Assembly (NCBI GenBank): GCA_000989185.1
Contig: LBNX01000002.1
Coordinates: 358,012-422,011 of the forward strand
Origin: a candidate division TM6 bacterium GW2011_GWF2_28_16
GTDB lineage: Bacteria > Babelota > Babeliae > Babelales > UASB340
Length of the DNA stretch: 64,000 nt
Direction of reading: 5' to 3'
This document shows, one piece after another, positions 1 to 64,000 of the stretch. The translations under genes were made by a program, and so were the position numbers. The notes under the pieces were generated by a model. That model had not been told where the DNA came from. It searched no databases and worked only from the letters and a program-made list of their open reading frames with translations. Numbering within the stretch: the stretch's first letter is position 1; each line of letters starts with the position of its first letter.

Positions 1-1
1 G

Positions 2-463
2 AGTGATAAGGGTAATTTAAATTATATAAAAGAAAAAGTTAAAGAGTTTGGTTTAGAAAAAAAAATAAAATTTTTAGGTTTTGTTCCCATAGAAGATATA
101 ATTTATTTTTATAAAAATGCTTTTGCTTTAGTTTTTCCATCTTTTTTTGGTCCGGACAATATTCCACCACTTGAAGCTTTTGCTCTTAATTGTCCTGTAA
201 TAACAGCTAGAGTTGAAGGTGTTCAGTATCAGTTGCAAGATGCAGTATTATTGTTTGATCCTAAAAATGAACTTGAGCTTGTTGAAAATATAAAAAAACT
301 TTATGAAGATAATAATTTAAAAAATAATTTAATTAAAAATGGGAAAGAGTTAGTTGAAAAATATAAAACACAAGAATATATAAAAAAAATATTTAAAGTT
401 ATTGATGATTTTGAGCGAATTTTAAGGTGCTGGAGTTCTAAAGATATTTATAAACATCTTTGA
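2..463 (+). CDS. Glycosyltransferase family 1 (GT-B fold), C-terminal fragment; 5' end lies outside the window
   Basis: Frame 2 is open from the window edge. Translation ...KIKFLGFVPIEDIIYFYKNAFALVFPSFFGPDNIPPLEAFALNCPVITARVEG... looks like the GT1/GT4 C-terminal donor-binding region. Track ORF 233..463 is only its tail (internal TTG). Confidence 0.7.
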   Translation, partial: SDKGNLNYIKEKVKEFGLEKKIKFLGFVPIEDIIYFYKNAFALVFPSFFGPDNIPPLEAFALNCPVITARVEGVQYQLQDAVLLFDPKNELELVENIKKLYEDNNLKNNLIKNGKELVEKYKTQEYIKKIFKVIDDFERILRCWSSKDIYKHL

Positions 464-472
464 AAATATATT

Positions 473-1444
473 ATGAAACAAAAAATAGCTCTTATAACAG
501 GCATAACCGGACAAGATGGTGCATATTTAAGTGAATTATTATTAAATAAAAATTATAAAATTTATGGTCTTGTAAGAGCTCAAGATGATTATTTTAAACT
601 AGAATATTTAAAAATTAAAAATGAAATTAATTTTTTAGAATTTAATCTTTTGGATTTTGAGCAAGTTAAAAATAATATAAATACTATAAAACCTGACGAA
701 ATTTATAATTTTGCAGCACAAAGTTCTGTGGGCTTATCTTATTTAGAGCCATATAATACGATAAATTTTAATTTTAATTCGACTTTAAATCTTTTAGAAT
801 CTATTCGATTATTAAGTTTATCTGGTAAACAAATTAAATTTTTCCAGCCATCTAGTAGTGAAATGTATGGAAAGCAAGAAAATTTGCCCATTAACGAAAG
901 TTTTAAGTTTAATTCTTTAAATAATAACCCCTATGCTTTATCAAAGATTGCAGCGCATGAGCTCTGTGTTCTTTACAGGCGATTATATAATCTATTTATA
1001 TCTTGTGGCATTATGTTTAATCACGAAAGCTATTTGCGTGGGGATAATTTTTTTGTAAAAAAAGTTATCCGTGAATCTTTGGAAATAAAAGCAGGAAAAA
1101 GAGATTTTTTATTTGTTGGTAATTTAAATAGTAAAAGAGATTTTGGGTTTGCACCAGAGTATGTTAAAGCTATGTCGCTTATGTTGCAGCAAGATAAACC
1201 TGATGATTATATTATAGCATCTGGCAAATCTATTAGCTTGCAAGATATTATTTATTATGTTTTTGATAAATTAAATATAGATAAAAATAAAATTAAAATA
1301 GATAAAAGTTTATTAAGACCTGTAGAAGTTTCAGATTCTTATGGGGATTATTTAAAAGCTAAAACTGTTTTAGGCTGGGATTATAATTTAAGCTTTTATC
1401 AAGTATTAGATCTTTTAATTAAAGAAGAATTACAAAATAGTTAA
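473..1444 (+). CDS. gmd: GDP-mannose 4,6-dehydratase
   Basis: N-terminal Rossmann motif ITGITGQDGAYL. SDR catalytic context PSSSEMYG and NPYALSKIAA. FNHES motif. Collinear with E. coli Gmd as recalled. Confidence 0.9.
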   Translation: MKQKIALITGITGQDGAYLSELLLNKNYKIYGLVRAQDDYFKLEYLKIKNEINFLEFNLLDFEQVKNNINTIKPDEIYNFAAQSSVGLSYLEPYNTINFNFNSTLNLLESIRLLSLSGKQIKFFQPSSSEMYGKQENLPINESFKFNSLNNNPYALSKIAAHELCVLYRRLYNLFISCGIMFNHESYLRGDNFFVKKVIRESLEIKAGKRDFLFVGNLNSKRDFGFAPEYVKAMSLMLQQDKPDDYIIASGKSISLQDIIYYVFDKLNIDKNKIKIDKSLLRPVEVSDSYGDYLKAKTVLGWDYNLSFYQVLDLLIKEELQNS

Positions 1445-2341
1445 ATTAATTTCGTGTTCTTTTACTTTTTCAAATAAATCTAAATCATTTTCGTGAAATG
1501 CGCATATATCAAAGTAATAAACTATTTGTTTATATTTTTTATTTGATCTTAAGTAAGAATTTAAATCTACAAAATTACTTATATTTTTATTATCTAGGCT
1601 TAATAAATAGTTCCCAAAATTATCGTAAATAATAAATTGTTTATAACCAGAATTAACTAAACTATTTATAGTATTAATACTTTCTTGTTCGCCATTTTGG
1701 GCCATACTTGGATCGTATTCAAAAAAAATTACTGGTTTTAATTGGTTTATAATTTCTTGTGAATTTTTTATTATTTCAAAATCATAACCATCTGTGTCTA
1801 TTTTAATTAATTTTGAATTTCTAAAATTTGTATATTTATTTAGTATAGTTTCAAGGCTTTGCATAGCTATGTCGCTTACTGTATCATGTAATTTATTATT
1901 TTTAATTGCTTTATTTATATTTGCAGTGCCTCTTTTTGTTTCTATTTTATTTATATCTAATATTGTATTATCTTTGCCTACAAAGCATTCTTCAATAAAT
2001 ATATGAGTGCCAATTGTTTTTGCATTTTCTTTTAATGTTGGTAAAAAATTTTCGTTACCCTCAATGCATAATGTTGGTATTTTACGATATTTTGAAATTA
2101 GTGCTGCAGAATCACCTATATTTGCGCCAATATCTATGACTGTTAAGTCAGGGTATTTGTTGTTAATTATTTTTGTAATTTCACCTAAAGCTATATCGTA
2201 ACGCTTAAATACTTCTTGATAATTTTTAAGAGCATGATTGCCTGGCAATTTAATTGTATGAGGGCCTATTTGATAGTTGAAAAGATTATTATTCTGTGTA
2301 AGAAAATTTTTAAAAAAATTTTCTTTAATTTTATTTAACAT
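1430..2341 (-). CDS. FkbM-family SAM-dependent methyltransferase
   Basis: VIDIGANIGDSAALI (SAM-binding motif I) and LIKIDTDGYDFEII, typical of FkbM methyltransferases. Lies in a glycan-synthesis neighbourhood. Confidence 0.8.
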   Translation of the reverse strand: MLNKIKENFFKNFLTQNNNLFNYQIGPHTIKLPGNHALKNYQEVFKRYDIALGEITKIINNKYPDLTVIDIGANIGDSAALISKYRKIPTLCIEGNENFLPTLKENAKTIGTHIFIEECFVGKDNTILDINKIETKRGTANINKAIKNNKLHDTVSDIAMQSLETILNKYTNFRNSKLIKIDTDGYDFEIIKNSQEIINQLKPVIFFEYDPSMAQNGEQESINTINSLVNSGYKQFIIYDNFGNYLLSLDNKNISNFVDLNSYLRSNKKYKQIVYYFDICAFHENDLDLFEKVKEHEINLTIL

Positions 2342-2355
2342 TTAAATTCTCTTTT

Positions 2356-2838
2356 TTATTTTAAAAAATTTTTAGCAAAACCTTTTACAGAGTCGAAACA
2401 ATTGCATTTTAAAAGCTCTTCTTTTGTAAGCCATTTAATATTTGAAACTTCATTTAAATCAATTTTAACAATAGTTTCTTCTGCTTGCATGGCATAAATA
2501 AAATCTACATGAATATGTTCAATGTCTTTTTTGTTTTCTGGAACTATTTGATAAAGTATTGTATATGGTCTTGGTATTTGGCAGTCAACTTTATTTTCAA
2601 GATTTATTATAGGATCATCAGTAATTATTTTTGCTGTAATTCCAGTTTCTTCAAAGACTTCTCTTAATGCAGCTTCGTGAGGTAACTCATTTGGTTCTAC
2701 ATGGCCTCCTGCTGGTAACCATTTTTGTAATTTATTGTGAAAAATCACCAGCATTTTAGTTCGTTCTGGATTTACAATATAGCCTGTGGCTGTAAAATCT
2801 TTGCGTAAATTTTTTGTTGATTCTATTAAATTATTCAC
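2356..2838 (-). CDS. NUDIX hydrolase
   Basis: Canonical Nudix box GGHVEPNELPHEAALREVFEETGI (G-x5-E-x7-REUxEExGU). Confidence 0.85.
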   Translation of the reverse strand: MNNLIESTKNLRKDFTATGYIVNPERTKMLVIFHNKLQKWLPAGGHVEPNELPHEAALREVFEETGITAKIITDDPIINLENKVDCQIPRPYTILYQIVPENKKDIEHIHVDFIYAMQAEETIVKIDLNEVSNIKWLTKEELLKCNCFDSVKGFAKNFLK

Positions 2839-2939
2839 GTTTAAATCTCTTTTTCGCTTTTAAATTTAAAACTTAAATATAAAATATATTAATAAATAAA
2901 AATTTAAATTAATATAAAAATTTTAATGGGGATTTTGTA

Positions 2940-3842
2940 ATGAACAGAAGTTTAATATCAGTAGTTCTTGGCTCTTATAACAGATACGATTTTTTAAAAC
3001 TAACAATAGATTCTGTGCGTAAAGAATTAGTTGATATCCCACACGAAATTATTGTAGTAGATGGTGGTTCTACAGATGGTGTTGTTAATTGGTTAATAAA
3101 ACAAAAAGATATAATTACTATATTGCAGCACAACAGGGGAATTTGGCGGGGTAAAAGTATAGAAAAAAGATCGTGGGGGTATTTTATGAACTTGGGCTTT
3201 CGCGCTAGTAATTCAAAATATGTATGCATGATTAGTGATGATTGTTTACTTTTGCCTGGTGCAATTAAAAATGGTCTTAAGTTATTTGAAGAACAATTAA
3301 ATAATAATCAAAAAATTGGCGCTGTTGCGTTTTATGCTCGTGAATGGAATAAAGAAACCAATTATTGTGTGCGTTACACTGTAGGTAAAAAATTATACGT
3401 AAATCATGGCATTTATTTAAAGCAGGCGCTTTGTGATGTTAATTTTATAAACGAAGATGATTACTTTTTTTATAATGCAGATTCAGATTTGTGCTTAAAA
3501 ATGTGGCAACTGGGGTATAAAATTATAGATTCAAAAGAATCTTTTGTAGAGCATTATCCGCATGCTAATATAAAAATACGTTCGCAAAATCATGAAAAAT
3601 ATTTACAAGATGCTGAAGTTTTTTTAAAGAATTGGAAAGATGTTTTTTATGATGGAACAAAAGAATCTCTTGGATTTGCAAGTTATATAAAGCATGAAGA
3701 TGTTTTTAGAACAGGCGATAAATATAAAAATTTATATTTAAAAAATTATTTAACTAATCCAGGGTTATTTATTCCTGAGGTGAAGAGAATAATCAAAAGA
3801 TTTATAAACTTTTGCTTATTTCTAGTCTTAAATCTTTTTTAG
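2940..3842 (+). CDS. Glycosyltransferase family 2
   Basis: ISVVLGSYNRYDFLKLTIDSV...VVDGGSTDG N-terminal GT-A signature and an SDD acidic motif. The 3' end overlaps the convergent ABC exporter by 41 nt. Confidence 0.8.
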   Translation: MNRSLISVVLGSYNRYDFLKLTIDSVRKELVDIPHEIIVVDGGSTDGVVNWLIKQKDIITILQHNRGIWRGKSIEKRSWGYFMNLGFRASNSKYVCMISDDCLLLPGAIKNGLKLFEEQLNNNQKIGAVAFYAREWNKETNYCVRYTVGKKLYVNHGIYLKQALCDVNFINEDDYFFYNADSDLCLKMWQLGYKIIDSKESFVEHYPHANIKIRSQNHEKYLQDAEVFLKNWKDVFYDGTKESLGFASYIKHEDVFRTGDKYKNLYLKNYLTNPGLFIPEVKRIIKRFINFCLFLVLNLF

Positions 3843-5496
3843 TAATTTCTATTACTTTTTTGTCTTTTATCATAAAGACTCTGTCCATCTTTTCTATAAA
3901 AGATAGTCTGTGCGAAATTACTATTACAGTTTTTTCTTTGCTAATTTCTTCTATTGCAAGTCGTATAGCATTTTCAGATTCTTGGTCTAAGGCTGAAGTG
4001 GCTTCGTCAAAAATTAAAATTTCTGGGTTTTTAAGAAGAGCTCGGGCAATAGTTAAACGTTGCTTTTGCCCGCCAGAAAGTTTATTGCCATTTTCTCCAA
4101 CTATAGAATTATATTGTTCTGGTAAGTTTTGTATAAATTCATGAGCATGCGCCATTTCGCATGCGTTTATTATATTACTTAATGATTTACTTTCTTGTGA
4201 GTAAGAGACATTTTCTATTACAGTATCGTTAAATAAAAATGTTTTTTGTCCTACATAGCCTATTTTATTACGTAATTCTTCTTCTGGAATATTATTTATA
4301 TCTAGATTATTTATTAAAATGGTGCCAGACGTTGGGCTAATAAAAGATAATAATAAATCACAAAGAGTACTTTTGCCTGCGCCAGATTGGCCTATAATTC
4401 CAATGCTTTCGCTTGAATTAATTTTTAAATTTATATTTTCTAATACTGTAGTCTCTTGGTTATAACTAAAATTTGTATTAATAAATTCTATAGTATTTAT
4501 ATTTTGATTATTTAAAGTTTCTGTTTTTTCTTTTATTTGTGCAGGATAAACTTTATTCATAAGATCAAAAATTCTATCTGCTGCTGCAAGGCCATATTGA
4601 ACTTCGGCATAGACATTGATTAAACGTTTTAATGGTTGGTACGAAAGTAATACAGACGCAAAAAATGCTGTTAATTGTCCGGCAGTAATTTCGCCAGATA
4701 TAATTTGATGAGCAGCTATGTAAAAAACAAAGCCACTACCAAACATAGCAACCGTTTCTATAAATGCTGGGCCAAAAGATTCAATATGTACGTTTTGCAT
4801 AATAGCAGTAAATACATGTTTTAATTTTTCGTAAAATCTGTTTGTTTCTATTTTTTCACCATTAAATGCTTTTACTTCTCTAATACCTACAAAGACTTCT
4901 TGCAGTAAATTGCTTATATTGCCTATATTTTTTTGAATTTCTAAAGAAGCTTTTTTTACAGCGCCGCCCATTTTTTTTATAGATATGCCTATAATTGGAC
5001 CTACAAGCATCATGAGTAAAGCAAGTTTCCAATTTTGGGAGAATGCGACTCCAAGTAAAAATATGGCCTCAAAAAAACTACGAACACCATTTTTTATTGC
5101 AGATGCTGTGGCGTTTTGAATCATTTGAATATCATTTAAAAAATGGGACATTAATTGTCCTGTTGTTTTTTCCTGAAAAAAAGAAATAGGAAAGTGTATT
5201 ACTTTTTTAAAAAGATCATGTCGTATATCGTTAATAACTTTATTGCCTACAAAGTTCATGTAATAATTTGAAACATACATAAATATGCCTTTAAGGGCAA
5301 AAAGCAAAACAAAGCCAATAATAAATGGTATTAAAAGATGGTTAAATTTTTTTATAAAAATATCGTCTACAGCATTTTTTAAAATGTATGTTGGTGCAGC
5401 TGAAAATATGCCATAAAGTGTTGCGGCTATTACCGATAAAATTAAATGTTTTTTATATGTTTTTATATAATTTAATATTTTTTTAAATGAATTCAT
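3802..5496 (-). CDS. ABC exporter with fused permease and ATPase, MsbA-like lipid flippase family
   Basis: Six-TM N-terminal domain. Walker A GQSGAGKST, signature LSGGQKQR, Walker B ILIFDEATSALD. Lies near kdsA and glycosyltransferases. Confidence 0.85.
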   Translation of the reverse strand: MNSFKKILNYIKTYKKHLILSVIAATLYGIFSAAPTYILKNAVDDIFIKKFNHLLIPFIIGFVLLFALKGIFMYVSNYYMNFVGNKVINDIRHDLFKKVIHFPISFFQEKTTGQLMSHFLNDIQMIQNATASAIKNGVRSFFEAIFLLGVAFSQNWKLALLMMLVGPIIGISIKKMGGAVKKASLEIQKNIGNISNLLQEVFVGIREVKAFNGEKIETNRFYEKLKHVFTAIMQNVHIESFGPAFIETVAMFGSGFVFYIAAHQIISGEITAGQLTAFFASVLLSYQPLKRLINVYAEVQYGLAAADRIFDLMNKVYPAQIKEKTETLNNQNINTIEFINTNFSYNQETTVLENINLKINSSESIGIIGQSGAGKSTLCDLLLSFISPTSGTILINNLDINNIPEEELRNKIGYVGQKTFLFNDTVIENVSYSQESKSLSNIINACEMAHAHEFIQNLPEQYNSIVGENGNKLSGGQKQRLTIARALLKNPEILIFDEATSALDQESENAIRLAIEEISKEKTVIVISHRLSFIEKMDRVFMIKDKKVIEITKKDLRLEISKSL

Positions 5497-5559
5497 GTAT
5501 AACTTTCAAAAATTGTTAATGGGTTTTATTGTAATATAAATTATATTTTATGTGTAGCT

Positions 5560-6774
5560 TTAATAAATTTTAAACCTTTTACATAAATCTTGAACTTCTA
5601 CTTTAAGTTTTTGTGCAAAATTTGTATCAAGTTTATTTTTAATTGCTTCGTCAATAAGGTGCACAACCTGTAAAACTTCTTTTTCTTTAAATCCTCTAGT
5701 TGTAACTGCAGGGGTACCAATTCTTATGCCACTTGTAACGGTTGGGGGTGTTGGGTCAAAGGGTATAGAATTACTATTTAATATAATTCCAGATTGCTCT
5801 AAAAGTTTTTCGACTTCTTTGCCAGAAATATTTTTATTACGTAAATCTATTAAAAATAAATGATTATCTGTATCACCTGAAACTATTTTATATCCCAGAT
5901 TTTTAAATTCTTGGCACATAGTTTTAGAATTTTTAACAACTTGTTCTTGATAACTTTTAAATTCTGGTGTTAAAGCATTATCAAATGCCACTGCTTTGGC
6001 TGCAATAACATGCATTAAAGGGCCACCTTGTGAGCCTGGCATAACAGCTTTGTCTAGTTTTTGAGCATGATCTAATTTGCTCATAATTATTCCACCACGT
6101 GGGCCGCGCAAAGTTTTATGTGTAGTGCTACTTACAAAATCGGCATATGGCATTGGGCTTGGGTGAATGTCTGCTGCTATTAAACCTGCAATATGGGCAA
6201 TGTCTATAAATAATAGTGCATGATTTTTTTGTGCTATATCATAAAGCCTTTTAAAATCTATAGTTCTTGAATATGCACTTGCGCCAGCGACTATCATTTT
6301 GGGTTGATGTTGGTTAGCCAAAATTTCTATTTCGTCGTAATCAAGTTGTTCAGTTTCGGGGCTAACGTGATAGGGTATAAAATTAAAAATTTTGCCAGAA
6401 AAGTTAACTTTGTGACCATGGGTTAAATGGCCGCCGCAACTTAGGTCCATGCCTAAAATAGTATCTCCTGGTTTTAGAACACTTAAGTAAACGGCAAAGT
6501 TAGCGCTTGAGCCAGAATGTGGCTGAACATTTATATGTTCACAACTAAATAACTTTTTACCCTGAGTTATGGCATAATTTTCGACTTTATCTACTATTTC
6601 GCATCCGCCATAATATCTTTTACCAGGATAGCCTTCGGCATATTTATTGGTTAAAACAGAACCTGTGGCATCCAAAACATTTTGGGGGGCATAATTTTCT
6701 GAAGCTATTAAGTTTATTGTTAATTCTTGGCGCAAAAATTCTTCTTTTATTAATTTAGAGATAAAATCTGACAT
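5560..6774 (-). CDS. glyA: Serine hydroxymethyltransferase
   Basis: GGHLTHGH and the PLP-lysine context SSTTHKTLRGPRGG. Full-length SHMT-like sequence. Confidence 0.95.
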   Translation of the reverse strand: MSDFISKLIKEEFLRQELTINLIASENYAPQNVLDATGSVLTNKYAEGYPGKRYYGGCEIVDKVENYAITQGKKLFSCEHINVQPHSGSSANFAVYLSVLKPGDTILGMDLSCGGHLTHGHKVNFSGKIFNFIPYHVSPETEQLDYDEIEILANQHQPKMIVAGASAYSRTIDFKRLYDIAQKNHALLFIDIAHIAGLIAADIHPSPMPYADFVSSTTHKTLRGPRGGIIMSKLDHAQKLDKAVMPGSQGGPLMHVIAAKAVAFDNALTPEFKSYQEQVVKNSKTMCQEFKNLGYKIVSGDTDNHLFLIDLRNKNISGKEVEKLLEQSGIILNSNSIPFDPTPPTVTSGIRIGTPAVTTRGFKEKEVLQVVHLIDEAIKNKLDTNFAQKLKVEVQDLCKRFKIY

Positions 6775-6934
6775 GATTGGCCCTTTTTTTTATTTTTTCG
6801 CTGGTTTTAATAAATTAAAATTTAATTTCATTGACTGTTTAATCTTAAATTTGTCATTTTATTACTAATAAGTTTTAACTAAATATAACATTAAAAAAAT
6901 TTGTTAAAAATATTAAAAAAAAGGGAGATGTTTT

Positions 6935-7279
6935 ATGAAAAAACTTATTTTAGCTTCTATCTTGTCTGTACTTATGTTGTTACCAACATCTGTTGTTCTT
7001 GCCGGTGGCGGTGATTCTTTTGCTGGAGGTTTAGCAGGGGGAATGGTCGGTGGTGTTGTAGCTGGCGCAATGACAAAGGATAGATCTGGAGGTCGCGCTG
7101 AAAGTAAAGTAGATCAATTACAAAGAGAACGTGATCAGGAAAGATTAGCTCAATTAAAAGAAGAGTTAAATAAAACTAAAACAGAAACAAACTTTAATAT
7201 TTTATTAATATTTATGGGATTAATGTTTATAGCTATTATATTTATGGCTGTAATGCTTTTAAAGATGAGAAAAAAATAA
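6935..7279 (+). CDS. Small exported protein: signal peptide, glycine-zipper segment, coiled coil, C-terminal TM
   Basis: Strong SD (AAGGGAG, 7 nt before ATG). Signal peptide ...VVLA/GGGD. GGLAGGMVGGVVAGA glycine zipper. Heptad-like QLQRERDQERLAQLKEEL. Hydrophobic tail plus KMRKK. Confidence 0.6.
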   Translation: MKKLILASILSVLMLLPTSVVLAGGGDSFAGGLAGGMVGGVVAGAMTKDRSGGRAESKVDQLQRERDQERLAQLKEELNKTKTETNFNILLIFMGLMFIAIIFMAVMLLKMRKK

Positions 7280-7310
7280 TTAAAAGTTTGTAAAAAAAGG
7301 GAGTTTGATT

Positions 7311-7610
7311 GTGAATAAAATTTTTAAAAATTTATTAATTTTTACACTTGTTCCTGGTTTTGTTTGCGCTGGTGGTGGAGATGCTGCTATTGGTCTTGGG
7401 ATGGGATTAGTGGCTGGATCAGCTATGAATAGACCAAGCGAGAAAACTGTTATTGTTCAGCAACCTGCACAACAAGCTACACAAGATTATAGCGCAGAAG
7501 TTGTAAGACTTAGAGAAGAAGTTAACAAGCTATATCAAAAACTTGGCTCTTTAGAAACAGAAAACAAGATGCTTAAAGAACAAGTAGAAGAGTTAAAAAA
7601 CAATAAATAA
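7311..7610 (+). CDS. Small exported glycine-zipper/coiled-coil protein, similar in design to 6935..7279
   Basis: GTG at 7311 has the same SD and spacing (AAGGGAG + 7 nt) as the upstream gene; the track uses TTG 7305. Signal peptide ...FVCA/GGGD, then GLGMGLVAGSA, then coiled coil LREEVNKLYQKLGSLETENKMLKEQVEELK. Confidence 0.55.
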   Translation: MNKIFKNLLIFTLVPGFVCAGGGDAAIGLGMGLVAGSAMNRPSEKTVIVQQPAQQATQDYSAEVVRLREEVNKLYQKLGSLETENKMLKEQVEELKNNK

Positions 7611-7637
7611 TGATATAATGTTGTTCGTTTAGGGGAA

Positions 7638-7667
7638 AATTGCTCGCATAAGCGGGCAATTTTTTTT
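7638..7667 (+). terminator. Rho-independent terminator after the small-protein pair
   Basis: AATTGCTCGC-ATAA-GCGGGCAATT stem (one G.U pair) followed by T7. Confidence 0.75.
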
Positions 7668-7762
7668 ACTTGTCTTAATTGAAAAGATTCGTAATAATAG
7701 AAAAACAGTTTAAAAGCTTTAATTAATAAATATATATATAAATATTAAAAGGGTTGTTTAAC

Positions 7763-8323
7763 ATGATCTCAACATCAGATTTTCGTAAAAATTCTACAAA
7801 AATATTGTGGCGCGATGAGCCTTGGATGATTTTAGATTATCAACTTGTAAAGCCTGGAAAAGGCGGAACTTATGTTCGTACCAAGATGAAGAATTTGCTA
7901 ACAGGCAGAGTTTTGGAAGAAACGTTCAGATCTGCGGAAAAATTTCCAGAACCTGATCTAGAAAAGAAAACTATGCAATATCTTTATACAGATAGCCATG
8001 CACATTTTATGGATCAAGAAAGTTTTGATCAGGTAGATTTTGATCTTGAAGCTATAGAAACTGTAAAACAGCTCCTTCAGGAAGGTCAAGAATATACAGT
8101 TTTATTCTTTAAGGGTAGACCAATTAATGTTGAACCTCCAATGTTTTTGATTTTAGAAGTCAAAGAAACTTTGCCAGGTGTTAAAGGTGATACAGCTCAA
8201 GGGGGTAATAAACCTGCAACATTAGAAACTGGTTTGGTTATCTCTGTTCCATTGTTTGTTCAAGAGGGACAAAGAATTAAAATAGATACTAGAGATTGTT
8301 CTTATATTGAACGTGTAGATTAA
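7763..8323 (+). CDS. efp: Elongation factor P
   Basis: KPGKGGTYVRTKMKNLLTGRVLEETFRS matches the EF-P loop region with the modified Lys. ATG at 7763 is preferred over the track TTG 7754 (SD AAAAGGG upstream). Confidence 0.95.
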   Translation: MISTSDFRKNSTKILWRDEPWMILDYQLVKPGKGGTYVRTKMKNLLTGRVLEETFRSAEKFPEPDLEKKTMQYLYTDSHAHFMDQESFDQVDFDLEAIETVKQLLQEGQEYTVLFFKGRPINVEPPMFLILEVKETLPGVKGDTAQGGNKPATLETGLVISVPLFVQEGQRIKIDTRDCSYIERVD

Positions 8324-8339
8324 TTATTAACATAAAATT

Positions 8340-8840
8340 ATGAGCGAAAATAGTAAAATTATTCTTAATGGAATGCGAGATATAAGAAGTTTTGCATTCC
8401 ACATACTTTATGCTGCTGAATCTTTTGATTATGCTATTTCTGTAGATGAAATTGTACAAAATTTTAGAGATGGTTATGGTCTTGAAATTGAAGATGACTC
8501 TAAAGCCATTTTAATGGCTTTTAATACAATTCAAGAAAGACAAACTCTTGATGAAATTATAAAGCCATTATTAAAAAATTGGAAAATAGATCGTCTTGGG
8601 GTTTGTACTCTTTTAATTTTGCGTATGGCTATTTGGGAAATACAACAAAGATTATTGCCTCCTTCTATAATAATTAACGAAGCTATAGAGCTAGCTAAAG
8701 ATTTTGCAGAAAAAGATTCTTATAAATTTGTAAATGGCATTCTTGATGAAGTTTGTAAAAATTTAAACATAACTGATCAAGATGAAGCTTACGCAGGAGT
8801 AAATAATCATGAGCCAGAAGATAACTCAGATATTAAATAG
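8340..8840 (+). CDS. nusB: Transcription antitermination factor NusB
   Basis: IINEAIELAKDFAEKDSYKFVNGILDEV C-terminal NusB signature; size about 160 aa. Confidence 0.85.
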   Translation: MSENSKIILNGMRDIRSFAFHILYAAESFDYAISVDEIVQNFRDGYGLEIEDDSKAILMAFNTIQERQTLDEIIKPLLKNWKIDRLGVCTLLILRMAIWEIQQRLLPPSIIINEAIELAKDFAEKDSYKFVNGILDEVCKNLNITDQDEAYAGVNNHEPEDNSDIK

Positions 8841-9660
8841 TTTAAAAAATATTAATTCTAACAGCCCTTTATTTTTTATTTTGGGTCCATGTGTTATAGA
8901 AACTGAAGAGCATTCACTAAAAGCAGCTGAATTTTTAACTAATTTAGCAACAAAGTTAAACTTTAACTTTATATTTAAAAGCTCATTTGATAAAGCAAAT
9001 AGAACTTCTTTAAATAATTTTAGAGGTACTGGCTTTGAGCAGGGGCTTAAAATTCTTGAACGTGTACGAAAAGATTTTGATGTTCCTGTTATTACAGATA
9101 TTCATGAAATTTCTCAGGTAAATGAAGTTGCCAGCGTTGTTGATGTTTTACAAATTCCAGCTTTATTGTCGCGACAAACAGATTTGCTTGTTGCTGCAGG
9201 TAAAACTGGCAAATTTATAAATATAAAAAAAGGCCAGTTTATAGCTCCAGAAAATATGAAATCTATTTTGGACAAAGTTACTTCTACCGGAAATCAAAAT
9301 GTTTGGGCATGTGAGCGTGGATATTCTTTTGGTTATAATAATTTAATTGTAGATTATCGAAATTTTAGTATTCTTAAACGTTTTGGACATCCAGTAGTAT
9401 TTGACGCTACTCATTCTGTTCAAACTCCTAGCGCTCAAGGTTGTTCTTCTGGAGGCGACAGGCGCTTTGCATTGCCTTTGGCTATCTCTGCAGTTGCCCA
9501 AGGAATATCTGGTGTATTTATGGAAGTTCATGATAATCCAGAAAAAGCCCTTTGCGACGGACCAAATTCTATAAGATTTTCGCAACTTGAAGATTTATTA
9601 AAATATTTAATTGAATTAGATAATTTTGTTAAGTCTAAAAAATTACCGGAAATTAGTTAA
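8809..9660 (+). CDS. kdsA: 3-deoxy-8-phosphooctulonate (KDO8P) synthase
   Basis: KSSFDKANRTS, VITDIHE, QIPALLSRQTDLL, FDATHSVQ, MEVHDNPEKALCDGPN. SD AGGAG 9 nt upstream. Overlaps nusB by 32 nt. Confidence 0.95.
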   Translation: MSQKITQILNSLKNINSNSPLFFILGPCVIETEEHSLKAAEFLTNLATKLNFNFIFKSSFDKANRTSLNNFRGTGFEQGLKILERVRKDFDVPVITDIHEISQVNEVASVVDVLQIPALLSRQTDLLVAAGKTGKFINIKKGQFIAPENMKSILDKVTSTGNQNVWACERGYSFGYNNLIVDYRNFSILKRFGHPVVFDATHSVQTPSAQGCSSGGDRRFALPLAISAVAQGISGVFMEVHDNPEKALCDGPNSIRFSQLEDLLKYLIELDNFVKSKKLPEIS

Positions 9661-9680
9661 GATAAATAAATTAAAATAAA

Positions 9681-9707
9681 AGAGCCCGGAAATTATTTCC
9701 GGGCTCT
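9681..9707. terminator. Bidirectional hairpin terminator between convergent kdsA and the MutS-like gene
   Basis: AGAGCCCGGAAA-TTA-TTTCCGGGCTCT, a perfect 12-bp stem flanked by an A-run and a T-run. Confidence 0.8.
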
Positions 9708-9720
9708 TTTATTTTAATTT

Positions 9721-11730
9721 TTAATTAACACTTAATCTTTGATACGCATAAGTTAAAATATCAGGATCAAAACCTTCGTTTTTGATTAGGTCTAATGCAA
9801 TCTTTGAATAAGATATACCTTCTTTAAAATCATATGGGTAATAAAATGAGCCATCTGATTTTTTTATTGCAGAAACCATGTAGTTTATAATTTCATGGTT
9901 AGTATCATTTTCTAAATTTGTTAAATCTTTAAAATGTGTGGACAGTAGGTATAGAGTGTTATCAAAATCGGCTAGTTTTCTTGCTATGCCATAAGCTGCT
10001 GCAGAACCTTCTTCAGGATTTGTGCCAGTAAAAATTTCGTCCATAATAAAGAATGCAAATTGTTGTTCTTTTAAATTTAATATTGACTGTAAAAGTTTTA
10101 AGGCTCTATCCATTTCAGCTTGAAAAAGAGATTTATCTCCTGTTGCGTCTGTTATATTTAAATATGTATTTAAAATAGTAAATGGTGTAAAAGCCATAAC
10201 ATTTGCAGGAGCAATTCCAATTGTTTGAGCCATGAGTGTAGAAGCAGTAATGGCTTTTAATATTGTTGATTTACCTGCTGCATTTGGTCCTGTAACTAAA
10301 ATTTTACTGTTTGATATTCCCAATTCTAAATTATTGGTTACAACTGTTTTGGGATTTAGGATAGGGTGCCAGAAGTTTTCTATTTTTAGAAATGGTTTTA
10401 ATGCATTTTCTCTATAAGTCACAAAGCAATATCTTGCATTTTCATTACTAATATGTTCTTTAAATAGTTTTGTGATAGATATATAGCTATCTATTTTTGC
10501 GATCAATTTATAATTTTTTAAAAAGTTCGCTTTTAAATTTTTGATTAATTCAAAAGAAGCAAAAATATTTCCTTTATGAGATATCAATGATGGAGAGTCT
10601 GCTTTAAATGTATTTTTATTTAAAATGTTTAGCAGTTTTTTATTTTGATTATTTTTTTCCAAATTTAACTTTATATTTGTTGCTTCTGGCAATAATAAAA
10701 GAAGTTTTGTATCGTTAATAATTAAATTGTTAATGTTTTTTATAGCTTGAATATATCTGCTTGTATTGATCATTCTTTGTTGAATATTATTAGAAGCATC
10801 GAGAATGCTTTTTATTATTGTGTTGTACATTTCTCTAGACAAAAACAAGCCAAATCCAAATCCCAATGCAGCTGCTGGAAGTTGAATTGCCGGCTTATCT
10901 ATCTTGAATGCGGCTGCAAGACTAGAGTTTCCATAATAATTTTCTCCAAAGTTATTCGTAGCACTTATAAAAAACCCTGGACAAAGTAGTGGTGCTGTTA
11001 ATGCCATTATTGAACCAGTAATTAATTGAAATGATAGTGCAGTTCCTAGTGCAGTTGGGCTTGTATTTAATTGATTAAACCCTGGCAATTTAAAATATAT
11101 TAAATTTTTTAGAAAATTTTCAAACATTTTATCAAATGGTTTCCAGAATGATAAAAAATCGTTTTCATATAATTTTATTATTTTTAGATTTTGATTAATA
11201 TTTTCAAATAATGTTTCGTTATTTAATAATGTATGTATTATATCTTGTCTCTTTTTTAAAAGCGTAATATTTGTTGTTGGATTAAAAAGAATTTTTGCTA
11301 ATTTAATACGTCCAAATTTTGTTTCTGTTTTATCTATAAAATGGAAAATACTATTGTCTTTTGTTGTTTCTGAGCTATTAAATAGGCATAAATCTTTTGC
11401 GAGCGTTTCGTTTGATATATTATTGCTTAGTGATTTACTATATTTCTGTTGTAGTTCGAAAATTAATTTATAACATTCGTAATCTGTTAATTTTGGAATT
11501 TCGATTTTATTTTTATTTTTTTTATCTTCTTCTATTATGATTTTATCAGAATTATTTTCAGGTTTGATTATTGATGGCATGAAAAGTTTTTCAATTGAAT
11601 GATATATGTTTTTTGTTTGAGTGTTTGATTGTGTATCATTGTTATTTAATGTAGATGTATCTGGAAATAAAAGAAAACTTTGAATCGTAAATGTGAATAA
11701 AAAGAGTATTGATAGTTTTTTATTTAACAT
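9721..11730 (-). CDS. MutS-family protein (core domain III plus ATPase domain V) with an N-terminal signal sequence and internal TM segments; no mismatch-binding domain
   Basis: Domain III-like FIDKTETKFGRIKLAKILFNPTTNITLLKKRQDII. Walker A GPNAAGKST, SLFQAEM, Walker B FIMDEIFTGTNPEEG, STHF. Hydrophobic N-terminus MLNKKLSILFLFTFTIQSFLLF and central hydrophobic stretches. Confidence 0.8.
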   Translation of the reverse strand: MLNKKLSILFLFTFTIQSFLLFPDTSTLNNNDTQSNTQTKNIYHSIEKLFMPSIIKPENNSDKIIIEEDKKNKNKIEIPKLTDYECYKLIFELQQKYSKSLSNNISNETLAKDLCLFNSSETTKDNSIFHFIDKTETKFGRIKLAKILFNPTTNITLLKKRQDIIHTLLNNETLFENINQNLKIIKLYENDFLSFWKPFDKMFENFLKNLIYFKLPGFNQLNTSPTALGTALSFQLITGSIMALTAPLLCPGFFISATNNFGENYYGNSSLAAAFKIDKPAIQLPAAALGFGFGLFLSREMYNTIIKSILDASNNIQQRMINTSRYIQAIKNINNLIINDTKLLLLLPEATNIKLNLEKNNQNKKLLNILNKNTFKADSPSLISHKGNIFASFELIKNLKANFLKNYKLIAKIDSYISITKLFKEHISNENARYCFVTYRENALKPFLKIENFWHPILNPKTVVTNNLELGISNSKILVTGPNAAGKSTILKAITASTLMAQTIGIAPANVMAFTPFTILNTYLNITDATGDKSLFQAEMDRALKLLQSILNLKEQQFAFFIMDEIFTGTNPEEGSAAAYGIARKLADFDNTLYLLSTHFKDLTNLENDTNHEIINYMVSAIKKSDGSFYYPYDFKEGISYSKIALDLIKNEGFDPDILTYAYQRLSVN

Positions 11731-11832
11731 AAAAAATGCCCCCTGTTATTTGGACTTAATTACATATTAGTTATTTATAGAGGGTAAAAGGCTAGCAAAA
11801 GCTAGTCTTCGCGTCAAACGATAAAATTGAAT

Positions 11833-11865
11833 TTAGCCCTGAATTATGGGAATAATCAGGGCTAA
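11833..11865 (-). terminator. Putative terminator downstream of ndk
   Basis: TTAGCCCTGA...TCAGGGCTAA 10-bp inverted repeat 12 nt past the ndk stop; the U-run is weak. Confidence 0.5.
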
Positions 11866-11876
11866 GATTAAAGAAT

Positions 11877-12284
11877 TTATGCTAATTCTGGAAAAAAGAA
11901 TTTTATCTCTTCTTTAGCAGTCTCTGGTGCATCAGAGCCATGAGTTGCATTTTCGCCTTTACTTGTTCCATAAAGTTTGCGTAAGCTATTCTCTGTTGCC
12001 TTTGTAGAATCTGTATCACCCATTAAATCGCGCCATGCTTTAATAGCATTGTCTTTTTGCAACGCCATTACTATAACGGGGCCAGAGATCATAAATTTTA
12101 CTAATTCATTATAAAAAGGTCTTTCTTTATGCACAGCATAAAATTGTTCTGCTTGGTTTTGTGTAAGCTGTAATTTTTTCATGCCCAAAATATTAAAGCC
12201 TTCTTTTTCGATTCTATCTATAATTTTGCCAGCATTTTTTGCTTTTACAGCATCTGGTTTTATAATTGCGAATGTTTTTTCCAT
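11877..12284 (-). CDS. ndk: Nucleoside diphosphate kinase
   Basis: TFAIIKPDAV start and the active-site His context NATHGSD. Confidence 0.95.
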   Translation of the reverse strand: MEKTFAIIKPDAVKAKNAGKIIDRIEKEGFNILGMKKLQLTQNQAEQFYAVHKERPFYNELVKFMISGPVIVMALQKDNAIKAWRDLMGDTDSTKATENSLRKLYGTSKGENATHGSDAPETAKEEIKFFFPELA

Positions 12285-12311
12285 GATTACCCTATAAAAA
12301 TTAAATAAATT

Positions 12312-12344
12312 AAAAAAAAGAGCCCGCCGGTTTAATGGCGGGCT
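12312..12344 (-). terminator. Rho-independent terminator downstream of rpsA
   Basis: On the minus strand: AGCCCGCC-loop-GGCGGGCT followed by T8. Confidence 0.8.
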
Positions 12345-12368
12345 AATTATAATTACCCAATAAAAATT

Positions 12369-14195
12369 TTACTCTTTATTGCTTTTATTCATGTGAGCTT
12401 CTAAAGCTTGCTGTAAAGAAGATTTTGGTTTTCTTGCATCTTCTTGTTGTGTGTTTTCTTCAGGTTCTCTAGCTGTTACTCTGCGAGGTTTAGAAGTGCC
12501 TGCAGCAGATGAGCCAGCGCCAGCTTCTTTTTTGCCTTTAGATTCTTTAGGTTTACTAGAAGTTCTTAAGCTTAAACCAAGCTTTTTGTCTTCTTCGTTA
12601 ACTTTAACAACTTTGAATTTTCTGGTTTCGCCAACTTGTAATACATCTTCTACTTTTTCTACATCTGTATCAGAAAGTTCAGATATATGTATTAAGCCTT
12701 CAATTCCAGATTCAAGTTTTACAAAAGCGCCAAAGTTTGTAATTTTGGAAACTTTACCTTCAACTTCGCTTCCTACTGGATGCTTAGTTTCGATATTTTC
12801 CCATGGATCGCCTGCAAGTTGTTTTACGCCAAGAGAAACTTTTTTATTATCGCTATCAACGTTTAATACTAAAGCTTCAACTTCGTCACCTTTTTTATAT
12901 TTATCACTAGGGTGATTTATATTGCTTGCCCAAGAAATATCAGAAATATGTACAAGGCCATCAACACCTTCTAGTAATTGAACAAATATACCAAAGTCTG
13001 TAATGTTTGTGATTTTACCCTTAATTTTATCGCCAGCTTTAAATTTAGCAGCAACTTCTTTCCAAGGGTCTTGGCTCATTTGTTTAATACTTAATGACAT
13101 TCTTCTGTTGTCTTTATCAAGAGCTACAACTTTAACTTCTATTGTATCGCCTGCAGCATAGTGCTTAGCTAAGTTTGTAATTCTTTCTGTCCAAGAAATT
13201 TCAGAAATATGTACAAGGCCTTCTACGCCTTTTTCTATTTCTACAAACAAGCCGTAATCTGTAATGCTGGAGATTTTACCTTTAATAATAGATCCAACAG
13301 GATATTTTTTATCAATTTCTGCCCATGGATTATCAGAAAGCTGTTTAATGCCAAGGGATATTTTTTCAAATTGTTTATCAAAAGAAAGAACTTTTACGTT
13401 GATTTCATCACCAATTTTTAATAATTCGCTTGGGTGTGTAATTCTGCCCCAAGACATATCTGTGATGTGTAAAAGACCGTCAATACCACCAATGTCAACA
13501 AACACACCATAGTTGGTGATGTTTTTGACTATACCACGAATCACTTGGCCTTCGCTGACATTTTCTAATGCTTTTTGTTTATCAACGCTTCTTTGTTCTT
13601 CTATAAATTTACGACGGGAAATTATTACATTACCGCGTTTTTTATTAACTTTTAAAATTTTACCGGTAACTTCTTGTCCAACAAATTGATCAAAATTATT
13701 AATTCTTTGAGTATCAACTTGAGATCCTGGTAAAAATGCTGGGATACCAATATCAACGCTAAGACCACCCTTAACTTTGTGTGTTACAACACCTGTTACA
13801 GGCATATCTTTTTCTGCAAATTCGGCAATTTTTTCCCAAGCTCTGATTGCTTTTGCTTTTTGGTAAGAGAGAACTATGTTGCCATATTCATCTTCTACGC
13901 GATCTAAAATGACATCAATTTCGTCATTTACATGCAATTTTTTTAGTTCTATTTCAGAAAATTCATAGTTAGGAATAAAACCGTCAGATTTATAATTTAT
14001 ACTGACTGTAACTCCATTATTTTCTTTTATTATAATTTTGCCTTTAATAATTTTTTCAGCATCAAACCCTTGTAAGGTTTGAGTAAAAATAGCGGCAAGA
14101 TCATTTTTATCTTGTTCGCTTATATTAAAAACTTCTTCTAATAATTCTGTGTTAAGAAGAGGCGAAATAGAGAATTTCTCTGGATTATTTTCCAT
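12369..14195 (-). CDS. rpsA: 30S ribosomal protein S1 (six S1 domains) with a basic, low-complexity C-terminal tail
   Basis: Repeated S1 OB-fold motifs (G.V..I..FG.FV....GL.H.S). Start at ATG 14195 (MENNPEKF) is preferred; the track ORF extends to 14219. Confidence 0.95.
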   Translation of the reverse strand: MENNPEKFSISPLLNTELLEEVFNISEQDKNDLAAIFTQTLQGFDAEKIIKGKIIIKENNGVTVSINYKSDGFIPNYEFSEIELKKLHVNDEIDVILDRVEDEYGNIVLSYQKAKAIRAWEKIAEFAEKDMPVTGVVTHKVKGGLSVDIGIPAFLPGSQVDTQRINNFDQFVGQEVTGKILKVNKKRGNVIISRRKFIEEQRSVDKQKALENVSEGQVIRGIVKNITNYGVFVDIGGIDGLLHITDMSWGRITHPSELLKIGDEINVKVLSFDKQFEKISLGIKQLSDNPWAEIDKKYPVGSIIKGKISSITDYGLFVEIEKGVEGLVHISEISWTERITNLAKHYAAGDTIEVKVVALDKDNRRMSLSIKQMSQDPWKEVAAKFKAGDKIKGKITNITDFGIFVQLLEGVDGLVHISDISWASNINHPSDKYKKGDEVEALVLNVDSDNKKVSLGVKQLAGDPWENIETKHPVGSEVEGKVSKITNFGAFVKLESGIEGLIHISELSDTDVEKVEDVLQVGETRKFKVVKVNEEDKKLGLSLRTSSKPKESKGKKEAGAGSSAAGTSKPRRVTAREPEENTQQEDARKPKSSLQQALEAHMNKSNKE

Positions 14196-14490
14196 TAAAA
14201 TGGATCCTTTGCGATGCACCTAAAACAGATAGTTTTGGTGGTTAATTGGTTTAAATTATATTACACGACAGTAAAATCTAACAAAAATATGCTATTTCGG
14301 CAAGGAAAAGTTGCGATAGATACATTCAAAATCATTAATTTTTTTAATTAAAAAAGCCTAAAAAACCCATTTTTTAATTAGGTTTATGTAAAAAACAGGG
14401 TTTTTTTAGTTAAAAGCCATAAAATTATGTTTTTTCATTTGCAAATAGAAATATTTAATTTAAAATAGTATTATAATTTAAACTATAAAA

Positions 14491-16350
14491 ATGAGGTTAA
14501 ATGTGAAGACTTTTTTAGATAAAATATTAAAAATTATTACATTTGGTTTAGTTGCAAACTCGATTTTGTTTTCTATGGATAATTTCCCTTCTGGAAAAAG
14601 AGAATGGTCGTCATTTGAAAGTATTTCTTCAGAAGAAGATTTACCTTTTAATAATGATGAATATTTTTCGCCACCTGTTTTTGATGAAAAAGATGAAAAA
14701 TTAAATAGTATAAAAATTATGTATGGCGAGCCTATGATTAGGCCAGATGATTATGAATTTAAAAATGTATTAAAAGAAAATTTTCCAGAGTTTGATTCAT
14801 CTGAGCAAGAAGAAGAATATACAAAAGAAATTAATAATTTTGAAAAGCGAAATCAGATGTTAGAAGATATGAATTTATTGGAGCCTGTAGCAAAGCTATA
14901 TTATGTTGATAGAAAGATATATTCACAAACTCGTAACAAAGAGTTTAAAGAAACAAATAGATTAAATTTAAATGATCTTGGTCTTGAGTTAGAAGAGATA
15001 GATAATGTGTTATCTTTTTTTGATGATATTCAAAATTTAGAAAACGCTGTGGATTTTTCTTATACAGATCCCTATGTTAGCGATGATCTTGAAAAAAATA
15101 TTTATCCTATAGTTAAAATAATAAATATTTATCAATATTTTATTTCTTATTTAGATGATTTAAATTATGAAAAATATATAAAAAAAGCGGCTAGCTTTTT
15201 GGAAAATTTGAGATTTGTTTATTTTGAATATATTAAAAATAATAATATAGATATAAATAATAAATTAATTAAAAGTATCAAAAATATGTTTTGTTCTATT
15301 GCTGATGATATCGAAAATCTAGAGCAATTAATGTTTGCTAAAAAATTTGAACAAGTATTAGAATTATTAAATATTGATGGTGTAGCAAGAGCTATTGGTG
15401 CATTTTATGAAAAATACAATTACGATCTAGATTTTTCTGATTCCGAAGAGATTGTTTTAAATTTAATTAAAAATAAAAAAATAAATAATGTAATAGATTC
15501 TATTTTTAACAGAATTTCTTTTGAAGATTCTAATGTTATCAAAAAGGGTTTAGTTAAATTATTATTGAAAATTGAAGAAGTTCTTATTGATGAAATTGAT
15601 CATACAAAAGAGAATAAAGATAAACAAAAAGAATTGATAGAAATTCTTAAGTTGATTTTTAGTAATATTGCTAATTGGAATGAAGATAATTTAGATTCAT
15701 TAAATATATTTTTGTCTGAACATATTTTAGAAAAATTAGGAAATTCTTCTATATTGCAAAAAATTGTAAACAATAAAAATTTAAATTTATTTATTGATAA
15801 ATTTAAAGATCTTATTAATAGATATGCTGAATTAGTAAAAATGATAGATGTAAATCTTTTAATGATTTTAGATTATGTTGGTGATTTAGCGATGTTTAAT
15901 GGTTTTGTTTGTGATATTATATTTGATTTGGTCTTTATTGATCATTATGAATTTGATGAAAATGATTGCAATAATGATGATATTTTAGAATATGTAACAA
16001 ATTTTAGAAATTCTTTGGTAGAAAATAAAACTAGATATGAATCTTGGCTTGATGAATCTTTTAAAATAATTAAATTTGATATTGATTTGAGTATTAAAAA
16101 CTCTGAAAATTATAATGAAATTAATGAGACTACCATTAAAATGAATGTAATTGATTTAGGCAAAGATTTATTATTGTTAAGATTTAGAGCTGTATTGTAT
16201 TTTTTTGGGTATGTTGTTGAATATCTTTCAGAGAAAGATTCGTCTAAACAAACTATAATATACAATAAATTTAAACAAAATAGAGGTTCTATTGGGGATA
16301 TATTTGATCAAATTTTAGACAATGCAAATGAATGCTTATCTAAATTATGA
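14491..16350 (+). CDS. Hypothetical exported/anchored protein, D/E/N/K-rich, no recognised domain
   Basis: Long uninterrupted ORF in an AT-rich genome. N-terminal hydrophobic segment ...ITFGLVANSILFSM. Alternative start GTG 14503, 6 nt after a GAGG SD. Confidence 0.6.
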   Translation: MRLNVKTFLDKILKIITFGLVANSILFSMDNFPSGKREWSSFESISSEEDLPFNNDEYFSPPVFDEKDEKLNSIKIMYGEPMIRPDDYEFKNVLKENFPEFDSSEQEEEYTKEINNFEKRNQMLEDMNLLEPVAKLYYVDRKIYSQTRNKEFKETNRLNLNDLGLELEEIDNVLSFFDDIQNLENAVDFSYTDPYVSDDLEKNIYPIVKIINIYQYFISYLDDLNYEKYIKKAASFLENLRFVYFEYIKNNNIDINNKLIKSIKNMFCSIADDIENLEQLMFAKKFEQVLELLNIDGVARAIGAFYEKYNYDLDFSDSEEIVLNLIKNKKINNVIDSIFNRISFEDSNVIKKGLVKLLLKIEEVLIDEIDHTKENKDKQKELIEILKLIFSNIANWNEDNLDSLNIFLSEHILEKLGNSSILQKIVNNKNLNLFIDKFKDLINRYAELVKMIDVNLLMILDYVGDLAMFNGFVCDIIFDLVFIDHYEFDENDCNNDDILEYVTNFRNSLVENKTRYESWLDESFKIIKFDIDLSIKNSENYNEINETTIKMNVIDLGKDLLLLRFRAVLYFFGYVVEYLSEKDSSKQTIIYNKFKQNRGSIGDIFDQILDNANECLSKL

Positions 16351-17259
16351 TAATAGTAAGTTAGCTGAAGATGAAAAATAATAACAGGAATTACTTACTT
16401 TTTGAAATTTAGATATTTTAAGGTTATAAAATTGAGGCAATTTGCTTAAATTGGCCATAAAATTTGATAAATCTTGTTCTGTTTTAGATTCACCTTTAAA
16501 AACATATTTTTTAAATTTTTTACTATTCTTTTTATTATTTATTTCTATTTTAGTTAATTTAATATTATTAGGTAAACTTTGGGCTATATTTACTAAATTT
16601 TTTATCATCAATTTGTTTTTTTGAGAGTCTTTAGTAATTTTTAAAATGTTATTTTTTTTATTTAATTCTATTTTTAATAAATTATTTTTTAAATTTAAAT
16701 TATTTATCTCAAGATTTAATTTATTATTTAAATTATTTTTATTAATTAAACTTTTTGTTAAAAATATAATTTCAAAAGATATTAAAAAAACAGCAAAAAT
16801 AAGCCAGTTTTTGGGGTCATGTTTTTTTGGCGGTAAAAATTGTTGAAATAAATTTTCCTGAGAGTCTAGAGTTTTTTTAAATATAAAATCTTGAATTTTT
16901 TCTTGTGTATTTATTATTTTTTTTATTTTTAAACTTGTTTTTCCAAAAATTAAAGCTAGTTGCAATATAATTAAATTATTTTTAAATATATTTTCTTGCA
17001 AGTTAATAATAGCGTAACTATTTTTTAGATTATTTTTGTCTAAATAATCTTTAATTAATAAAAATATTTTATTTAAGTTAAAAATTTTATTTTCTGTAAT
17101 ATCTTGTTTATCTAAGTTTATTACTTCTTGATCTTGTAAATTATATTTGTCTTTTGTATTTATTAATCGTGATAAGGTTATATTATCTTGAGTTAAATTT
17201 ATGTAAATTAACTTGTTAAACAAAATCGCCCCCCCCAATTTTATATTAATTAAGTTCAA
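16345..17259 (-). CDS. PilN-like (type IV pilus / T2SS assembly) membrane protein; start uncertain
   Basis: Central TM WLIFAVFLISFEIIFL followed by a coiled coil. C-terminal pattern LPNNIKLTKIEI...YVFKGESKTEQDLSNFMANLSKLPQFYNLKISKF resembles PilN/PilO. TTG start at 17259 has no SD; alternative TTG at 17223 lies 5 nt after the G8 run. Confidence 0.45.
   Translation of the reverse strand: MNLINIKLGGAILFNKLIYINLTQDNITLSRLINTKDKYNLQDQEVINLDKQDITENKIFNLNKIFLLIKDYLDKNNLKNSYAIINLQENIFKNNLIILQLALIFGKTSLKIKKIINTQEKIQDFIFKKTLDSQENLFQQFLPPKKHDPKNWLIFAVFLISFEIIFLTKSLINKNNLNNKLNLEINNLNLKNNLLKIELNKKNNILKITKDSQKNKLMIKNLVNIAQSLPNNIKLTKIEINNKKNSKKFKKYVFKGESKTEQDLSNFMANLSKLPQFYNLKISKFQKVSNSCYYFSSSANLLLS
17229..17236 (-). 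repeat. Homopolymeric G8 tract (C8 on the + strand) at the 5' end of the PilN-like gene
   Basis: Read directly: ...AAATTGGGGGGGGCGATTTTG... on the minus strand. It is the only G/C homopolymer of 8 or more that I saw in the window. Confidence 0.9.
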
Positions 17260-18382
17260 ATTTTTGTATTAAATTTAAATTAATTTCTTTTTTATCTAAT
17301 TCGTCGTTTGTTAATAACCCTGGTTTTGCACCGAATTTGCTTATTACGCTTGAGCTATTTATAATGCCGCGCACAAGAGCTGCTTCTACTTTGTGCCCAG
17401 ATAATATGCTTGCTACAAAACAAGATCCAAAAGAATCTCCAGCACCAAGAGTATCAATTACATTTGTTTTAATACTTGGGTGATAAAATATATTTTTATT
17501 ATTAGCTGCATAAACGCCATTAGCTCCATCTGTAATTACTACAGTTTTGGGGCCCAGTTTTAATATTTCTTTAAAAAATTTCCAGATACTAAAATAATAA
17601 TCTAAATGTTTTAATGGTGAATTTAATAAGCTGGGTTTATTTTCTGTAGTTTCGCATGGTGTACAGTTTAGCATAGAACTTTTTAAGCTTTCTTTATAAT
17701 TACTATCATTTTCTGTTAACGCTATCATAAAAGATTTTGCTTCGTCACTGTTCATAATTATAGTGTCTATATATTTTAAAGAATCTTTTAATGTTTGTGT
17801 GCCTTTAGCTAATTGGCTTATTCCTGGGTTTATAGCTACGGGTATATTATTTTCATGAGCAAAATTTACTATATCAGGTAAAATTTTACTAGATTCATGA
17901 CTTAACGAAGTTATATATATTTGGTCTATATTTTTTATATTATTTAAATTTATATCTTTTTTTTCTATAAAACCATTTGCACCTCTGTACGCAAAAATAG
18001 TGCGTTCGCGTTCTAACGAATTTATAATAAAAGAGGTACCAGTACTTATTTTATTTGTTCTTATTATATTTTTAGTGTCTATATTTTCTTTTTCAAGTTC
18101 TTGTATTATTAAATTTCCAGCTTCGTCTGTGCCAATTTTTGAAATACAAGTTGCCTTAAATCCTAATCTTTTAAAAGAAACAGCAGAATTTGTAGCTCCA
18201 CCACCGGTAAAATTTAAAATATTTTCTATTTCTATTTTATCGCCGGCTTTTAATAGCATATATTTTAGTTGGCAATCTTTTTGATTTATTGTCATATAGT
18301 CTGTACCTTGATTGCTCAAATAGATATCTTTTGTGGCGCCGCCTATGGTTAGTACGTGTAAATTATTTAATATTTTTTTCAT
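17246..18382 (-). CDS. PfkB-family carbohydrate kinase (ribokinase-like)
   Basis: GGGATNSAVSFKRLG N-terminal motif and DTLGAGDSFGSCF C-terminal PfkB signature. Carries a roughly 50-aa insert relative to typical ribokinases. Confidence 0.85.
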   Translation of the reverse strand: MKKILNNLHVLTIGGATKDIYLSNQGTDYMTINQKDCQLKYMLLKAGDKIEIENILNFTGGGATNSAVSFKRLGFKATCISKIGTDEAGNLIIQELEKENIDTKNIIRTNKISTGTSFIINSLERERTIFAYRGANGFIEKKDINLNNIKNIDQIYITSLSHESSKILPDIVNFAHENNIPVAINPGISQLAKGTQTLKDSLKYIDTIIMNSDEAKSFMIALTENDSNYKESLKSSMLNCTPCETTENKPSLLNSPLKHLDYYFSIWKFFKEILKLGPKTVVITDGANGVYAANNKNIFYHPSIKTNVIDTLGAGDSFGSCFVASILSGHKVEAALVRGIINSSSVISKFGAKPGLLTNDELDKKEINLNLIQKFELN

Positions 18383-18479
18383 TTTTATATCCCTAATTTG
18401 TAATTTTTATTTTTCAATAGTAGATTATTTCCCATTTTAAATGCAAGTACAAAAAATATAAATAAGTAAAGGGTTTTAA

Positions 18480-18755
18480 ATGCTAAAAATTAGTAAAATA
18501 TATATTTTGTTAAGTTTTTTAATTTTATCTTATAGTCTGGTTTTTTGCATGGAACGGCATCAGAGACGACAAGGCCCAAATAATGCAACAAACCAAGAAG
18601 AACTTTTAAAAAGACTGGGGATTTTTTTAGGACAAGATGATGAGCGATTAGAAGAATTAAGAGACGCTTTGCGTCAAAATGGGCCATTTAGAGAGCGTGT
18701 TTTTTCTGTGCTTATGGATGAGCAAGAAACAGATGAGGGTGATAGTAAAAAATAA
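18480..18755 (+). CDS. Small secreted protein, basic then acidic, unknown function
   Basis: SD AAAGGG. Signal peptide ...SYSLVFC/M. Sits 24 nt upstream of the next ORF, so probably co-transcribed. Confidence 0.5.
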   Translation: MLKISKIYILLSFLILSYSLVFCMERHQRRQGPNNATNQEELLKRLGIFLGQDDERLEELRDALRQNGPFRERVFSVLMDEQETDEGDSKK

Positions 18756-18779
18756 ATAATAAAAAAGAAAGGGAGTAGT

Positions 18780-20444
18780 GTGAGTTATAAATATTTACTT
18801 AATATTTTAATATTTTTAAATTTTATATTCTTAAATAATTTTGCAACTTCAGCTTCTGTAAAGTTTTATAATCAAACACAGCATATTTTAAAAATAGATT
18901 ATAAAGTTGCTGGTGTAAAAAAATGGTGTCACGAAAAATTAAATCCAGGTCAAAATAGTGGTCCTAGAGTTACAGCAAAAGAGGGTGGTAATTCTAGAAA
19001 TATAGATAAAATTATTGTTTGTGTTTTTGACCCAAAAACATATATCCCTTTGGATGATATAAAAATTTGGTCACGCAATGTTTTTGTTAAAGATAATCAA
19101 AAAACAAATATATATTTTAATATGGTTAACAATAAGCTGGTCAGAAAAATTAGTTGTGATGGAAAAATGCTAGAAAATTATGATCAGTTTAAGGGCCTAA
19201 AAAATAATTTAGATTATTTAAAAATATTATTAGATTCGTTATTTAACGGTGATTTTAATAAAACTTATAAAACAATTAATTCAGAAAATTTAAAAAAGCC
19301 AAGATCTTTTTTACGATTAGAACATGTTGCTTTTTTGGGCGCAAGAAATCCTGAGTTTTCTCGCGAAAATGGTTATAAATTATTAAATGAACAATATTAT
19401 GGATATGAAAAACTTTTTGATTTAGGTGTAAGAGCTTTTATATTAGATGGAGCTTTGGAAGATAACTTAAAAAAGTTAAATTATATTTTGAAATATAACA
19501 AAAATTATAGTTATTTAACTTTTATAACAGAACTATTGCATGCTAAAAAACAACAAGATAATGATTTTAGTTTATTAAAAATTAGTTTTGATAAATTAAA
19601 AAATATTTTGGATAAAAATAAAGAAGATATTATTTGTGTTGAATTACATAATTATTTTGATAAGCAATTAGTTGAGGAAATAATTAAAAATTCAGGCGTT
19701 CAGTCTATGGTTTTTACTCAAACAGAATGGGATATTATTAAAAATAAAGGTGAATGGCCTAATATTGAGTGGTTAATTAAAAATAATAAACGTTTGATTA
19801 TTTATTCTAATACATTAATATCTGATTTTATTTTTAATAAATTTATTACACAAATATCTAATGTAGGCATGACAAATATAAAACCAGATATTTTTGTCCA
19901 AAATCCTGAACATGATGTTGAAATTCAAAAATTAATTAAAGACATAGATGATCAAATTTCGGCCAAAAAAGCAGAACTTCCAAATTATAGATTTAATTCA
20001 AGAAAACAAGCAGATACATCACTAGAAATTAATTCTTTAGAATATAAATTAAAGAATTTGCATGTTATGAAGCATTTAGCAACTATAAATTTGTTCCCTG
20101 AAAAATTATTAAAAGATGCACAAGTTTATTTATTAAAAGCTATAAGTAAAATTAGAATTAATAAATTATCAAAATCTGGCGTAATTATTTCTGGATTGGA
20201 TGAGCTTATAAAGGCCTTTGTGAATATAAAATTATATTGGAGTATTGATTATAATATTTTAAATGAAAAAATATTATCAGATGTTGTAAGCCGTATAATT
20301 AATAATGGTTTATATGATACAAAATCTTTAAAGGGGCAAGTTCCAAATTTTATTTATCTTGATCAAATAAATTGGGGAAATAATCCATCTAGAATAATAA
20401 ATTCATTAAATACAGATTTTAAAAGTTTTAAAGCTTCAGCTTAA
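18780..20444 (+). CDS. Secreted protein with a central PLC-like phosphodiesterase (PI-PLC X-like TIM barrel) region; tentative
   Basis: SD AAGGGAG. N-terminal signal sequence. LEHVAFLGARNPEF...LFDLGVRAFILDG...ICVELHNYFD...WPNIEWLIKNNKRLIIYSN matches the layout of the Ca-independent PLC-like family as recalled. The usual HNS catalytic His position reads ARN. Confidence 0.45.
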   Translation: MSYKYLLNILIFLNFIFLNNFATSASVKFYNQTQHILKIDYKVAGVKKWCHEKLNPGQNSGPRVTAKEGGNSRNIDKIIVCVFDPKTYIPLDDIKIWSRNVFVKDNQKTNIYFNMVNNKLVRKISCDGKMLENYDQFKGLKNNLDYLKILLDSLFNGDFNKTYKTINSENLKKPRSFLRLEHVAFLGARNPEFSRENGYKLLNEQYYGYEKLFDLGVRAFILDGALEDNLKKLNYILKYNKNYSYLTFITELLHAKKQQDNDFSLLKISFDKLKNILDKNKEDIICVELHNYFDKQLVEEIIKNSGVQSMVFTQTEWDIIKNKGEWPNIEWLIKNNKRLIIYSNTLISDFIFNKFITQISNVGMTNIKPDIFVQNPEHDVEIQKLIKDIDDQISAKKAELPNYRFNSRKQADTSLEINSLEYKLKNLHVMKHLATINLFPEKLLKDAQVYLLKAISKIRINKLSKSGVIISGLDELIKAFVNIKLYWSIDYNILNEKILSDVVSRIINNGLYDTKSLKGQVPNFIYLDQINWGNNPSRIINSLNTDFKSFKASA

Positions 20445-20452
20445 ATAAAACT

Positions 20453-20496
20453 AAATAGTCCCGCAAATGATTTAAAATTTATTTGCGGGGCTATTT
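20453..20496. terminator. Bidirectional terminator between convergent 18780..20444 and lon
   Basis: AAATAGTCCCGCAAAT...ATTTGCGGGGCTATTT, a 16-bp stem with one mismatch. Confidence 0.75.
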
Positions 20497-20515
20497 AGTT
20501 GTGTTGATTAGATTT

Positions 20516-22864
20516 TTATATCTTTTTTAATAACACTCTGTCTAAAACATCTGCTGCACTATCTACCCAGAAAACATTTAGATCTTTATATATTTTTTCA
20601 TCGCTTTCATCTAAATCTTTTTGGTTAGATTTTGGAATTATTAAATTCTTAAGTCCACGTCTTTTTGCAGCTAAGATTTTCTCCTTTAATCCGCCAATAG
20701 GTAACACGTTACCTTGTAAGTTTAATTCTCCTGTCATGGCAAAGTTTGAGTTAACAGCTCTACCTGTATAAACAGAAAGAACTGAAGATAAAAGTGTTAT
20801 ACCTGCAGAAGGGCCATCTTTTGGAATTGCTCCAGCTGGTAAATGTATATGTAAGTCGAATTTATCAAATACATCATCATGTATTCCAAATAGCTGTGCA
20901 TGAGCTTTTGCATAAGTTACAGCTGCTTGTGCCGATTCTTTCATAACATCGCCAAGCTGGCCGGTTAAAATTAACTTGCCATTGCCATGCATTAAAACAG
21001 CTTCGACTTGTAAAACTTCACCACCGTATGGTGTCCATGCAAGCCCATTTGTTACACCAATTTTGTCTATATGATTTCCATCTTCATCTAGAACACGTTT
21101 TGCGCCAAGATGTTTTCTTAAACTTTCGCTATTAAAACTAATGGCTTGTTTAGTTTCTACAAGAGAACGTGCAAATTTTGAACATAATTTTGTTATAAAT
21201 CGTTCAAGTTCTCGAACGCCAGCTTCTCTTGTGTAGCCCATTACTATTTCACTAACAATATTATCTTGTAAATTAAAACCTTTATCTTCTAATCCAGATT
21301 TTTTTATAGCTTTTTCTATTAAATGTTTTTTAGCGATTTCTATTTTTTCTTCATGCGTGTAACCAGGTAATTGTATAATTTCCATTCGATCTCTTAATGG
21401 TTCTGGTATTCCAGAAAGATCATTGGCTGTTGTAATAAATAATGTTTTAGAAAGATCAAAATGAACACCTAAATAATTATCATAAAAAGTGTTATTTTGT
21501 TCAGGATCTAAAACTTCTAAAAGAGCTGCAGAAGGATCACCTCTTTGTGATTGACCAATTTTATCTATTTCATCTATCATAATTAAAGGGTTTAAACTTC
21601 CTGCTTTTTTAACAGCTTGAATAAATCTTCCAGGCAAAGCTCCAACATAAGTTCTTCTGTGGCCACGAATTTCTGATTCATCATGAACGCCACCTAAAGA
21701 TAAACGAATAAATTTTCTGCCAAGAGCTTTGGCTATAGATTTACCCAACGAAGTTTTACCAACCCCTGGAGGACCTGCAAGGCATAATATAGGAGTATCG
21801 CAATCTTCTTTTAAAGCTCTTACTGATAAAAAGTCTAGCAATCTATCTTTTACTAGCTCTAGGCCTGCATGATCTTCATCTAATATTTTTTTTGCATTTT
21901 CAATATCTATATTATCTTTTGTTGTTATTCCCCATGGTAAATTTACTAACCATTCAATATGGTTTCTAAGTACAGTTGATTCCATAGAATCGGGACTTGT
22001 TCTTTCAAGCCTGCGTAATTGTCTGATAGCTTCTTCTTTAGCTTCTTCATCCATAGGCAATTCAGCTATTTTTGCTTTTAAGCCTTCCATTTCGGATTCA
22101 ACTTCATCACCTAATTCTTTATGAATACTTTTTAATTGTTCGCGTAAGTAATATTCTCTTTGAGATTTATTTATAGATTCGCGAGTATTACTTTGGATGT
22201 TTTCTTGAATTTTACTTATTTCTACTTCATTAGTTAATTGATCATAGATAGTTTTATATGTATCTATCATCGTTTCTTTTTCTAACAGTTCTTGGGCTTG
22301 GGCAACATTCATGTTTAAATGAGAAACTATAAACTCTGCAATTTTTTCTGGCTCTTGCATTTGAGATATTAATATTTGAAAATCAGGTCCAAATATTTTA
22401 CCTGTAGCAGAAAGTTGTTCTATTAATGCTATAATTTTTCGTTGCAAAGCCATAAGCTCGTTTTGGTCTTCTTTAGTGATATCATGATTTATAGGTTTAA
22501 TTATTGCATACAAAGAAGTTTCATCTTGATCTATTTCTTGAACAAATGCTTTAGAAATACCCTGGGCAAGAATTTTTATTCCGCCGTCAGGTAATTGCAT
22601 TGTTCTCATTATATTAGCAATTGTGCCTGTTTTATAAAGATCTTCAATTCCAATAGGTCCTGAGCTATCTTCTGGTTGTTTTGCAGCTAAAAGTACAATT
22701 TTTTTGTCCCCTTCTAGCGCCTCATTTACACCCTCTATAATTTTTTCATCCAAAATTAAAAGAGGTACGACCATATTTGGAAAAACAACTACATCTATTG
22801 TTGGTACAATAGGCAAGCGATTGGGAATTTTTTCTTGTATTGTCTTCTTGTTTGGTTTCTTCAT
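20516..22864 (-). CDS. lon: ATP-dependent Lon protease
   Basis: Walker A GPPGVGKTS, Walker B MIDEIDK, protease Ser context KDGPSAGITL. Full-length LonA architecture. Confidence 0.97.
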   Translation of the reverse strand: MKKPNKKTIQEKIPNRLPIVPTIDVVVFPNMVVPLLILDEKIIEGVNEALEGDKKIVLLAAKQPEDSSGPIGIEDLYKTGTIANIMRTMQLPDGGIKILAQGISKAFVQEIDQDETSLYAIIKPINHDITKEDQNELMALQRKIIALIEQLSATGKIFGPDFQILISQMQEPEKIAEFIVSHLNMNVAQAQELLEKETMIDTYKTIYDQLTNEVEISKIQENIQSNTRESINKSQREYYLREQLKSIHKELGDEVESEMEGLKAKIAELPMDEEAKEEAIRQLRRLERTSPDSMESTVLRNHIEWLVNLPWGITTKDNIDIENAKKILDEDHAGLELVKDRLLDFLSVRALKEDCDTPILCLAGPPGVGKTSLGKSIAKALGRKFIRLSLGGVHDESEIRGHRRTYVGALPGRFIQAVKKAGSLNPLIMIDEIDKIGQSQRGDPSAALLEVLDPEQNNTFYDNYLGVHFDLSKTLFITTANDLSGIPEPLRDRMEIIQLPGYTHEEKIEIAKKHLIEKAIKKSGLEDKGFNLQDNIVSEIVMGYTREAGVRELERFITKLCSKFARSLVETKQAISFNSESLRKHLGAKRVLDEDGNHIDKIGVTNGLAWTPYGGEVLQVEAVLMHGNGKLILTGQLGDVMKESAQAAVTYAKAHAQLFGIHDDVFDKFDLHIHLPAGAIPKDGPSAGITLLSSVLSVYTGRAVNSNFAMTGELNLQGNVLPIGGLKEKILAAKRRGLKNLIIPKSNQKDLDESDEKIYKDLNVFWVDSAADVLDRVLLKKI

Positions 22865-23002
22865 TGGCCCCTCCCCATATTTTTTTTTATTTTCCCTAAA
22901 TTTCCCCTAATGTTTACAGATGCATTATAAAAAATTATTTTGGTATAATTCAATAATATTAATAATAGTTGAAATTGTTTTTATTTTATAAGGGGATTTG
23001 AT

Positions 23003-23677
23003 TTGAAGATAAACAATTTAATTGCAAAAAAATTGGTCAAAAGTTTTTGGGATGGCGATAAAGAATTAAAAGTTATTAAAAATATAGATTTTGAATTTAA
23101 ACGTGGGGCATCTTATGCCATAACAGGAGCTTCTGGATCTGGTAAGTCTACTTTAATTCACTTATTAGGCGGGCTTGATACTCCTACAGGTGGCCAAGTT
23201 CTTTTTGATAATAAAAATATTTTTAAGTTAAAACAAAGAGAAAAAGAAAAAACTTTAAGTTTAAGTTTAGGTTTTGTTTTTCAATTTCACTATTTAATAA
23301 AAGAACTAACAGTATTAGAAAATATAATTTTGCCTGGGTTAATTTTAGAAAAATCTAAAAAAGAATCTATACAAAAAGCAGAATTACTGTTAAATAAAGT
23401 TGGTCTTACAGAAAAACGAGATAGTTATCCAACACAACTTTCGGGTGGTGAGCAACAAAGAGTGTCTATTTTGAGAGCAATTTTTAACGAACCATCTTTT
23501 TTGTTGGCAGATGAGCCAACCGGAGATTTGGATGTTCAAAATGCACAAATTATTACAGACTTGTTGTTAACTTGCCAAAAAGAGTGGGGTATGGGTTTAA
23601 TTTTATCTTCGCATGATAGTTTAGTGTATGAAAAAATGACAAATATTTTAAAACTTGAAAACGGGATATTAAGATGA
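23003..23677 (+). CDS. ABC transporter ATP-binding protein, LolD/FtsE/MacB-type
   Basis: GASGSGKSTL, LSGGEQQRVSILRA, LLADEPTGDLD. TTG start with SD AAGGGGA. No permease gene is adjacent. Confidence 0.8.
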   Translation: MKINNLIAKKLVKSFWDGDKELKVIKNIDFEFKRGASYAITGASGSGKSTLIHLLGGLDTPTGGQVLFDNKNIFKLKQREKEKTLSLSLGFVFQFHYLIKELTVLENIILPGLILEKSKKESIQKAELLLNKVGLTEKRDSYPTQLSGGEQQRVSILRAIFNEPSFLLADEPTGDLDVQNAQIITDLLLTCQKEWGMGLILSSHDSLVYEKMTNILKLENGILR

Positions 23678-25236
23678 GTTTGAATTTATCAAAAAAAGCG
23701 ATTTTAAAAAAAACAGCACAATTTGGATTTGTAACATTTTTTAGTAGAATTTTAGGTATAATACGAGAAATGCTTGTTGCTCGTATTTTGGGTGTGGGTG
23801 TAATTTCTGACGCTTTTTTAACAGCATTAAAATTGCCTAGTTTTTTAAGACGAATTTTAGCTGAGGGCTCACTTTCTGCGGCGTTTGTTCCGGTTTTTGT
23901 TCGTAAAGTTAAAGAGGGAGACAAACAAGAGGCAAATGGATTAATGTCTGCTACATTCTTGTTTTTTGAGGGTATCGTTTTTTTGTTAATAATTTTTGTC
24001 GCATTTTTCCCTAATCTTGTTTTTATGGTAGCAGCACCAGGTTTTACACAAGAACAATTAACTTATGCTGTACCATTTTTGCGCATACTATTTCCAATGA
24101 TATTTTTCTTTTCAGCAAGTGCTCTTTTAGCTGGTGCTTTAAATTCTGTTAATCATGTTTTAATACCTGCGCTTGGACCTGTAATAAATAATATATTTTT
24201 TATAGCATTTTTATTGGGTGCAAAGTTTTTAAATTTTTCTGTAACCACAGTTTGTTTTGGTGTTTTATTGTCTAGTTTTGTTGTATTTTTAATTCATGTT
24301 TATGCTTATTTAAAATATAATTTTAGTTTTTCACATCCAACACAAGAGTCTATTAAATCTTTAAAATCTGTTATAAAAAAATTTGTACCAAGTTTATTTG
24401 GGGTTAGCATTATAGAAATTAATTTATTTGTAGATACTTCTGTAGCATCTTTTTTAAATGCAGGTAGCATTTCTATGCTAACTTATGCTGGTAGATTTAT
24501 GAATATGCCAATAGGTATTTTTGCTGTAAGTTTTGCAACTATTTTGTTACCACATTTTTCTCGTTGTGCAACATATGCTCCTAAAAGATTAAATTTTCAA
24601 ATATTAGAGACTACAAAATTTATAACTTGGTTGCTTTTGCCCACTATGATATTTTTAATGTTTGTTTCGCAAGAAATTTTTACTAACTTAATGTTTGGTA
24701 AAGCTACAACTTTGCAAAATTCTATGACAGCTAAGTGGCTATTAATAATATATTTAAGCGCACTTGTATTTTATGCATTAAATAAAATTCTTGTTAATGT
24801 CTTTTATGCTTTACACGATACGGTAAGTCCAACTATAGCACTTGCAATATCAGCTGTTATAAATTTAATATTAAATATTACTGGTATGTATTATTTGGGT
24901 ATATATGGTATTGCTGCAGCCACATCTGTTGCAGGTATCGTTCTTACTATATTGTATTTTTATTTTTTAAATAAAAAATTTAATTTTAAATTTTATTATG
25001 CAAATTATTTTAAATTTTTGGCAAAATATTTATTACAAATTATTTTTGTTAGTGCACTGTTTTTAGTTATTTATTGCGCTATATTTTTTGCTTTGGGTTA
25101 TACACAGTATTTTAATTTTTTTAAAAATACTGTTGGTTATTGGCTTATTGTTTCGCCTCTTGTAGTTTTTGCGGCATTTTTACTTTATAAAACTAAAAAG
25201 TTATTTGGTGTCAAAATTTATTATTTATCAAAATAG
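23674..25236 (+). CDS. murJ: Lipid II flippase MurJ (MviN)
   Basis: SRILGIIREMLVARILGVGVISDAFLTALKLPSFLRRILAEGSLSAAFVPVF is the typical MurJ N-terminus; about 14 TM segments. Start overlaps the upstream stop (ATGA). Confidence 0.9.
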   Translation: MSLNLSKKAILKKTAQFGFVTFFSRILGIIREMLVARILGVGVISDAFLTALKLPSFLRRILAEGSLSAAFVPVFVRKVKEGDKQEANGLMSATFLFFEGIVFLLIIFVAFFPNLVFMVAAPGFTQEQLTYAVPFLRILFPMIFFFSASALLAGALNSVNHVLIPALGPVINNIFFIAFLLGAKFLNFSVTTVCFGVLLSSFVVFLIHVYAYLKYNFSFSHPTQESIKSLKSVIKKFVPSLFGVSIIEINLFVDTSVASFLNAGSISMLTYAGRFMNMPIGIFAVSFATILLPHFSRCATYAPKRLNFQILETTKFITWLLLPTMIFLMFVSQEIFTNLMFGKATTLQNSMTAKWLLIIYLSALVFYALNKILVNVFYALHDTVSPTIALAISAVINLILNITGMYYLGIYGIAAATSVAGIVLTILYFYFLNKKFNFKFYYANYFKFLAKYLLQIIFVSALFLVIYCAIFFALGYTQYFNFFKNTVGYWLIVSPLVVFAAFLLYKTKKLFGVKIYYLSK

Positions 25237-25320
25237 TTTTCAATAAATTTTTAACTTGGCGTTAATTAAAAGATATATTAATATATTCTCTTGATGTAAT
25301 TATTTAAAAAAAGGGCCAGT

Positions 25321-28299
25321 ATGAAGTTTAAATTTTCTTTAAAATATTTTTTATTATCGTCTTGTACTTTATTATTTTTTTATTATTTAAATTCTTCTAT
25401 ATCGACAGAAGTTGTTAATTTTGTTTTAACTCAAGATAAAGAAGCTAAGATAGAAATTCCAAAAGAGTTTGAACATGTTAAGTTTTTGGCCAATCTTGAA
25501 ATTCAAGAAGCAGATAAAACTATTACACGTTATCTTGCAGGATTAGGAACTGCAAGTTTTGCAGCAAATGCTTTTTATGCAGCAAATTATTTTTATTTGG
25601 GTGCAAGTTCTCCAAATCCTGGTACGTCTGCTATTGTTAATATTAGATTAAATGCAGGTACTACTCCAGATTTAAATACTCTTGAATTTGTGCCATTAGC
25701 ACCACAAACTGCATATTTAAATGGTATTAAAGAAAATGATAAATATGTAAAAAAAGATAATCCTGTTTATGACAAACGTATTGATAAATTAACTTTGCAA
25801 AGCAATAAACCAGTTGTAACTTTACTTGATCAAACAAATATAGAAGGCTGGGTTTCTGGAAATCCTGTTTTGGCTGGAGAGTGTGTTTGCTTGATTGATA
25901 ATCAAGCTGATGGTAGTTCTGTTAAAACTAATATTATAAAAATTAATGATTCCAATAATGCTGCAACTAATAGTGTTGTTGGTTTGGCTGCAACTTCAGA
26001 TAAGATTATTGCAGCTGTAAAATCAAATGCTGGTAGCTTTGGTGATGATAATGCAGGTTTTGCTGTTTTGATTCAAGAAGATAGTAAGCTAAAGCCAATT
26101 AATGCTCAAACAGGCGATAATGCAGGTAATCTTGCAGTTAAATTAGCTGTTGGTGCAGATTTACTTTTTGCAATTGATCAAGCTGCGGCTAGTGCTGGAG
26201 TTGATGCTGCTGAACTTGGTGATATGTACTGGGATTCAAGTTTGCAAAGATTATTTATTGGTCTTAAGAATGCTAAAAAAGATAATGGGTTGGTGGCTGG
26301 TGGCATAGTCTCTATTTTAGTTGGGCGTTTTAATGATAATGGTTCTTTAGCTATTGAACCGGCTATTTCATTAACCAGTGCATTATTTACACTTGATTCT
26401 GTTAATCACATTTTGGGCTTTTATAGCAACAATGATCTTCGTGCTGATGTTTACAAATTAAAAACAATGACAACTAGCACAAATAAAAATTATTTAATAG
26501 TTAATTCAAGTGTTGGCTTAGCGCAAGAAAAAAATAAAATTTATGCATTGCCAATTCTTGGCATAAAGTTAAGTGATGGTACAACTGTTACACCCGTTGC
26601 CAATGTTGGTAAAGTTGCAAGCAAAAATAATCATGATGCAGTTGTTGCTGCTAATGCAGATATGACTTTAGCTGGTGATGCAGCAGCTTTAGTTGGTGGT
26701 GGCGCGTTGCCAACTTCACCAGATGATGCAGCTGTAAAAGTTACAGATATTTATGTCGTAAATGATACTGTTTTTGTTTCATTATCTGGTGATAGAACGT
26801 TAGATATCCATGGTAATGTTATGGAATCTGGAATTTTTAAGAGCACTGCAATCTTGAATGCGAATGGCGAAATCCGCGCTTGGTCACCATGGCAACGTGT
26901 GATGGGAAATACGGACAAAGTCTATGGCTTTGGTTTTGATGTAACCGGAGCAAACTATTGGTATTTTACAGGAGCTGATGCAGCGAATGCAAATACAGCA
27001 AAAATTACTCAGTGGGGCAAGGGCGTTGCTCAAGCTGGTACAATGGGTAATGGACTTACAACCATTTTAAAAGATGAGTTTACACAAGCTAATGCTGGTG
27101 TGCATCAGATATTTAATTTTGATGAATATACGCCAAGCATAGCAAGAACTGGTGCAGCAGATAGAATGTCTTTTATGGCGTGCTTGGGATACAAAAAAAT
27201 TGCGTTAGTGCAAACAGGAGCAAATGTTAATGCAGGTGGCATTAATGCTTTTACGCCTACAAATTTATTTGAAGAAGGCGTGAATACTTTTATTTTAAAT
27301 GATCAAGCATTAAACGATCTTGGACCAATTTGTTGTGCAGATGTTTCTCGGGTTAACGCTGTTGCAGATTCTGGTTGGTTATTTGTTGGTGGTTATAACG
27401 GCATTGCAGTGTTACGTAAAGGTGGGGATGTTGTAGGTGTTAGAGGTAAGGGGTGGGATGGTAGAGTTGATCAGGCTGCAGTTAATTTAGCAACGGTTGC
27501 TGGTTGGTCATTTAAAGAAATTGGTAATTTTTCTAATGTAAGAAAGTTACTTGCAGATTCTCCAGATGGCGGATTATGGTTTTATGTTATGACTATGAAT
27601 AATCTTTATAGATTTGAAATGGATAGTGAAAAATTTAAAGATAGTGCTGTTGTTGCCGATTTATTAGCAAGAACGATTACACCTCCTCCTGGATATTTAT
27701 TAGACATGTTAATATTTAGACGCGAAAATCAAGATACAAGATTACTTGTTGCAACAACACAGGGTTTATTTTATTCAAATGCTATTAATGATGCTAATGT
27801 AGATAAAATTGGTGTTAATGCACCAGTTTGGACGCGAGTAAATTTAAACTCTGGCACAGCATTTTCAAAACCTGTAGCACATTTAAGTTTTATAGATGTA
27901 CAAAAGGGTGGTTATACTACTAATGGTAATTTATATGCACTAGCTGCAGACTTAGCATTAAATATGGCTACAGTTTATAGATTTGATGTTAACGCTGGAG
28001 TGATTACAGCAACAAAAGAAAATTCTGGAACAGATTACTTTTATTCTTTTGGTGAATTAAGATCAAATTTTACAACAGATGGTGCTCTTGGCTTTAGTAT
28101 GCTTTCTAAGCATTTTGATAAAGTACAATTTTTGCGTTCAATAAGAATGTCTTATATACAAAGTTATATTAGAAGTACAGAGACTAATTTAAATTTAAAT
28201 GTAGAAAGTAATGCATATAATATTGGTGTAATGACATTAAATACTGCTTCTGGTGGTTGGGTTATTCCTGGCGACTGGGGCATAAGGGTTAGTGAGTAG
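25321..28299 (+). CDS. Large (992 aa) secreted Ala/Gly/Asn/Thr/Val-rich protein; candidate surface-layer or adhesin protein
   Basis: N-terminal signal-like segment. Few Cys or charged runs. Long uninterrupted ORF. Composition resembles beta-rich surface proteins. No catalytic motif recognised. Confidence 0.7.
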   Translation: MKFKFSLKYFLLSSCTLLFFYYLNSSISTEVVNFVLTQDKEAKIEIPKEFEHVKFLANLEIQEADKTITRYLAGLGTASFAANAFYAANYFYLGASSPNPGTSAIVNIRLNAGTTPDLNTLEFVPLAPQTAYLNGIKENDKYVKKDNPVYDKRIDKLTLQSNKPVVTLLDQTNIEGWVSGNPVLAGECVCLIDNQADGSSVKTNIIKINDSNNAATNSVVGLAATSDKIIAAVKSNAGSFGDDNAGFAVLIQEDSKLKPINAQTGDNAGNLAVKLAVGADLLFAIDQAAASAGVDAAELGDMYWDSSLQRLFIGLKNAKKDNGLVAGGIVSILVGRFNDNGSLAIEPAISLTSALFTLDSVNHILGFYSNNDLRADVYKLKTMTTSTNKNYLIVNSSVGLAQEKNKIYALPILGIKLSDGTTVTPVANVGKVASKNNHDAVVAANADMTLAGDAAALVGGGALPTSPDDAAVKVTDIYVVNDTVFVSLSGDRTLDIHGNVMESGIFKSTAILNANGEIRAWSPWQRVMGNTDKVYGFGFDVTGANYWYFTGADAANANTAKITQWGKGVAQAGTMGNGLTTILKDEFTQANAGVHQIFNFDEYTPSIARTGAADRMSFMACLGYKKIALVQTGANVNAGGINAFTPTNLFEEGVNTFILNDQALNDLGPICCADVSRVNAVADSGWLFVGGYNGIAVLRKGGDVVGVRGKGWDGRVDQAAVNLATVAGWSFKEIGNFSNVRKLLADSPDGGLWFYVMTMNNLYRFEMDSEKFKDSAVVADLLARTITPPPGYLLDMLIFRRENQDTRLLVATTQGLFYSNAINDANVDKIGVNAPVWTRVNLNSGTAFSKPVAHLSFIDVQKGGYTTNGNLYALAADLALNMATVYRFDVNAGVITATKENSGTDYFYSFGELRSNFTTDGALGFSMLSKHFDKVQFLRSIRMSYIQSYIRSTETNLNLNVESNAYNIGVMTLNTASGGWVIPGDWGIRVSE

Positions 28300-28307
28300 A
28301 TTTAGGA

Positions 28308-28339
28308 CTAGATCCCGGATCGGGGTCCGGGATGACAAG
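28308..28339 (+). repeat. GC-rich hairpin element, family H (CCGG-arm variant)
   Basis: CTAG-ATCCCGGA-TCGGGG-TCCGGGAT-GACAAG, a perfect 8-bp stem, in the 67-nt gap between the 992-aa gene and the OMP gene. Confidence 0.85.
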
Positions 28340-28366
28340 TGCCCGTAAGAATAACAGGAACTGTTT

Positions 28367-29635
28367 ATGAAAAATTTAAAAATTATTTTACTTGGCCTAA
28401 GTTTTTCAACTTTGGCTTTGGCATATCCACCTTCAAATTTTTTTACGCCATATAATATTAATTGGAGGTTGCCAGATGTTAAAGATAAAAAGTTTTTATT
28501 TAACATAAATTTTGAACATGGTAATACAAATGATTGTAGAAATGGTGGCGAAGATAAAGCACCGGTTTTAAGATTATATAATGCAACAGAATCTAGTTTA
28601 GCCATGCTTTTGGGTGCTCAAGTTGGTAGTGATATTTATAATAAAGCAAATTTATTATTACCTGCATATGCTCCGGCTACAGATGATGGAGTTAGAGGTT
28701 GCTTTGAACTTGATGGTAAGTTTGAACAAACAAATATTAATTTACTCGCTAAATATAAATTACCTATAGAAACTATACCCGGCAATTTTGATTTACTTGT
28801 TCATGTACCAATGACACATATGGTTGTTAAAGATGTTGTATGGCGAGATTTAACAAAAAATGTTTTAGCATGCGATTTTGATGTTCATGCACAATTAACA
28901 GATGATATTGTAAACAATGTAAATACACTTGGTGATGGATTAAATCTAGAAGGCTTTGATAGAATGGGATTTGGTGATTTAGTTGTTATGTTGTGGTGGT
29001 ATAACGATTATAAACAGCTAAAAGAGCATCTTAAAAATGTAAGACTAAATTTTAGATTAGGGCTTTCGGCTCCAACAGGTCATAAAATAAACGAAGATAA
29101 ATCTATTGATTTTCCATTTGGAAATGACGGTTCTTGGGGTGTTCCATTGGCTGGTGCAATAGACTTAGATTTTATACATGCTTTTAAGTTGGGTTTAGAA
29201 TTTGAAATGTTATTTTTGTTTGATAACACAAGAATTCGAAGATTAAAAACAGATAGTAATCAAACAGATTATTTATTATTGCACAAAGGCAATGCAACAT
29301 TAAGCCAAGGTATGACTTGGAAGTTTAATTTATTTATACAAAAGAAATTTGGAAATTATATTACAGCAAAAATAGCATATCAATTTTTGAAAAAAGATTC
29401 AGACAAGCTTACTGCAGAATCTAATAATTTTGATTATAGCATTATAAATACAGCACAGAAATTACAAGAGTGGATGACTCAAGACTTTATATTTAAACTA
29501 GATATAGATTTATTTAAAGAATCTAGTAAATATGCATTTAAGCCACAGTTTAGTATGTTTGCTAAAGTACCGGTTACAGGGAAACGTATTGTAAGTGCAT
29601 ATACTTTTGGCGGGCAACTAGGATTTAATTTTTAA
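28367..29635 (+). CDS. Outer-membrane beta-barrel protein (porin/anchor-like)
   Basis: Signal peptide ...STLALA/YPPS. Alternating amphipathic strands in the C-terminal half. C-terminal ...GGQLGFNF with terminal Phe, typical of BAM substrates. Confidence 0.65.
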   Translation: MKNLKIILLGLSFSTLALAYPPSNFFTPYNINWRLPDVKDKKFLFNINFEHGNTNDCRNGGEDKAPVLRLYNATESSLAMLLGAQVGSDIYNKANLLLPAYAPATDDGVRGCFELDGKFEQTNINLLAKYKLPIETIPGNFDLLVHVPMTHMVVKDVVWRDLTKNVLACDFDVHAQLTDDIVNNVNTLGDGLNLEGFDRMGFGDLVVMLWWYNDYKQLKEHLKNVRLNFRLGLSAPTGHKINEDKSIDFPFGNDGSWGVPLAGAIDLDFIHAFKLGLEFEMLFLFDNTRIRRLKTDSNQTDYLLLHKGNATLSQGMTWKFNLFIQKKFGNYITAKIAYQFLKKDSDKLTAESNNFDYSIINTAQKLQEWMTQDFIFKLDIDLFKESSKYAFKPQFSMFAKVPVTGKRIVSAYTFGGQLGFNF

Positions 29636-29659
29636 AGAATAAATTAAAAGATGAATTGT

Positions 29660-29800
29660 GCGTATGGCGATAGCCATACGCTACCCCAGTGTTGCCATGC
29701 CTGAAGGCAGGCGTATTTGATTTAGTAACGAAATAATATTTTTTTAATAAGCTTACGTTTATGTAAGCGTTATTGAGGTAGAGGAAGGCTATCGCCTTCC
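29660..29800 (+). mobile_element. MITE-like GC-rich composite palindromic element, family M, copy A (~141 bp)
   Basis: Terminal inverted repeats GCGTATGGCGATAGCCATACGCTACC and GGTAGAGGAAGGCTATCGCCTTCC. Each terminus is itself a hairpin. Two internal hairpins flank an AT-rich core. Collinear with the reverse complement of 60358..60502. Confidence 0.8.
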
Positions 29801-29812
29801 CGTTAAAATTGT

Positions 29813-31051
29813 ATGAACATTCTTTATATAATTACAAAATTAGAACTTGGTGGCGCACAAAAAGTTTGTATATCGCTTTTAGATTATTTCCAAAAAAATA
29901 GTAATTTTGCTGGCTTAATATCTGGCGATCAGGGCGTATTAGTAGATCAAATAAAAGATTTAGATAATATTTTTTTATTACCAGAGTTTAAGCGTGAAGT
30001 GGGAATAAAAAATATATTTAACGAATTTAAATTATTTTTTAAATTAATAAAAATAATAAAAGAAAATAAGAAAAAATATAAAAATTTAATTGTACATACT
30101 CACAGTACAAAAGCAGGTATTTTTGGGCGCTGGGCAGCATTTTTTGCTGGTGTAAAAAACAGAGTGCACACTGTGCATGGTTTTGGTTTTCATGAAGGGC
30201 AAAATAAATTTGTATGGCTTATTATTTATTTGCTTGAATTTTTTACGGCTTTTATTACAACAAAATTTATTTGTGTGTCTAATTTTGATTTAAATACTGG
30301 TTCAAGATTATTGCCATTTTTTAAAAAGCGTTCAAGTGTAATTAACGCTGCAGTAGATTATGAAAAATTTTATTTAGAAAAAAAAGAAATTAAAAATTTT
30401 AATAAAAATTTAAATCAAAAATTTATAATAGGCACAGTGTCTTGTTTTAAGCCTCAAAAAAATTTAATAGACTTATTGCAAGCTTTTAAAAAAGTATTAA
30501 ATAATATAACAAGTGGAGAGCGTCACAGGTTTTGTCATACTGAACTTGCTGTGCCCGACGAAGCTTTACGCGAAGTCTGGGATTCAGCATCCAGAAATAT
30601 AAAATTCAATAATATTCTTTTGCAAATTATAGGTGATGGTGAACAACGTGAATATTTACAAGATTTTATTTTAAAAAATAATTTACAAAATAATATAGAG
30701 CTTTTGGGTTGGCAAGATAACGTTGCAAAATTTATGCATAATTGGGATTTGTTTGCTTTAAGCTCTTTATGGGAAGGTTTGCCTTGTGTAGTTGTTGAAG
30801 CTCGATTGGCAAAATTACCTGTTATTGCTTATAAAATATCTGGAATTCCAGAAGTTATATTCGATAATAAAAATGGTTTTTTGATAGATTCAGGGAACTG
30901 GGAAGTGCTGGCTGAAAAAATTGAATTTATTATAAAAGATAATATTAATCGAGAAAAATTGTCTAATTATAATGATAATTTATCTATGTTTAATAATAAT
31001 TACATGATTAACGAACATTTACTGCTTTACAAAAGCGTTCTTTATACATAA
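29813..31051 (+). CDS. Glycosyltransferase family 4 (GT-B) carrying an in-frame repeat-derived insertion
   Basis: ILYIITKLELGGAQK N-terminus and C-terminal WEGLPCVVVEARLAKLPVIAY (E-x7-E region). The GC-rich segment 30515..30594 encodes SGERHRFCHTELAVPDEALREVWDSASR in the interdomain region. Confidence 0.8.
   Translation: MNILYIITKLELGGAQKVCISLLDYFQKNSNFAGLISGDQGVLVDQIKDLDNIFLLPEFKREVGIKNIFNEFKLFFKLIKIIKENKKKYKNLIVHTHSTKAGIFGRWAAFFAGVKNRVHTVHGFGFHEGQNKFVWLIIYLLEFFTAFITTKFICVSNFDLNTGSRLLPFFKKRSSVINAAVDYEKFYLEKKEIKNFNKNLNQKFIIGTVSCFKPQKNLIDLLQAFKKVLNNITSGERHRFCHTELAVPDEALREVWDSASRNIKFNNILLQIIGDGEQREYLQDFILKNNLQNNIELLGWQDNVAKFMHNWDLFALSSLWEGLPCVVVEARLAKLPVIAYKISGIPEVIFDNKNGFLIDSGNWEVLAEKIEFIIKDNINREKLSNYNDNLSMFNNNYMINEHLLLYKSVLYT
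30532..30594 (-). repeat. Family H hairpin (TGAA-arm variant), degenerate and split by a 33-nt GC-rich insert; lies inside the GT4 CDS
   Basis: TTGTCATACTGAACTTG [33 nt] ATTCAGCATCCAG. Compare the reverse complement of copy 58889..58918, TTGTCATCCTGAACTTG-ATTCAGGATCCAG. Total 63 nt, which is 21 codons. Confidence 0.75.
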
Positions 31052-31138
31052 AAAAAATATTTTGACTTTTAAATTTTTCTTTTGTTAAATTGACCCCACC
31101 AATAGTTTGATTAAAAAGATGAATTGAAAGGTGGGTGA

Positions 31139-31414
31139 ATGAAAAGGTGCGTAAAAGTAAGAGTATTTGGACATGTGCATGGGGTAGGGTATAGAGCTTT
31201 TATTCAAAAACACGCCGAAAAGCTTGCGCTTGAAGGTAAAGTTCAAAATAATGAAGATGGAACAGTAGAAATTTTGGTTTGTGGTTCAGCAGAAAAAATT
31301 GATGATTTAATAGATGTTGTTTATCAGGGACCAGCAAAAGCTAAAATTGAAAATGTCATTATTCAGCCAGTGCAGGCAGATTTTGATTTTAGGGGTGTTT
31401 TTAGGGTTATCTAA
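31139..31414 (+). CDS. acyP: Acylphosphatase
   Basis: VRVFGHVHGVGYRAF (V.G.VQGVGFR motif) and G.V.N..DG.VE. Size 91 aa. Confidence 0.85.
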   Translation: MKRCVKVRVFGHVHGVGYRAFIQKHAEKLALEGKVQNNEDGTVEILVCGSAEKIDDLIDVVYQGPAKAKIENVIIQPVQADFDFRGVFRVI

Positions 31415-31479
31415 AAAAAATAAAAAACTTATCCATTCTTTTTGCAAAACTTTTGTATATAAGTTATTGTCGTAGAATT

Positions 31480-34017
31480 ATGGCAAAAGTTAAGTTTTTT
31501 TTATTGTTTTTAAATATATATTTTTTTGTATTTGCTCAAGAAACTTTTTTAAAAGAGAATTCTTGCTGGATTTTGAAAAAAGTTGCAGTTAAAGGTGTGC
31601 CTTTTGGTAAATATAATTTTTTATCTTTATATAAAATGCAGCAGGGTGATGTTTTTGATATATCTGAGCATGAAGAAGCTGTAAAAAATATTAAAATTTT
31701 ATTGAAAAATAAGGGTTATTTTAATTGTAGTGTTCAAGAAGAATTTATTTATGATAAAAAAAATAAAACAATTTTAGTTAATATTTTTATAAAAAAGAAT
31801 GAAAAATTTTTAATAAATAAAGTTTATTTTGATTTAAAAATAGATAACAGCAAAAAGCTTGAACTAAATATTATAAAAAATCTTGAAAATAGGTTTTACT
31901 CAAAAAGTTTATTATCTAGATATATAAAAAAAATAATAAAATATTGTAAATTAAATGGTTTTACTAATCCTAAAATTTCTATAAAAAAAATAATTAATAA
32001 TTATAGTAAAAAAATAGATTTAACTTTTAATGTTATTCTAGGTAAAAAACAAAAACTAGAATTTATAGGTAATCAATTTTTTACTTCAAGGGATATAAAG
32101 GAAAAATTATTCGGCCTAAATTATCCTGCATGGGCTTTTACTCCAGAAATTATAGCTCAAGAGTTATTTAATTATTATTATAATGTTGGATATTGGAATG
32201 CTGTTATTTTTTATAAAAAATTATTAGATGGCGCTTATTTGTTTAACATAAAAGAAAATGAGCCTGTTTTTGTTAATAAAATTTTACTAAAAGATGAAAA
32301 TAATAATCTTCTACAAGATAATATGTCTTTAAATTCTACAAAAAACTTAGAAAAAAGAATTTTTAGTCAAAAAGTGTTAGATGAAAATCTAAATAATATA
32401 ATGAATTATTACTATAAAAATGGTTTTTGGAATTTTAAAATAATTAATAAAAAATTAAAAAAGAATAAAAAAGATAATACTTGTGATGTTTTTATAAATG
32501 TAAATATGGGTCAACAAAGGCTATTTAGTGATACTCTTTTGCCTGTTGATTTAAGTTATATACAAGAACAAAAAATTGTAATTTTAAAAAAATTGCAAAA
32601 AGAAGGTTATTGGTATGCGAATGTTTATCCTGAAATTAAACAAGAACTAATAGATAAAAAATTAATGGTAAAAATTTCTTGGAATATAAAAAAGGGAGAA
32701 CAAATAAAATTTGGCGATATTACTTTGGGTGGATATACAAAAGTTGCACCAAAAAAAATATTAAAAGAATTAAGTTTTAGAAAAAATGACATTTGGGATG
32801 CAAAAAAAATAGATGAAACAAGAAAAAATTTAAAAAAATTAGATATTTTTAAATCTGTTTTGATAGAGCCAGAAAAGATATCTGAAAGTAAAACAACAGG
32901 ATTTGTTCCTGTAAAATTAAAAGTAATAGATGATGATCCTATCTCTGCAAGTTTTAGATTTGGATACTTTTTAACTAATAAAAACTTTTTATTTAAACGT
33001 GAATCTACTTATAAATTAGGTGGGTCTTTAATTTTTAAAAATCCTACAAATAATTTAGATAAACTTAGTTTAGATGCAGATTTTACACGCTTTGAACGTA
33101 AATTTAATTTAGAATATAAAATATTATCTCCATTTGGAATTAGTATAAAAGATTCAAAGCTTGTTGGAAAAGCAAATATTTATTTTAATAAATTTATAAA
33201 TCCTGTTGCTGTGCAAAATAGCCAATCAGCATATCAGGCTATAGAAAATGGTTTTTTATTTGGGTTTAATAATGAATTTAAGCATGATTATTTTGCAAGA
33301 TTAAATTTTGGCAATGAATGGATAAAAACAGAAAAAGTTAGGGGCAATATAAATTTAGATAGTAAATATATAAATAGAACAGTACCATATTTTTTTGTTG
33401 AGCCTACTATAATAGTAAAAAAAATAAATAGTGAGTTAGATATAAAAAAGGGAAGTATTAGTTTTGGGTCTTTAAAATTTATGGTACCAGAATATACAGG
33501 TAAACCTATTGGCAAATTAACTTTTGAACAATCTGTTTTTGCGCCAATATACAAACAAGTTATTTTTGCAGCCAGATTAAGATTGGGTTATATATTAAAT
33601 TCAAAATTTAATACAATAGAACCTTCGCAAAGATTTTTTTTAGGTGGACCATATTCTGTTAGGGGCTACGACAAAGATGCTTTGCCTCCATATGGTATAG
33701 ATTATTATCTAGATGATAAAAATGTTTTAAAAACACGATACACCATACAGGGTGGCTCAGGTATGCTAAATGGCAATCTAGAATTAAGATTTCCTGTATA
33801 TAAAAATTTTAAGGGTGTAATTTTTCAAGATTTGGGTGTACTTAGCCAAACAGGCTTGCCTGGCTTTTCTGGCAAATGGTATCCATCTACTGGATTTGGG
33901 TTAAGATATAATACGCCATTAGGGGCAATTAGATTTGATCTAGGTTTTAAATGGAAAGATGTTTTACCAAATGATACAAAATATGGTTGGTATTTAACTT
34001 TGGGTGAGGTTTTTTAA
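31480..34017 (+). CDS. bamA: Outer membrane protein assembly factor BamA (Omp85/D15)
   Basis: Signal peptide MAKVKFFLLFLNIYFFVFAQ (ATG 31480; the track starts at 31453). POTRA-like repeats. C-terminal barrel with FFLGGPYSVRGY and GFGLRYNTPLGAIRFDLGF. Terminal Phe. Confidence 0.85.
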   Translation: MAKVKFFLLFLNIYFFVFAQETFLKENSCWILKKVAVKGVPFGKYNFLSLYKMQQGDVFDISEHEEAVKNIKILLKNKGYFNCSVQEEFIYDKKNKTILVNIFIKKNEKFLINKVYFDLKIDNSKKLELNIIKNLENRFYSKSLLSRYIKKIIKYCKLNGFTNPKISIKKIINNYSKKIDLTFNVILGKKQKLEFIGNQFFTSRDIKEKLFGLNYPAWAFTPEIIAQELFNYYYNVGYWNAVIFYKKLLDGAYLFNIKENEPVFVNKILLKDENNNLLQDNMSLNSTKNLEKRIFSQKVLDENLNNIMNYYYKNGFWNFKIINKKLKKNKKDNTCDVFINVNMGQQRLFSDTLLPVDLSYIQEQKIVILKKLQKEGYWYANVYPEIKQELIDKKLMVKISWNIKKGEQIKFGDITLGGYTKVAPKKILKELSFRKNDIWDAKKIDETRKNLKKLDIFKSVLIEPEKISESKTTGFVPVKLKVIDDDPISASFRFGYFLTNKNFLFKRESTYKLGGSLIFKNPTNNLDKLSLDADFTRFERKFNLEYKILSPFGISIKDSKLVGKANIYFNKFINPVAVQNSQSAYQAIENGFLFGFNNEFKHDYFARLNFGNEWIKTEKVRGNINLDSKYINRTVPYFFVEPTIIVKKINSELDIKKGSISFGSLKFMVPEYTGKPIGKLTFEQSVFAPIYKQVIFAARLRLGYILNSKFNTIEPSQRFFLGGPYSVRGYDKDALPPYGIDYYLDDKNVLKTRYTIQGGSGMLNGNLELRFPVYKNFKGVIFQDLGVLSQTGLPGFSGKWYPSTGFGLRYNTPLGAIRFDLGFKWKDVLPNDTKYGWYLTLGEVF

Positions 34018-34397
34018 GAAAAGCTTAAATTTTTTTGGGTTGCATCTACATTCAAATGTAATATTATTTTATATTGAGAATATTCTTCTTTTTCTTTTTC
34101 GAGTTTATTTTCTAAAATATCTTTTAAGCGGGTTTTTTGATTCTCTTTTTCAGTAAAAGCTTTGCTAGTTTCTAAAATTTTTTGTTCTCCTATTTCTATA
34201 CTGTTTTTTAAAGAAATATCTTGTCCTGTTTCTGTTAAAATTTTTTTTAAAATATAATTATTATGTTTTAAATTTTTAAAAATAATTTTGGGATTAAAAA
34301 AATTATTATTTTTATATTTGTTTTTGTATATAAAAACAGTAAAAATAGCTATTAATAGTAAAAAAATTAAAAATAAAGATTTTGTTAATTTGTGCAT
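34014..34397 (-). CDS. Small N-terminally anchored coiled-coil protein, unknown function
   Basis: TM LFLIFLLLIAIFTVFIY, then a charged helical region. The 3' end overlaps bamA by 4 nt (convergent). Confidence 0.45.
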   Translation of the reverse strand: MHKLTKSLFLIFLLLIAIFTVFIYKNKYKNNNFFNPKIIFKNLKHNNYILKKILTETGQDISLKNSIEIGEQKILETSKAFTEKENQKTRLKDILENKLEKEKEEYSQYKIILHLNVDATQKNLSFS

Positions 34398-34597
34398 TAA
34401 AATACCCTAAATAAAAATTCCCAATATAGCTATATTATAAAATACAATTTATAGTGCAACCGTGCATACTATTTCTATTTGTATTTTTATATAATTTCTT
34501 TAAATTGTGCTTAAATAGTTTATAATAATACTCAATAATAAATTAAGAATAAATTAAGTTTAAATTTGGGGTTTTAATATAAAAAGAAAGATTAATT

Positions 34598-35314
34598 ATG
34601 TGTTGCGGACCAGAAAATAATTGTACGAGTAACCATTGTCATGATGAAAAACATAATAATTCAGGAATACTCGAAAAACATAGTACTATAAAAGAAGAAA
34701 TTATTTGTCATTTACCTATAGCTATATTTGCGGTAGCAATGTCTATGGTTGTGTTAAGCTTTTTGACATATTTTGATACAACTGGAGCTAATACTGTAGG
34801 GGCTCATAGGTTATTTCATAATTTTCATTTTTTACATTTACTATTTGCTGCTACTGGCACTGTATTAACTTTTAAAAGATATTCTGTAAGTAAAGTAAAA
34901 GCTATATTTCTTGGTTTTTTTATACCAGTAGTTTTTTGTACTCTTTCAGATGCAGTATTGCCATATTTTGCAGGAACATTATTGGGCGTGGATATGCACT
35001 TTCATTGGTGTTTTATAACAAATTTATCTAGAGTTTTACCATTTGTTTTTGCAGGTATGATAAATGGATGGCTTATGTCTAATCATGATTCTAATAAAAA
35101 ACTTTTTTATTCTCAGGGTTTTCATTTTTTACATATTTTTGTTAGCGCAATGGCTTCTATTTTATATATGGTGAGTTTTGGTTTTGCAAAGTGGTATAGC
35201 CAAATGGGGTTAGTTTTTATACTTATGATTTTGGCTGTTTTAATACCATGTACACTTTCAGATATTGTTGTGCCTATGATGTTTGCAAAAAATAAAAAGC
35301 CAATAAATAAATAA
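34598..35314 (+). CDS. Polytopic membrane protein with internal 3+3 TM duplication and His/Cys motifs; possible metal-ion transporter
   Basis: N-terminal MCCGPENNCTSNHCHDEKH. Repeated motifs HNFHFLHLLF / QGFHFLHIFV and FCTLSDAVLPYF / PCTLSDIVVPMMF. About 6 TM segments. Confidence 0.6.
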   Translation: MCCGPENNCTSNHCHDEKHNNSGILEKHSTIKEEIICHLPIAIFAVAMSMVVLSFLTYFDTTGANTVGAHRLFHNFHFLHLLFAATGTVLTFKRYSVSKVKAIFLGFFIPVVFCTLSDAVLPYFAGTLLGVDMHFHWCFITNLSRVLPFVFAGMINGWLMSNHDSNKKLFYSQGFHFLHIFVSAMASILYMVSFGFAKWYSQMGLVFILMILAVLIPCTLSDIVVPMMFAKNKKPINK

Positions 35315-35418
35315 AAAACGTAAATATTCTTTAATAGAAAGACAAAGTTTTAAAAATTATATAAGATGTGTGTTTGGTGTTTGGAGTTGTTATTGCTGAT
35401 TCGCTTAAGGATACACAG

Positions 35419-36510
35419 ATGAGGCAGATTCGATTTGAAAACGTTAGTAAATCATTTGAAGGTGAAGAGATAATTTCTGGGCTAAGCTTAGAAATTCCTG
35501 CCGGTAAGTTTTTTGCTTTACTGGGTCCATCTGGTTGCGGTAAAACAACACTTTTAAGACTTGTTGCAGGATTAGAATCTGTTGATTCTGGACGTATATT
35601 TTTGGGTGATCAGGATATTACTTATCAGCCAATATTCAAAAGAAGAGTGAATACTGTTTTTCAGCAGTATGCTCTTTTTCCACATTTGTCTGTTTTTGAA
35701 AATGTTGCCTATAGTTTAAGAATTAAAAGAGAAAAAGAAATTTTTGTTCGAGAAAAAGTATTTGATGCTCTTAAAATGGTGCATTTACTAGGCTTTGAAA
35801 ATAAAAATATAAAAAGTCTTTCTGGCGGGCAGCAGCAAAGAGTTGCGCTTGCTCGTGCTATTATAAGTGAACCTGAAGTGTTATTGCTAGATGAGCCATT
35901 AGCAGCTCTTGATCAAAAATTAAAAGAAAAATTATTAATAGAACTGATAGAACTTCAGGATAAATTAAAAACTACATTTGTTTATGTTACACACGATCAA
36001 TCTGAGGCATTAACTGTTGCAGATAAAATGGCAATTATGAATCATGATGGTCATATAGAACAAATTGGTACACCAAAACAAATTTATGAATTCCCTGTAT
36101 CAAGATTTGTTGCTAACTTTGTGGGTAACACAAATATACTATCTGGAAAACTTATAGATGTAGACAACCAACCAACGGTAGAAGTAAAAGGGCTAGATAG
36201 AATTTTAGTTTATATACAGGCACATAAAAATTGGATGATTTTGGGTTGTAATTTATTTGTAAGTATTCGACCAGAAAAAATATTTATTAGCAAAAAAGAG
36301 ATTTCAGGATTTTCGAATCATTTGCAGGGCCGTGTTGATAATATAATTTATTATGGTCGGTCTACTCAGTATAGTTTGATGTTAAAAAATGGTAAAAAGT
36401 TAATTGTATTTGAACAAAACGAAGAGCATTTTCCACAAGAAGTTATAGATTATGATGATATTGTAAATTTATATTTTCAAAAAGAAAATGTAGTACTGTT
36501 GCAGGGGTAA
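35419..36510 (+). CDS. potA: Spermidine/putrescine ABC transporter, ATP-binding protein
   Basis: GPSGCGKTT, LSGGQQQRVALARA, LLLDEPLAALD, plus a C-terminal TOBE-like domain. ATG 35419 with SD AAGGA is preferred over the track start 35368. Confidence 0.9.
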   Translation: MRQIRFENVSKSFEGEEIISGLSLEIPAGKFFALLGPSGCGKTTLLRLVAGLESVDSGRIFLGDQDITYQPIFKRRVNTVFQQYALFPHLSVFENVAYSLRIKREKEIFVREKVFDALKMVHLLGFENKNIKSLSGGQQQRVALARAIISEPEVLLLDEPLAALDQKLKEKLLIELIELQDKLKTTFVYVTHDQSEALTVADKMAIMNHDGHIEQIGTPKQIYEFPVSRFVANFVGNTNILSGKLIDVDNQPTVEVKGLDRILVYIQAHKNWMILGCNLFVSIRPEKIFISKKEISGFSNHLQGRVDNIIYYGRSTQYSLMLKNGKKLIVFEQNEEHFPQEVIDYDDIVNLYFQKENVVLLQG

Positions 36511-36513
36511 TTT

Positions 36514-37383
36514 TTGAATATGAAAATTTCAAAATTTTTTTCTTATGACGATTTACCATTTATTTTTGCAGCTCCTGCTTTTATATGGCAATGTTTATTT
36601 TTATATTTGCCGTTAATTATTTTAATTTTAAATAGTTTGTTGGATTTTAATTATTTAAATCCTTTTACATTATCTGTATATAAAAATATTGTTAACCCAT
36701 TATATTTTAAAGTTATTGTAAATTCTTTGTTTTTGGCTTTAACTACAGCATTTATAGCATTAATTTTTGCTTATCCAGCGGCATATTTTATAGCCTTAAA
36801 AGTTAAAAAATATAAATCGTTATTTTTATTTTCTCTAATATTACCATCGTGGACAAGTTTTGTTGTACAAGTGTATGCCTGGTTTTTTTTGTTAAAAAAA
36901 GGTGGCTTATTTAGTTTTGTATTTCAAAAAATTGGCATATTTTCGCAAGCAACTCATTTATTAAATAATTATTTTGCAGTTCAAATTGGTATGGCATATT
37001 GTTTTTTGCCTTTTATGATATTTCCTATTTATACAGTATTAGAAAAAATGGATAAAACATTAATAGAAGCTTCGCACGATTTAGGAGCAAATAAATTTCA
37101 GACATTTAAACGTGTAATATTTCCGGTCTCTATGCCTGGAGTTGTTACAGGTTTTTTATTAGTACTTGTTCCTACTTTTGGAGAATTTGCAGTGCCGGAT
37201 TTGCTTGGTGGTGGCAAAAAAATATATTGGGGAAGTATTATTGTTGAAAAGTTTTTGTTTGCAAGAGATTGGAAAGAGGGTGCAGCGTTAACAATGTTTG
37301 GTATTTTAACGCTACTATTTGTTTTGGTTTTTATTTTTTTATTATTTCGATTTGTTAAAAAAGTTTTTAGGGTAAAAATTTAA
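36514..37383 (+). CDS. potB: Spermidine/putrescine ABC transporter permease
   Basis: Six TM segments with the EAA loop IEASHDLGANKFQTFKRVIFP. Operon position after potA. The start may be ATG 36520. Confidence 0.85.
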   Translation: MNMKISKFFSYDDLPFIFAAPAFIWQCLFLYLPLIILILNSLLDFNYLNPFTLSVYKNIVNPLYFKVIVNSLFLALTTAFIALIFAYPAAYFIALKVKKYKSLFLFSLILPSWTSFVVQVYAWFFLLKKGGLFSFVFQKIGIFSQATHLLNNYFAVQIGMAYCFLPFMIFPIYTVLEKMDKTLIEASHDLGANKFQTFKRVIFPVSMPGVVTGFLLVLVPTFGEFAVPDLLGGGKKIYWGSIIVEKFLFARDWKEGAALTMFGILTLLFVLVFIFLLFRFVKKVFRVKI

Positions 37384-38181
37384 ATGGTTTTAGGTAAAAG
37401 AACGTTTACAAAATATTTAAATCCAATATCTGTTATATTAACTTATGTATTTTTGTATTTACCAATATTTATATTAATTTTATTTTCATTTAACGATTCT
37501 TCTGTTTCGATAGAATGGACAGGATTTAGTTTTAGATGGTACTATAAACTTTTTGATTCTCCAGAAATTTGGGCTGCATTAGGAGTATCATTAATTGTTG
37601 CTATATCTTCAACATTAATAAGTTTATTACTAGGAACTCTTTTTGTTATATCTGGTAGATGGATAAAAATAGATTTTATTACTAGTTTATTTAATACAAG
37701 TGTAATTTTGCCAGATATAATTTTAGCTGTGAGCGTGCTTAGTATTTTCGCATTTTTACGAATACCATTAGGTTATGGAAGCTTAATTGTAGGGCATACC
37801 ATAATTGGGCTTGGATTTGTTATTCCAATTGTAAAATCTAGATTTCATGAACTTGATCCAGAGCTTACAGAAGCTTCGCTAGATTTGGGAGCGGGTTATA
37901 TTCAAACATTTTTAAGGGTAATTTTCCCATTATTAACACCATCTCTTGTTGCATCTGGATTGTTAGTTTTTACTTTATCGCTTGATGATTTTTTAATTTC
38001 ATTTTTTTGTTCTAGCCCTACAGTGCAAACTTTGTCTGTTTATGTTTATTCTATGATCAAAACTTGGGTAGATCCTACTATAAATGCTGTTTCTACTTTA
38101 TTATTGCTTGTAAGCAGCATATTAGTTTTATTAATGTCTTATTTAAAAGTTGCAGATAAGGTAGTTTCTAATGAACACTAA
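37384..38181 (+). CDS. potC: Spermidine/putrescine ABC transporter permease
   Basis: EAA loop TEASLDLGAGYIQTFLRVIFP. Abuts the potB stop. Confidence 0.85.
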   Translation: MVLGKRTFTKYLNPISVILTYVFLYLPIFILILFSFNDSSVSIEWTGFSFRWYYKLFDSPEIWAALGVSLIVAISSTLISLLLGTLFVISGRWIKIDFITSLFNTSVILPDIILAVSVLSIFAFLRIPLGYGSLIVGHTIIGLGFVIPIVKSRFHELDPELTEASLDLGAGYIQTFLRVIFPLLTPSLVASGLLVFTLSLDDFLISFFCSSPTVQTLSVYVYSMIKTWVDPTINAVSTLLLLVSSILVLLMSYLKVADKVVSNEH

Positions 38182-39277
38182 ATTAAAACAAGATACTTTT
38201 TGGGAAAAAAATCTTGGTAAAATCTTGATTGTTTTTGTGTATATATTATTGTTTGCAATTTTTTTATATTTGCCTGTAATAAAAAATTTTTTTAGTGAAA
38301 AAAATAAGATTTTAAATGTTTATGCTTTTACCGATATGATATCGCCAGAAACGGCAAAAGAGTTTGAAGATTTAACTGGTATTAAAGTAAACTTAAAATA
38401 CTTTGATACAAATGAAGAACTTTATGCAAAGTTTAAAATCAGTCAGGGTAAGGGGTACGATTTAATAACAACATCAGACAGTACTGTTGAGCTTTTAATT
38501 AATAGTGATCTACTGGCCAAAATAGATATTAATAAATTACTAAATTTTAAAAATATAGATACGAGATTAACTGGTTTATATTTTGATCCTAAAAATCAAT
38601 TTTCTATTCCATATTTTTGGTCTACAGATGGTATAATTTTTAATAAAAATAGATTTAAAAATATTAATGTAGACTGGGATTTGGTTTTTAATAAACCAAA
38701 AAATAATAAATTTAAAATATGTATGTTAGATAGTTCAAAAGAAGCAATATTATTGGTTGCTATAAATTTGTTTAATCGAGTAGACAATTTAACAGATCAA
38801 GAACTAGAACAAATAAAAAAAGTTTTAGTAAATCAAAGTACCTGGGTAGATGCATATATGCTTGCCAGTTTACAATATTATCTATTTTCTGATGTTGTTC
38901 CTCTAGCTATAACATCAAGTGCTTTTGCAAAAAAAGTTTTAGAATTAAGTGATGATTTTGAATATACTATTCCAAAAAATGGAACAATAATTTTGGTAGA
39001 TAATTTAGTAATTCCAAAATCTAGCAAAAAAATAGAATTAGCGCATAAATTTATTGATTTTTTAATTTCTAAAAAAATTATAGCATATAATAGTGATAAA
39101 TTTGGATATAATCCTGCTAATAAATATGCTTATGAATTATTACCAGAAAAATTTGTTAAAAATAAAGCATTTTTTCCTGATAATAATACCTTTAAAAAAT
39201 TATATTTATTGCATAACAATTTAAATGTAAAAAAAATAGATGATTTGTGGTTAGAAGTACAGTTATCAAAAGATTAA
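38171..39277 (+). CDS. potD: Spermidine/putrescine-binding periplasmic protein, N-terminally anchored
   Basis: LNVYAFTDMISPETAKEFEDLTGIKVNLKYFDTNEELYAKF...GYDLITTSD matches the PotD/PotF pattern. Overlaps potC by 11 nt. Confidence 0.8.
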   Translation: MNTKLKQDTFWEKNLGKILIVFVYILLFAIFLYLPVIKNFFSEKNKILNVYAFTDMISPETAKEFEDLTGIKVNLKYFDTNEELYAKFKISQGKGYDLITTSDSTVELLINSDLLAKIDINKLLNFKNIDTRLTGLYFDPKNQFSIPYFWSTDGIIFNKNRFKNINVDWDLVFNKPKNNKFKICMLDSSKEAILLVAINLFNRVDNLTDQELEQIKKVLVNQSTWVDAYMLASLQYYLFSDVVPLAITSSAFAKKVLELSDDFEYTIPKNGTIILVDNLVIPKSSKKIELAHKFIDFLISKKIIAYNSDKFGYNPANKYAYELLPEKFVKNKAFFPDNNTFKKLYLLHNNLNVKKIDDLWLEVQLSKD

Positions 39278-39301
39278 AATATTTTAAATTAAAGGTTTGG
39301 G

Positions 39302-40504
39302 ATGAAGAATTTAAAAAATAAATTTGAACGCGTTAGTCAAAAGTTTGTTAATAAAAAAGAATATTATAAAAAGATAATAGATAAGTGGCGTTTAAAAAAT
39401 GATCTTAGCATGTATAATTCAGCCAATAGTTTATATGAAAAAACAGAGGCTTTATTTAAAGAAATTACAGAAAATTTTACAGCTACGGTAGAAGGACAGC
39501 TTAAGCCTGAATATATAAATAAAAAAATAAAAGAATTTAAACGTGTTAGTAAAAAGTTGAACGATATAACAAAACCTGTTTGGCAGCAATGGATCGAAGC
39601 AATAGTTTTTGCCGGTTCTCTTGTTTTTGTATTACGTACATATGTTTTTGGTCTTTATCATGTGCCTACAGGTTCTGCAGAACCTACAATATTGGTTGGA
39701 GACAGAATTTGGGGAAATAAAACGGTTTATTTTTTTAATAAAATAAAACATGGAGATAGTGTAATTTTTGATAATCCAAGATTTATTTATGACAAATCAA
39801 GTAAAATAAATTATTTTTGGCAAAAATATATTGGGCTGCCTGTTCCATTATTGGGATTGTCTGCTGGTCCAGACAATTGGGTAAAAAGAGTTATAGCTAT
39901 TCCTGGAGATACTATAGAAGGTAGAGTTGAAAATAATAGAACAGTTATTTACAGAAATGGCGTTAAACTTGATGAAACAGCTTATGTAAATAAATATCCA
40001 TTAATTTGTTTAAGAAAGACTACAGGATTTTTACCATTTAATTCTATAGGTATGATTAATATACCGGGCTTTCTTGTTAGTGTTAAAAAACTTGGTTTTT
40101 ATACTTATGATCCAGAAAAATCTTATGACAATCAGCCATTTTATAGCATGAAAGAGAGCGAGATTAAAAAAGATTTGTATGGTTTGCCTATATTAAGAGA
40201 AGCATATTCACCAAGTTATATTTATGATTATGAAACTGGTGATATTGAGCGAAGTGTTGATAACTTTGGACCAATAAGAATACCTGAAGGCAAGTATTGG
40301 GTTATGGGCGATAGCCGTAAAAATAGTGAAGACAGTAGATTTTGGAGTTTGCTGGATGAACATTTAATTCATGGTAGAGCTAGCTTTGTGATTTATTCTG
40401 TAGATAGTGAAGAAGCTCTTTGGATATTTGAACTTATTAAGCATCCAATAGATTTTTGGTTTAAAAATATACGTTACAATAGATTTTTAAAGTGGATTAA
40501 ATAA
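39302..40504 (+). CDS. lepB: Signal peptidase I
   Basis: Catalytic Ser box TGSAEPTILVGD, Lys box VKRVIAIPGD, and GDSRKNSEDSRFW. Confidence 0.85.
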   Translation: MKNLKNKFERVSQKFVNKKEYYKKIIDKWRLKNDLSMYNSANSLYEKTEALFKEITENFTATVEGQLKPEYINKKIKEFKRVSKKLNDITKPVWQQWIEAIVFAGSLVFVLRTYVFGLYHVPTGSAEPTILVGDRIWGNKTVYFFNKIKHGDSVIFDNPRFIYDKSSKINYFWQKYIGLPVPLLGLSAGPDNWVKRVIAIPGDTIEGRVENNRTVIYRNGVKLDETAYVNKYPLICLRKTTGFLPFNSIGMINIPGFLVSVKKLGFYTYDPEKSYDNQPFYSMKESEIKKDLYGLPILREAYSPSYIYDYETGDIERSVDNFGPIRIPEGKYWVMGDSRKNSEDSRFWSLLDEHLIHGRASFVIYSVDSEEALWIFELIKHPIDFWFKNIRYNRFLKWIK

Positions 40505-40507
40505 AAC

Positions 40508-42460
40508 ATGAATAAAAATAAATTTTATGTAACAACGCCAATATATTATGTAAATAGTAAGCCACACTTGGGAACGCTATATTCTACTTTAATAGCAGAT
40601 GTGGCAGCACGTTGGAATAAACTTTTGGGTAAACAAGTATATTTTTTGACAGGCACAGATGAGCATGGTCAAAAAGTAGAAGAAGCAGCACAAAAAAATA
40701 ATAAAGCGCCAAAAGATTTTGTAGACAGCATGATACCTGCTTTTAAAAATACATGGCAAAATTTTGAACTAGATTATAATAAATTTATTAGAACTACAGA
40801 TAAAGAGCATGAACAAGCTGTAACAAGCTTATTAAATATTTTATATAATAATAATGATATTTATAAATCTACTTATTCTGGTTGGTATTGTGTGCCATGC
40901 GAAACTTATGTAACAATAAATCCTGAAATTAAAAAAGATCAAGATGGTAAATATTTATGTCCAACATGTAATAGAGTTTTAAAAGAATTAGAAGAAGAAA
41001 GTTATTTTTTTAGGTTATCTAGTTATCAAGATAAATTACTTGAATTTTACGAAAAAAATCCAGATTTTATAGTTCCAAAAGAAAAGTTAAACGAAGTTAT
41101 TTCTTTTGTTAAATCAGGGTTAAAAGATTTAAGTATCTCTAGAAAAAATATTAAATGGGGCATACCATTGCCTTGGGATAATACTCATACTGCATATGTT
41201 TGGTCCGATGCATTAACAAATTATATTAGTGCTATAGGTTTTGGATCTAAAGATCAAAAAGATATAGAAAATTTTAATAAATATTGGCCAGCAGATTTGC
41301 AAGTCATGGCAAAAGATATAATTCGCTTTCATGCTGTTTATTGGCCTTCTTTTTTAATGGCTGCAAATGTAGCATTGCCAAAAAAATTATTGGTACATGG
41401 TTATATTCTTACAGATGGTGCAAAGATGTCCAAATCTTTGGGCAATGCAACAGACCCAAATGAGCTTGCAAATTTATTTGGTGTTGAGCCATTGCGATAT
41501 TATTTGCTTAGGCAAATGTCTATAAATCAAGATGGTCATTTTGATATACAAGATTTGCAAACTAGAATAGCTTCAGACTTGGCTAATAATTTGGGTAATT
41601 TATTAAATAGAACAGTAACACTTGCAATAAATAATAATTTAATAAATGTTAGTGCGCCAGAAGCATTAGAACCAAAAACTGTAGCATTAAAAGAAAAATG
41701 CGAAGCTGCATACAGAAGTTTTTGGGATGCTATGAATCATTATCAGTTTCATACGGCACTTTCTGAACTGTGGATATTTATTTCGCAGGTTAATGCATTT
41801 TTTCATGAGCAACAACCTTGGACATTGGCAAAAACAGATAAAGAAATGTTTGAAGAAGTTATATATGCTGTCACGCATAGTTTATATGTTATAGGCGTAT
41901 TGCTATGGCCTGTAATGCCTAAAAAGTCACAAGAGTTATTAAGTGCTATAGGTCATGATTTTAATTTAAATAATAATTATGAACAAGATCTAAGAAATAA
42001 TATTTGGAATAAAAAATTTGTTTTAAATAAATTAAATGAGCCTTTATTTATACGTCCGGAGATTGATATGGAAAATAGTGATAGTGCAAAAAAAGATTCT
42101 AGCTTAGAGACTAAGATTACAGATATTCAAGATTTTATAAATATAGAAGATTTTACAAAAGTAAAATTAATTGTAGGAACTATTATAGAGTGTGAGCCTG
42201 TTGCAGGGTCTGATAAGTTATTAAAATTATTAGTAGATATGGGTAGTTTGGGCAAAAAACAAGTGCTTTCTGGCGTTGCACCATATTTTAAACCAGAAGA
42301 GCTTATTGGCAAACAAGGTGTTTATGTACAGAATCTAAAACCACGCAAAATGATGGGTTTAGATTCTAACGGCATGATGCTTTTTGCAAAAGATGAAAGT
42401 GGCAATATGCGCATGGTGACAGTTGCTGGCTCTGTAGATAATGGTACAAGATTATCTTAA
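40508..42460 (+). CDS. metG: Methionyl-tRNA synthetase with a C-terminal tRNA-binding (Trbp111/EMAP-like) domain
   Basis: YVTTPIYYVNSKPHLGT (HIGH-type), Zn knuckle CVPCE...CPTC, KMSKS, and a C-terminal OB-fold (KVKLIVGTIIECEPVAGSDKLLKL). Confidence 0.95.
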   Translation: MNKNKFYVTTPIYYVNSKPHLGTLYSTLIADVAARWNKLLGKQVYFLTGTDEHGQKVEEAAQKNNKAPKDFVDSMIPAFKNTWQNFELDYNKFIRTTDKEHEQAVTSLLNILYNNNDIYKSTYSGWYCVPCETYVTINPEIKKDQDGKYLCPTCNRVLKELEEESYFFRLSSYQDKLLEFYEKNPDFIVPKEKLNEVISFVKSGLKDLSISRKNIKWGIPLPWDNTHTAYVWSDALTNYISAIGFGSKDQKDIENFNKYWPADLQVMAKDIIRFHAVYWPSFLMAANVALPKKLLVHGYILTDGAKMSKSLGNATDPNELANLFGVEPLRYYLLRQMSINQDGHFDIQDLQTRIASDLANNLGNLLNRTVTLAINNNLINVSAPEALEPKTVALKEKCEAAYRSFWDAMNHYQFHTALSELWIFISQVNAFFHEQQPWTLAKTDKEMFEEVIYAVTHSLYVIGVLLWPVMPKKSQELLSAIGHDFNLNNNYEQDLRNNIWNKKFVLNKLNEPLFIRPEIDMENSDSAKKDSSLETKITDIQDFINIEDFTKVKLIVGTIIECEPVAGSDKLLKLLVDMGSLGKKQVLSGVAPYFKPEELIGKQGVYVQNLKPRKMMGLDSNGMMLFAKDESGNMRMVTVAGSVDNGTRLS

Positions 42461-42504
42461 ATAAATTATTTATTTATTAAAATATTAATTAGCAGGAATA
42501 TATT

Positions 42505-43161
42505 ATGTGCAAAAGAATATATTTATATATTTTTATGAGCTTATTTTTTTTACAACTTTTTTCTATGAATGTAGTTAATGAAGTAAAAAAATATAATGCT
42601 AGTGATTTGCATTTGTTATTTATGAAAAATATAGCTGTAAATGAGCTTAAAAATATTTATTTATTAAATAAACCAGAACAAGTATTAAATGGTAAAAAAA
42701 TGTTATATAAAAAATTAATGGTTCTTGATTCTATAGATAGAGCGCCATTTTTTTATTGTTTTTTGGCGCCAAAGTTAGATTTAGAAATGGTTAAATTTTT
42801 GTTAGAAAATAATGCCCCAATTGGTAAAGGTGCTTTATTTGCTGATTATAAAGATATAGTAGCAAAAATTTTAAAATATAAAGATTCGCAAAATAATACG
42901 ATATTTCACTATGCAGTAAATTATAAACATTTAGAATTGATAGAATTTTTTGTCAAAAATGGTGAATATAAATATTTACAAGCAACAAATACTGAAAATA
43001 AAACAGTTGTTAATCTTATAGCAGAAAACGATATAAAATTTATAGAAAAATGTATTGAGATTTTTCGGAATTATTTGGGTGATAATAGTATTGGAATAGA
43101 AAAATATCTTCAAGAGGCAATATTTGATAAAAAAAGTCGCTGTTGTTGTGAGCAGTTTTAA
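42505..43161 (+). CDS. Secreted ankyrin-repeat-like protein ending in CCCEQF
   Basis: SD AGGAA. Signal peptide ...FFLQLFS/M. Degenerate ANK units (NTIFHYAVNYKHLELIEFFVKNG; APFFYCFLAPKLDLEMVKFLLENNA). C-terminus SRCCCEQF. Confidence 0.7.
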   Translation: MCKRIYLYIFMSLFFLQLFSMNVVNEVKKYNASDLHLLFMKNIAVNELKNIYLLNKPEQVLNGKKMLYKKLMVLDSIDRAPFFYCFLAPKLDLEMVKFLLENNAPIGKGALFADYKDIVAKILKYKDSQNNTIFHYAVNYKHLELIEFFVKNGEYKYLQATNTENKTVVNLIAENDIKFIEKCIEIFRNYLGDNSIGIEKYLQEAIFDKKSRCCCEQF

Positions 43162-43253
43162 TTTAATGTAATTATATAAATGAGAATAGTTAGTAGTTTT
43201 GTTGAAAGTTGTAGGTAATTATCAAAATAAATTTAATTTCAATAGGAATACTA

Positions 43254-43916
43254 ATGATAAAAAAAATATTTTTACTTATATTATTTTCGCAAATATATTC
43301 AAATGTTTTTTGCATGCAAGATAAACTTAAAAAAAATTGTGGGCTGACAGAATTGCATTTTATTTTGTTTGATAATCCTACTGTTAAAGAACTTGAGAGT
43401 GGATATTCTTTGGATTCAGAAAATTTAAATACATTTGTTGCTGGTTTGAAGCGATTAGAGTGTGCTTTATCTAGAGTAGATATTTTTCAAAGAGCACCAT
43501 TTTTTATGTGCTTTTTAACTAATAATGAGATAAATTTAGATTTAATTGTTTATTTAATGAAAAAAAAGGCGCCAATTGGTTCTGGAGCTTTGGATGAAAA
43601 ATATAAAGAAAGGGCTCAAGATCTTTTAAGTTCTAAAGATATTGATGAGAATAACTTATTTCATTATGCAGCTTATTATAAACATTTAGAACTTATAGAA
43701 TTTTTTTGTAAAAACTGTGAATATAAAGATTTACATATGCAGAATAAAAATAAAGATTCTATTATGGATATTATTTTAGACACAGATGATGAAGTTTTTA
43801 TAAAAGCTTGCTGGAATATTTTAATTAAATATTTTAATGCACATAAATTTAAAATAGAATATTATCCTAAAGAAAGAGAAAAAAGTAGAAAAATATGTTG
43901 TTGTGAGCAATTTTAG
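43254..43916 (+). CDS. Secreted ankyrin-repeat-like protein ending in CCCEQF; tandem paralog of 42505..43161
   Basis: SD AGGAA. Signal peptide ...YSNVFC/M. NNLFHYAAYYKHLELIEFFCKNC. C-terminus KICCCEQF. The last 18 nt are nearly identical to the paralog. Confidence 0.7.
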   Translation: MIKKIFLLILFSQIYSNVFCMQDKLKKNCGLTELHFILFDNPTVKELESGYSLDSENLNTFVAGLKRLECALSRVDIFQRAPFFMCFLTNNEINLDLIVYLMKKKAPIGSGALDEKYKERAQDLLSSKDIDENNLFHYAAYYKHLELIEFFCKNCEYKDLHMQNKNKDSIMDIILDTDDEVFIKACWNILIKYFNAHKFKIEYYPKEREKSRKICCCEQF

Positions 43917-43925
43917 ATTAAATTT

Positions 43926-45179
43926 ATGGGGAGAGATATGTCAAAGTTTGATGCTCAAAAATTAAAAAAAGATTTTATGTTTTTTGAACATAATAAAAAT
44001 TTAATTTATTTAGATAGTGCAGCGACTACTCAAAAACCCAAACAGGTAATTCAAACTTTAGTAGATTTTTACGAAAAATATAATTCTAATGTTCACAGGT
44101 CTATACACGAAATGGGCGAAGCTTCGACTTCATTATACGAGCAGGCTCGACAGGATATAGCGAAATTTTTTAATGCATATCCTGAAGAAGTTATATTTAC
44201 ATCTGGAACTACAGAGGGAATTAATTTTATTGCAGATACCTGGGGCAGGGATAATCTAAAATCTGGTGATTATATAGTAACAACGCAAGTAGAGCACCAT
44301 GCTAACTTTTTGCCTTGGTTAAGATTAATAAAAAGAAATAATGCCAAATTAAAGTTTTTAGAATTAGATATAAAAACTTTTTTTATAAAAAATAATTTAG
44401 ATGATAATAATTTTTGGGATAAAAATATTAAATTATTATCGATATCTGGTAATTCGAATATATTAAGTGACTTTTGGCAAGATAATAACTTGCAAGAATT
44501 TATTGATAAAGCGCATTCTATTGGGGCTAAAGTTTTATTAGACGCTTCGCAAATGGCACCATGCAAAAAAATAGATGTAAAAAAATTAAATATAGATTTT
44601 ATGGTTCTCTCTGGTCATAAAATGTTGGCACCTACAGGTATTGGCGTTTTATTTATAAAAAAAGAATTACACGATAAAGTTGAACCATACAGAGTTGGAG
44701 GCTCTATGGTGCAAGCTGCATCTTTTAATGATGCAATATGGAAACAAGCACCAGATAAATTTGAAGCTGGAACTCCTGCAATAGCTCAGGCAATAGGTTT
44801 GGGCCAAGCTGTAAAATATCTAGAAAAAAATATTAATTTTAAAGAATACGAAAAGCACACAGCTAATTTATGTAGTTTATTAATAGATGGTTTATTAAAA
44901 ATAAAAGATATAAATATTATAGGTAATATAGAACAACTTAAAAAAACTGGGCATTTAGTTAGCTTTTATTTGCCCTATATTCATGCGCATGATCTTAGTG
45001 GATTTTTGGCAGGATTGGGCGTTGCTGTGCGAAGTGGGCATCACTGTGCACAGCCATTAGCATCTGTGTTGGGATTAGTTTCTACAGTTCGTGTAAGCTT
45101 TTATATTTATAGCACTGTAAATGACGTAGAAATTTTTTTAGATAAATTAAATGAGACCATAAAGTTTTTTAGAAAGTAG
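43926..45179 (+). CDS. sufS: Cysteine desulfurase, SufS type
   Basis: YLDSAATTQKP, PLP-Lys context LSGHKMLAPTGIGVL, active-site RSGHHCAQP. The start may be ATG 43938. Confidence 0.9.
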   Translation: MGRDMSKFDAQKLKKDFMFFEHNKNLIYLDSAATTQKPKQVIQTLVDFYEKYNSNVHRSIHEMGEASTSLYEQARQDIAKFFNAYPEEVIFTSGTTEGINFIADTWGRDNLKSGDYIVTTQVEHHANFLPWLRLIKRNNAKLKFLELDIKTFFIKNNLDDNNFWDKNIKLLSISGNSNILSDFWQDNNLQEFIDKAHSIGAKVLLDASQMAPCKKIDVKKLNIDFMVLSGHKMLAPTGIGVLFIKKELHDKVEPYRVGGSMVQAASFNDAIWKQAPDKFEAGTPAIAQAIGLGQAVKYLEKNINFKEYEKHTANLCSLLIDGLLKIKDINIIGNIEQLKKTGHLVSFYLPYIHAHDLSGFLAGLGVAVRSGHHCAQPLASVLGLVSTVRVSFYIYSTVNDVEIFLDKLNETIKFFRK

Positions 45180-45182
45180 TTT

Positions 45183-45566
45183 ATGAATAATAAAATTTAT
45201 CAAGAAAGATTAATGGAGCATTTTAAAAACTCTATCTATAAAAACAAAATAGCAAATCCAGATTTTTCTAGTGGCCAGCAAAACCCATCTTGTGGTGATA
45301 GCATTTTAATTGAGGGTAAGTTGGGTGTAGACTCAGATACTGGAAAAAACATAATAAAAGAATTAAGTTTTAATGGTTCTGGTTGCGTTATTAGTCAGGC
45401 AGCAGCATCGATTTTAATAGAAAATTGCTTAGGTAAAACTGTAGAAGAAATATTAAAGCTTGACTCAAATGATATTATTAAAATGTTAGGTATAGAGTTA
45501 GGGCCAAATAGAATTAAGTGTGCTTTATTGTCTTTGGAGGCGTTAAAAGCTAGTTTGAAAAAATAA
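45183..45566 (+). CDS. sufU: Fe-S cluster assembly sulfur-acceptor/scaffold, SufU type
   Basis: NPSCGDSI, GSGCVISQA and RIKCALL, the three conserved Cys. Lies directly after sufS. Confidence 0.85.
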   Translation: MNNKIYQERLMEHFKNSIYKNKIANPDFSSGQQNPSCGDSILIEGKLGVDSDTGKNIIKELSFNGSGCVISQAAASILIENCLGKTVEEILKLDSNDIIKMLGIELGPNRIKCALLSLEALKASLKK

Positions 45567-45589
45567 TTTTAAATAAAAGGGGGAGATTT

Positions 45590-47230
45590 ATGTTAAAAAA
45601 TATAAAATATTATTTATTAATTTTATTTTTGATAATATTTAGTGTAAATCTAAAATCGAATACAGAAAATATTATAAATTTTGAAGGTGATAGCATGCTA
45701 GATATTCAAATTACAGAAAAAAGTTTTTGGCAAAATGATGTAGAAGGTTACGTCTTTTTGTTAAAAGAGGGGCTTTATTCTACTGGTCAAGATACAGACT
45801 TTGAAAAAGTAGAAAAAGAATATTATCCAAATTTAAGAGACATTTTATCTAAGCATAAATTTACAGGAAAATTTGGTGAGATTTTTGTTTTAACAGGAAC
45901 AAAAAACAATAAACTTGTACAGTTTATATTTGCAGGCTTAGGTAAACTTGATACAACGTGGAACTATGAACTGGAAAATTTAAGAAGAACAATAGGATCA
46001 GTTGTTTTAAAATTAAAAGAATTAGAAATAAAAACAGCTGTTCTTGAATTACCTGCAGATGATAAACCTTTTGGTCTTATAAGAGATAGATTAATAAGAC
46101 AGGTTGTAATTGCAGCTCTTATGGCTAATTATGAATTTACAGAATTTAAAACAGATAAAGAGGGTAAAGAAAAACTTGAATATAAACTTTTAATTTATCC
46201 AGGTGATAAACAAGAACAAACTTATGTATTAGGCTTGCAAGAGGGTTTAATAATTGGTAATGCTACAAATTTTACAAGAATGTTACAAGATTTGCCTGCA
46301 AATTATTTAAATCCAAAAGCTCTTGCAGAACAAGCTAAAATTTTGGCAGATGAGCATAATCTAGAATGTAAAGTTTTAGGAGTTAAAGAAGCTCAAAAGC
46401 TTGGGATGGGTGGCTTTTTGGCTGTTAGCTCTGGTTCAGATAATGAACCACAATTTGTTATTTTAGAATATAATAATGACAAAAAAGATGTGCCAACTAT
46501 AGCTCTTGTTGGTAAGGGAGTAACATTCGATTCTGGCGGAATAAGCTTAAAACCTTCAGATTCTATGACAGGCATGAAGTTTGATATGTCTGGTGCTGCG
46601 GCAGTCTATGGTGCATTTAAAATTATTGCACAACTAAAACCAAATGTTAGAGTTATTGGCATTACACCACTAGTAGAAAACATGCCAAGTGGTAAAGCTT
46701 GCAGACAAGATGATATAATTAGATTTTTGAATGGCAAAACTGCAGAGATCAAAAATACAGATGCAGAGGGCAGATTAATTTTAGCTGATGCACTTTCGTA
46801 TGCAGAAAAATTTTATAGCCCAGATGTTATTGTTGATATAGCTACTTTAACTGGTGCATGCTTGTACGCATTGGGTCATTCGTTTACAGCTCTTATGACA
46901 TTAAACGATGATATTGGAACAAAATTGCAAGCAACTGGTTTAGTTACAGGTGATAGAGTTTGGCCATTGCCTTTAGATAAAGATTTTAAAGATGCCATTA
47001 AATCTGAAGTTGCAGATATTGCAAATATTGGTGCCTCAAATTATAAAGCCGGAACAATTACAGCAGCATGGTTTTTGAAAAATTTTGTTGAAAAAGCAAA
47101 ATGGGCTCATTTAGATATTGCTGGTACTGCAGACGGTGTTCCTGGAGTTAGTTATTTAGGCAAAGGTGCAACTGGTGCAGGCGTTAGACTTATGTCTGAG
47201 TTTGTTTTAAATTATAATAAAAACAAGTAA
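45590..47230 (+). CDS. pepA: Leucyl aminopeptidase (M17), possibly with an N-terminal signal-like extension
   Basis: VGKGVTFDSGGISLKP, MKFDMSGAAAV, NTDAEGRLILAD, ATLTGAC. Two candidate starts: 45590 (SD AAGGGGGAG) and 45695 (SD GAAGGTGA). Confidence 0.9.
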   Translation: MLKNIKYYLLILFLIIFSVNLKSNTENIINFEGDSMLDIQITEKSFWQNDVEGYVFLLKEGLYSTGQDTDFEKVEKEYYPNLRDILSKHKFTGKFGEIFVLTGTKNNKLVQFIFAGLGKLDTTWNYELENLRRTIGSVVLKLKELEIKTAVLELPADDKPFGLIRDRLIRQVVIAALMANYEFTEFKTDKEGKEKLEYKLLIYPGDKQEQTYVLGLQEGLIIGNATNFTRMLQDLPANYLNPKALAEQAKILADEHNLECKVLGVKEAQKLGMGGFLAVSSGSDNEPQFVILEYNNDKKDVPTIALVGKGVTFDSGGISLKPSDSMTGMKFDMSGAAAVYGAFKIIAQLKPNVRVIGITPLVENMPSGKACRQDDIIRFLNGKTAEIKNTDAEGRLILADALSYAEKFYSPDVIVDIATLTGACLYALGHSFTALMTLNDDIGTKLQATGLVTGDRVWPLPLDKDFKDAIKSEVADIANIGASNYKAGTITAAWFLKNFVEKAKWAHLDIAGTADGVPGVSYLGKGATGAGVRLMSEFVLNYNKNK

Positions 47231-47260
47231 TTAACAAAAAAATATTTTACAATTTTTTAA

Positions 47261-47302
47261 ATATAAAGCCCATAATATTTTTATGGGCTTTATATTTTTT
47301 TA
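47261..47302. terminator. Hairpin terminator between convergent pepA and 47320..47721
   Basis: ATATAAAGCCCATAA-TATTT-TTATGGGCTTTATAT, a perfect 15-bp stem followed by T7. Confidence 0.8.
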
Positions 47303-47319
47303 ATAAATTAATTAAATTA

Positions 47320-47721
47320 TTAAATTTTTTTTAATAATTTTGATATTTCACTTAGAGTAGCATAATGTATTGGTTGTATTACTGTAATGCCTTTTATTTT
47401 GTAAGTTTCCTTTTTTGTCTCTTTATCTAGCTCACCTTTTATGTATTTACCATCTATTTCTATTTTTTCTCCAGGTTCAAAAAGTATTAAACAAGCATCT
47501 TCTGGTACTTTAATTTTATTTTCGCCATCTGCTAAAATATTATTATAGTTACAGTAAATCATACATATACCTGTAACATGCCATGGTTCTGCTGGCGTGA
47601 AATCTTCTGTTAGTTCAAATGTTTTATTTTTTATAATTTCTTGTTTTTGAGAAGACTCCATGGCACTAATATTTGAAAATAAGAAAATAGTTAATGCAAA
47701 TTTTAATAAATTTTTATTCAT
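47320..47721 (-). CDS. Small secreted protein, one copy of the module found in 48067..48756
   Basis: Signal peptide MNKNLLKFALTIFLFSNISA/M, nearly identical to that of 48067..48756 at the nucleotide level. Start overlaps the upstream stop (TAATG). Confidence 0.55.
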   Translation of the reverse strand: MNKNLLKFALTIFLFSNISAMESSQKQEIIKNKTFELTEDFTPAEPWHVTGICMIYCNYNNILADGENKIKVPEDACLILFEPGEKIEIDGKYIKGELDKETKKETYKIKGITVIQPIHYATLSEISKLLKKI

Positions 47722-48029
47722 TAAAGATCCTTTAATATTTTAGCAAATTCTTCATCTGTTGCCATTTCGCCTTTTAAAATTGAACAATTTTTATCTTTCC
47801 AATATGATTGCATATTCATATTTTTTCGGGTTACTTTTTCTGCCATTTTGCGGTCGCTACCAAGCTGGCTCATAAAAAATTGTACACCACCCTCAAAGAT
47901 TTCTTCGCAAGATTTTACGCTTCCGTCTGGGTTAACACAGTATAGACAGAATATTGAATTTTCATCTTTGAGTGCAAAATCTTCTTTTTTGCTCATGGGC
48001 ATTCCGCATGATTCGCAGTGTTTTTGCAT
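47721..48029 (-). CDS. Zinc-ribbon domain protein (Zn_ribbon_2-like)
   Basis: CESCGMPM...FCLYCVNPDG, a four-Cys ribbon at the N-terminus followed by a helical tail, as in the family with CxxCgMP...YCxxC as recalled. Confidence 0.65.
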   Translation of the reverse strand: MQKHCESCGMPMSKKEDFALKDENSIFCLYCVNPDGSVKSCEEIFEGGVQFFMSQLGSDRKMAEKVTRKNMNMQSYWKDKNCSILKGEMATDEEFAKILKDL

Positions 48030-48066
48030 AATTTTATCCTTTAATTCATTTTTGAATATATTAAAA

Positions 48067-48756
48067 TTAAATTTTGGCCAGATCTATAAACTCTATAGAA
48101 TATATTTTATCAAAAATATTGGAATCTATTGCATCTATTCTTGAATTATTCGAAACAATTATATTGTTTGAATTTCCATTTAATTTTAAATTATAAAAAA
48201 ATAACACACTATTTTTTGAAATATTAATAAAGCCCGTATTTTCTAGTGTTAATTGATGATTGTTGCCATTAATAAGACATACTCCATTAAATTCATTATA
48301 GCACTCTTTCCAAACTGTATCTTGTGTGAGTTCTATTATTTGATTTGAATAAGAATTATGTGTTGTAGTTAAAGTTGTGGGTTTATTTTTTTTAAAAATA
48401 TTTGCAATATTTGTATGAGATTTAGTTATTTCACTATTATATATAGAAGAATTAATTAATATAAGTTTGGCATTTGAATTTATCACAAATGTTCCAATTT
48501 CAGATTTTAAAACATGTGTATTTATTATTATTAATAATGAATTATCATTGATTGATAAAATTGCATCTTCATCCAAATTTAATTCATTATTATTGCTATT
48601 TATTATACAAATTCCATCTATTGAATGATTTTCTTTCCAAAGTGTGTTTTTTATTAAATTTAATACCTCGTTTTTATGAATTATTGTATTATTCATGGCA
48701 TTAATATTTGAAAATAAGAAAATAGTTAATACAAATTTTAATAGATTTTTATTCAT
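48067..48756 (-). CDS. Secreted protein with two copies of a ~90-aa beta-rich module
   Basis: SD AAAGGAG. Signal peptide MNKNLLKFVLTIFLFSNINA/M. Internal repeat: NTLWKENHSIDGICIINSNNNELNLDEDAILSINDNSLL and DTVWKECYNEFNGVCLINGNNHQLTLENTGFINISKNSVL. Confidence 0.6.
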   Translation of the reverse strand: MNKNLLKFVLTIFLFSNINAMNNTIIHKNEVLNLIKNTLWKENHSIDGICIINSNNNELNLDEDAILSINDNSLLIIINTHVLKSEIGTFVINSNAKLILINSSIYNSEITKSHTNIANIFKKNKPTTLTTTHNSYSNQIIELTQDTVWKECYNEFNGVCLINGNNHQLTLENTGFINISKNSVLFFYNLKLNGNSNNIIVSNNSRIDAIDSNIFDKIYSIEFIDLAKI

Positions 48757-48996
48757 TAAAGCTCCTTTATATTTAAAATAATATTCGAATATATTTTATA
48801 TTAATTTAATTAAAAAAATAGCTTTTTATTATAAAAAATATATAAAAGTTGCATATGGTAGGTTTTTTACAGAAAAGAATATACCGTGTATAATTATGAA
48901 TCCAATTGGGGGTAATATTCATAGTGATAATGAATATGTAAGTTTAAGTAGTTTAATAAAATTAAAAAAAATATATAAAAAATATTTGAGAGAATT

Positions 48997-49602
48997 ATGA
49001 ATTTAAATAGTTTTTTTCCATGGATAGCGCAAGTAATTTTTTTTGTAGGGCTTTTGCCACAAATTAGGCTTAATTATAAATTAAAATCTACAAAGGGACT
49101 TAGTGATTTTTTATTTATAGGCTATTTTTTGGGTTATAGTTTTTACACTTTTTATGCATATTGTTTAAATTTGCCATTGGCTCATAAAATAATGGTGCCA
49201 TTAGGTCTTATGGCGGCATTAGTTTTAGTATTTCAGAGGTTTTATTATTCTGATAATAAAAATGGTGATAGAAAATTAAAATTATTTTTTGTTTTAGTGA
49301 CAATGTTTTTTCTGGGATTATTATTTTTGGCTATAAATAATAGAGAACTTATTGGCCATATATCAGGCTGGATTATGATGCTAAATTGGGCTATTTACCA
49401 AATTCCCCAGATAATTAAAAATTATAAAAATAAAGCTGTTAAAGGCTTAAGCTTTGGACTTGTTAGCATAATTGGGCTTGGAAATTTTACAGAATTTATT
49501 GTTATGCTTGTTTTGGGTATGCCGATACAGAGTTGCTTAAATAATTTTAATGGTATTTTAACTTATATTATTTATTTATTTCAGTTTATAAAATTTAAAT
49601 AA
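48997..49602 (+). CDS. 7-TM PQ-loop family transporter
   Basis: Two PQ-loop motifs, LLPQIRLNYKLKSTKGLS and YQIPQIIKNYKNKAVKGLS. Seven predicted TM segments. Confidence 0.75.
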   Translation: MNLNSFFPWIAQVIFFVGLLPQIRLNYKLKSTKGLSDFLFIGYFLGYSFYTFYAYCLNLPLAHKIMVPLGLMAALVLVFQRFYYSDNKNGDRKLKLFFVLVTMFFLGLLFLAINNRELIGHISGWIMMLNWAIYQIPQIIKNYKNKAVKGLSFGLVSIIGLGNFTEFIVMLVLGMPIQSCLNNFNGILTYIIYLFQFIKFK

Positions 49603-49614
49603 ATTAAATTTTAG

Positions 49615-50271
49615 TTAGTTTTTTAAAATTAAATTTTGGTCTGAGATATTTTTTTCTAAATTGTTTAAGTCACAGCTTTTATTGTAAATTATTTTTGGTA
49701 TATCATTGGCTAACCCGGGATTTATTTCTTTTGTAATTAATATTATTGGTTCTCTAGAATCATTGTTACTAATTATTTCTTCTCTTTCGATAATATAACT
49801 AACATCTTCAAATTCAAAGTTATCTATTGTACCAATTAAAATTATGCCATTTAAATTTAAGCGTGCGCCTCGTTTTAATATTATTTTTGCGCCGGATTTT
49901 AGAATTAAATAACTGATATCTTCTTTATCAGGCTTATCTATGTAATCTATGTTATTTATATAAAGAGATTCGTATTTTTCTATAATTAAATTTGTATTTT
50001 CTGGTACTATTAATCTTTGATTTGTTTCAAGTTCAATAATATTATTTGTTTTGTTTATTCTATATTTTTTGGAAAAAAATTTAATATCTTCTTGTGATAG
50101 TGTTTGTTTTAATTTTGGAGAATATATTAATTCTTGTTCTGTTTTATAAAAATCATAACGATTTTCGTTTTTGGGATTTTCAAATAAACTTGTTATTTTT
50201 CTAAAAAAACCAAAAGAATTTGTGAAACTAAAAAATAATAAAAAATTTAATAAAATAACTTTTTTTAACAT
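49615..50271 (-). CDS. Secreted beta-rich protein, unknown function
   Basis: ATG 50271 (MLKKVILLNFLLFFSF...) follows a GGAGG SD; the track start is TTG 50289. Strand-like repeats LILKSGAKIILKRGARLNLNGIILIG. Confidence 0.5.
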   Translation of the reverse strand: MLKKVILLNFLLFFSFTNSFGFFRKITSLFENPKNENRYDFYKTEQELIYSPKLKQTLSQEDIKFFSKKYRINKTNNIIELETNQRLIVPENTNLIIEKYESLYINNIDYIDKPDKEDISYLILKSGAKIILKRGARLNLNGIILIGTIDNFEFEDVSYIIEREEIISNNDSREPIILITKEINPGLANDIPKIIYNKSCDLNNLEKNISDQNLILKN

Positions 50272-50503
50272 TTTGATTAAAACCTCCAATAAATTGCTAT
50301 AATTTATATTAAAAGTATGGCAAATTTACTTTTTGTTGTCGAAAGCCTTTGTCTTTTAAGTTTAAAAACTCAAAAATATGTTAAATAAAGCCAAAATATG
50401 AATTATTTAAAAAGCTTGTTTTTTAATATAAAAAAGTTTTATATTGCATTTGTGAGGGGGCGTGAAATAAGGGAATGTCGGTGTTTGGTTTTGGGGGAGT
50501 TCG

Positions 50504-51157
50504 ATGATTAATTCTCCAATATTGACAACCATTATCACATGGGTTGTCAATATTTTTTTCTCTATAGCAGTTGTTCCTCAGGTCTATTTAAATTACAAAA
50601 ATAAGTCTGTTCGAGGGCTTAGTGATTTGTATATAGTAGGCTATTTTAATGGTTATGCTTTTAATGTTTTGTATATTTATGCACTTGGGTTTCCTGTAGC
50701 CTACAAAATTAGGGCTATAATAGCTTTTTTTGTGATATCTATATTGATTTATCAGCGGTTTTTATACAATAATAGTGTTTTAAATAACAAAACAAAAAAG
50801 TTATATTTAGGAAACTTTTGTTTTTTATTATTTATAGCGTTTTTAATTTATTTAAACCCAATAAAATTTGGTAATTTTGCAGGATGGGCACTTGTTATAA
50901 TATGGAGTATTTACCAGTTACCACAACTTTTAAAAGTTTATAAAAGCAAATCTGTAGAAGGTTTTAGCTTTTTTTTAATATCTTTTGTTGGAATTGGTAA
51001 TTTAATAGAATTCTGGGCAGCTTACCTTTTGAATTTACCATTACAGACTAGTGTGACTGCATTAAGAGGCGTTTTTGTTTACTTAATATTTGTATCACAG
51101 TTTTGGGCTTATAAATACAAATTTGAACTAAAAACCCCAATAATTTCAGAAAAATAA
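50504..51157 (+). CDS. 7-TM PQ-loop family transporter, paralog of 48997..49602
   Basis: VVPQVYLNYKNKSVRGLS and YQLPQLLKVYKSKSVEGFS. Collinear with the first PQ-loop protein. Confidence 0.75.
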   Translation: MINSPILTTIITWVVNIFFSIAVVPQVYLNYKNKSVRGLSDLYIVGYFNGYAFNVLYIYALGFPVAYKIRAIIAFFVISILIYQRFLYNNSVLNNKTKKLYLGNFCFLLFIAFLIYLNPIKFGNFAGWALVIIWSIYQLPQLLKVYKSKSVEGFSFFLISFVGIGNLIEFWAAYLLNLPLQTSVTALRGVFVYLIFVSQFWAYKYKFELKTPIISEK

Positions 51158-51319
51158 TAAATATTGTTGTTTTTAGTGTTTTTTGACTAATAAAAACAAA
51201 AAGATATATTTTTGTTGCTAAATATTTTCCAATTGTAATATAATATATATGAAAAGTTGAGTTAACTTATTAAAATAGGGATTTAAAATAAGTTTAAAAG
51301 AACAGTTTTGGGGGGAGTT

Positions 51320-52102
51320 ATGAATAAAAGGTTATATCTATTAACAACATTATTGGTTGTTTTTTTTGCAATTTATTCGGATTCTGAAAAAAAGATAGAA
51401 AATAGTTTGCCAGATTCTGAGCTTACTGCCCCTGTGCAGCAGGTTGAGCAGGTAGCTCAGGTTGTTGAGGCAGAAAAAATTGAGGTTCCTGTTGAGTCGG
51501 TAGCTCAGATTATTGAACCTGTTGTTGAGGTTCCAGTTGAGCAGGTAAAGGTCGAAGAAATTGAACCAGTTGTGTTACCTGCTACAGAAGTACCAGAAAA
51601 TATTGTAGAAAAAGTTGAGTCTGTTGCAGTTGAACAACCTGTTGAGCCGGTAGTTCCAGTTGTTGAGCCAGCTATTATTGAGCCTGCAATTGTTGAATCA
51701 ACTATCGACCCAGTTATCGATCAGTCTGTTGGTGATCTTATTGTTCCTGAAGAATCAGTGATGCCGGAACCAGAAGAAGTTGTTGAGCTTGAAGAAGTTC
51801 AGGACGTTGCACAGCCTGATGGTGAAGAAAATTTAGATGAAATGGAAGAAATTGAACAGGAGCAAGATGTTAGTCAAGACCAAGTTCCAGAAGAAAATCC
51901 TGTTGAGCCTGTTGAGTTAGATGAGACTCAAGCAATAATTTCTGAAAAAGCACCCGAAATTGATGTATTAGGTTCTGTAGAAGAAACAAAGCAAGATATC
52001 AGTGATGCTGATATGAATGCTGTTCAAGCAGAAGACGAAGAGCTTTATGATGAACTTGCAGATTTAACTTTTGGTTCTGATATAGATACAGACTTAGAGT
52101 AA
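51320..52102 (+). CDS. N-terminally anchored, extremely acidic protein with degenerate P-V-E repeats
   Basis: ATG 51320 (MNKRLYLLTTLLVVFFAIY) after a GGGGGGAG SD. Degenerate repeats VEQV / EPVVEVPVEQV / VEPVVPVVEP. D/E-rich C-terminus. Confidence 0.6.
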   Translation: MNKRLYLLTTLLVVFFAIYSDSEKKIENSLPDSELTAPVQQVEQVAQVVEAEKIEVPVESVAQIIEPVVEVPVEQVKVEEIEPVVLPATEVPENIVEKVESVAVEQPVEPVVPVVEPAIIEPAIVESTIDPVIDQSVGDLIVPEESVMPEPEEVVELEEVQDVAQPDGEENLDEMEEIEQEQDVSQDQVPEENPVEPVELDETQAIISEKAPEIDVLGSVEETKQDISDADMNAVQAEDEELYDELADLTFGSDIDTDLE

Positions 52103-52127
52103 GTATATAAATAAAAATTACCTTTTG

Positions 52128-52155
52128 GCCCGGTTTAATCCGGGCTTTTTTATTT
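52128..52155 (+). terminator. Rho-independent terminator
   Basis: GCCCGG-TTTAAT-CCGGGC followed by TTTTTTATTTT. Confidence 0.75.
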
Positions 52156-52173
52156 TGTATATTTTTTATTGAC

Positions 52174-52203
52174 CTAGATCCTGAATAGAGTTCAGGATGG
52201 CAA
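52174..52203 (+). repeat. GC-rich hairpin element, family H (TGAA-arm variant)
   Basis: CTAG-ATCCTGAA-TAGAG-TTCAGGAT-GGCAA. Sits 19 nt after the terminator and 44 nt before the NurA-like start. Confidence 0.85.
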
Positions 52204-52246
52204 ATATACATGACTGAATACAAAAATAAATGGGTCAATAATTATT

Positions 52247-53509
52247 ATGTTAGATAAAAATAAATTATATTTACAGATTAAAAAAAATGCGCAAAAACTT
52301 TTTAGTGATTTTACTCAAGAATTTGATTTAGCTAAAAAAAAGTGGCAAGAAATTTCTTGTGATATTAATTTTAAAAATAAAGTTGAATTTTCTCATGCTA
52401 GTTTTTTAACTCCAACTTGGCTTGGTAATTTAAATGATAAATTTAAGATCGATAATAAAATTTTTAATTATTCTATATTATCTGTAGATGGTTCTCAGGT
52501 TTATCCAGATCGTAATATATCTGGAGCAAATTGTTGCTTAATAAATATCGGTTCATGTTTAATTAAATATAATAATACAGGCAGCTCCGTCAAAATAGGC
52601 TCTGAGCCACTTTTATTTTTGTTAGATGATTTATTTGAACATGCTATCCCGAGTAAGGACCCGGGATCTAGTGATCTTGTTGATTTAAAGCGAGAAGAAC
52701 TTGAACTTTTAAACTTGTTAAATATAACTTTAGAACAAAATATAGATATAGCATTTGTAGATGGTACTGTAATATTTTGGTTTTTAGAAAGTAAGCCAGA
52801 AGAAGTAAAAAATTTATTTTTAAATTTATATTTAAATATTTTACAAAAATTTTATGATCAAAAAAAAATAATTGCAGGTTTTATAAGCTTTCCCAAAAGC
52901 AAAGAGCTTATTAATTTAATTAAAATTGGCTTGTGTAAGTACGATTACGCTGACTGTATTGCTTGTTATAAAATTTATAATAATAAAGCGTTTGATAAAG
53001 TGGATTCGACTACGCAGCAAGCTGCTGCGCTCACCACGAACGCCCCGTTCGCCCTGAGCGAAGTCGAAGGGGTTGCCATTTCTAAGAATGCTCAGCCCTG
53101 TATGCTTGTTGATAATTTAATAGATACTAAAATATTAAGAAATTTTTTAAATATAAATGAGCGAACTACAGTTTTTTTTAGTAATTCAAAAATTGTAGAT
53201 AGTTATCCAGATTATCTAAAACCCTGTTTTTTTTATTTAAATGCAGGGGTAGAAATTGTACGTATAGAGACTTTTAAATATATTGCACAAGATGAAAAGT
53301 TAATTAATCTTATTGCAAGCGTAGCTCTTGATCAAATTAATAAGGGGCTTGGTTACCCTGTAACTTTGGCTCAAGCGCACGAAGCTGCAGTTGTAAAAGG
53401 ACCAGATAGAGAGTTTTTTTATAATTTATTACAAAAAGAAGCTCTTGATCAATCACGAAGATTAATTTACTCTCAAAAGAGTATAAAAAAACGTGGCACT
53501 GGGGTATAA
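52247..53509 (+). CDS. NurA-like nuclease domain protein carrying two in-frame repeat insertions
   Basis: YSILSVDGSQVYPDR (NurA Asp motif), IAFVDGTVIFW, C-terminal GYPVTLAQAHEAAVVKGPDREFF. GC-rich inserts at 52643..52671 and about 53003..53075. Confidence 0.6.
   Translation: MLDKNKLYLQIKKNAQKLFSDFTQEFDLAKKKWQEISCDINFKNKVEFSHASFLTPTWLGNLNDKFKIDNKIFNYSILSVDGSQVYPDRNISGANCCLINIGSCLIKYNNTGSSVKIGSEPLLFLLDDLFEHAIPSKDPGSSDLVDLKREELELLNLLNITLEQNIDIAFVDGTVIFWFLESKPEEVKNLFLNLYLNILQKFYDQKKIIAGFISFPKSKELINLIKIGLCKYDYADCIACYKIYNNKAFDKVDSTTQQAAALTTNAPFALSEVEGVAISKNAQPCMLVDNLIDTKILRNFLNINERTTVFFSNSKIVDSYPDYLKPCFFYLNAGVEIVRIETFKYIAQDEKLINLIASVALDQINKGLGYPVTLAQAHEAAVVKGPDREFFYNLLQKEALDQSRRLIYSQKSIKKRGTGV
52643..52671 (-). 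repeat. Family H hairpin (CCGG-arm variant), in frame inside the NurA-like CDS
   Basis: GCT-ATCCCGAG-TAAGGA-CCCGGGAT-CTAG, 7 of 8 stem pairs; encodes AIPSKDPGSS. Confidence 0.8.
53003..53075. repeat. GC-rich palindromic insertion (family G) in frame inside the NurA-like CDS
   Basis: Inverted termini TTCGACTACGC (53005..53015) and GCGAAGTCGAA (53058..53068), 10 of 11 complementary. Internal palindrome CGCAGCA-AGC-TGCTGCG. Encodes DSTTQQAAALTTNAPFALSEVEGVA. Confidence 0.7.
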
Positions 53510-53521
53510 TATTGGGCTTTT

Positions 53522-55474
53522 ATGTTAATAGTAAAAAAATTAAGTTTAAACTTTGGTCAGCAAGTAATTTTTGAAGATATTTCGTTTACTGTAAATTCAA
53601 ACGAACGAATTGGTCTTGTTGGGCGTAATGGTTCTGGAAAAACTACTTTATTAAAAATAATAAGTGATTTTAATCAATCAGGTACAAAAGACTTTGATTC
53701 TGGCCAAATAGAGATATATAAAAATAAAAAAATTGCATACTTGCCACAGCAGGTTATTTTAGAGTCAAAAAAAGATATTTTACACGAAGCGCTAAATAGC
53801 TTTATAACAGATTTGGGTTATTTAGGTGATTTAATTCATGAATATAATGATCTTGAAAATAAAATTAATAGTTTACATAATCACGAAGTAAATAATCTTG
53901 AAAGATATTCGAATTTGCAAATTCTTTTAAACGAGCTTAATTTTGAAAAAAAAGTTTTAGAAACTAAAAAGATTTTATTGGGTTTAGGCTTTAGTGAAAG
54001 TATCTTAAAAGATAGCGTACAAACGCTTTCTGTTGGTTGGAAGATGCGCTTGGTTTTGGCTAAATTGTTATTGCAAAAGGCTGATTTTTATTTATTTGAC
54101 GAACCAACAAACCATTTAGATTTAGTAGCAAAAGATTGGTTTTTAGCATTTTTGCAAAATGCTAACTTTGGTTTTATGTTAGTTTGTCATGATAGATATT
54201 TTTTAGATAAATTATGTTCACAAATTTATGAATTATCTTTAGGCCAATTAAATATTTATACAGGTAATTATTCTAAATATTTGGAACAAAAAGAACATGA
54301 TAAACAACTTTTAGAACAAAAATATATAGAACAACAAAAATATATTAAAAAAGAGATGGCTGTAATAGATCGCTTTAGGGCAAGTGCATCAAGATCTAAT
54401 ATGGCGCAGAGTAAATTAAAAGCATTAGAAAAATTAGAACTTGTAAAAATAGAACCAATGCAAAAAATTGTTAAAATAAAATTTAATAATGTAAAACAGG
54501 CTGGCAAAATAGTTTTGACTGTTAAAAATTTAGCAAAATCTTTTGGTGATAAATTAATTTTTAAAAATGTAAATTTTGAAATTGATCGAGGCGAAAAGGT
54601 TGCAATAGTTGCGCCAAATGGTCAAGGTAAGTCGACTTTATTAAATATGATTATGGAGAATATTCTGTGTGAAGACCCGGGATCTAAAATTATTTTTGGA
54701 CATAATGTTTTTCCGGCATTTTTTGAACAGGATCAAAATAAAACTTTAAATCCAAAAAAAACTATATATCAAGAAGTAGAAGATAGCTGTAAAACAACAG
54801 AACAAAGACAAAAAATTAGGACTATTTTGGGCTCGTTTTTGTTTTCTGGTGATGATATCGAAAAAACTATATCTGTTTTAAGTGGTGGTGAAAAAAATAG
54901 AGTTGCAATGGTAAAGGTTCTTTTGCAAGATGCGAATTTTTTAATATTGGATGAACCTACAAATCATCTTGATATAGAATCAAAAGAAGTACTATTGTCT
55001 GTTCTAAAAGATTATCCTGGGACTATATTATTTGTTTCTCATGATCGTGATTTTTTGAATAATTTATCAACAGCTATAATAGAATTAAAACAAGATTCTA
55101 GCTATAAATATAAAGGTAATTATGATGCATTTTTGGAACAAAAAGATGCACAGCAAAATGTAATCGAAAATGTTAAAAATATAGAATTAAGAGCTAATCA
55201 TATTGAGCATGCATTGTCATCCCGGGCAAGGACCCGGGATCCAGAAATAAAACATTCAAATAATTTCTCCAAAAATGATTATGAAACTCGTAAACAAATA
55301 AGAGCATTAGAAAGTAAGATAGAAAAACAAGAAAAAGAACTTGAACTTTTAACTAAAAAGTTTGAAAATTTAGAATATGGATCTAAAGATTATAATAAAG
55401 TTTTAAATGAAATTAATAAAATAGAAAAAGAGCTAAATGAAAATTTAGCTCTTTGGGAAATTTTAAATAGTTAA
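53522..55474 (+). CDS. ABC-F family ATPase (Uup/YheS-like, C-terminal coiled coil)
   Basis: Two ABC cassettes (GRNGSGKTT / LSVGWKMR / YLFDEPTNHLD; APNGQGKST / LSGGEKNR / LILDEPTNHLD), no TM domain, coiled-coil tail. Contains a family H copy and a half-copy in frame. Confidence 0.9.
   Translation: MLIVKKLSLNFGQQVIFEDISFTVNSNERIGLVGRNGSGKTTLLKIISDFNQSGTKDFDSGQIEIYKNKKIAYLPQQVILESKKDILHEALNSFITDLGYLGDLIHEYNDLENKINSLHNHEVNNLERYSNLQILLNELNFEKKVLETKKILLGLGFSESILKDSVQTLSVGWKMRLVLAKLLLQKADFYLFDEPTNHLDLVAKDWFLAFLQNANFGFMLVCHDRYFLDKLCSQIYELSLGQLNIYTGNYSKYLEQKEHDKQLLEQKYIEQQKYIKKEMAVIDRFRASASRSNMAQSKLKALEKLELVKIEPMQKIVKIKFNNVKQAGKIVLTVKNLAKSFGDKLIFKNVNFEIDRGEKVAIVAPNGQGKSTLLNMIMENILCEDPGSKIIFGHNVFPAFFEQDQNKTLNPKKTIYQEVEDSCKTTEQRQKIRTILGSFLFSGDDIEKTISVLSGGEKNRVAMVKVLLQDANFLILDEPTNHLDIESKEVLLSVLKDYPGTILFVSHDRDFLNNLSTAIIELKQDSSYKYKGNYDAFLEQKDAQQNVIENVKNIELRANHIEHALSSRARTRDPEIKHSNNFSKNDYETRKQIRALESKIEKQEKELELLTKKFENLEYGSKDYNKVLNEINKIEKELNENLALWEILNS
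54672..54686 (-). repeat. Family H half-copy (one arm plus flank) inside the ABC-F CDS
   Basis: AAGACCCGGGATCTA is identical to the 3' half of copy 56623..56652; encodes EDPGS just after the second Walker A. Confidence 0.6.
55214..55244 (-). repeat. Family H hairpin (CCGG-arm variant), in frame inside the ABC-F CDS
   Basis: TTGTC-ATCCCGGG-CAAGGA-CCCGGGAT-CCAG, a perfect stem; encodes LSSRARTRDPE in the linker before the coiled coil. Confidence 0.85.
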
Positions 55475-56601
55475 ACGTTAAAGCGTATTAAAATTATATC
55501 GCCATCTTTTATTATATAATCTTTGCCTTCAGTTCGCATTTTACCTGTATCACGTAATTTTGCTTCACTTCCTGCTAACATTATATCGCTATAATTATAA
55601 ACAACAGCACATATAAAACCACGTTCTAAATCAGAATGAATTTCTCCAGCAGCCTGAGGTGCTTTGGTGTTTTGTCGCAAACTCCAGGCATGCGCTTCTT
55701 TGGGGCCACATGTAAAAAATGTAATTAAGCCTAGGTTTTGGTATGTGCTTTTAATAATTTTATCTAAACCTGATTCATCTATTTCAAGAGACGCTAGCAT
55801 TTCTTGTTTTTCACTATCTTCAAGTTGAGATAATTCAGCTTCTATTTTTGCAGATATTGCTATTACTTTATTAGCACCAAATTTTGCTACTAAATTTTTA
55901 TAGTGAATATTATTTAAATAGTTTTTATTTTGTAAATCATCTTCAGAAATATTTGCTATTATTATAAAGTTTTTGGCACTTAAAAGATCTATCGTTTTTA
56001 TATTTTTATTAGCATATTCACGAATTATATCTTGTACACCATAAAAATTACCAGAGTTAATAAAATTTTTAACTTTTAAAACAAGCTCTAGTTCTTGCTC
56101 TAATTCTTTAATTTGATTTGGTGTAAAATTTTTGTTTTTGGCACTTTTTAAAAGTGCATTTAATTTTTCTTCTTTTTTTTCTATAGATTCCAAATCTTTT
56201 AACATAAGCTCAGAAACTATAACTTCAAAGTCATCTATTGGGTCAAGATGATCATGAACATGAGTTACGTTTTTATCTTCAAAGCAACGTAATACGTGTA
56301 TTATTAAATCAACACCCATTATATTAGACAAAAATTGGTTACCTAAGCCTTCGCCTGTTGCTGCACCTTTTACAAGCCCTGCAATATCACAAAATTGCAC
56401 AGTTGTTGGTATTAATTTTTGTGAACCAAATATTTTTGCTAACTCTTCTAAGCGCTTATCTGGAACATTTGTAATAGCCATATGAGGGTCTATTGTACAA
56501 AATGGGTAGTTTTCTGCAGGTATTCCTGCTTTTGTTAATGCATTAAAAAGTGTAGATTTTCCAACATTTGGAAGGCCTACTAAACCTGCTTGAATTGCCA
56601 T
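55471..56601 (-). CDS. ychF: Ribosome-binding ATPase YchF
   Basis: GLVGLPNVGKSTLFNALT, DIAGLVKGA, and a C-terminal TGS-like domain (DGDIILIRFNV). Confidence 0.95.
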   Translation of the reverse strand: MAIQAGLVGLPNVGKSTLFNALTKAGIPAENYPFCTIDPHMAITNVPDKRLEELAKIFGSQKLIPTTVQFCDIAGLVKGAATGEGLGNQFLSNIMGVDLIIHVLRCFEDKNVTHVHDHLDPIDDFEVIVSELMLKDLESIEKKEEKLNALLKSAKNKNFTPNQIKELEQELELVLKVKNFINSGNFYGVQDIIREYANKNIKTIDLLSAKNFIIIANISEDDLQNKNYLNNIHYKNLVAKFGANKVIAISAKIEAELSQLEDSEKQEMLASLEIDESGLDKIIKSTYQNLGLITFFTCGPKEAHAWSLRQNTKAPQAAGEIHSDLERGFICAVVYNYSDIMLAGSEAKLRDTGKMRTEGKDYIIKDGDIILIRFNV

Positions 56602-56622
56602 TTTTCACCTATTATTTTATGG

Positions 56623-56652
56623 GGTCATCCCGGGCAAAGACCCGGGATCTAA
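56623..56652 (-). repeat. Family H hairpin (CCGG-arm variant) in the ychF 5' leader / divergent promoter region
   Basis: GGTC-ATCCCGGG-CAAAGA-CCCGGGAT-CTAA, a perfect stem, 22 nt upstream of the ychF start codon. Confidence 0.85.
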
Positions 56653-56799
56653 ATACTAGTATAAAAAAATTGATTTTTTTTGCAAAAAGCGTAGTTTAAA
56701 AGCCATTTATTTATTACCATTTGTGAATTTTTATCCAGATGGGATAATTTAAGTGTAAATACATAATTTTGTGTATTTTTAATAAAAAATGAGGTTATT

Positions 56800-57519
56800 A
56801 TGAAAAAAATGAATATTTTTACAAAAATTATGTTAATTTTTGCTATTTTAGTTAATATTTTGTCTTTTGATTTAAATGCATCTATAAGACGTAGACTTAA
56901 TGCAAGAAGAGAACAATCTGTTGTTAATGGACCTATGGATAGGTTTGTAATTCGAAGAGTTAGAGTTGTTGAGCAACAAGTTCAAGAACAACAAGTGCTT
57001 GAAATTAATTTTGATTTATTCAGAGAACAACTTGTTGCAACAAATTTAAATCAAGAGATTGTAAATTTAATTATTGAAAGAATTCGAGATTATAATTCTG
57101 AAAATTTAAATGAGATTCTAGATTTATCTGGATTATTTATTACAGATGCAAGATTGCAGATTATAATACCATTTTTGGCACAAAGAAATGTTAGAAAACT
57201 AAATCTTGCTGGTAATCAAATAAGATTAATACCACAAAATATTAGAGAATTAGTAAATTTAAATTATTTAAATTTAAATAATAATAATATTGTTTATTTT
57301 AACGCAAGTTTTAGAGATTTTATACAGGGCGAAAATTCTTTAGAAGTTTTATCAAAAATGCAAAATTTAAGAATAATATTATTACAAAATAATAATTTAG
57401 ATTATATACCATATAGATTTTTAGGTATGAGAAATTTAGAAGTATTAAATGCAAGTGATAATCGATTAAATATTGGTACTCAAAGATTTAGAAATGATAA
57501 TAGGTTTATTTTAGATTAA
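56800..57519 (+). CDS. Secreted leucine-rich-repeat protein (eukaryote-like LRR)
   Basis: Signal peptide, then SIRRRLNARREQS. LRR units LNLAGNQIRLIPQNIRELVNLNYLNLNNNNI and LQNNNLDYIPYRFLGMRNLEVLNASDNRL. Confidence 0.75.
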   Translation: MKKMNIFTKIMLIFAILVNILSFDLNASIRRRLNARREQSVVNGPMDRFVIRRVRVVEQQVQEQQVLEINFDLFREQLVATNLNQEIVNLIIERIRDYNSENLNEILDLSGLFITDARLQIIIPFLAQRNVRKLNLAGNQIRLIPQNIRELVNLNYLNLNNNNIVYFNASFRDFIQGENSLEVLSKMQNLRIILLQNNNLDYIPYRFLGMRNLEVLNASDNRLNIGTQRFRNDNRFILD

Positions 57520-57536
57520 AAGCTAATGGGGTTATT

Positions 57537-58799
57537 ATGAAATTTTTAAATAAAAAAATATTAATATTATTTTTAAGTTTATTAACATTAAATAATTTTA
57601 GTTTTGGTTCTATAAGAAAAAAGCTTGAAAGACGAAGAGCAGAATCTCCAAATAATTCTAGATTTAATAGAATTGATAAATTTATGTTTGATAAAGAATC
57701 TTTGGACATTATAGGGTTTATTGCGCAAGATGAGATACAAAATGTTTCTGTAGAGTTTAAAGGCTTTTGTTCTTGTATATATTCTTATTTGAATGAACAA
57801 AATAGTTTTAAAAATGTTGAAATTGAAAGTTACATAGATGGAATAGTTGAAAATCTTGTTAATACAAGAAAGCTTAGTTTTGATACTTTTAATTCTATAA
57901 ATAAAGTATCTTTTAAAAAATTATGGACTCAAATGTACAATAACCTAAAAAATGAAGCTTTGAGTTTGGGGATTAGTTGGTCTGAAACATTTTTGATGCA
58001 AGAAATATTAAATGATTATAATAATGAACAAGAAAATTTTGTATTGGATGATGAATCTTTAAATATTATAAATGAATTTGTATCTAATATTTTTATGGAT
58101 TGTTCTAATGAATTTAGAGTTTGGGGTGACAAAATATTATCAAATAGATGCTTATCTAATAAATACGTTTCAATTGAAAAGATAACAGAAAATATAATTA
58201 TAGATTTTGTAAAAAATTGTGGTTACAAATCTGAAGATATTGGGTTTAAAGTTTTATGGACAGAGTTATATAAGAATTTAAAAGATGAAGCAATTAGTTA
58301 TGGTATTAATTGGTTAGATACTAATTTAATGCAAGAAATAGTTGATAAATATGACATAGCAAAAGATTTTGTATATTTATCTAATGATGAAATATATAGC
58401 TCAATTAATACTGTTATAGATATAGTAAAGGGTGAATATATTACTACAACGCCACAATTTAGATCTTTATGTGAAAAAGTTCTTGAATATTATTTACCAC
58501 AAGAATTGCAAGAAACATCATTTGAGATTTTTATATCAGAAAGAGTTGCGGATTTAGTTTTTGGAAAATTGGGTGATATTTCAGAAGAAAGTATAGAATT
58601 TTTTGAAGAATGGTTGGTTATTTATACTTTATTATTTTTTGAAGCAAAAGCTCTTGGAATTGGTGAATTTATATTTCCAAGTAATGATTCAAATACGGAT
58701 ATAATAGGGTATCACCTTAAAGGTGCAGGATTAACAAAAGCTGATTTTATCAAAAAGTTTAATGAGCAGTATCTTAAAAAAGATGATGATAATGATTAA
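57537..58799 (+). CDS. Secreted protein with three ~110-aa internal repeats, unknown function
   Basis: Signal peptide, then SIRKKLERRRAES. Repeated blocks such as FKKLWTQMYNNLKNEALSLGISWSETFLMQEI and FKVLWTELYKNLKDEAISYGINWLDTNLMQEI. Starts 17 nt after the LRR gene. Confidence 0.6.
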   Translation: MKFLNKKILILFLSLLTLNNFSFGSIRKKLERRRAESPNNSRFNRIDKFMFDKESLDIIGFIAQDEIQNVSVEFKGFCSCIYSYLNEQNSFKNVEIESYIDGIVENLVNTRKLSFDTFNSINKVSFKKLWTQMYNNLKNEALSLGISWSETFLMQEILNDYNNEQENFVLDDESLNIINEFVSNIFMDCSNEFRVWGDKILSNRCLSNKYVSIEKITENIIIDFVKNCGYKSEDIGFKVLWTELYKNLKDEAISYGINWLDTNLMQEIVDKYDIAKDFVYLSNDEIYSSINTVIDIVKGEYITTTPQFRSLCEKVLEYYLPQELQETSFEIFISERVADLVFGKLGDISEESIEFFEEWLVIYTLLFFEAKALGIGEFIFPSNDSNTDIIGYHLKGAGLTKADFIKKFNEQYLKKDDDND

Positions 58800-58826
58800 T
58801 GTTAAAAAATATTATATAGTATATTG

Positions 58827-58852
58827 GGGCTGCAGGTTGCAGCCCTTTTTCT
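58827..58852 (+). terminator. Rho-independent terminator
   Basis: GGGCTGCA-GGT-TGCAGCCC followed by a T-run. Confidence 0.8.
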
Positions 58853-58888
58853 TTTAAAGCGCTTTTGGTTATAATTGGTTAAGTTGAT

Positions 58889-58918
58889 TTTTTTATTACT
58901 GGATCCTGAATCAAGTTC
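58889..58918 (+). repeat. GC-rich hairpin element, family H (TGAA-arm variant)
   Basis: CTGG-ATCCTGAA-TCAAG-TTCAGGAT-GACAA, 31 nt upstream of miaB. Its left flank TTTTTTATTAC resembles that of copy 52174. Confidence 0.85.
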
Positions 58919-58949
58919 AGGATGACAATGTTAGAGAAATATTTTAATT

Positions 58950-60257
58950 ATGCTTAAATTTTTTATACAAACATATGGATGCCAGGCAAATGTTGCTGAT
59001 TCGCAAGCTATAGCAAATTTCTTAGTTAATTTAGATTGTGAGCAGGTTTTTACAGAAAATCAGGCTGATTTAATACTTATAAATACTTGTGCTATACGAG
59101 ATAAGGCTGAACAAAAGATATATTCTTATATTGGCAGATTAGCTAAATTACAGAAACAAAATAGTTTATTAAAAATTATAATAGTAGGGTGCATTGCTAG
59201 TTATAAAAAACAAGAATTTTATTCTAGATTTAATTTTATAACATTTGTTAATGGTGCTCGAGAAGATAAAAATATTTTGCGTGATAAATTAATCGAAGTT
59301 GTTATGCTTTCGCAAAGTAGTAAGAATGTTCTTGATATAGATTTAAAATTTGGTGGTATAAAACAAGAGAAAAAACATAGTACTCAAGCTTTTGTAAATA
59401 TTATGACCGGGTGTAATAATTTTTGTACTTATTGTATTGTGCCATTTACTCGAGGTCGAGAAGTTAGTTATAGTTCACAAGAAATTTTAGAAAAAATAAA
59501 ACAAGATATAATATTGGGTGCAAAAGAAATTGTTTTGCTTGGTCAAAATGTAAATTCTTATAAATGCCCAAAAAGTAATATTAATTTTGCAAGTTTATTA
59601 GAGGCTGTAGCAGAGCTTGATGGTGAATTTTGGATTAGGTTTGTTAGCCCTCATCCAAAAGATATGACTCTTGATGTAATAAAAATTATGGCAAAATATC
59701 CAGATAAAATTTGTGCGTTTATGCATTTACCTTTGCAGTCTGGTTCTAATAAAATTTTAGAATTAATGAACAGGGGCTATAATACAGAAAAATATTTAGA
59801 GCAGGTAGGTTGGGTAAAAGAATATTTGCCACATGCTACGATTTCTACAGATATTATAGTTGGATTTCCTGGTGAAACAGAAAAAGATTTTCAGGATACT
59901 ATAGATATTATAAAAAAAATAAAATTCGATAATATTTTTAGTTTTATATTTTCGCCAAGAAAATTTACTAAAGCAATATTAATGCAAGATGATTTATCAT
60001 ATGATCAAAAACAAGCCCGCTTAGATTTTTTACAAAAATTGCAAGTTGATATCTCTAGAGAAAATAACGAAAAGTATCTGGGCAAAATTTTGAAATGTTT
60101 AGTTGAAAAAGAAGCTGTAAATGGTATGCTGTTAGCTCGAAGCAGTGGTAATCATACAGTTTTATTTAATGGTAATATAGAATTGATTGACTCTTTTGTT
60201 AATATTAATATAGATAAAGTTAGTGCTACAAATTTAGTTGGATCTTTGATAAAATAG
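58950..60257 (+). CDS. miaB: Radical-SAM methylthiotransferase, MiaB family
   Basis: N-terminal UPF0004 Cys motif TYGCQANVADS. Radical SAM CNNFCTYC. C-terminal TRAM-like domain. Confidence 0.8.
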   Translation: MLKFFIQTYGCQANVADSQAIANFLVNLDCEQVFTENQADLILINTCAIRDKAEQKIYSYIGRLAKLQKQNSLLKIIIVGCIASYKKQEFYSRFNFITFVNGAREDKNILRDKLIEVVMLSQSSKNVLDIDLKFGGIKQEKKHSTQAFVNIMTGCNNFCTYCIVPFTRGREVSYSSQEILEKIKQDIILGAKEIVLLGQNVNSYKCPKSNINFASLLEAVAELDGEFWIRFVSPHPKDMTLDVIKIMAKYPDKICAFMHLPLQSGSNKILELMNRGYNTEKYLEQVGWVKEYLPHATISTDIIVGFPGETEKDFQDTIDIIKKIKFDNIFSFIFSPRKFTKAILMQDDLSYDQKQARLDFLQKLQVDISRENNEKYLGKILKCLVEKEAVNGMLLARSSGNHTVLFNGNIELIDSFVNINIDKVSATNLVGSLIK

Positions 60258-60273
60258 TTTTGTAATTATGTAT

Positions 60274-60347
60274 GGCGGCATAGCCAAGTGGTAAGGCAGT
60301 GGTCTGCAAAACCGCGATCCCCGGTTCAATTCCGGGTGCCGCCTCCA
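60274..60347 (+). tRNA. tRNA-Cys (GCA), CCA encoded
   Basis: Folded by hand. Acceptor GGCGGCA/TGCCGCC. Anticodon stem GTGGT/ACCGC with loop CTGCAAA. T arm CCCGG-TTCAATT-CCGGG. Confidence 0.9.
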
Positions 60348-60357
60348 GCCTACGCTC

Positions 60358-60502
60358 AGCAAGGCGATAGCCTTGCTCTACCATAATGATGCCTACATAA
60401 ACGTAGGCTCTAATGATATGAAATAAAAAAATATTTATAATTTAAATTTAAGCCCGCCTTTAGGCGCGGCGATGTTGTGGTAGAGGAGGGCTATCGCCCT
60501 CC
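60358..60502 (-). mobile_element. MITE-like GC-rich composite palindromic element, family M, copy B (~145 bp), inverted relative to copy A
   Basis: Termini AGCAAGGCGATAGCCTTGCTCTACC and GGTAGAGGAGGGCTATCGCCCTCC. Internal hairpins GCCTACATAAACGTAGGC and GCCCGCCTTTAGGCGCGGC. Its reverse complement is collinear with 29660..29800, with compensatory stem changes. Confidence 0.8.
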
Positions 60503-60573
60503 GGCAGTATAATTTTTTTAAAAAAAAGTTGATTATATTTATAAATTGTACATAATTATAACAATTAATGCGT

Positions 60574-60661
60574 GCCGTGGTGGCGGAATTGGTAGACGCA
60601 AGGGACTTAAAATCCCTCGGGTTTTTAACCTGTGCCGGTTCGACTCCGGCCCTCGGCACCA
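60574..60661 (+). tRNA. tRNA-Leu (UAA), long variable arm, CCA encoded
   Basis: GCCGTGG-TG-GCGGAATTGGTAGACGC D region typical of tRNA-Leu. Anticodon loop CTTAAAA. T arm GCCGG-TTCGACT-CCGGC. One U-U mismatch in the acceptor stem (5:68). Confidence 0.85.
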
Positions 60662-60697
60662 GCCGTCGCTCCTTTGGAGCTATGGCTGGCAAGCCAG
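60661..60697 (+). other. Two GC-rich hairpins abutting the tRNA-Leu 3' end (processing/termination structure or a degenerate repeat terminus)
   Basis: AGCCGTCGCTCC-TTT-GGAGCTATGGCT (12-bp stem with 1 mismatch and 1 G.U), then CTGGC-AA-GCCAG. No U-run follows. Confidence 0.4.
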
Positions 60698-60836
60698 TAT
60701 TAGAAAAAAATATTAAAATCTTGACAAAAGAAAATCTTGTAAATAAACATCAATGGTATACTTACGAAACGTTTGTGTTGTTTGTGTGTTGTGTTGATTA
60801 ATTGAGAAATTCAGTTTTGAATTTTAGGAGTTATGT

Positions 60837-61112
60837 ATGAACAAGGCCGCTTTGATAGATACAATGTCAAAAGCTACAAAGTTATCTAAAACTGCATGTA
60901 AGGATGCTTTAGAAGCATTCATTGATGCAATTGAAAAATCTTTAAAGAAAAAAAAATCTGTAGTGCTTACAGGTTTTGGAACATTCTCTGTAATGAAGAG
61001 AAAAGCAAGAACAGGTATAAATCCAGCAACAGGCAAGAAAATGCAAATACCTTCCAAAAATGTTCCAAAATTCAAAGCAGGAAAAAAATTAAAAGATTTA
61101 GTAAAAGCCTAA
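60837..61112 (+). CDS. hup: DNA-binding protein HU
   Basis: MNKAALIDTMSK...GFGTFSVMKRKARTGINPATGKKMQIPSKNVPKFKAGKKLKD, canonical HU/IHF fold sequence. Confidence 0.9.
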   Translation: MNKAALIDTMSKATKLSKTACKDALEAFIDAIEKSLKKKKSVVLTGFGTFSVMKRKARTGINPATGKKMQIPSKNVPKFKAGKKLKDLVKA

Positions 61113-61152
61113 GTTTTTTAAAAAGCTTAATATACGTAACCGTATATTCAAA

Positions 61153-61193
61153 ATTGCAGGAAAAACTTGTTGTTTTCCTGCAATTTTTTTTTG
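61153..61193 (+). terminator. Rho-independent terminator after hup
   Basis: ATTGCAGGAAAA-loop-TTTTCCTGCAAT, a 12-bp perfect stem followed by T9. Confidence 0.85.
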
Positions 61194-61277
61194 TTTTATT
61201 TTTATATGGTTTTTTTTATTTTATTTTTGGTAGGGTATTTTTAGATTTTATTAGTTTTTAAAAATAGGGAGTAGAAT

Positions 61278-61721
61278 ATGCAAGACGTTGTAACTCAGGG
61301 TGTGCAAGTAGATAATGTAGCGCCTGTAGCCACGGGAAAATTTGAAGCTATTATAGCTTGGATAAAGGCGATGTGGGATAAGATCGATATCAAAAAATGG
61401 TCGGAAGAAATTGGAGGCTCATCTTCAATGGCAGTTCAAGCTGCAATTTATTTTGGTTTGGGCTTCGCTTTTGGTTTTTTATTTAAAAAATATTTTAAAT
61501 TTATATTTTTTACTCTTTTATTTGCAATGGTTATTGTATTAGTTTTAGAATATAACAATGTTGTTGCAATAGATTGGAAAGCTTTAAATATATTTTTAGG
61601 TTTAGACCCTGCAACAGATTTTGGTGTTTTGTTAAATAATTCATTTGAATGGATTAAACAAAATTTAGTAATATTTATTTCTGGTACAGTTGGGTTTTTA
61701 ATTGGATATAAATTAGGATAA
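61278..61721 (+). CDS. Small membrane protein, possibly FUN14-like
   Basis: SD AGGGAG. Pattern GLGFAFGFLFKKYFK...VLEYNNVVAIDWKAL resembles FUN14-family proteins as recalled (weak). Three hydrophobic segments. Confidence 0.45.
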   Translation: MQDVVTQGVQVDNVAPVATGKFEAIIAWIKAMWDKIDIKKWSEEIGGSSSMAVQAAIYFGLGFAFGFLFKKYFKFIFFTLLFAMVIVLVLEYNNVVAIDWKALNIFLGLDPATDFGVLLNNSFEWIKQNLVIFISGTVGFLIGYKLG

Positions 61722-61728
61722 TTTTATT

Positions 61729-62970
61729 GTGCTTTTTTATAATTTATTTTCAAAAGAAGCCAAAATAGAAAAGGGAATTACTGAACAGCCTATAGTTGAT
61801 TTGGTAGATTCCCTTTTAATAATAGCAATAGAGTATTCTGTTTCTGATATTCATCTTGAACAAACTCAAGATGAGTTAAAAGTTCGTTATAGAATAGATG
61901 GTATTCTATATGATCAAAATCCTGTAAATCAAGATTACGGCGAATCTATAATTTCGCGATTAAAAATTTTATCTGGACTTGATATTGCTCAAAAACGTAT
62001 GCCTCAAGATGGTAAAATTTTGGTAAGTTTTATAAAAGATTCTTCTGGTCAGGATAACAAAATAGATATGCGTATTTCTACATTTCCAACTATTTATGGT
62101 GAAAAAATGGTTATACGTATTCTTGATAAAGAGCAAAATAAAATAGACTTAAATTGTTTGGGTATGCCATCAGAAGTTTTAACTAGTTTATATAATTTAA
62201 TAGACAGACCATATGGCTTTTTTTTGTTAACAGGGCCTACAGGTTCTGGAAAAACTACAACTTTATATTCTATATTATCTTATTTAAATAATGGGGAAAA
62301 AAACATAGTCACTATGGAAGATCCCGTCGAGTATAATATAGATGGAATTATTCAAAGCCAAATTAATGAAAAAGCTGGGTTTACATTTGAAAAAGGCTTA
62401 CGTTCTATTTTGCGTCAAGATCCAGACGTTATAATGATTGGAGAAATTAGAGATAAAGTTACAGCAAAAATTGCTATAGAATCAGCATTAACTGGTCATT
62501 TGGTTTTTAGTACATTGCATACCAATGATACTGTTAGTGCTATTAATAGATTAATAGATATGGGAGTAGAGCCATTTTTGGTAAATGCTGCACTTACCGG
62601 AGTATTGTCTCAAAGATTAGTAAGAAAACTTTGTACTAACTGTATGCAACAAGATATTATTACAATACAAGAAAAAGAATTTATAAAAAATAAAAATATT
62701 AATTTAGATAAATTTAATTTGGATAAAATTAATCGTCCTTGTGGCTGTGCTTCTTGTTATGATCTTGGGTATAAAGGGCGTATAGGTATTTTTGAATTAT
62801 TAAAAGTAGATGATAATATAAGAGATTTTGTAGCAAAAAAAGCTACAGAATCTCAGATTAAAGAATTTTTAATTTCTCAAAATATGCAATTTTTACAAGG
62901 CAGTGCATTAAAACTTGTAGAAGCTGGAGTGATATCTCTAGAAGAATTTTTTAAAGCTATTTCTTTATAA
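61729..62970 (+). CDS. GspE/PilB-family secretion ATPase (type II secretion / type IV pilus), short N-terminus
   Basis: Walker A GPTGSGKTTT, Asp box MEDPVEY, Walker B/His box LRQDPDVIMIGEIRD and GHLVFSTLHTND, tetracysteine CTNC...CGCASC. GTG start 8 nt after the upstream gene. Confidence 0.85.
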   Translation: MLFYNLFSKEAKIEKGITEQPIVDLVDSLLIIAIEYSVSDIHLEQTQDELKVRYRIDGILYDQNPVNQDYGESIISRLKILSGLDIAQKRMPQDGKILVSFIKDSSGQDNKIDMRISTFPTIYGEKMVIRILDKEQNKIDLNCLGMPSEVLTSLYNLIDRPYGFFLLTGPTGSGKTTTLYSILSYLNNGEKNIVTMEDPVEYNIDGIIQSQINEKAGFTFEKGLRSILRQDPDVIMIGEIRDKVTAKIAIESALTGHLVFSTLHTNDTVSAINRLIDMGVEPFLVNAALTGVLSQRLVRKLCTNCMQQDIITIQEKEFIKNKNINLDKFNLDKINRPCGCASCYDLGYKGRIGIFELLKVDDNIRDFVAKKATESQIKEFLISQNMQFLQGSALKLVEAGVISLEEFFKAISL

Positions 62971-63453
62971 AATATTATTTTTTTTATTTAAATTTTTATA
63001 AAAAACAAAATAGCCTGTTCCTGCTGCAGCTAAAACGGTCAAATATAAAAATGTTTTTGTAAAAGTACTTAATTTTTGTTTATTATTACTATTAATTATT
63101 TTTAAAATATTTGTTAATTCTTTTATTTGTTTAAATAAATTATTGTCTTGAATTTTGGGATATTCTTTTTCTAGAGCATTTAATTTAAGATCAATATTTT
63201 TAATTTTTTTATTTAATAAATTAATATTTTTATTTTTTTCGTTTAAATTATAAATAGCTTCTAAATCATGTAAAATATTTTCTAGTTCTTTAATAACTAT
63301 TTTATTAATAATATTTAATTCGCTTGAAATAGTTTTTGATACAGTGTTTATTTCTGTAATCGTTTCTTCTTGTAAATTGCAAAATAAATTATTAAAAAAT
63401 ATATTAAATATAATTAATAAAAATATATTTAATTTAAACTTTAATTTTTGCAT
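62965..63453 (-). CDS. Signal-peptide/coiled-coil protein with a C-terminal TM, unknown function
   Basis: ATG 63453 (MQKLKFKLNIFLLIIFNIFF...) lies 2 nt after the dnaJ stop; the track ORF extends into dnaJ. C-terminal TM FLYLTVLAAAGTGYFVFY. Confidence 0.5.
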   Translation of the reverse strand: MQKLKFKLNIFLLIIFNIFFNNLFCNLQEETITEINTVSKTISSELNIINKIVIKELENILHDLEAIYNLNEKNKNINLLNKKIKNIDLKLNALEKEYPKIQDNNLFKQIKELTNILKIINSNNKQKLSTFTKTFLYLTVLAAAGTGYFVFYKNLNKKNNIL

Positions 63454-63454
63454 T

Positions 63455-64000
63455 TTATCCCAAAAATTTTTTAAAAAATCCAGAAATTCCTGAACCAGAG
63501 CTGTTTGATGCATCGTTACCAATTTTATCTGCATAGTCTAGCAATACTTCTTTAGCCTTTGATGATAATTTTGTTGGAATATGACATTTTGTAATAATAA
63601 CCAAATTACCTCTAGCTAAACTACCTGGAACTGTAAAGCCTTTGCCTGGAATTATTATTTGTTCATCAACAGGACAACCTTTACTAATTTTTACAGCTTG
63701 TATTTGTCCATCGATATTTTCTATATCTACTTGGCAACCCAAAACTAATTGAGGGTAAGTTAAATTTAAATTTGTTACAAGATCATTATTTTTACGCCAG
63801 AATTTTTTGTCTGTTGCTACGCTAACGTTTATATAAAGATCGCCAGTTTCTCCCCCAAATACACCGGCATCACCTCTGCTTTTAACTCTTAATTCAGCAT
63901 CATTATAAACTCCAGCAGGAATATTTATTGTTATATTTTCTCTATTTTGTACTCTTGATTGTCCTTTGCATGTTGGGCAAGGGGTTTTTATTGTAAAACC
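63455..64000 (-). CDS. dnaJ: Chaperone DnaJ, C-terminal part (N-terminus outside the window)
   Basis: The frame stays open to the window edge. Translation GFTIKTPCPTCKGQSRV...IPAGVYNDAELRVKSRGDAG...GDLYINV...RGNLVI covers the last Zn-finger CxxCxG and the CTD I/II. Track ORF 63455..63742 starts at an internal TTG. Confidence 0.9.
   Translation of the reverse strand, partial: GFTIKTPCPTCKGQSRVQNRENITINIPAGVYNDAELRVKSRGDAGVFGGETGDLYINVSVATDKKFWRKNNDLVTNLNLTYPQLVLGCQVDIENIDGQIQAVKISKGCPVDEQIIIPGKGFTVPGSLARGNLVIITKCHIPTKLSSKAKEVLLDYADKIGNDASNSSGSGISGFFKKFLG

Follow-up and report, generated by a model that had tools for sequence, protein, structure and literature searches.

A dispersed GC-rich hairpin repeat in a Dependentiae metagenome contig: a probable representative of the NTS/Ssn-related motif repeats

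Background

The Ssn-related motif (SRM) is the target of Ssn, a single-domain GIY-YIG nuclease (cd10448) of about 95 amino acids that binds and cuts single-stranded DNA only, double-stranded DNA and RNA not being substrates (Chenal et al., Nat Commun 2025, PMC11893778). According to the same study, the mechanism is established in Neisseria and Wolbachia, SsnA does not bind RNA, the C after the stem is most crucial for Ssn binding, and inserts in the loop are tolerated; the Neisseria target, NTS, contains as its palindromic part the repeat dRS3, which a phage recombinase is known to target (PMC11893778). A further described group comprises the RPE-4/6/7 palindromes of Rickettsia and the WPE of Wolbachia, for which an ATGAC motif is the hallmark (PMC3767692).

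Here, we describe a dispersed hairpin repeat, family H, in a stretch of 64 kb (the window) of a Candidatus Dependentiae/Babeliales metagenome contig with a GC content of 28%. Literature searches with hairpin DNA and peptide strings returned primers or nothing, and those for palindromic repeats in Dependentiae returned mentions of CRISPR alone.

Organization of family H in the window

The window contains six canonical hairpins of about 31 nt, one composite copy whose loop is enlarged by an insert of 33 nt, and one half copy. The element is 28-32 nt long and consists of a GC-rich stem of 8-9 bp and a loop of 3-6 nt, its orientation being set by non-palindromic flanks: canonical copies read CTRGAT..ATGRCAA in element orientation, and the other strand reads (T)GTCAT-stem-loop-stem'-ATCYAG. 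All copies listed in an earlier sequence-only reading are present, one of them (given as 58889-58918) with a shift of about 10 nt to the left. When the six canonical copies were used to build a covariance model and the 64 kb were scanned with it, filters off, exactly those six were recovered at 41-49 bits, the next best match (15 bits) being the opposite strand of one of them. The features are as follows, with covariance scores in bits:

28308-28339, + strand: canonical copy, CTAGATCCCGGATCGGGGTCCGGGATGACAAG; 45.7 bits; matches the published SRM pattern
30532-30594, - strand: composite copy, arms and flanks of the H type, CTGGATGCTGAATC ... AAGTTCAGTATGACAA; loop interrupted by 33 nt
30548-30580, - strand: core at the centre of the composite copy, CCAGACTTCGCGTAAAGCTTCGTCGGGCACAGC, which sits in the hairpin loop and belongs to another repeat family
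49712-49725, - strand: possible decayed left half, TAAATCCCGGGTTA versus TAGATCCCGGGTC; weak
52174-52203, + strand: canonical copy, CTGAA arms; 41.0 bits; fails the published SRM pattern
52643-52671, - strand: canonical copy inside the NurA-like ORF (52247-53509); 40.9 bits; one G.T wobble
54672-54686, - strand: half copy (AAGACCCGGGATCTA on the + strand) inside the ABC-F ORF; encodes EDPGSK
55214-55244, - strand: canonical copy inside the ABC-F ORF (53522-55474); 49.0 bits; matches the published SRM pattern
56623-56652, - strand: canonical copy in a divergent intergenic region; 42.1 bits
58899-58930, + strand: canonical copy, CTGAA arms; 42.5 bits

The composite copy is a short copy whose insert sits between the TC and the AAG of the loop. 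The half copy is partly ambiguous, as its GGATCT also represents codons of a conserved native Gly-Ser. A stretch of 6.7 kb contains five of the six canonical copies (P = 0.003 under uniform placement). The pattern GGATCCYGRR-N4-10-YYCRGGAT has two matches against 0.00 expected from shuffles, and CCCGGGAT with at most one mismatch has 16 against 4.7 expected.

Concerning their context, three full copies and the half copy are situated inside ORFs and four copies are intergenic. All four intergenic copies are sense to the next gene and lie 20-44 nt upstream of its start codon: copy 28308-28339 follows the stop of ORF 25321-28299 by 9 nt, and ORF 28367-29635 starts 28 nt downstream of it; copy 52174-52203 follows a terminator-like hairpin (52127-52146) by 28 nt and precedes the NurA start codon by 44 nt; copy 56623-56652 is sense to ychF, 22 nt upstream of its start codon; and copy 58899-58930 is separated by 53 nt from a preceding terminator-like hairpin (58826-58846) and by 20 nt from the start codon of miaB, which follows it. 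The settings given in the earlier reading (after terminators, in 5' leaders, between genes and inside ORFs) were thus recovered.

Stems and flanks

The copies fold as 9-bp stems with energies between -12 and -18 kcal/mol. Instead of the two arm types first distinguished, there are three, ATCCCGGG, ATCCTGAA and ATCCCGGA. Compensation was examined in 17 copies from Dependentiae; for 16 of these, detection relied on the flanks alone. In this sample, 99.3% of the stem cells pair and five of the eight pairs show two-sided change, whereas none of 500 shuffles reached the observed pairing and covariation, and pairing falls to 22-53% when the partner columns are slid; the earlier claim that pairing rather than arm sequence is conserved therefore holds. 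The flank ATCYAG or ATCTAA is found in all six canonical copies, and GTCAT in four of them, with the variants GCCAT and GCTAT in two; on this presumed cleavage side, three copies of the window deviate (GCCAT, GCTAT, GGGTCAT). A T-run is absent from all window copies.

Copies inside genes and at orthologous sites

The composite copy continues the reading frame of a GT4/GT1 glycosyltransferase, in whose interdomain linker it contributes FCHTELAVPDEALREVWDSASR; at this point, the protein is 26-29 amino acids longer than most of its homologues. A decayed remnant is found at the same site in the close relative L189, and the core 30548-30580 is about 85% identical to a sequence located, in opposite orientation, in the same GT1-gene linker of L190. 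In the NurA-like ORF, the in-frame copy encodes AIPSKDPGSS and replaces a loop of eight codons conserved in L067 and L068, with a net gain of two codons (6 nt). The copy 55214-55244, likewise in frame, encodes LSSRARTRDPE in a variable linker before the C-terminal coiled coil of the ABC-F protein, which is here 8-15 residues longer than in 15 Dependentiae homologues; at the half-copy site, the same protein exceeds its homologues by two codons (+6 nt). All three in-frame copies thus occupy linkers or variable loops (of GT1, NurA and ABC-F), for which alignment gaps suggest surface exposure.

The copy 28308-28339 has an orthologous copy in L189 (2325-2359) with two substitutions, next to a downstream spacer that is unalignable. 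No copy is present in the intergenic regions of L067 or L068 that correspond to the one upstream of ychF. Both L067 and L189 possess copies where the window is empty, and vice versa, with one orthologous copy kept. Judged from these sequences, related genomes within the lineage have acquired and lost copies at different sites, with local clustering. In most of the other Dependentiae, the family is rare (six matches in 855 kb).

Occurrence in other bacteria

Exact-pattern scans yielded at least 120 loci from nearly every bacterial phylum, with GC contents of 30-75%. The motif TRG-AT-N6-loop-N6'-AT-GACA is present in CPR, Melainabacteria, Bacteroidota, all classes of Proteobacteria, spirochaetes, Actinobacteria and others, over a GC range of 28-75%. 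The motif is also carried by 64 contigs of viral collections. A superfamily shared among amoeba-associated bacteria, as previously suggested, is therefore too narrow a description. Within the genome loci, such a hairpin precedes 190 of 658 ATGACA occurrences, whereas nine control tails gave 0-6 each and six of these nine none.

The flanks were further examined with perfect 8-bp hairpins followed by GACA, leaving the 5' flank unconstrained. In the 71 copies that our own scan pattern had missed, position -1 is G in 68, position -2 a purine in 68, and position -3 T in 49. Since the G at -1 corresponds, on the other strand, to the C on which Ssn binding depends most (PMC11893778), this supports an identical layout with the SRM.

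At loci with a GC content of at most 0.5, 135 foreign copies were found, 88% of them intergenic and in both orientations: co-directional genes enclose 31 in sense and 21 in antisense orientation, convergent genes 17 and divergent genes nine. Inverted doublets resembling REPINs exist in L067 (7629-7710), L123, L008 and L113. The last of these, a locus of a Rickettsia endosymbiont, has nine copies with perfect stems over 8 kb, of which seven or eight belong to the type CTGGATTCCCGC(C/T)TTCGCGGGAATGACA; the translation of its inverted doublet of H-type hairpins matches the NCBIfam model RPE4 (TIGR03777; E = 0.0011, 19 bits, below the cutoff of 23.95), whereas the peptides of the window have no match to the NCBIfam RPE models. 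Copy 58899-58930 is sequence-identical to copies of unrelated bacteria (the same 26-mer occurs in L022, L027, L094 and others). The link of the outer flanks CTGGAT...ATGAC to the repeat class with WIPAFAGMT- and VIPAKAGIQ-type peptides, drawn in the sequence-only reading, proved right: CTGGATCCCCGCTTTCGCGGGGATGACA, from the Dependentiae-like contig L195, encodes W-I-P-A-F-A-G-M-T on one strand and, when the opposite strand is read, V-I-P-A-K-A-G-I-Q.

Association with a GIY-YIG gene

Candidate ssn genes were sought by tblastn with an approximate consensus probe, taken as a lead only, and matches were verified with Pfam. Neither an ssn gene nor a remnant was found in the 64-kb window, in its 6-kb extension or in the close relatives L067, L068, L189 and L190. 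Contig L195, fetched through NurA, possesses a single-domain GIY-YIG gene of 93 amino acids (PF01541, E = 6e-18), which is flanked by CGTCATCCCCGCGAAAGCGGGGATCCAG, an NTS in which one pair has changed in a compensatory manner, and by the inverted partner of this hairpin. Homologues named Dependentiae or Babeliales exist, and the relatives of the L195 protein with solved structures (PDB) are UPF0213 GIY-YIG proteins alone. The same bracketing of a GIY-YIG gene by hairpins is found in L135 and L097, a remnant of such a gene lies between two CTGAA-type copies in the Dependentiae-like L198, and a single-domain GIY-YIG gene also occurs in L242, likewise Dependentiae-like. Clustering of the ORFs of at least 80 amino acids around 184 foreign hairpin loci revealed no recurrent family; two adjacent ssn genes, recovered by tblastn, were missed by it because they are too few to form a cluster. 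The small GIY-YIG gene is the sole gene repeatedly bracketed by these hairpins.

Probable identity with the NTS/SRM repeats

The reverse complement of the motif is the Neisseria NTS, CGTCATTCCCGCGMAVGCGGGAATCYRG, with the same layout, and we regard family H as probably the Dependentiae representative of the NTS/SRM hairpin repeats. The family as such, together with its cognate enzyme, is thus already known; new are the host and the variant. Unusual in the window are the in-frame copies in conserved genes, the CTGAA-arm subtype and the tight clustering. The published SRM pattern, HGTCWYN(0-2)YYVSBRHN(0-5)WNVSBRGN(0-2)RNCYNB, matches two of the six window copies (28308 and 55214) against 0.02 expected, and overall 79 of 272 perfect hairpins; arms of the CTGAA, CCGAA and GCTGAA types are never matched, and those with CTGAA cannot be, because V excludes T.

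By analogy with Neisseria and Wolbachia, family H may be subject to the following mechanism: an element in single-stranded DNA would fold into the hairpin, an Ssn of about 95 amino acids would bind the stem and the C following it, and the strand would then be cut a few nucleotides away from GTCAT, on its 5' side. As Ssn would read the shape of the stem together with the sequence of the flanks, the arms would be expected to drift by compensatory changes only, with fixed flanks and free loops, and loops that are free would also tolerate large inserts, e.g., that of the composite copy. The ssn gene is typically situated between two inverted copies as an IS-like unit, with orphan copies scattered through the genome.

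No published mechanism accounts for the NurA copy, with its net gain of 6 nt and without a clean 30-nt insertion. On a more speculative level, and with rather low probability, 'protein-coding palindromes' of several phyla, beyond the RPE-4/6/7 of Rickettsia, could owe their origin to Ssn and SRM as an engine so far unrecognised. Entry into genes might then start from a nick and proceed by templated patch repair, in which a stretch of similar length is exchanged in place of a simple insertion; this, if true, would account for the NurA copy and the ABC-F half copy, both +6 nt. The CTGAA-arm hairpins, which abound in CPR, Melainabacteria, Bacteroidota and spirochaetes, might in addition constitute a large SRM branch with an Ssn specificity of its own, missed by the published pattern.

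Alternative explanations

An origin as a selfish palindrome resembling REP or RPE but moved by another enzyme (a RAYT, an HUH transposase of the IS200/IS605 type or a hairpin-targeting recombinase of the IS110 type), with Ssn being irrelevant here, appears improbable. The elements are short, REP-like and, in other bacteria, mostly extragenic, REPIN-like doublets occur, the window is without an ssn gene, and dRS3 is targeted by a phage recombinase (PMC11893778); all this would suit such an origin. However, the GTAG or GTGG head of RAYT-associated REPs is absent, none of the proteins neighbouring the 184 loci recurs, no transposase is among the 25 of 58 Pfam families listed for the ORFs of the window, and it is the small GIY-YIG gene alone that is repeatedly bracketed by the hairpins.

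Still less probable is a function as RNA, in which the hairpins would be kept by the host for expression, as stabilisers of 5' leaders or 3' ends, processing sites or attenuators. The sense orientation of the four intergenic window copies 20-44 nt upstream of start codons, the two copies behind terminator-like hairpins, and the better conservation of copy 28308 relative to its flanking spacer in L189 are in line with it, whereas it is opposed by the lack of a strand preference across the 135 copies of other bacteria, by the three ORF-internal copies, which are antisense to the CTRGAT..ATGACA orientation, by the missing T-run and by the inability of SsnA to bind RNA (PMC11893778). In an Rfam scan of the window, two tRNAs alone reach the gathering score, and nothing overlaps the hairpins even at E up to 10.

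Chance GC-rich palindromes or artefacts of assembly or composition, in favour of which only the small copy number speaks, are refuted by the shuffles, by the gap between the covariance scores of the six copies and the next best match, by the same contig sequence in independent JGI and Logan assemblies, and by one copy at an orthologous site in an independent assembly.

Significance

The assignment of family H to the NTS/SRM repeats places a recently characterised system of an enzyme and its target, Ssn with its hairpins, in Dependentiae, a phylum without cultured members whose bacteria live as obligate intracellular organisms, in a genome with 28% GC. The sequences compared tie together three literatures, those on Neisseria dRS3/NTS, on Rickettsia RPE-4/6/7 together with Wolbachia WPE, and on SRM, which treat one hairpin under different names. 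The AT-richer CTGAA and CCGAA arm types missed by the published SRM pattern are the commonest in our sample. The hairpins yield spurious or extended ORFs (WIPAFAGMT, VIPAKAGIQ, IPGQARDD) as well as in-frame inserts in real proteins, and their recognition would improve gene calls in MAGs.

Comparison with known systems

On inspection of the sequence, several other kinds of element were rejected: a RAYT-type REP (missing GTAG head), a MITE of two terminal inverted repeats (asymmetric outer flanks), an attC site (missing GTT/AAC boxes), a K-turn or box C/D-like motif (missing the required GA after a 3-nt bulge), and a fragment of a tRNA T-arm, 16S or tmRNA (no match). A role of ATGACA as a promoter -35 box was likewise rejected, as the start codons are too near to the copies and more copies lie in convergent than in divergent contexts.

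With REPs and REPINs, family H shares the short, mostly extragenic hairpins in both orientations, some of them as inverted doublets, and a single trans-acting gene flanked by copies. It differs in the head sequence and in the associated gene, which codes for a GIY-YIG nuclease and not for a Y1 HUH transposase; furthermore, REPs differ between genera, whereas the family H motif keeps the same flanks across phyla.

The in-frame occupation of loops in housekeeping proteins is shared with RPE-4/-6/-7 and Wolbachia WPE, as is the ATGAC motif (PMC3767692). However, RPEs belong to another host phylum and are 68-192 nt long, with one or two such hairpins and a spacer, whereas family H is a bare hairpin of about 30 nt; RPE insertions are moreover reported to be clean, whereas the NurA copy replaces a loop.

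Neisseria dRS3 (ATTCCC-N8-GGGAAT) possesses the same hairpin core with AT-closing pairs, but its arm is TCCCGC, compared with CCCGGG, CCTGAA and CCCGGA in family H, and dRS3/NIME form mosaic arrays with hundreds of copies, whereas family H copies are singletons.

Family H resembles the SRM with some differences: Dependentiae are not named in the main text of PMC11893778, the CTGAA-arm subtype falls outside the published pattern, no ssn was found in the 70 kb of the window and its extension, and about half of the window copies are in frame in ORFs, whereas the words 'intragenic' and 'RPE' do not occur in PMC11893778. Common to both are an oriented hairpin, about 28 nt long and flanked by GTCAT ... 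ATCYRG, a stem maintained by pairing and a free loop, spread across phyla with enrichment in symbionts and local clustering around genes, and the SRM-ssn-SRM unit, which is also present in the Dependentiae-like L195.

Family H in the window

The window has a GC content of 28% and is contained within the JGI metagenome contig Ga0209417_1000379 (111 kb); the best named relatives of its ABC-F and glycosyltransferase proteins are Candidatus Dependentiae/Babeliales (TM6), with amino-acid identities of 66-68% and up to 81%, respectively. GC skew is positive throughout (1-64000) and most genes lie on the + strand, so the window is situated inside one replichore, relative to which the H copies exhibit no strand bias.

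All copies of H (a GC-rich hairpin repeat of about 30 nt) listed by a sequence-only reading are present, at the coordinates it gave except for one, which was about 10 nt off and is situated at 58899-58930. Instead of the two arm types it distinguished, three exist (ATCCCGGG, ATCCTGAA, ATCCCGGA); the predicted folds are 9-bp stems of -12 to -18 kcal/mol. A covariance model from the six compact copies (beginning at 28308, 52174, 52643, 55214, 56623 and 58899), run on all 64 kb with filters off, recovered exactly these six at 41-49 bits, the runner-up (15 bits) being the opposite strand of one of them; it found no further copy in a 6-kb extension of the window in contig L001. Five of the six copies lie inside 6.7 kb (P = 0.003 under uniform placement).

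Compensatory pairing of the stem

Because circularity had to be avoided, H was searched by its flanks only (T-R-G-A-T ... A-T-R-R-C), pairing not being imposed. The search covered the window, four relatives with conserved synteny and 80 metagenome loci anchored on NurA, some 980 kb of Dependentiae DNA in all. Among these sites, the number of Watson-Crick pairs at the six inner positions is distributed bimodally: one mode is the background, with 0-3 pairs, the other a peak of 13 sites at 6/6, joined by three at 5/6. In an alignment of 17 H copies from Dependentiae DNA, 16 of which had been detected by flanks only, 99.3% of the stem cells pair and two-sided changes are found at 5/8 pairs (25 cells), values of pairing and covariation attained by 0/500 shuffles; when the 3' partner is shifted by 1-3 columns, pairing drops to 22-53%. 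As the arm types are inherited as blocks, independent compensatory events number about seven, not 25. The claim that pairing is conserved through compensatory arms is borne out, and the arm differences remain compensatory in this larger sample.

Gene context

Four copies in the window are intergenic; all precede the next start codon by 20-44 nt, in sense orientation to it, and two of them have terminator-like hairpins directly upstream. Three full copies lie in frame within conserved genes:

NurA-like gene (52247-53509): encodes AIPSKDPGSS, in the position of an 8-codon loop conserved in two relatives (net +2 codons)
ABC-F gene (53522-55474): encodes LSSRARTRDPE in a variable linker, longer by 8-15 residues in the window protein than in 15 homologues
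Glycosyltransferase gene, 30532-30594(-): composite copy (H-type arms and flanks around a loop insert) in the interdomain linker, most homologues being 26-29 residues shorter at the site

The NurA copy looks like a replacement, or an insertion followed by a compensating deletion, and not like a clean insertion. The same gene possesses a second, clean GC-rich in-frame insertion of 36 codons (52991-53098; GC island 53006-53077), which encodes NKAFDKVDSTTQQAAALTTNAPFALSEVEGVAISKNAQ, is missing in both syntenic relatives L067 and L068, and is an element distinct from H.

The loop insert of the composite copy (33 nt, 30548-30580) belongs to another repeat family, CCAGRCTTCGCRTAAAGCTTCGKCGGGCACRGCRAG, also found in the same glycosyltransferase linker of a close relative (L190 2990-3030) in opposite orientation; a peptide similar to the product of this family, HTQPSRKAMAGTASV, is the N-terminus of the homologue P0130. 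The window further contains a second GC-rich hairpin family with the core GGCTATCGCC / GGCGATAGCC, of which five exact copies exist (0.63 expected at one mismatch or fewer):

29666-29675, exact copy
29787-29796, exact copy
40307-40316, exact copy
60363-60372, exact copy
60489-60498, exact copy

Its outer arms are compensatory too (GGAAGGC..GCCTTCC vs GGAGGGC..GCCCTCC), and two copies flank the tRNA-Cys / tRNA-Leu genes.

Turnover among relatives

Copies of H turn over between relatives and cluster locally. In the close relative L189, with 84-87% DNA identity to window 25973-39637, the 28308 copy is retained at the orthologous site, where it differs by two substitutions, of which one leads to a G.T wobble, the adjacent spacer being unalignable; the composite copy is present only as a decayed remnant, and an extra copy (EIPGQARDD), missing from the window, occupies the 5' end of the glycosyltransferase gene. 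In P0121 (L189 3670-3730), the closest glycosyltransferase homologue, the N-terminus as called passes through an H copy (MVFKKEDEIPGQARDDSQK...), probably because the start was called wrongly or because the element has extended the protein; the intergenic site of this copy is occupied in the window by two GGCTATCGCC-family copies instead. The relative L067 possesses three H copies at sites empty in the window, with arms that are new yet complementary (ATCCCGCA/TGCGGGAT and ATTCTGAA/TTCAGAAT), and additionally an inverted doublet. In other Dependentiae, H is rare (6 matches in 855 kb; 80 loci).

Distribution across bacteria

An exact-pattern scan (GATCC-YGRR-N4-8-YYCR-GGATGRCA), run once per collection, yielded 79 matches across 64 contigs of the viral collection and at least 120 matching loci in species-representative genomes. 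The hosts among the matches listed, with a GC content of 0.30 to 0.75, include CPR/Patescibacteria, Melainabacteria, Bacteroidota, Alpha-, Beta-, Gamma- and Deltaproteobacteria, a Rickettsia endosymbiont, Coxiellaceae, Treponema, Elusimicrobiota, Actinobacteria, Acidobacteria and Firmicutes; the "amoeba-associated superfamily" first proposed is therefore too narrow. In nearly all matches listed the arms are fully complementary, which the pattern by itself permits in 1/8.

A second search addressed any perfect 8-bp hairpin ending in AT and followed by GACA, with the 5' flank unconstrained. At the genome loci listed, 190 of 658 ATGACA occurrences are preceded by such a hairpin, versus 0 to 6 for each of nine control tails (none in six of the nine). 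The 5' flank of 71 copies not selected by the scan pattern has G at -1 (68/71), a purine at -2 (68/71) and T at -3 (49/71). From this search, with 30 distinct arm sequences overall, and the flank counts, the family is therefore described as TRG-AT-N6-loop-N6'-AT-GACA. At loci whose GC content does not exceed 0.5, intergenic copies account for 119 of 135; both orientations occur, and location between convergent genes (17 copies) is commoner than between divergent ones (9). Complete megaplasmids of Sphingomonadaceae carry up to 17 copies each, all without annotation. Tandem arrays with embedded hairpins, in which units with conserved flanks repeat every 135-145 nt or so, were observed in Melioribacteraceae, an alphaproteobacterium and a viral-collection contig (L148 290-944, L104 46-248, L023 2406-2706).

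Relation to the Ssn system

In Neisseria, dRS3 is ATTCCC-N8-GGGAAT. The 28-nt NTS CGTCATTCCCGCGMAVGCGGGAATCYRG, which folds as a hairpin, includes dRS3 (Chenal et al. 2025, PMC11893778); it is the reverse complement of the family layout, and H has the same architecture as NTS and the Ssn-related motif (SRM). SsnA, a small single-domain GIY-YIG nuclease (cd10448), binds and cuts NTS only as single-stranded DNA; binding depends most on the C directly following the palindrome, cutting on the three bases that precede it on the 5' side, and the loop is irrelevant in identity and tolerates extensions (PMC11893778). According to the same study, ssnA is typically bracketed (NTS-ssnA-NTS), Ssn affects transformation in Neisseria, and SRM occurs widely, copy numbers exceeding 300 in Rickettsia, Wolbachia, Neisseria, Sphingomonas and Devosia.

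The unbiased flank logo of the family (71 copies) fits these determinants, the near-invariant G at -1 being the complement of the crucial C, and GAC that of GTC. Of the six window copies, two conform to the published SRM pattern (0.02 expected), as do 79 of 272 perfect hairpins overall; the pattern is unable to match the CTGAA, CCGAA and GCTGAA arms, the commonest types in the sample.

Small GIY-YIG genes adjoin hairpins, as found by tblastn with an approximate consensus whose matches served as leads only. In the Dependentiae-like contig L195, the gene of a 93-aa protein (PF01541, E = 6e-18) lies between CGTCATCCCCGCGAAAGCGGGGATCCAG and an inverted partner, this upstream hairpin differing from NTS in a single, compensatory pair change; the same bracketing is seen in L135 (Rhodospirillaceae) and L097 (Kerfeldbacteria, CCGAA arms), and L198 has a C-terminal GIY-YIG gene remnant between two CTGAA-type copies. 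Judged from sequence, Dependentiae-like contigs seem to carry an IS-like SRM-ssn-SRM unit. On another Dependentiae-like contig, L242 (4940-5360), the inverted hairpins on either side of a 95-aa GIY-YIG gene are of a different kind (GTCGTTGCGAGCGCAAGCGAAGCAATCCAG / CTGGATTGCTTCGCTCACGCTCGCAACGAC), pointing to a second Ssn-hairpin specificity within the phylum. Homologues of the L195 protein number 5,717 (E of 1e-10 or lower), some named Dependentiae or Babeliales; most close ones (among P0241-P0360) are on contigs of only 0.5-3 kb, a length to be expected if gene and adjacent repeats occur in several copies, at which assemblies break. Neither the window nor its four closest relatives yielded an ssn gene or remnant.

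Ssn cleavage is established as ssDNA-specific and dependent on both hairpin and flank (PMC11893778), and H varies as would be expected if stem shape and flank sequence are read. The source genome may have, or have had, an Ssn acting on H, whose nicking would seed new copies; in-frame copies would be retained since a gene-dense genome tolerates only events compatible with a loop or linker. Movement by another mobilising enzyme (RAYT, IS110) is an unlikely, unsupported alternative: H is without a GTAG head, no such gene appeared among the Pfam families listed for the window ORFs (25 of 58) or as a recurrent neighbour in 184 loci, and GIY-YIG is the only gene repeatedly bracketed by hairpins. Action at the RNA level, for which the four sense-oriented leader copies in the window speak, is contradicted by the missing strand bias across bacteria, the intragenic copies, the missing T-runs and the lack of an Rfam match. 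Chance origin is excluded by shuffle expectation and covariance-model scores.

Comparison with known elements

H is confirmed as a dispersed hairpin family, as the sequence-only reading had observed and structurally interpreted it; the family is already named (NTS/SRM) and has an enzyme (Ssn). The suspected link of its flanks to the WIPAFAGMT/VIPAKAGIQ class is correct: L195 contains CTGGATCCCCGCTTTCGCGGGGATGACA, of which one strand translates to WIPAFAGMT and the other to VIPAKAGIQ. A Rickettsia endosymbiont locus (L113) contains nine perfect-stem copies in 8 kb, mostly of the CTGGATTCCCGC-YTTC-GCGGGAATGACA type, and its inverted doublet, when translated, weakly matches the NCBIfam RPE4 domain (E = 0.0011, under cutoff). 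ATGAC is the hallmark of the palindromes in the Rickettsia elements RPE-4/-6/-7 and the Wolbachia element WPE (Matsutani et al. 2013, PMC3767692). Modestly new are the host, Dependentiae, the CTGAA subtype outside the published SRM pattern, and the in-frame copies in conserved genes, which resemble those of RPE, except that one, in NurA, appears to have replaced a loop rather than simply inserting.

Follow-up and report, generated by a model that had tools for sequence, protein, structure and literature searches.

A GTAG-tagged palindromic repeat family resembling REP dimers in Dependentiae genomes

Described repeats of similar architecture

In characterized REP systems, a GTAG tag and a hairpin are the recognition determinants. 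The cognate REP-associated tyrosine transposase (RAYT; HUH-Y1, PF01797) of REPINs is a single-copy gene that usually has the same REPs at its flanks. Among other small bacterial elements, Correia elements have fixed 26-bp terminal inverted repeats (TIRs) and a TA duplication, and the Rickettsia palindromic elements (RPEs) are known for in-frame insertion into open reading frames (ORFs). In IS200/IS605 elements, the hairpins of the left and right ends share both strand and orientation. Dependentiae are a phylum of parasites of protists, and their genomes are small and AT-rich.

GTAG-tagged REPs have stems of 6–13 bp, short loops and an unpaired GTAG tag, and they form subfamilies with complementary stem residues (Di Nocera et al. 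2013, PMC3733652). They also occur as dimers with the GTAG outside (HH) or inside (TT), separated by spacers of 20–100 bp, some with complementary ends or two stem-loops, and are found downstream of genes, between unidirectional or convergent ORFs (PMC3733652). Members of the superfamily are extragenic and number tens to hundreds of copies per genome, and their proposed mobilizers are RAYTs, the genes of which are flanked by REPs (PMC3733652). Eight phyla are listed as carrying GTAG REPs, and Dependentiae are not among them (PMC3733652). Dependentiae genomes have been reported to be nearly free of mobile DNA (PMC4378268), and our literature search found no paper linking REPs or RAYTs with this phylum.

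Here we describe family M, a repeat in a 64,000-nucleotide stretch of a Dependentiae (TM6/Babeliales) genome (hereafter, the window), which has a G+C content of about 28% and lineage-specific proteins whose homologues are annotated as Candidatus Dependentiae or Babeliales. On balance, we lean towards reading family M as a palindromic repeat of the REP/REPIN (BIME-like) type that is non-coding and non-autonomous.

Copies, anatomy and folding of family M

Both copies reported in the initial annotation, including their inverted relative orientation, were recovered, and a third was found in another genome:

29660..29800, + strand: family M copy A, whole element (nhmmer E=1e-42), with the inserted block possibly extending out to ~29654-29812
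60358..60502, - strand, inverted relative to copy A: family M copy B, whole element (nhmmer E=6.5e-47), with the inserted block at ~60356-60512 according to the empty-site comparison with UASB340
3512-3652 of locus L036 (TM6 UASB340), minus strand: family M copy C, between convergent genes, with all seven blocks present

Copy A and the reverse complement of copy B are collinear over their full length, with all seven blocks of the initial annotation retained, and are 72% identical over aligned columns (the MAFFT "mean column identity" of 80% for this pair is a different measure). Any two of the three copies share about 72% identity, whether within or between genomes. Hence, the two copies in the source genome are no closer to each other than either is to copy C, which resides in a genome (UASB340) whose MiaB is only 70% identical. 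A near-identical copy population, the mark of ongoing within-genome REPIN replication, was not seen among these three copies, and their divergence offers no sign of a recent replication burst, a tentative indication from a small sample (n=3).

The elements stand out as islands of 42% G+C, with arms of 46–60% and a core of 13%. A 30-nt terminal pattern (GGCGATAGCCNNNNNCTACCNYARYRWYGC) was matched at four places in the window, namely the four termini, and 0 times in 100 dinucleotide-preserving shuffles. A fifth occurrence of GGCGATAGCC, at 40307, lies inside a signal-peptidase coding sequence and was set aside as a chance match. Family M carries no ORF, as had been claimed; the ORFs overlapping copy B are spurious and read through tRNA genes. 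The parts of the two window copies are as follows:

29660..29681, + strand: copy A left terminal hairpin, GCGTATGGC-GATA-GCCATACGC; the opposite strand is the REP body 3' of GGTAG
29681..29685, + strand: CTACC tag (complement of GGTAG) of the copy A left arm, invariant in 5/6 termini
29694..29712, + strand: copy A inner hairpin, GCC(A)TGCC-TGAA-GGCAGGC, weakly terminator-like with a T-rich tract after it; T-A to C-G compensation in copy B
29713..29750, no strand: copy A AT-rich core, 38 nt, 13% G+C
29751..29768, + strand: copy A inner hairpin, GCTTAC-GTTTAT-GTAAGC, with two pairs changed on both sides
29777..29781, + strand: GGTAG tag of the copy A right arm
29783..29800, + strand: copy A right terminal hairpin, GGAAGGC-TATC-GCCTTCC
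60358..60377, - strand: copy B terminal hairpin, AGCAAGGC-GATA-GCCTTGCT (+ strand spelling)
60378..60382, - strand: copy B GGTAG tag, reading CTACC on the + strand
60391..60408, - strand: copy B inner hairpin, GCCTAC-ATAAAC-GTAGGC (+ strand spelling), homologue of 29751-29768 in copy A
60452..60470, - strand: copy B inner hairpin, GCCCGCC-TTTA-GGCGCGGC (+ strand spelling), homologue of 29694-29712 in copy A
60479..60483, + strand: GGTAG tag of copy B
60485..60502, + strand: copy B terminal hairpin, GGAGGGC-TATC-GCCCTCC

Read tag first, each family M terminus consists of GGTAG, 0–1 nt, a GC-rich stem of 7–8 bp and a TATC loop. The six termini align without gaps over the tag, an 8-position stem and the loop, with GGTAG in five of them and GTTAG in the sixth. 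As the initial annotation had proposed, the termini of each copy are inverted repeats of one another, and the symmetry extends to loop and tag (GATA on the left, TATC on the right). The GTAG tags point inward (tail-to-tail, TT type) and are 91 nt apart in copy A and 96 nt apart in copy B. Between them lies a conserved spacer comprising a 10-nt arm extension, two different small hairpins and the AT-rich core, in which inspection by eye found no IHF-site consensus.

Covariation supports this anatomy. Across the three copies, 41 proposed pairs were standard in 88.6% of 123 pair cells, compared to 31–44% with slid partners. Seven pairs had changed on both sides, at least one of them in each of the four local hairpins, while the stem joining the two arms (CTACC... 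with ...GGTAG) was 72% paired and showed no double changes. The compensatory stem changes first described from two copies, including the T-A to C-G replacement, thus persist when the third copy is added. In the terminal stems (six termini), pairing reached 93.8%, against 33–46% with slid partners. Stem positions 3 and 5 each displayed four pair types (AU, GC, CG and UA/UG), and the observed terminal-stem covariation score was reached by 0 of 500 shuffles. Family M therefore keeps hairpin structure rather than sequence, on a basis of three copies and six termini, for which palindrome maintenance at the DNA level could mimic structural selection.

Folding z-scores on either strand ranged from -4 to -8 as RNA and from -5 to -6.7 as single-stranded DNA. 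The element can fold as four separate hairpins or as one long hairpin, the latter being the minimum free energy structure of copy B. Fold energies showed no consistent strand preference relative to element orientation, and a strand-specific RNA reading was dropped on this ground.

These features closely parallel GTAG REP TT dimers, REPINs and BIMEs (PMC3733652; Bertels & Rainey 2011, PMC3116915; Nunvar et al. 2010, PMC2817692). The six termini are short GC-rich stem-loops (7–8 bp, 4-nt loop) within the REP range of 6–13 bp with a short loop, and an unpaired GTAG (GTRG) tag stands at the stem end. As in REP subfamilies, alternative stem residues are complementary. The two units are inverted, lie within the 20–100 bp of REP dimers, and are joined by a spacer that has complementary ends and small stem-loops, such that the whole element is foldable as one large hairpin. 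Each end is thus probably one REP unit, and the whole a REP dimer joined tail to tail through a structured, conserved spacer. Family M differs from known REPs in its host phylum and its stem-loop sequence (GGC-TATC-GCC), as well as in a spacer that is long (~91-96 nt), conserved, and furnished with two different hairpins and an AT-rich core.

Insertion sites, further copies and a sister family

The genes on either side of the two window copies are as follows:

28367..29635, + strand: upstream neighbor of copy A, a 422-aa Dependentiae-specific OMP-like protein with no Pfam match and a C-terminal ...GFNF
29813..31051, + strand: downstream neighbor of copy A, a family-4 glycosyltransferase (GT4), an identical protein being encoded on four contigs
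60274..60347, + strand: upstream neighbor of copy B, tRNA-Cys(GCA)
60574..60661, + strand: downstream neighbor of copy B, tRNA-Leu(UAA), with a conserved promoter-like T/A tract at 60513-60560 right after the insertion

The previously reported neighbor distances proved right: 24 nt separate the OMP-like stop (29635) from copy A, another 12 nt separate copy A from the GT4 ATG (29813), and copy B follows tRNA-Cys (60347) by 10 nt. All copies are intergenic and in 3' positions. Copy A follows the OMP-like stop between co-directional ORFs, copy B follows tRNA-Cys between co-directional tRNAs, copy C lies between convergent ORFs, and M2, a sister family introduced below, follows a tRNA-Leu 3' end. 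The locations of A, B, C and M2 are those described for REPs, namely extragenic, downstream of genes and between unidirectional or convergent ORFs. Family M also resembles the RPEs in being a GC-richer palindromic repeat of an intracellular bacterium whose genome is reduced and AT-rich, and differs from them in that all M and M2 copies are intergenic.

Comparison with relatives, a check proposed in the initial annotation, showed that both window loci occur without the element. In the window, 177 nt lie between the OMP-like stop and the GT4 start, compared to 2 nt in L122 (OMP 95% identical), 3 nt in L123 (69%) and 19 nt in L125 (68%). L123 and L125 are clean empty sites for copy A. In L122, the 5' end of the called GT4 ORF is made up of another small palindrome (GATCCCGGGTCAAGCCCGGGAT), which is annotated as the GT4 N-terminus; hence, the copy A site is a hot spot, and L122 is not a clean empty site. 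The spacer from tRNA-Cys to tRNA-Leu is 226 nt long in the window, 70 nt in UASB340 (L129) and 81 nt in L133, and an unrelated GC-rich insert of ~70 nt is found at the copy B position in L127. As the orthologous sites in relatives lack the element, both copies represent lineage-specific insertions and not conserved flanking features.

The T/A-rich, promoter-like tract of tRNA-Leu is conserved just past the insertion point and is also present at the empty sites. A tRNA-Leu promoter borne by the element itself was considered and rejected: the TATAAT that flanks copy B on the right lacks a plausible -35, and the conserved tract lies outside the insertion. Other small elements in the window sit in frame inside ORFs.

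Copy A has AATTGT on both sides as a 6-bp direct repeat (29654-29659 and 29807-29812), which could be a target-site duplication. No such duplication was found at copy B by comparison with the empty UASB340 site, nor at copy C, the boundaries being uncertain by a few nucleotides.

Further copies proved scarce. A loose pattern scan of genome contigs (GGCGATAGCCNNNNNCTACC, 15 fixed bases) returned 119 loci, of which 118 were chance matches in unrelated GC-rich genomes and one, L036, was copy C. Two scans of metagenome contigs with tighter patterns gave 0 matches and 1 chance match (on a 54%-GC contig), the scan of viral contigs gave 0 matches, and blastn of copy B against plasmids and phages found none. 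Using nhmmer with the whole element and with the terminal module, no M copies beyond A, B and C were found in ~200 kb of Dependentiae loci from about six genomes. Scanning for GTAG with a perfect hairpin returned the M termini only and no solitary REP units, and the inner hairpins were not found as independent dispersed repeats. Family M thus amounts to two copies in 71.7 kb of the source contig and one in 29 kb of UASB340; the total in ~200 kb of Dependentiae DNA is only three M and one M2.

The M2 sister family is represented by a single element:

15270-15545 of locus L129 (UASB340): M2, ~275 bp, adjoining the 3' end of tRNA-Leu(CAG)

Its arms read CACAGGGCTACC.../...GGTAGCCCTGTG, and its left terminal hairpin, CCCAGTGC-ATAC-GCACAGGG, abuts CTACC. 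The M2 right arm (GCGATTTTGAGGTAG) resembles that of M (GCGTTATTGAGGTAG). Two inner hairpins (GCCTGC-TTAT-GCAGGC and GCCTGC-ATGA-GCGGGC) are present, with an AT-rich core longer than that of M. The orthologous site in the source genome is without M2, which marks M2 as an insertion as well. M2 carries the GTAG tag and shares with M the GGTAG arms and the spacer plan, while the terminal hairpins differ; hence, M is one member of a small superfamily with a swapped terminal hairpin. Within 170 kb, M and M2 are the only GC-rich inverted-repeat pairs of such architecture (25–450 nt apart).

Taken as a dispersed repeat, family M has held up: the third copy lies at a non-orthologous site in another genome, relatives retain empty sites, and the covariation lasts. 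Its insertions are found in at least two genomes, at unrelated sites and in either orientation.

Nature of the element and its significance

Of the three natures that the initial annotation had put forward, the REP/BIME-like one stands as the best fit, every terminus being GTAG-tagged, whereas a strict MITE and a structured RNA are not upheld. A classical MITE would have arisen by deletion from an insertion sequence and would be moved in trans by a DDE transposase binding the ~30-bp TIRs, as modeled for Correia/NEMIS, RUP and Nezha, and its internal hairpins would be incidental. This is an unlikely origin for family M, although the resemblance is substantial. The arms share ~30 nt as inverted repeats (GGCGATAGCC-N5-CTACC-N-YARYRWYGC), and a length of ~145 bp, an AT-rich center, insertion in either orientation and empty sites in relatives are all typical. 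Correia/NEMIS elements of Neisseria and the MITEs RUP, ERIC and Nezha are likewise 100–160 bp long with TIRs and an AT-rich center, and family M is akin to bacterial MITEs in co-transcription with neighbors and in long RNA hairpins. The AATTGT pair at copy A would also suit a MITE, and at least one IS4 transposase has been reported in a Dependentiae genome (Babela, PMC4378268). However, a fixed-length target-site duplication at every copy, which a DDE-type element should show alongside its TIRs, is lacking, as copies B and C have no match to the copy A repeat. Moreover, variable terminal positions covary inside their own terminus and not with the other terminus, and the two stems of a single copy are unlike (GTATGGC on the left, GAAGGC on the right), which points to an enzyme that reads hairpins and not duplex sequence. 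Unlike in Correia elements, the termini of family M are themselves covarying hairpins, and the conserved GTAG tag beside the hairpin is a REP signature (PMC3733652).

No transposase or parent insertion sequence was seen in the window or related loci. As the initial annotation had stated for the window, neither a RAYT nor any other transposase was detected there (Pfam on 10 unassigned ORFs, which returned only PilN and NurA, and inspection by eye of the remaining ORFs, which are recognizable housekeeping genes). Gene lists of ~130 kb of related loci contained no transposase, and no parent insertion sequence with M termini was found in ~200 kb of Dependentiae DNA. The window also shows neither TnpA nor TnpB, which weighs against a palindrome-associated element (PATE) of the IS200/IS605 type that a TnpA(IS200) would move by reading its subterminal hairpins. 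The structurally conserved hairpin termini, the lack of a target-site duplication at copy B and the lack of coding capacity would agree with a PATE, but the M termini are true inverted repeats, loop included, and not hairpins in the same orientation, making this reading very improbable. An RNA element kept for its function, whether a terminator or attenuator, a processing or stabilizing structure at mRNA or tRNA 3' ends, or a small RNA gene, is somewhat less far-fetched than a PATE and still quite unlikely. All copies occupy transcribed positions (after an ORF, after a tRNA and between convergent ORFs), the predicted structure is strong (z = -4 to -8), compensatory changes exist, and several G-T pairs of the long arm-arm stem lie on the transcribed strand in copies A and B (by inspection of these two copies). 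In addition, a T7 run comes after the inner hairpin GCCATGCC..GGCAGGC in copy C, a weaker T-rich tract takes its place in copy A, and in both copies this hairpin faces the upstream gene. In copy B, however, the element is inverted relative to transcription and the hairpin with its T-run does not face the upstream tRNA; hence, any terminator effect of this hairpin would be incidental. The terminal hairpins have no T-runs after them, and the element has two-fold symmetry, with neither strand folding better than the other. No Rfam family matched even at E up to 10, where the best match on copy A scored 17 bits against a 70-bit cut-off and only the two tRNAs in the window passed the gathering threshold. 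A required cis-acting RNA would also not be so dispensable as to be absent at the orthologous sites of four relatives.

For the REP/REPIN-type dimer that we favor, the low apparent copy number is a discordant feature. In the DNA covered, family M looks sparser than known REP families, with no solitary units, copies only ~72% alike, and no RAYT found in the window and related loci. Nevertheless, by analogy with characterized REP/RAYT systems, the element may spread, or may once have spread, as folded single-stranded DNA recognized by a RAYT of the HUH/Y1 type. Such a route would leave no target-site duplication, in keeping with the lack of a consistent one here. Inserted downstream of genes, family M would be passively co-transcribed, and its hairpins may incidentally serve as RNA 3'-end stabilizers or weak terminators. 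A further, rather improbable scenario is that Dependentiae, as obligate intracellular bacteria with reduced genomes, keep a diversified GTAG-hairpin system (M, M2 and GTAG/ATAG trailers after tRNA-Leu) without a RAYT. Its members would then be moved by another enzyme, copied by recombination or template switching, or kept as signals for RNA 3'-end processing or termination in a lineage that is seemingly poor in canonical terminators.

Family M adds Dependentiae to the lineages with GTAG-tagged, REP-dimer-like repeats, a modest addition to an already described type of element. Along with further small GC-rich elements, it shows that the 3' ends of genes and the 3' flanks of tRNAs are hot spots of turnover in these genomes. 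Such elements also break metagenomic assemblies and distort gene calls, as in the GT4 N-terminus annotated in L122. Should a RAYT be found in these genomes, family M would be a compact test case of how REPIN-RAYT systems persist when genomes are reduced; should the genomes encode none, it would exemplify REP-like repeats that have no transposase of their own.

The surroundings of copy C and a sister family of M

The third copy of family M (copy C), in a TM6 UASB340 locus (L036), lies in an intergenic region (3364-3711) in which elements are nested. Copy C and a second GC-rich, hairpin-rich block (3400-3510) both lie within an outer inverted repeat, GCAAACTCAATAATTAA (3365-3386 and 3679-3700), and a masked run of Ns begins at 3735, within the adjacent hydrolase gene. 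A sister family, here termed M2, was found in another UASB340 locus (L129 15270-15545), where it adjoins the 3' end of tRNA-Leu(CAG). M2 has the CTACC/GGTAG arms and spacer plan in common with M, whereas its terminal and inner hairpins differ; its AT-rich core spans ~170 nt. At the orthologous position in the source genome (L131 13330-13455), M2 is absent.

The 3' flanks of tRNA-Cys and tRNA-Leu

Where the window carries copy B, between tRNA-Cys and tRNA-Leu, a relative (L127 11425-11500) has an unrelated GC-rich insert of ~70 nt (TACTTCGCCAAGGCTTCCTACTACGCCCCACGTGGCTTCGTAGGACAAGTCGTATGGCACGGCCA). Hence, the 3' flank of tRNA-Cys is a recurrent insertion target. In the closest relatives, the Logan assemblies are interrupted within tRNA-Cys and tRNA-Leu, exactly at the edges of the copy B region (L126 at its end, 3622; L132 at its start), consistent with fragmentation of short-read assemblies by repeats or tRNA duplicates. 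Directly 3' of tRNA-Leu genes, a GC-rich trailer of ~45 nt is conserved across several genomes.

Positions of the tRNA-Leu trailer
Window, 60662-60705
Source genome (L131), 13410-13454
UASB340 (L129), 11601-11640 and 15546-15590
Relative at the copy B site (L133), 14050-14299

On the tRNA strand, the trailer reads GC..hairpin..TATGGCTGGCAAGCC, and the opposite strand includes GGCTKGCCAGCC-(G/A)TAG-hairpin. L133 carries it in three tandem copies with a period of ~135 nt. The first bases of the L133 trailer match GCCTACGC, the 8 nt that follow tRNA-Cys in the window. The trailer may be one more type of GTAG-tagged repeat; alternatively, it may signal tRNA 3' processing or termination.

Small repeats within open reading frames

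Small GC-rich hairpins of a second family follow the pattern (G)ATCCCGGG-loop-CCCGGGAT(C).

Copies of the second hairpin family
Window, 28305-28346
Window, 52631-52670
Window, 54647-54686
Window, 55204-55246
Window, 56612-56651
Relative at the copy A site (L122), 3690-3715

Two window copies are intergenic and three lie in frame within ORFs: one in NurA (...IPSKDPGS...) and two in ABC-F (...CEDPGSK... and ...RARTRDPE...). The called N-terminus of the L122 GT4 gene is likewise formed by one copy. Such behavior resembles that of Rickettsia RPEs. The NurA ORF (52214-53509) also contains a 67-nt GC-rich block (53007-53073, including QQAAALTTNAPFALSEVEGV), probably a further in-frame element; NurA is 420-431 aa long in the window versus 381-395 aa in relatives.

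The window GT4 ORF (29813-31051) has an in-frame insertion of ~15-28 codons (TSGERHRFCHTELAVPDEALREVWDSASRN, at ~30509-30598), which is missing or shorter in GT4 of three relatives (L122, L123 and L125). Its DNA includes ACGAAGCTTTACGCGAAGT. Allowing for a single additional base, this sequence is the reverse complement of ACTTCGCTAAAGCTTCGT, a motif present 3' of tRNA genes in L127 and L129. Coding sequence and tRNA trailers thus share this small repeat.

Follow-up and report, generated by a model that had tools for sequence, protein, structure and literature searches.

How does a segment built of two hairpins, one lying inside the loop of the other, come to stand in frame within a conserved enzyme gene? 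This question is raised by positions 30532–30594 of a 64,000-nucleotide stretch of DNA from a candidate division TM6 bacterium (the window, that is the whole stretch analysed), where a glycosyltransferase ORF carries a 30-nt hairpin of the repeat family H whose loop (CTTG|A) is parted by a 33-nt segment. The sequence and coordinates of this arrangement, the 33-nt separator, the total of 21 codons and the open ORF were all as originally predicted. The features considered are collected in Table 1.

Table 1. Coordinates of the glycosyltransferase ORF, the parts of the nested segment and the other family H copies of the window.
Feature	Position	Strand	Description
GT4 (GT-B fold) glycosyltransferase ORF, 412 aa	29813..31051	+	hosts insert
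Host hairpin, left half	30532..30548	+	TTGTCATACTGAACTTG; tag TTGTCAT, left arm ACTGAA, loop bases CTTG
Inserted 33-nt unit	30549..30581	+	CTGT, stem GCCCGAC, loop GAAGCTTTACGCGAAG, stem TCTGGG (one T bulged)
Host hairpin, right half	30582..30594	+	ATTCAGCATCCAG; last loop base A, right arm TTCAGC, tag ATCCAG
CTGAA-type H copy, intergenic	58899..58928	-	TTGTCATCCTGAACTTGATTCAGGATCCAG; intact reference; 8-bp hairpin, z -2.6
CTGAA-type H copy, intergenic	52174..52201	-	GCCATCCTGAACTCTATTCAGGATCTAG
H copy, intergenic	28308..28336	-	GTCATCCCGGACCCCGATCCGGGATCTAG; kept at orthologous site in L002; SRM expression match
H copy, in frame within ABC-F ORF	55216..55244	+	GTCATCCCGGGCAAGGACCCGGGATCCAG; SRM expression match
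H copy, intergenic, upstream of ychF-like gene	56624..56652	+	GTCATCCCGGGCAAAGACCCGGGATCTAA

The glycosyltransferase and the site of the insert

The ORF, from a TM6/Dependentiae bacterium, encodes a conserved enzyme of the cell envelope and is syntenic across Dependentiae/Babeliales. Its product was found to match the Pfam families Glyco_transf_4 and Glycos_transf_1 and has more than 2000 homologues, the nearest named ones belonging to Dependentiae/Babeliales, while its AF2 model (pLDDT 85) matches BshA, PglA and further GT4 structures in Foldseek. The product is identical to KKP24504.1 of a candidate division TM6 bacterium, and four contigs of independent origin encode this same protein, among them one of 436 kb in an NCBI TM6 genome.

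The frame remains open across the insert (...RFCHTELAVPDEALREVWDSASRN...). The insert had been placed in the linker joining the two GT-B domains; this has to be revised, as AF2 and Pfam assign it to the α1-β2 loop of the C-terminal Rossmann domain. In the model, the inserted residues 241–261 follow the first strand (E204-209) and the first helix (H217-234) of the C-terminal domain and precede the strand 268-273, and the Glycos_transf_1 match resumes at residue 262, right past the insert. The suspected surface loop was recovered by the modelling, the 21 residues lying in the sole low-confidence stretch (pLDDT 45–61) of an otherwise confident GT-B model, with a helix predicted over residues 250–261. 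Alignment with orthologues bore out the proposed indel in part: most of them, including the closest relatives, were found to lack the 63-nt segment, but compared with the shortest orthologue there are 27 extra codons and not 21. Since the length of the loop varies among orthologues, 63 nt is still a reasonable size for the element.

A split family H hairpin and the hairpin in its loop

The left half of the host hairpin is identical at 16 of 17 positions to the reverse complement of 58912–58928, part of an intact H copy, and the right half at 12 of 13 positions to the reverse complement of the same copy. When the whole window was scanned for such halves (at most one mismatch per half, separated by 0–100 nt), exactly two arrangements were recovered, namely the intact copy and that in the GT4 gene, with ~9e-9 expected from base composition. 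The split match cannot be due to chance. H copies of the CTGAA type normally have the loop CTTGA or CTTGT in the source genome and its relatives, so the loop in GT4 belongs to the host hairpin.

As was originally noted, the differences in the host arms sit on both partners of one base pair (C-G to A.C), and the H stem is no longer paired in the folds predicted for ssDNA and RNA, in agreement with the proposed loss of the stem. The composite folds weakly (z of -0.7 to -1.5, and about -0.7 as ssDNA), so a maintained structure is not supported there, and because the host stem has decayed to an A.C mismatch the GT4 copy is probably immobile. That two substitutions were involved holds with respect to a CC/GG-type ancestor, from which there are two deviations, but the published NTSvar (GTCATACT...AGTATC) has A-T at this pair (PMC11893778), and a single T>C is therefore an alternative if the ancestor was of that type.

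Family H has five copies in the window besides that in GT4, where 0.38 pattern matches were expected, and compensatory changes distinguish their stems (CCCGGG, CCCGGA/TCCGGG and CCTGAA/TTCAGG). From these sequences the family can probably be assigned to the CGTC/HGTC-tagged REP class (dRS3, NTS, SRM). The dRS3/NTS of Neisseria and RPE-4/-6 of Rickettsia, known generically as the 'Ssn-related motif' (SRM), constitute one REP class (PMC11893778; PMC3733652), the members of which are bound and cut as ssDNA by the small GIY-YIG nuclease SsnA (PMC11893778). Cutting is restricted to ssDNA, loop identity is dispensable and loop extensions are tolerated (PMC11893778). NTS has been published as CGTCATTCCCGCGMAVGCGGGAATCYRG, and the SRM consensus begins with HGTCWY and finishes with RNCYNB, the full expression being HGTCWYN(0-2)YYVSBRHN(0-5)WNVSBRGN(0-2)RNCYNB (PMC11893778).

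Both tags of the split copy agree with this consensus, TTGTCAT fitting HGTCWY and ATCCAG fitting RNCYNB, and the 5' tag was recognized in the GT4 copy and in the five other window copies (as TGTCAT, GGTCAT or TGCCAT). The CGTC-tagged REP superfamily was described as multicopy short stem-loops with the tetranucleotide CGTC at one end (Di Nocera 2013). In the place of CGTC the window copies have TGTC, GGTC or TGCC, the first base being relaxed to H in the later SRM definition, and the family is multicopy with six members in 64 kb. Two window copies (28308–28336 and 55216–55244) match the full expression exactly; the CTGAA-type copies fail because they have a T at a V position, and the GT4 copy because its loop is 38 nt where 0–5 nt are allowed. 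Judged by its motifs, the family as a whole falls within SRM, with the GT4 copy as a disrupted derivative. The cognate ssn is a GIY-YIG gene of the cd10448 type, which the motif typically flanks. No ssn/GIY-YIG gene was detected in the 64-kb window (searched by a regular expression and, for 29 small ORFs, with Pfam) or in L097, with about 72 kb of the source genome covered in all.

The inserted unit belongs to a second family (hereafter the core), which has a stem GCCCGNC/GN'C(T)GGG with covarying N and N' around a conserved loop GAAGCTTTAYGCGAAG. The GT4 copy fits this family with N=A, N'=T and the exact loop (CM R1, 50.7 bits, E 8e-10). The concern that the 33-nt segment might occur nowhere else was dispelled by an exact-core scan of GTDB representative genomes, in which the 23-nt core was found in at least 84 stretches, its carriers being Dependentiae, CPR phyla, Bacteroidota, Proteobacteria, the PVC group and Acidobacteriota. 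One position of the stem is free, and it changes together with its partner (CG 56, GC 13, AU 5, UA 3), with a score that was reached in none of 500 shuffles. The 16-nt loop is conserved in part simply because its presence was a requirement of the scan. Diverged variants also exist (L041, L052 and L095). The exact core is usually present in only 1–3 copies per genome, even in complete Babeliales-like chromosomes of 1.2–1.5 Mb, and such a low copy number is unusual for an actively proliferating repeat.

It had been suggested that the segment be sought as an independent repeat in its own genome, and there the search over 72 kb was negative, with no second copy in the 64-kb window (CM R1) nor in a further 7.7 kb of that contig. 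The link that had been drawn from the insert to the family G element at 53058 by way of GCGAAGTC also has to be abandoned, as this 8-mer has an E of 18 in the window, which is the level of chance. Rfam gave no match at the GT4 site or at 15 core-bearing loci, tRNAs apart, and neither hairpin is therefore among the curated RNA families. Viral contigs yielded no core copies, and hence no phage vector is indicated. A loose resemblance was observed between the loops of the core and of family G, both of which have a CGAAG...CGAAG motif.

Recurrence of nesting and the history of the locus

A check of other H copies for loop insertions, which the original prediction had called for, revealed units of ~33 nt in four further loci (L052, L090, L092 and L093). 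The H stems of the composites are of at least three types, and the boundaries of the inner unit are constant. The core was also found in the loops of G-type modules (L035, L043, L053 and L089) and of plain stems (L011, L037 and L044). The nested units of L043, L035, L090, L092 and L093 have the boundaries seen in GT4. Complementary flanks of at least 6 bp surround the core in 7 of 86 cases, compared with 2.3% in permutations; as this stricter contiguous-stem permutation gave only a 2–4-fold enrichment, nesting of most cores is not claimed. A test of nesting by whole-region MFE folding was dropped, shuffled flanks having paired equally often.

Filled and empty sites were both identified among the GT4 orthologues. 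In a second Dependentiae species (L003) the same loop was found to hold a 69-nt insert in which the core is inverted relative to the copy described here, while in its relatives L094 and L095 (83–87% identical) the loop site is empty, and L095 instead has a homologous element of ~75 nt at the 5' end of the GT4 gene. The presence of orthologues with and without an insert at one loop points to gain or loss at this site. No clear target-site duplication was found at the GT4 junctions. A possible decayed H element in the loop of the L002 orthologue (GATCTAG) was rejected, as the flanking TTGTTAAATGATTTA belongs to a conserved part of the coding sequence (LLNDL). The recurrence and the empty sites support the proposal that a hairpin loop taking up a second element is a trace of mobility. 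The original prediction is partly confirmed as a whole, and its central reading of nested hairpins, in frame and indicative of mobility, is supported.

In our opinion, the segment is probably a tolerated in-frame selfish composite of two independent, non-autonomous hairpin repeats, the family H element having come first and the 33-nt unit having then entered its loop. Such a history would begin with the entry of an H hairpin into AT-rich DNA coding for the length-variable α1-β2 surface loop of GT4, and the 33-nt unit would subsequently have integrated into the exposed single-stranded H loop, between the G and the A of CTTGA. In a conserved gene, selection would spare only events that introduce no stop codon and add a multiple of three nucleotides (30 + 33 nt). 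The host stem may since have decayed to A.C, and the segment would now be translated as a 21-residue disordered or helical surface stretch. With regard to relative age, the core reaches a score typical of the best members of its family, while two deviations are seen in the host arms. The anatomy of the segment, the families to which its two parts belong, the recurrence of nesting, the filled and empty sites and the place of the insert in the fold are shown by the data; we infer the order of the two events and the targeting of the loop, together with the mobilization of ssDNA by GIY-YIG nucleases that is considered below. That SsnA cuts 5' of the hairpin and not in the loop (PMC11893778) counts against loop integration.

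It is also quite possible, if less than probable, that the nesting took place elsewhere, in the source genome or in a donor, and that a pre-formed 63-nt composite of H and core entered GT4 in one step. The core of L003 and L095 moves with its outer arms and AT-rich flanks, as a unit of ~70-75 nt which stands at two different places in the same gene in the two relatives, composites of H and core occur in several unrelated metagenomes, and a free core as a local donor is lacking from 72 kb of the source genome. However, no second composite of the CTGAA type was found in the window, in the loci of relatives or in the metagenome scan, and the host arms are more decayed than the core, though the difference (2 versus 0 deviations) is not significant. 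Very little probability attaches to the converse idea that there was no insertion at all, the long H form with its 33 nt being ancestral and the copies of 28–30 nt being slippage deletions across the hairpin. Arm-to-arm deletion of a hairpin is mechanistically easy, and long and short forms do coexist (L026 versus L052, and within L092 and L093), but the unit stands without H arms in ~80 of 86 cases, in G-type modules, in terminator-like stems and at sites after tRNAs, the large majority of H copies are without it, and the variety of composite stem types around fixed inner boundaries would be difficult to reconcile with such deletions.

Recruitment of the extra peptide or of an mRNA hairpin for the benefit of the enzyme or its regulation appears unlikely. 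The same GT4 loop has been struck in two species, other GT4 orthologues have repeat-derived peptides at the N-terminus and elsewhere, the frame is open, the changes P>T and G>A remove helix breakers, and AF2 predicts the helix mentioned above. Against this, the closest relatives do without the segment, the inserts of the two species run in opposite directions and are translated into unrelated peptides, pLDDT is low throughout the insert and the fold z-scores are not significant. The same elements are also found in frame in unrelated genes of the window (ABC-F and NurA), which suggests permissive loops rather than function. Chance resemblance or an assembly artefact would be in keeping with the metagenomic origin of the assembly and with the chance-level 8-mer in common with family G, but is effectively refuted by the joint expectation, the CM score and the occurrence of an identical protein on independently sourced contigs given above.

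Relation to known repeats and to GIY-YIG nucleases

The host element of the proposed two-step composite is most readily compared with SRM/NTS, with which family H shares the HGTCAT tag, a GC-rich stem of 6–8 bp, a short loop and an ATCYAG tail. In another organism (L032) a pair of H copies surrounds a small GIY-YIG gene, as in NTS-ssnA-NTS, and the published tolerance of the loop (identity dispensable, extensions accepted) would suit a loop-borne passenger. SRM/NTS are known from Neisseria, Wolbachia and others (PMC11893778), whereas the host of family H here is a member of the Dependentiae. Neither the CTGAA stem subtype nor the split copy in GT4 fits the strict SRM expression, and 2 of the 6 H copies lie in ORFs while in N. 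meningitidis 2% of NTS are within genes. Carriage of a second hairpin family inside is not described for SRM/NTS in PMC11893778.

CGTC REPs correspond to dRS3 and RPE-4/-6 and have been recorded within ORFs (PMC3733652). These are likewise short tagged palindromes found in frame at permissive sites in proteins which are still functional (PMC3733652; Ogata et al., 2000, as cited therein). In the manner of an RPE, the GT4 insert leaves the ORF open, is absent from orthologues and lies in a low-pLDDT loop. However, the tag of the GT4 copy is TGTC and not CGTC, and the classical RPE-1 is 100–150 bp in contrast to the 63 nt here. REPs centred in other palindromes have been reported as A. variabilis GTAG-15, T. 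roseum GTAG-23 and H. neapolitanus CGTC-1 (PMC3733652); the roles are reversed in GT4, where the tagged REP is the host and the untagged hairpin the guest.

REP/BIME with RAYT and IS200/IS605 offer a further parallel, in that small extragenic hairpins form mosaics, a small nuclease or transposase gene is flanked by its own hairpins and mobility proceeds through ssDNA. In contrast to GTAG REP/RAYT, H and the core are without GTAG and the neighbouring genes are GIY-YIG rather than Y1_Tnp (HUH/Y1); transposition by GIY-YIG proteins of this kind is conjecture. A MITE (terminal inverted repeats of 15–30 bp, target-site duplication, 70–300 bp) was considered and rejected, the composite being a 63-nt hairpin with asymmetric tags. 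The GC clusters of yeast mitochondria and the double-hairpin elements of fungal and algal mitochondria are GC-rich palindromes of 30–60 nt in very AT-rich genomes, which occur in frame in protein genes (var1) and nested in one another. These elements are organellar and unrelated in sequence to H or the core, and are not known to be associated with GIY-YIG genes in this way. A search of the available literature for Dependentiae in combination with RPE, dRS3 or REP, and for the repeat-derived peptide strings, found nothing.

In 2013 the CGTC-REP, dRS3, NTS and RPE repeats were said to be without a dedicated transposase (PMC3733652), and in 2025 they were tied to an ssDNA nuclease, with a conjectural role in mobility (PMC11893778). 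The old question of how they multiply is now testable. The present locus amounts to a natural experiment, in which an SRM-class hairpin has a GIY-YIG-associated hairpin exactly in its loop, the unit is spread over several phyla and both filled and empty sites are seen among close relatives. The core hairpin, the H loops and the adjacent GIY-YIG proteins provide defined substrates for the study of loop-directed integration. The RPE phenomenon, i.e., palindromic repeats translated within essential genes, is extended to Dependentiae/TM6, and it follows for annotation that the repeat-derived peptides in GT4, ABC-F and NurA should not be taken for lineage-specific protein innovations.

A more speculative and rather doubtful proposal would make the 33-nt hairpin the cognate ssDNA target of a distinct clade of GIY-YIG (Ssn-like) nucleases of ~85 aa, and a mobile cross-phylum unit homing preferentially into the single-stranded loops of other hairpins (SRM hairpins, G-type modules and the terminators that follow tRNA genes). 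Were this true, such 'hairpin-loop homing' would be the first concrete route for the proliferation of Ssn-associated repeats, and would let dRS3, NTS and RPE-like repeats form mosaics and enter coding sequence. The GT4 copy of the core is not adjacent to a GIY-YIG gene, and most core copies are likewise orphan. Small PF01541 GIY-YIG ORFs were present in 13 of 84 core-selected loci, at no more than 500 nt from the core in 10 of the 84, and in L020 such a gene is flanked by the core hairpin on both sides. Core-adjacent GIY-YIG genes lie, for example, at 4811-5089 of L008, 7171-7428 of L020 and 1310-1645 of L041 (Babeliales). NCBIfam gave no placement for the core-adjacent proteins, and a PDB sequence search with them returned UPF0213-type matches only. 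The core-flanked genes form a distinct subfamily (~85 aa), with 43% identity between the proteins of Bacteroidota and Babeliales and 31% identity to a GIY-YIG protein whose gene is flanked by H.

A split family H hairpin in the GT4 gene

The window, from a candidate division TM6 (Dependentiae) bacterium, was found to be very AT-rich (22-37% G+C in 2-kb windows), and its GT4 glycosyltransferase gene contains a split copy of the family H hairpin, a short tagged repeat (see table). Of the 30 outer nt of this composite (17 and 13), 28 are identical to the intact H hairpin (58899-58928) in reverse complement; ~9e-9 arrangements as good would be expected in the window. Between them lies a second hairpin of 33 nt, here called the core. 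The junction had been placed at CTTG/.../A, and this placement is right because CTTGA/CTTGT is the native loop of CTGAA-type H copies in the window and in L094 and L095, relatives of the Dependentiae orthologue locus L003. As also noted before, the reading frame is open across the insert, with no stop in the GT4 ORF through this segment; of the six frames, three are free of stops in the composite and five in the 33-nt piece alone. The encoded protein is identical to KKP24504.1, which is found on four contigs from independent sources.

Two deviations in the H arms produce an A.C mismatch in the host stem, which is no longer used in the minimum-energy folds, and the G>C change in a host arm gives an alternative TGCTG/CAGCA pairing. 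The deviations do affect both partners of one base pair, as originally noted. Besides two separate hits, however, one T>C change in a pair that was formerly A-T would also explain them, as a published ACT...AGT variant shows. Unlike these deviating arms, the core of the GT4 copy is among the best-scoring family members with the covariance model.

Features of the window and gene orders at other loci
Feature	Position or locus	Strand	Description
GT4/GT-B glycosyltransferase ORF	29813-31051
Split H composite	30532-30594		TTGTCATACTGAACTTG / CTGTGCCCGACGAAGCTTTACGCGAAGTCTGGG / ATTCAGCATCCAG
H copy	28308-28336	-
H copy	52174-52201	-
H copy	55216-55244	+	H/SRM hairpin in frame in ABC-F ATPase ORF 53522-55474; encodes ALSSRARTRDPE in the linker between second ABC domain and C-terminal domain
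H copy	56624-56652	+
Intact H copy	58899-58928	-
Gene order	L020		tRNA, core, GIY-YIG gene, core
Gene order	L008		tRNA, core, GIY-YIG gene, core copy beginning inside its own loop
Gene order	L041 (Babeliales)		tRNA, core-like hairpin, GIY-YIG gene
Gene order	L032		H hairpin, GIY-YIG gene, inverted H hairpin; core 240 nt upstream

The insert had been assigned to the linker between the two GT-B domains. It instead occupies a surface alpha1-beta2 loop of the C-terminal domain. In the AF2 model, residues 241-261 follow helix 217-234 and precede strand 268-273 of the Rossmann fold of this domain, and the Pfam Glycos_transf_1 match restarts at residue 262 (profile position 43). The model (mean pLDDT 85.4, pTM 0.84) resembles solved GT4 enzymes, BshA, PglA and HepE among them, and the insert falls in its only low-confidence stretch (pLDDT <50 at 237-249; 45-61 for ten-residue blocks over 231-260).

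The loop between the CFKPQKN and IIGDG motifs has 39 residues in most GT4 orthologues compared with 66 in the window, and the closest relative (L002, 81% identity) has an AT-rich loop of 50 residues without the hairpin. In the L003 orthologue (P0002), from another Dependentiae species, the same protein loop contains a GC-rich insert that aligns with the 33-nt segment when reverse-complemented. L003 has 69 extra nt compared with L094 and L095 (83-87% nucleotide identity), and L095 possesses a homologous ~75-nt element at the 5' end of its GT4 gene instead. The insertions are gains at distinct sites rather than a shared inheritance.

A reverse-orientation H hairpin (GAGATCCCGGGTCAAGCCCGGGATGACA) at the 5' end of the L002 orthologue (L002:3683-3712) yields the annotated N-terminal extension ...EIPGQARDD..., and several other GT4 orthologues likewise have repeat-like peptides, either N-terminal or between the domains. 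The spacer upstream of the GT4 gene (29636-29812) is full of other GC-rich palindromic repeats, which recur inverted beside tRNA-Cys and tRNA-Leu, with a second region at 60361-60503; in L002 the two genes directly abut, without a corresponding spacer.

Family H within a described repeat class

Five further H copies were identified in the window, compared with 0.38 matches expected for a loose family pattern. Common to them are the tags (T)GTCAT and ATCYAG/ATCTAA, and the differences between their stems are compensatory. A full-text search with the related string GTCATTCCCGCG led to the Neisseria Transformation Sequence (NTS) CGTCATTCCCGCGMAVGCGGGAATCYRG, an extension of dRS3, of which a variant is defined as CGTCATACTCGGG-N5-CCCGAGTATC (PMC11893778). 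The general Ssn-related motif (SRM) has HGTCWY at its start and RNCYNB at its end, and is bound and cut, exclusively in the form of ssDNA, by SsnA, a small GIY-YIG nuclease whose gene is often found as NTS-ssnA-NTS; the sequence of the loop does not matter, and the loop tolerates added extensions (PMC11893778). The dRS3 and Rickettsia RPE-4/-6 repeats had earlier been grouped as "CGTC-tagged REPs", which were noted in coding regions, and REPs were also found lodged in other palindromes (PMC3733652). The published SRM expression is matched exactly by two H copies of the window. Family H thus represents, in Dependentiae, a branch of an already described class. Some copies are old and decaying, since the 28308 copy persists in the orthologous intergenic region L002:2327-2355 (a species with 81% GT4 identity), where it differs at two positions and one of these changes disrupts a stem pair.

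The 33-nt core and its small GIY-YIG genes

Searches of the window that allowed ≤3 mismatches, or that used blastn-short or the covariance model, detected no second copy of the 33-nt segment, and a further 7.7 kb of the source contig contained none either. The segment is nevertheless an independent repeat, as had been proposed: a scan with GCCCGNCGAAGCTTTANGCGAAG against one genome per GTDB species returned 84 stretches from other genomes. The hosts belong to Babeliales/Dependentiae, Saccharibacteria, Paceibacteria, Doudnabacteria, Gracilibacteria, Bacteroidota, Alpha- and Gammaproteobacteria, Kiritimatiellia, Akkermansiaceae, Lentisphaera, Acidobacteriota and Desulfobacterales, usually with one to three exact copies per genome. 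The predicted fold has a stem of 6-7 bp, often with one bulged T; above it follow an internal loop with GAA on either side, two G-C pairs and, at the apex, the loop TTTAY. The invariance of the loop region is partly due to the search pattern (diverged versions occur in L041, L052 and L095). The free 5'-stem base covaries with its 3' partner (CG 56, GC 13, AU 5, UA 3, UG 1, other 5), a level reached in 0 of 500 shuffles. A bias in the four bases preceding GCCCG ([CG][CT][CT]T) is in favour of a unit of ~33 nt. No matching family was found in Rfam.

Using an HMM built from eight ORFs found by motif search, single-domain GIY-YIG ORFs (~80-110 aa; PF01541) were detected in 13 of the 84 core-selected loci. 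In 10 of these 13 the ORF is ≤500 nt from the core, compared with ~12% expected for random placement in an 8-kb locus. The core-linked proteins are a subfamily with a characteristic tail EKYLKSGSGRAF: members from Bacteroidota and Babeliales share 43% identity, compared with only 31% identity to an H-flanked GIY-YIG protein. No GIY-YIG gene was found in the window.

At four Bacteroidota loci (L020:7057-7532, L008:4811-5199, L054:60-535 and L014:3322-3803) small GIY-YIG genes lie immediately behind tRNA genes and have direct repeats on both sides that contain the core hairpin and a T-run; such units resemble cassettes that entered at a terminator hairpin. At L043:2770-2850 (minus strand view) a core variant whose own apical loop is ~25 nt longer lies just upstream of a GIY-YIG gene, and at L010:2892-3420 inverted modules of the type of the GC-rich family G bracket such a gene, one with a nested core.

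Nesting in hairpin loops and a possible mechanism

Loop insertions were sought in other H copies, and core-type units were found in the loops of L052, L090, L092 and L093. The L052 composite reads GTCATCCCCGG-ACTTCAT-[core variant]-TGAA-CGGGGATCCAG, and the same genome has the simple form GTCATCCCCGGCTTTGAACGGGGATCCAG. The other three, matched in a metagenome scan (GTCAT...core loop...ATCCAG), are GTCATTCCCGCG-type hairpins with the 33-nt unit between GCG and AAAG; L092 and L093 have simple H copies as well. The passenger always occupied the H loop; arm positions, which the scan also permitted, were not seen. The unit also occurs with the same boundaries inside G-type modules (AGCTTG/CTGT-GCCCGGC...CCTGGG/TCGAAGC in L043; alike in L035, L053 and L089), and within plain long stems (L011, L037 and L044).

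At the GT4 site, two independent hairpin families are thus present, the loop of the first holding the second, and the insertion is tolerated in frame in a variable loop; the nesting recurs at other loci and the site is polymorphic among relatives. In other organisms, hairpins of the H class are recognised specifically as ssDNA by a GIY-YIG nuclease that is indifferent to the loop (PMC11893778). Both hairpins may be mobilised in trans via ssDNA by their respective GIY-YIG partners, with extruded hairpin loops as the preferred targets. H would have been inserted first and the core second, and arrival of a pre-formed composite as one piece is almost as likely as this order. Selection would keep only stop-free insertions of 3n nt in permissive loops; in-frame elements are also found in ABC-F and NurA of the window.

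Tagged REPs, RPE-like in-frame insertions, REPs inside palindromes and mosaic repeat regions are already known. No description was found, in Rfam or by literature search, of this 33-nt hairpin shared between phyla, of its association with a separate subfamily of small GIY-YIG proteins, of its recurrent presence in SRM-type loops, or of the combination of core, SRM nesting and GIY-YIG link in Dependentiae. The system provides defined substrates to test the spread of Ssn-associated repeats.

Other repeats were observed in the window. A GC-rich family G element (~53010-53075, plus strand; ...CGTTCGCCCTGAGCGAAGTCGAAGGGG...) lies in frame in the NurA-domain ORF (52247-53509) and encodes ...TTNAPFALSEVEG.... 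The GC-rich palindrome GCCCGCC-N8-GGCGGGC (12317-12348), between A and T runs, resembles a bidirectional terminator and has only its stem in common with the core family. Three direct repeats of 141 nt (12666-13328; period 261 nt, 60-72% identical) are probably an internal protein repeat.
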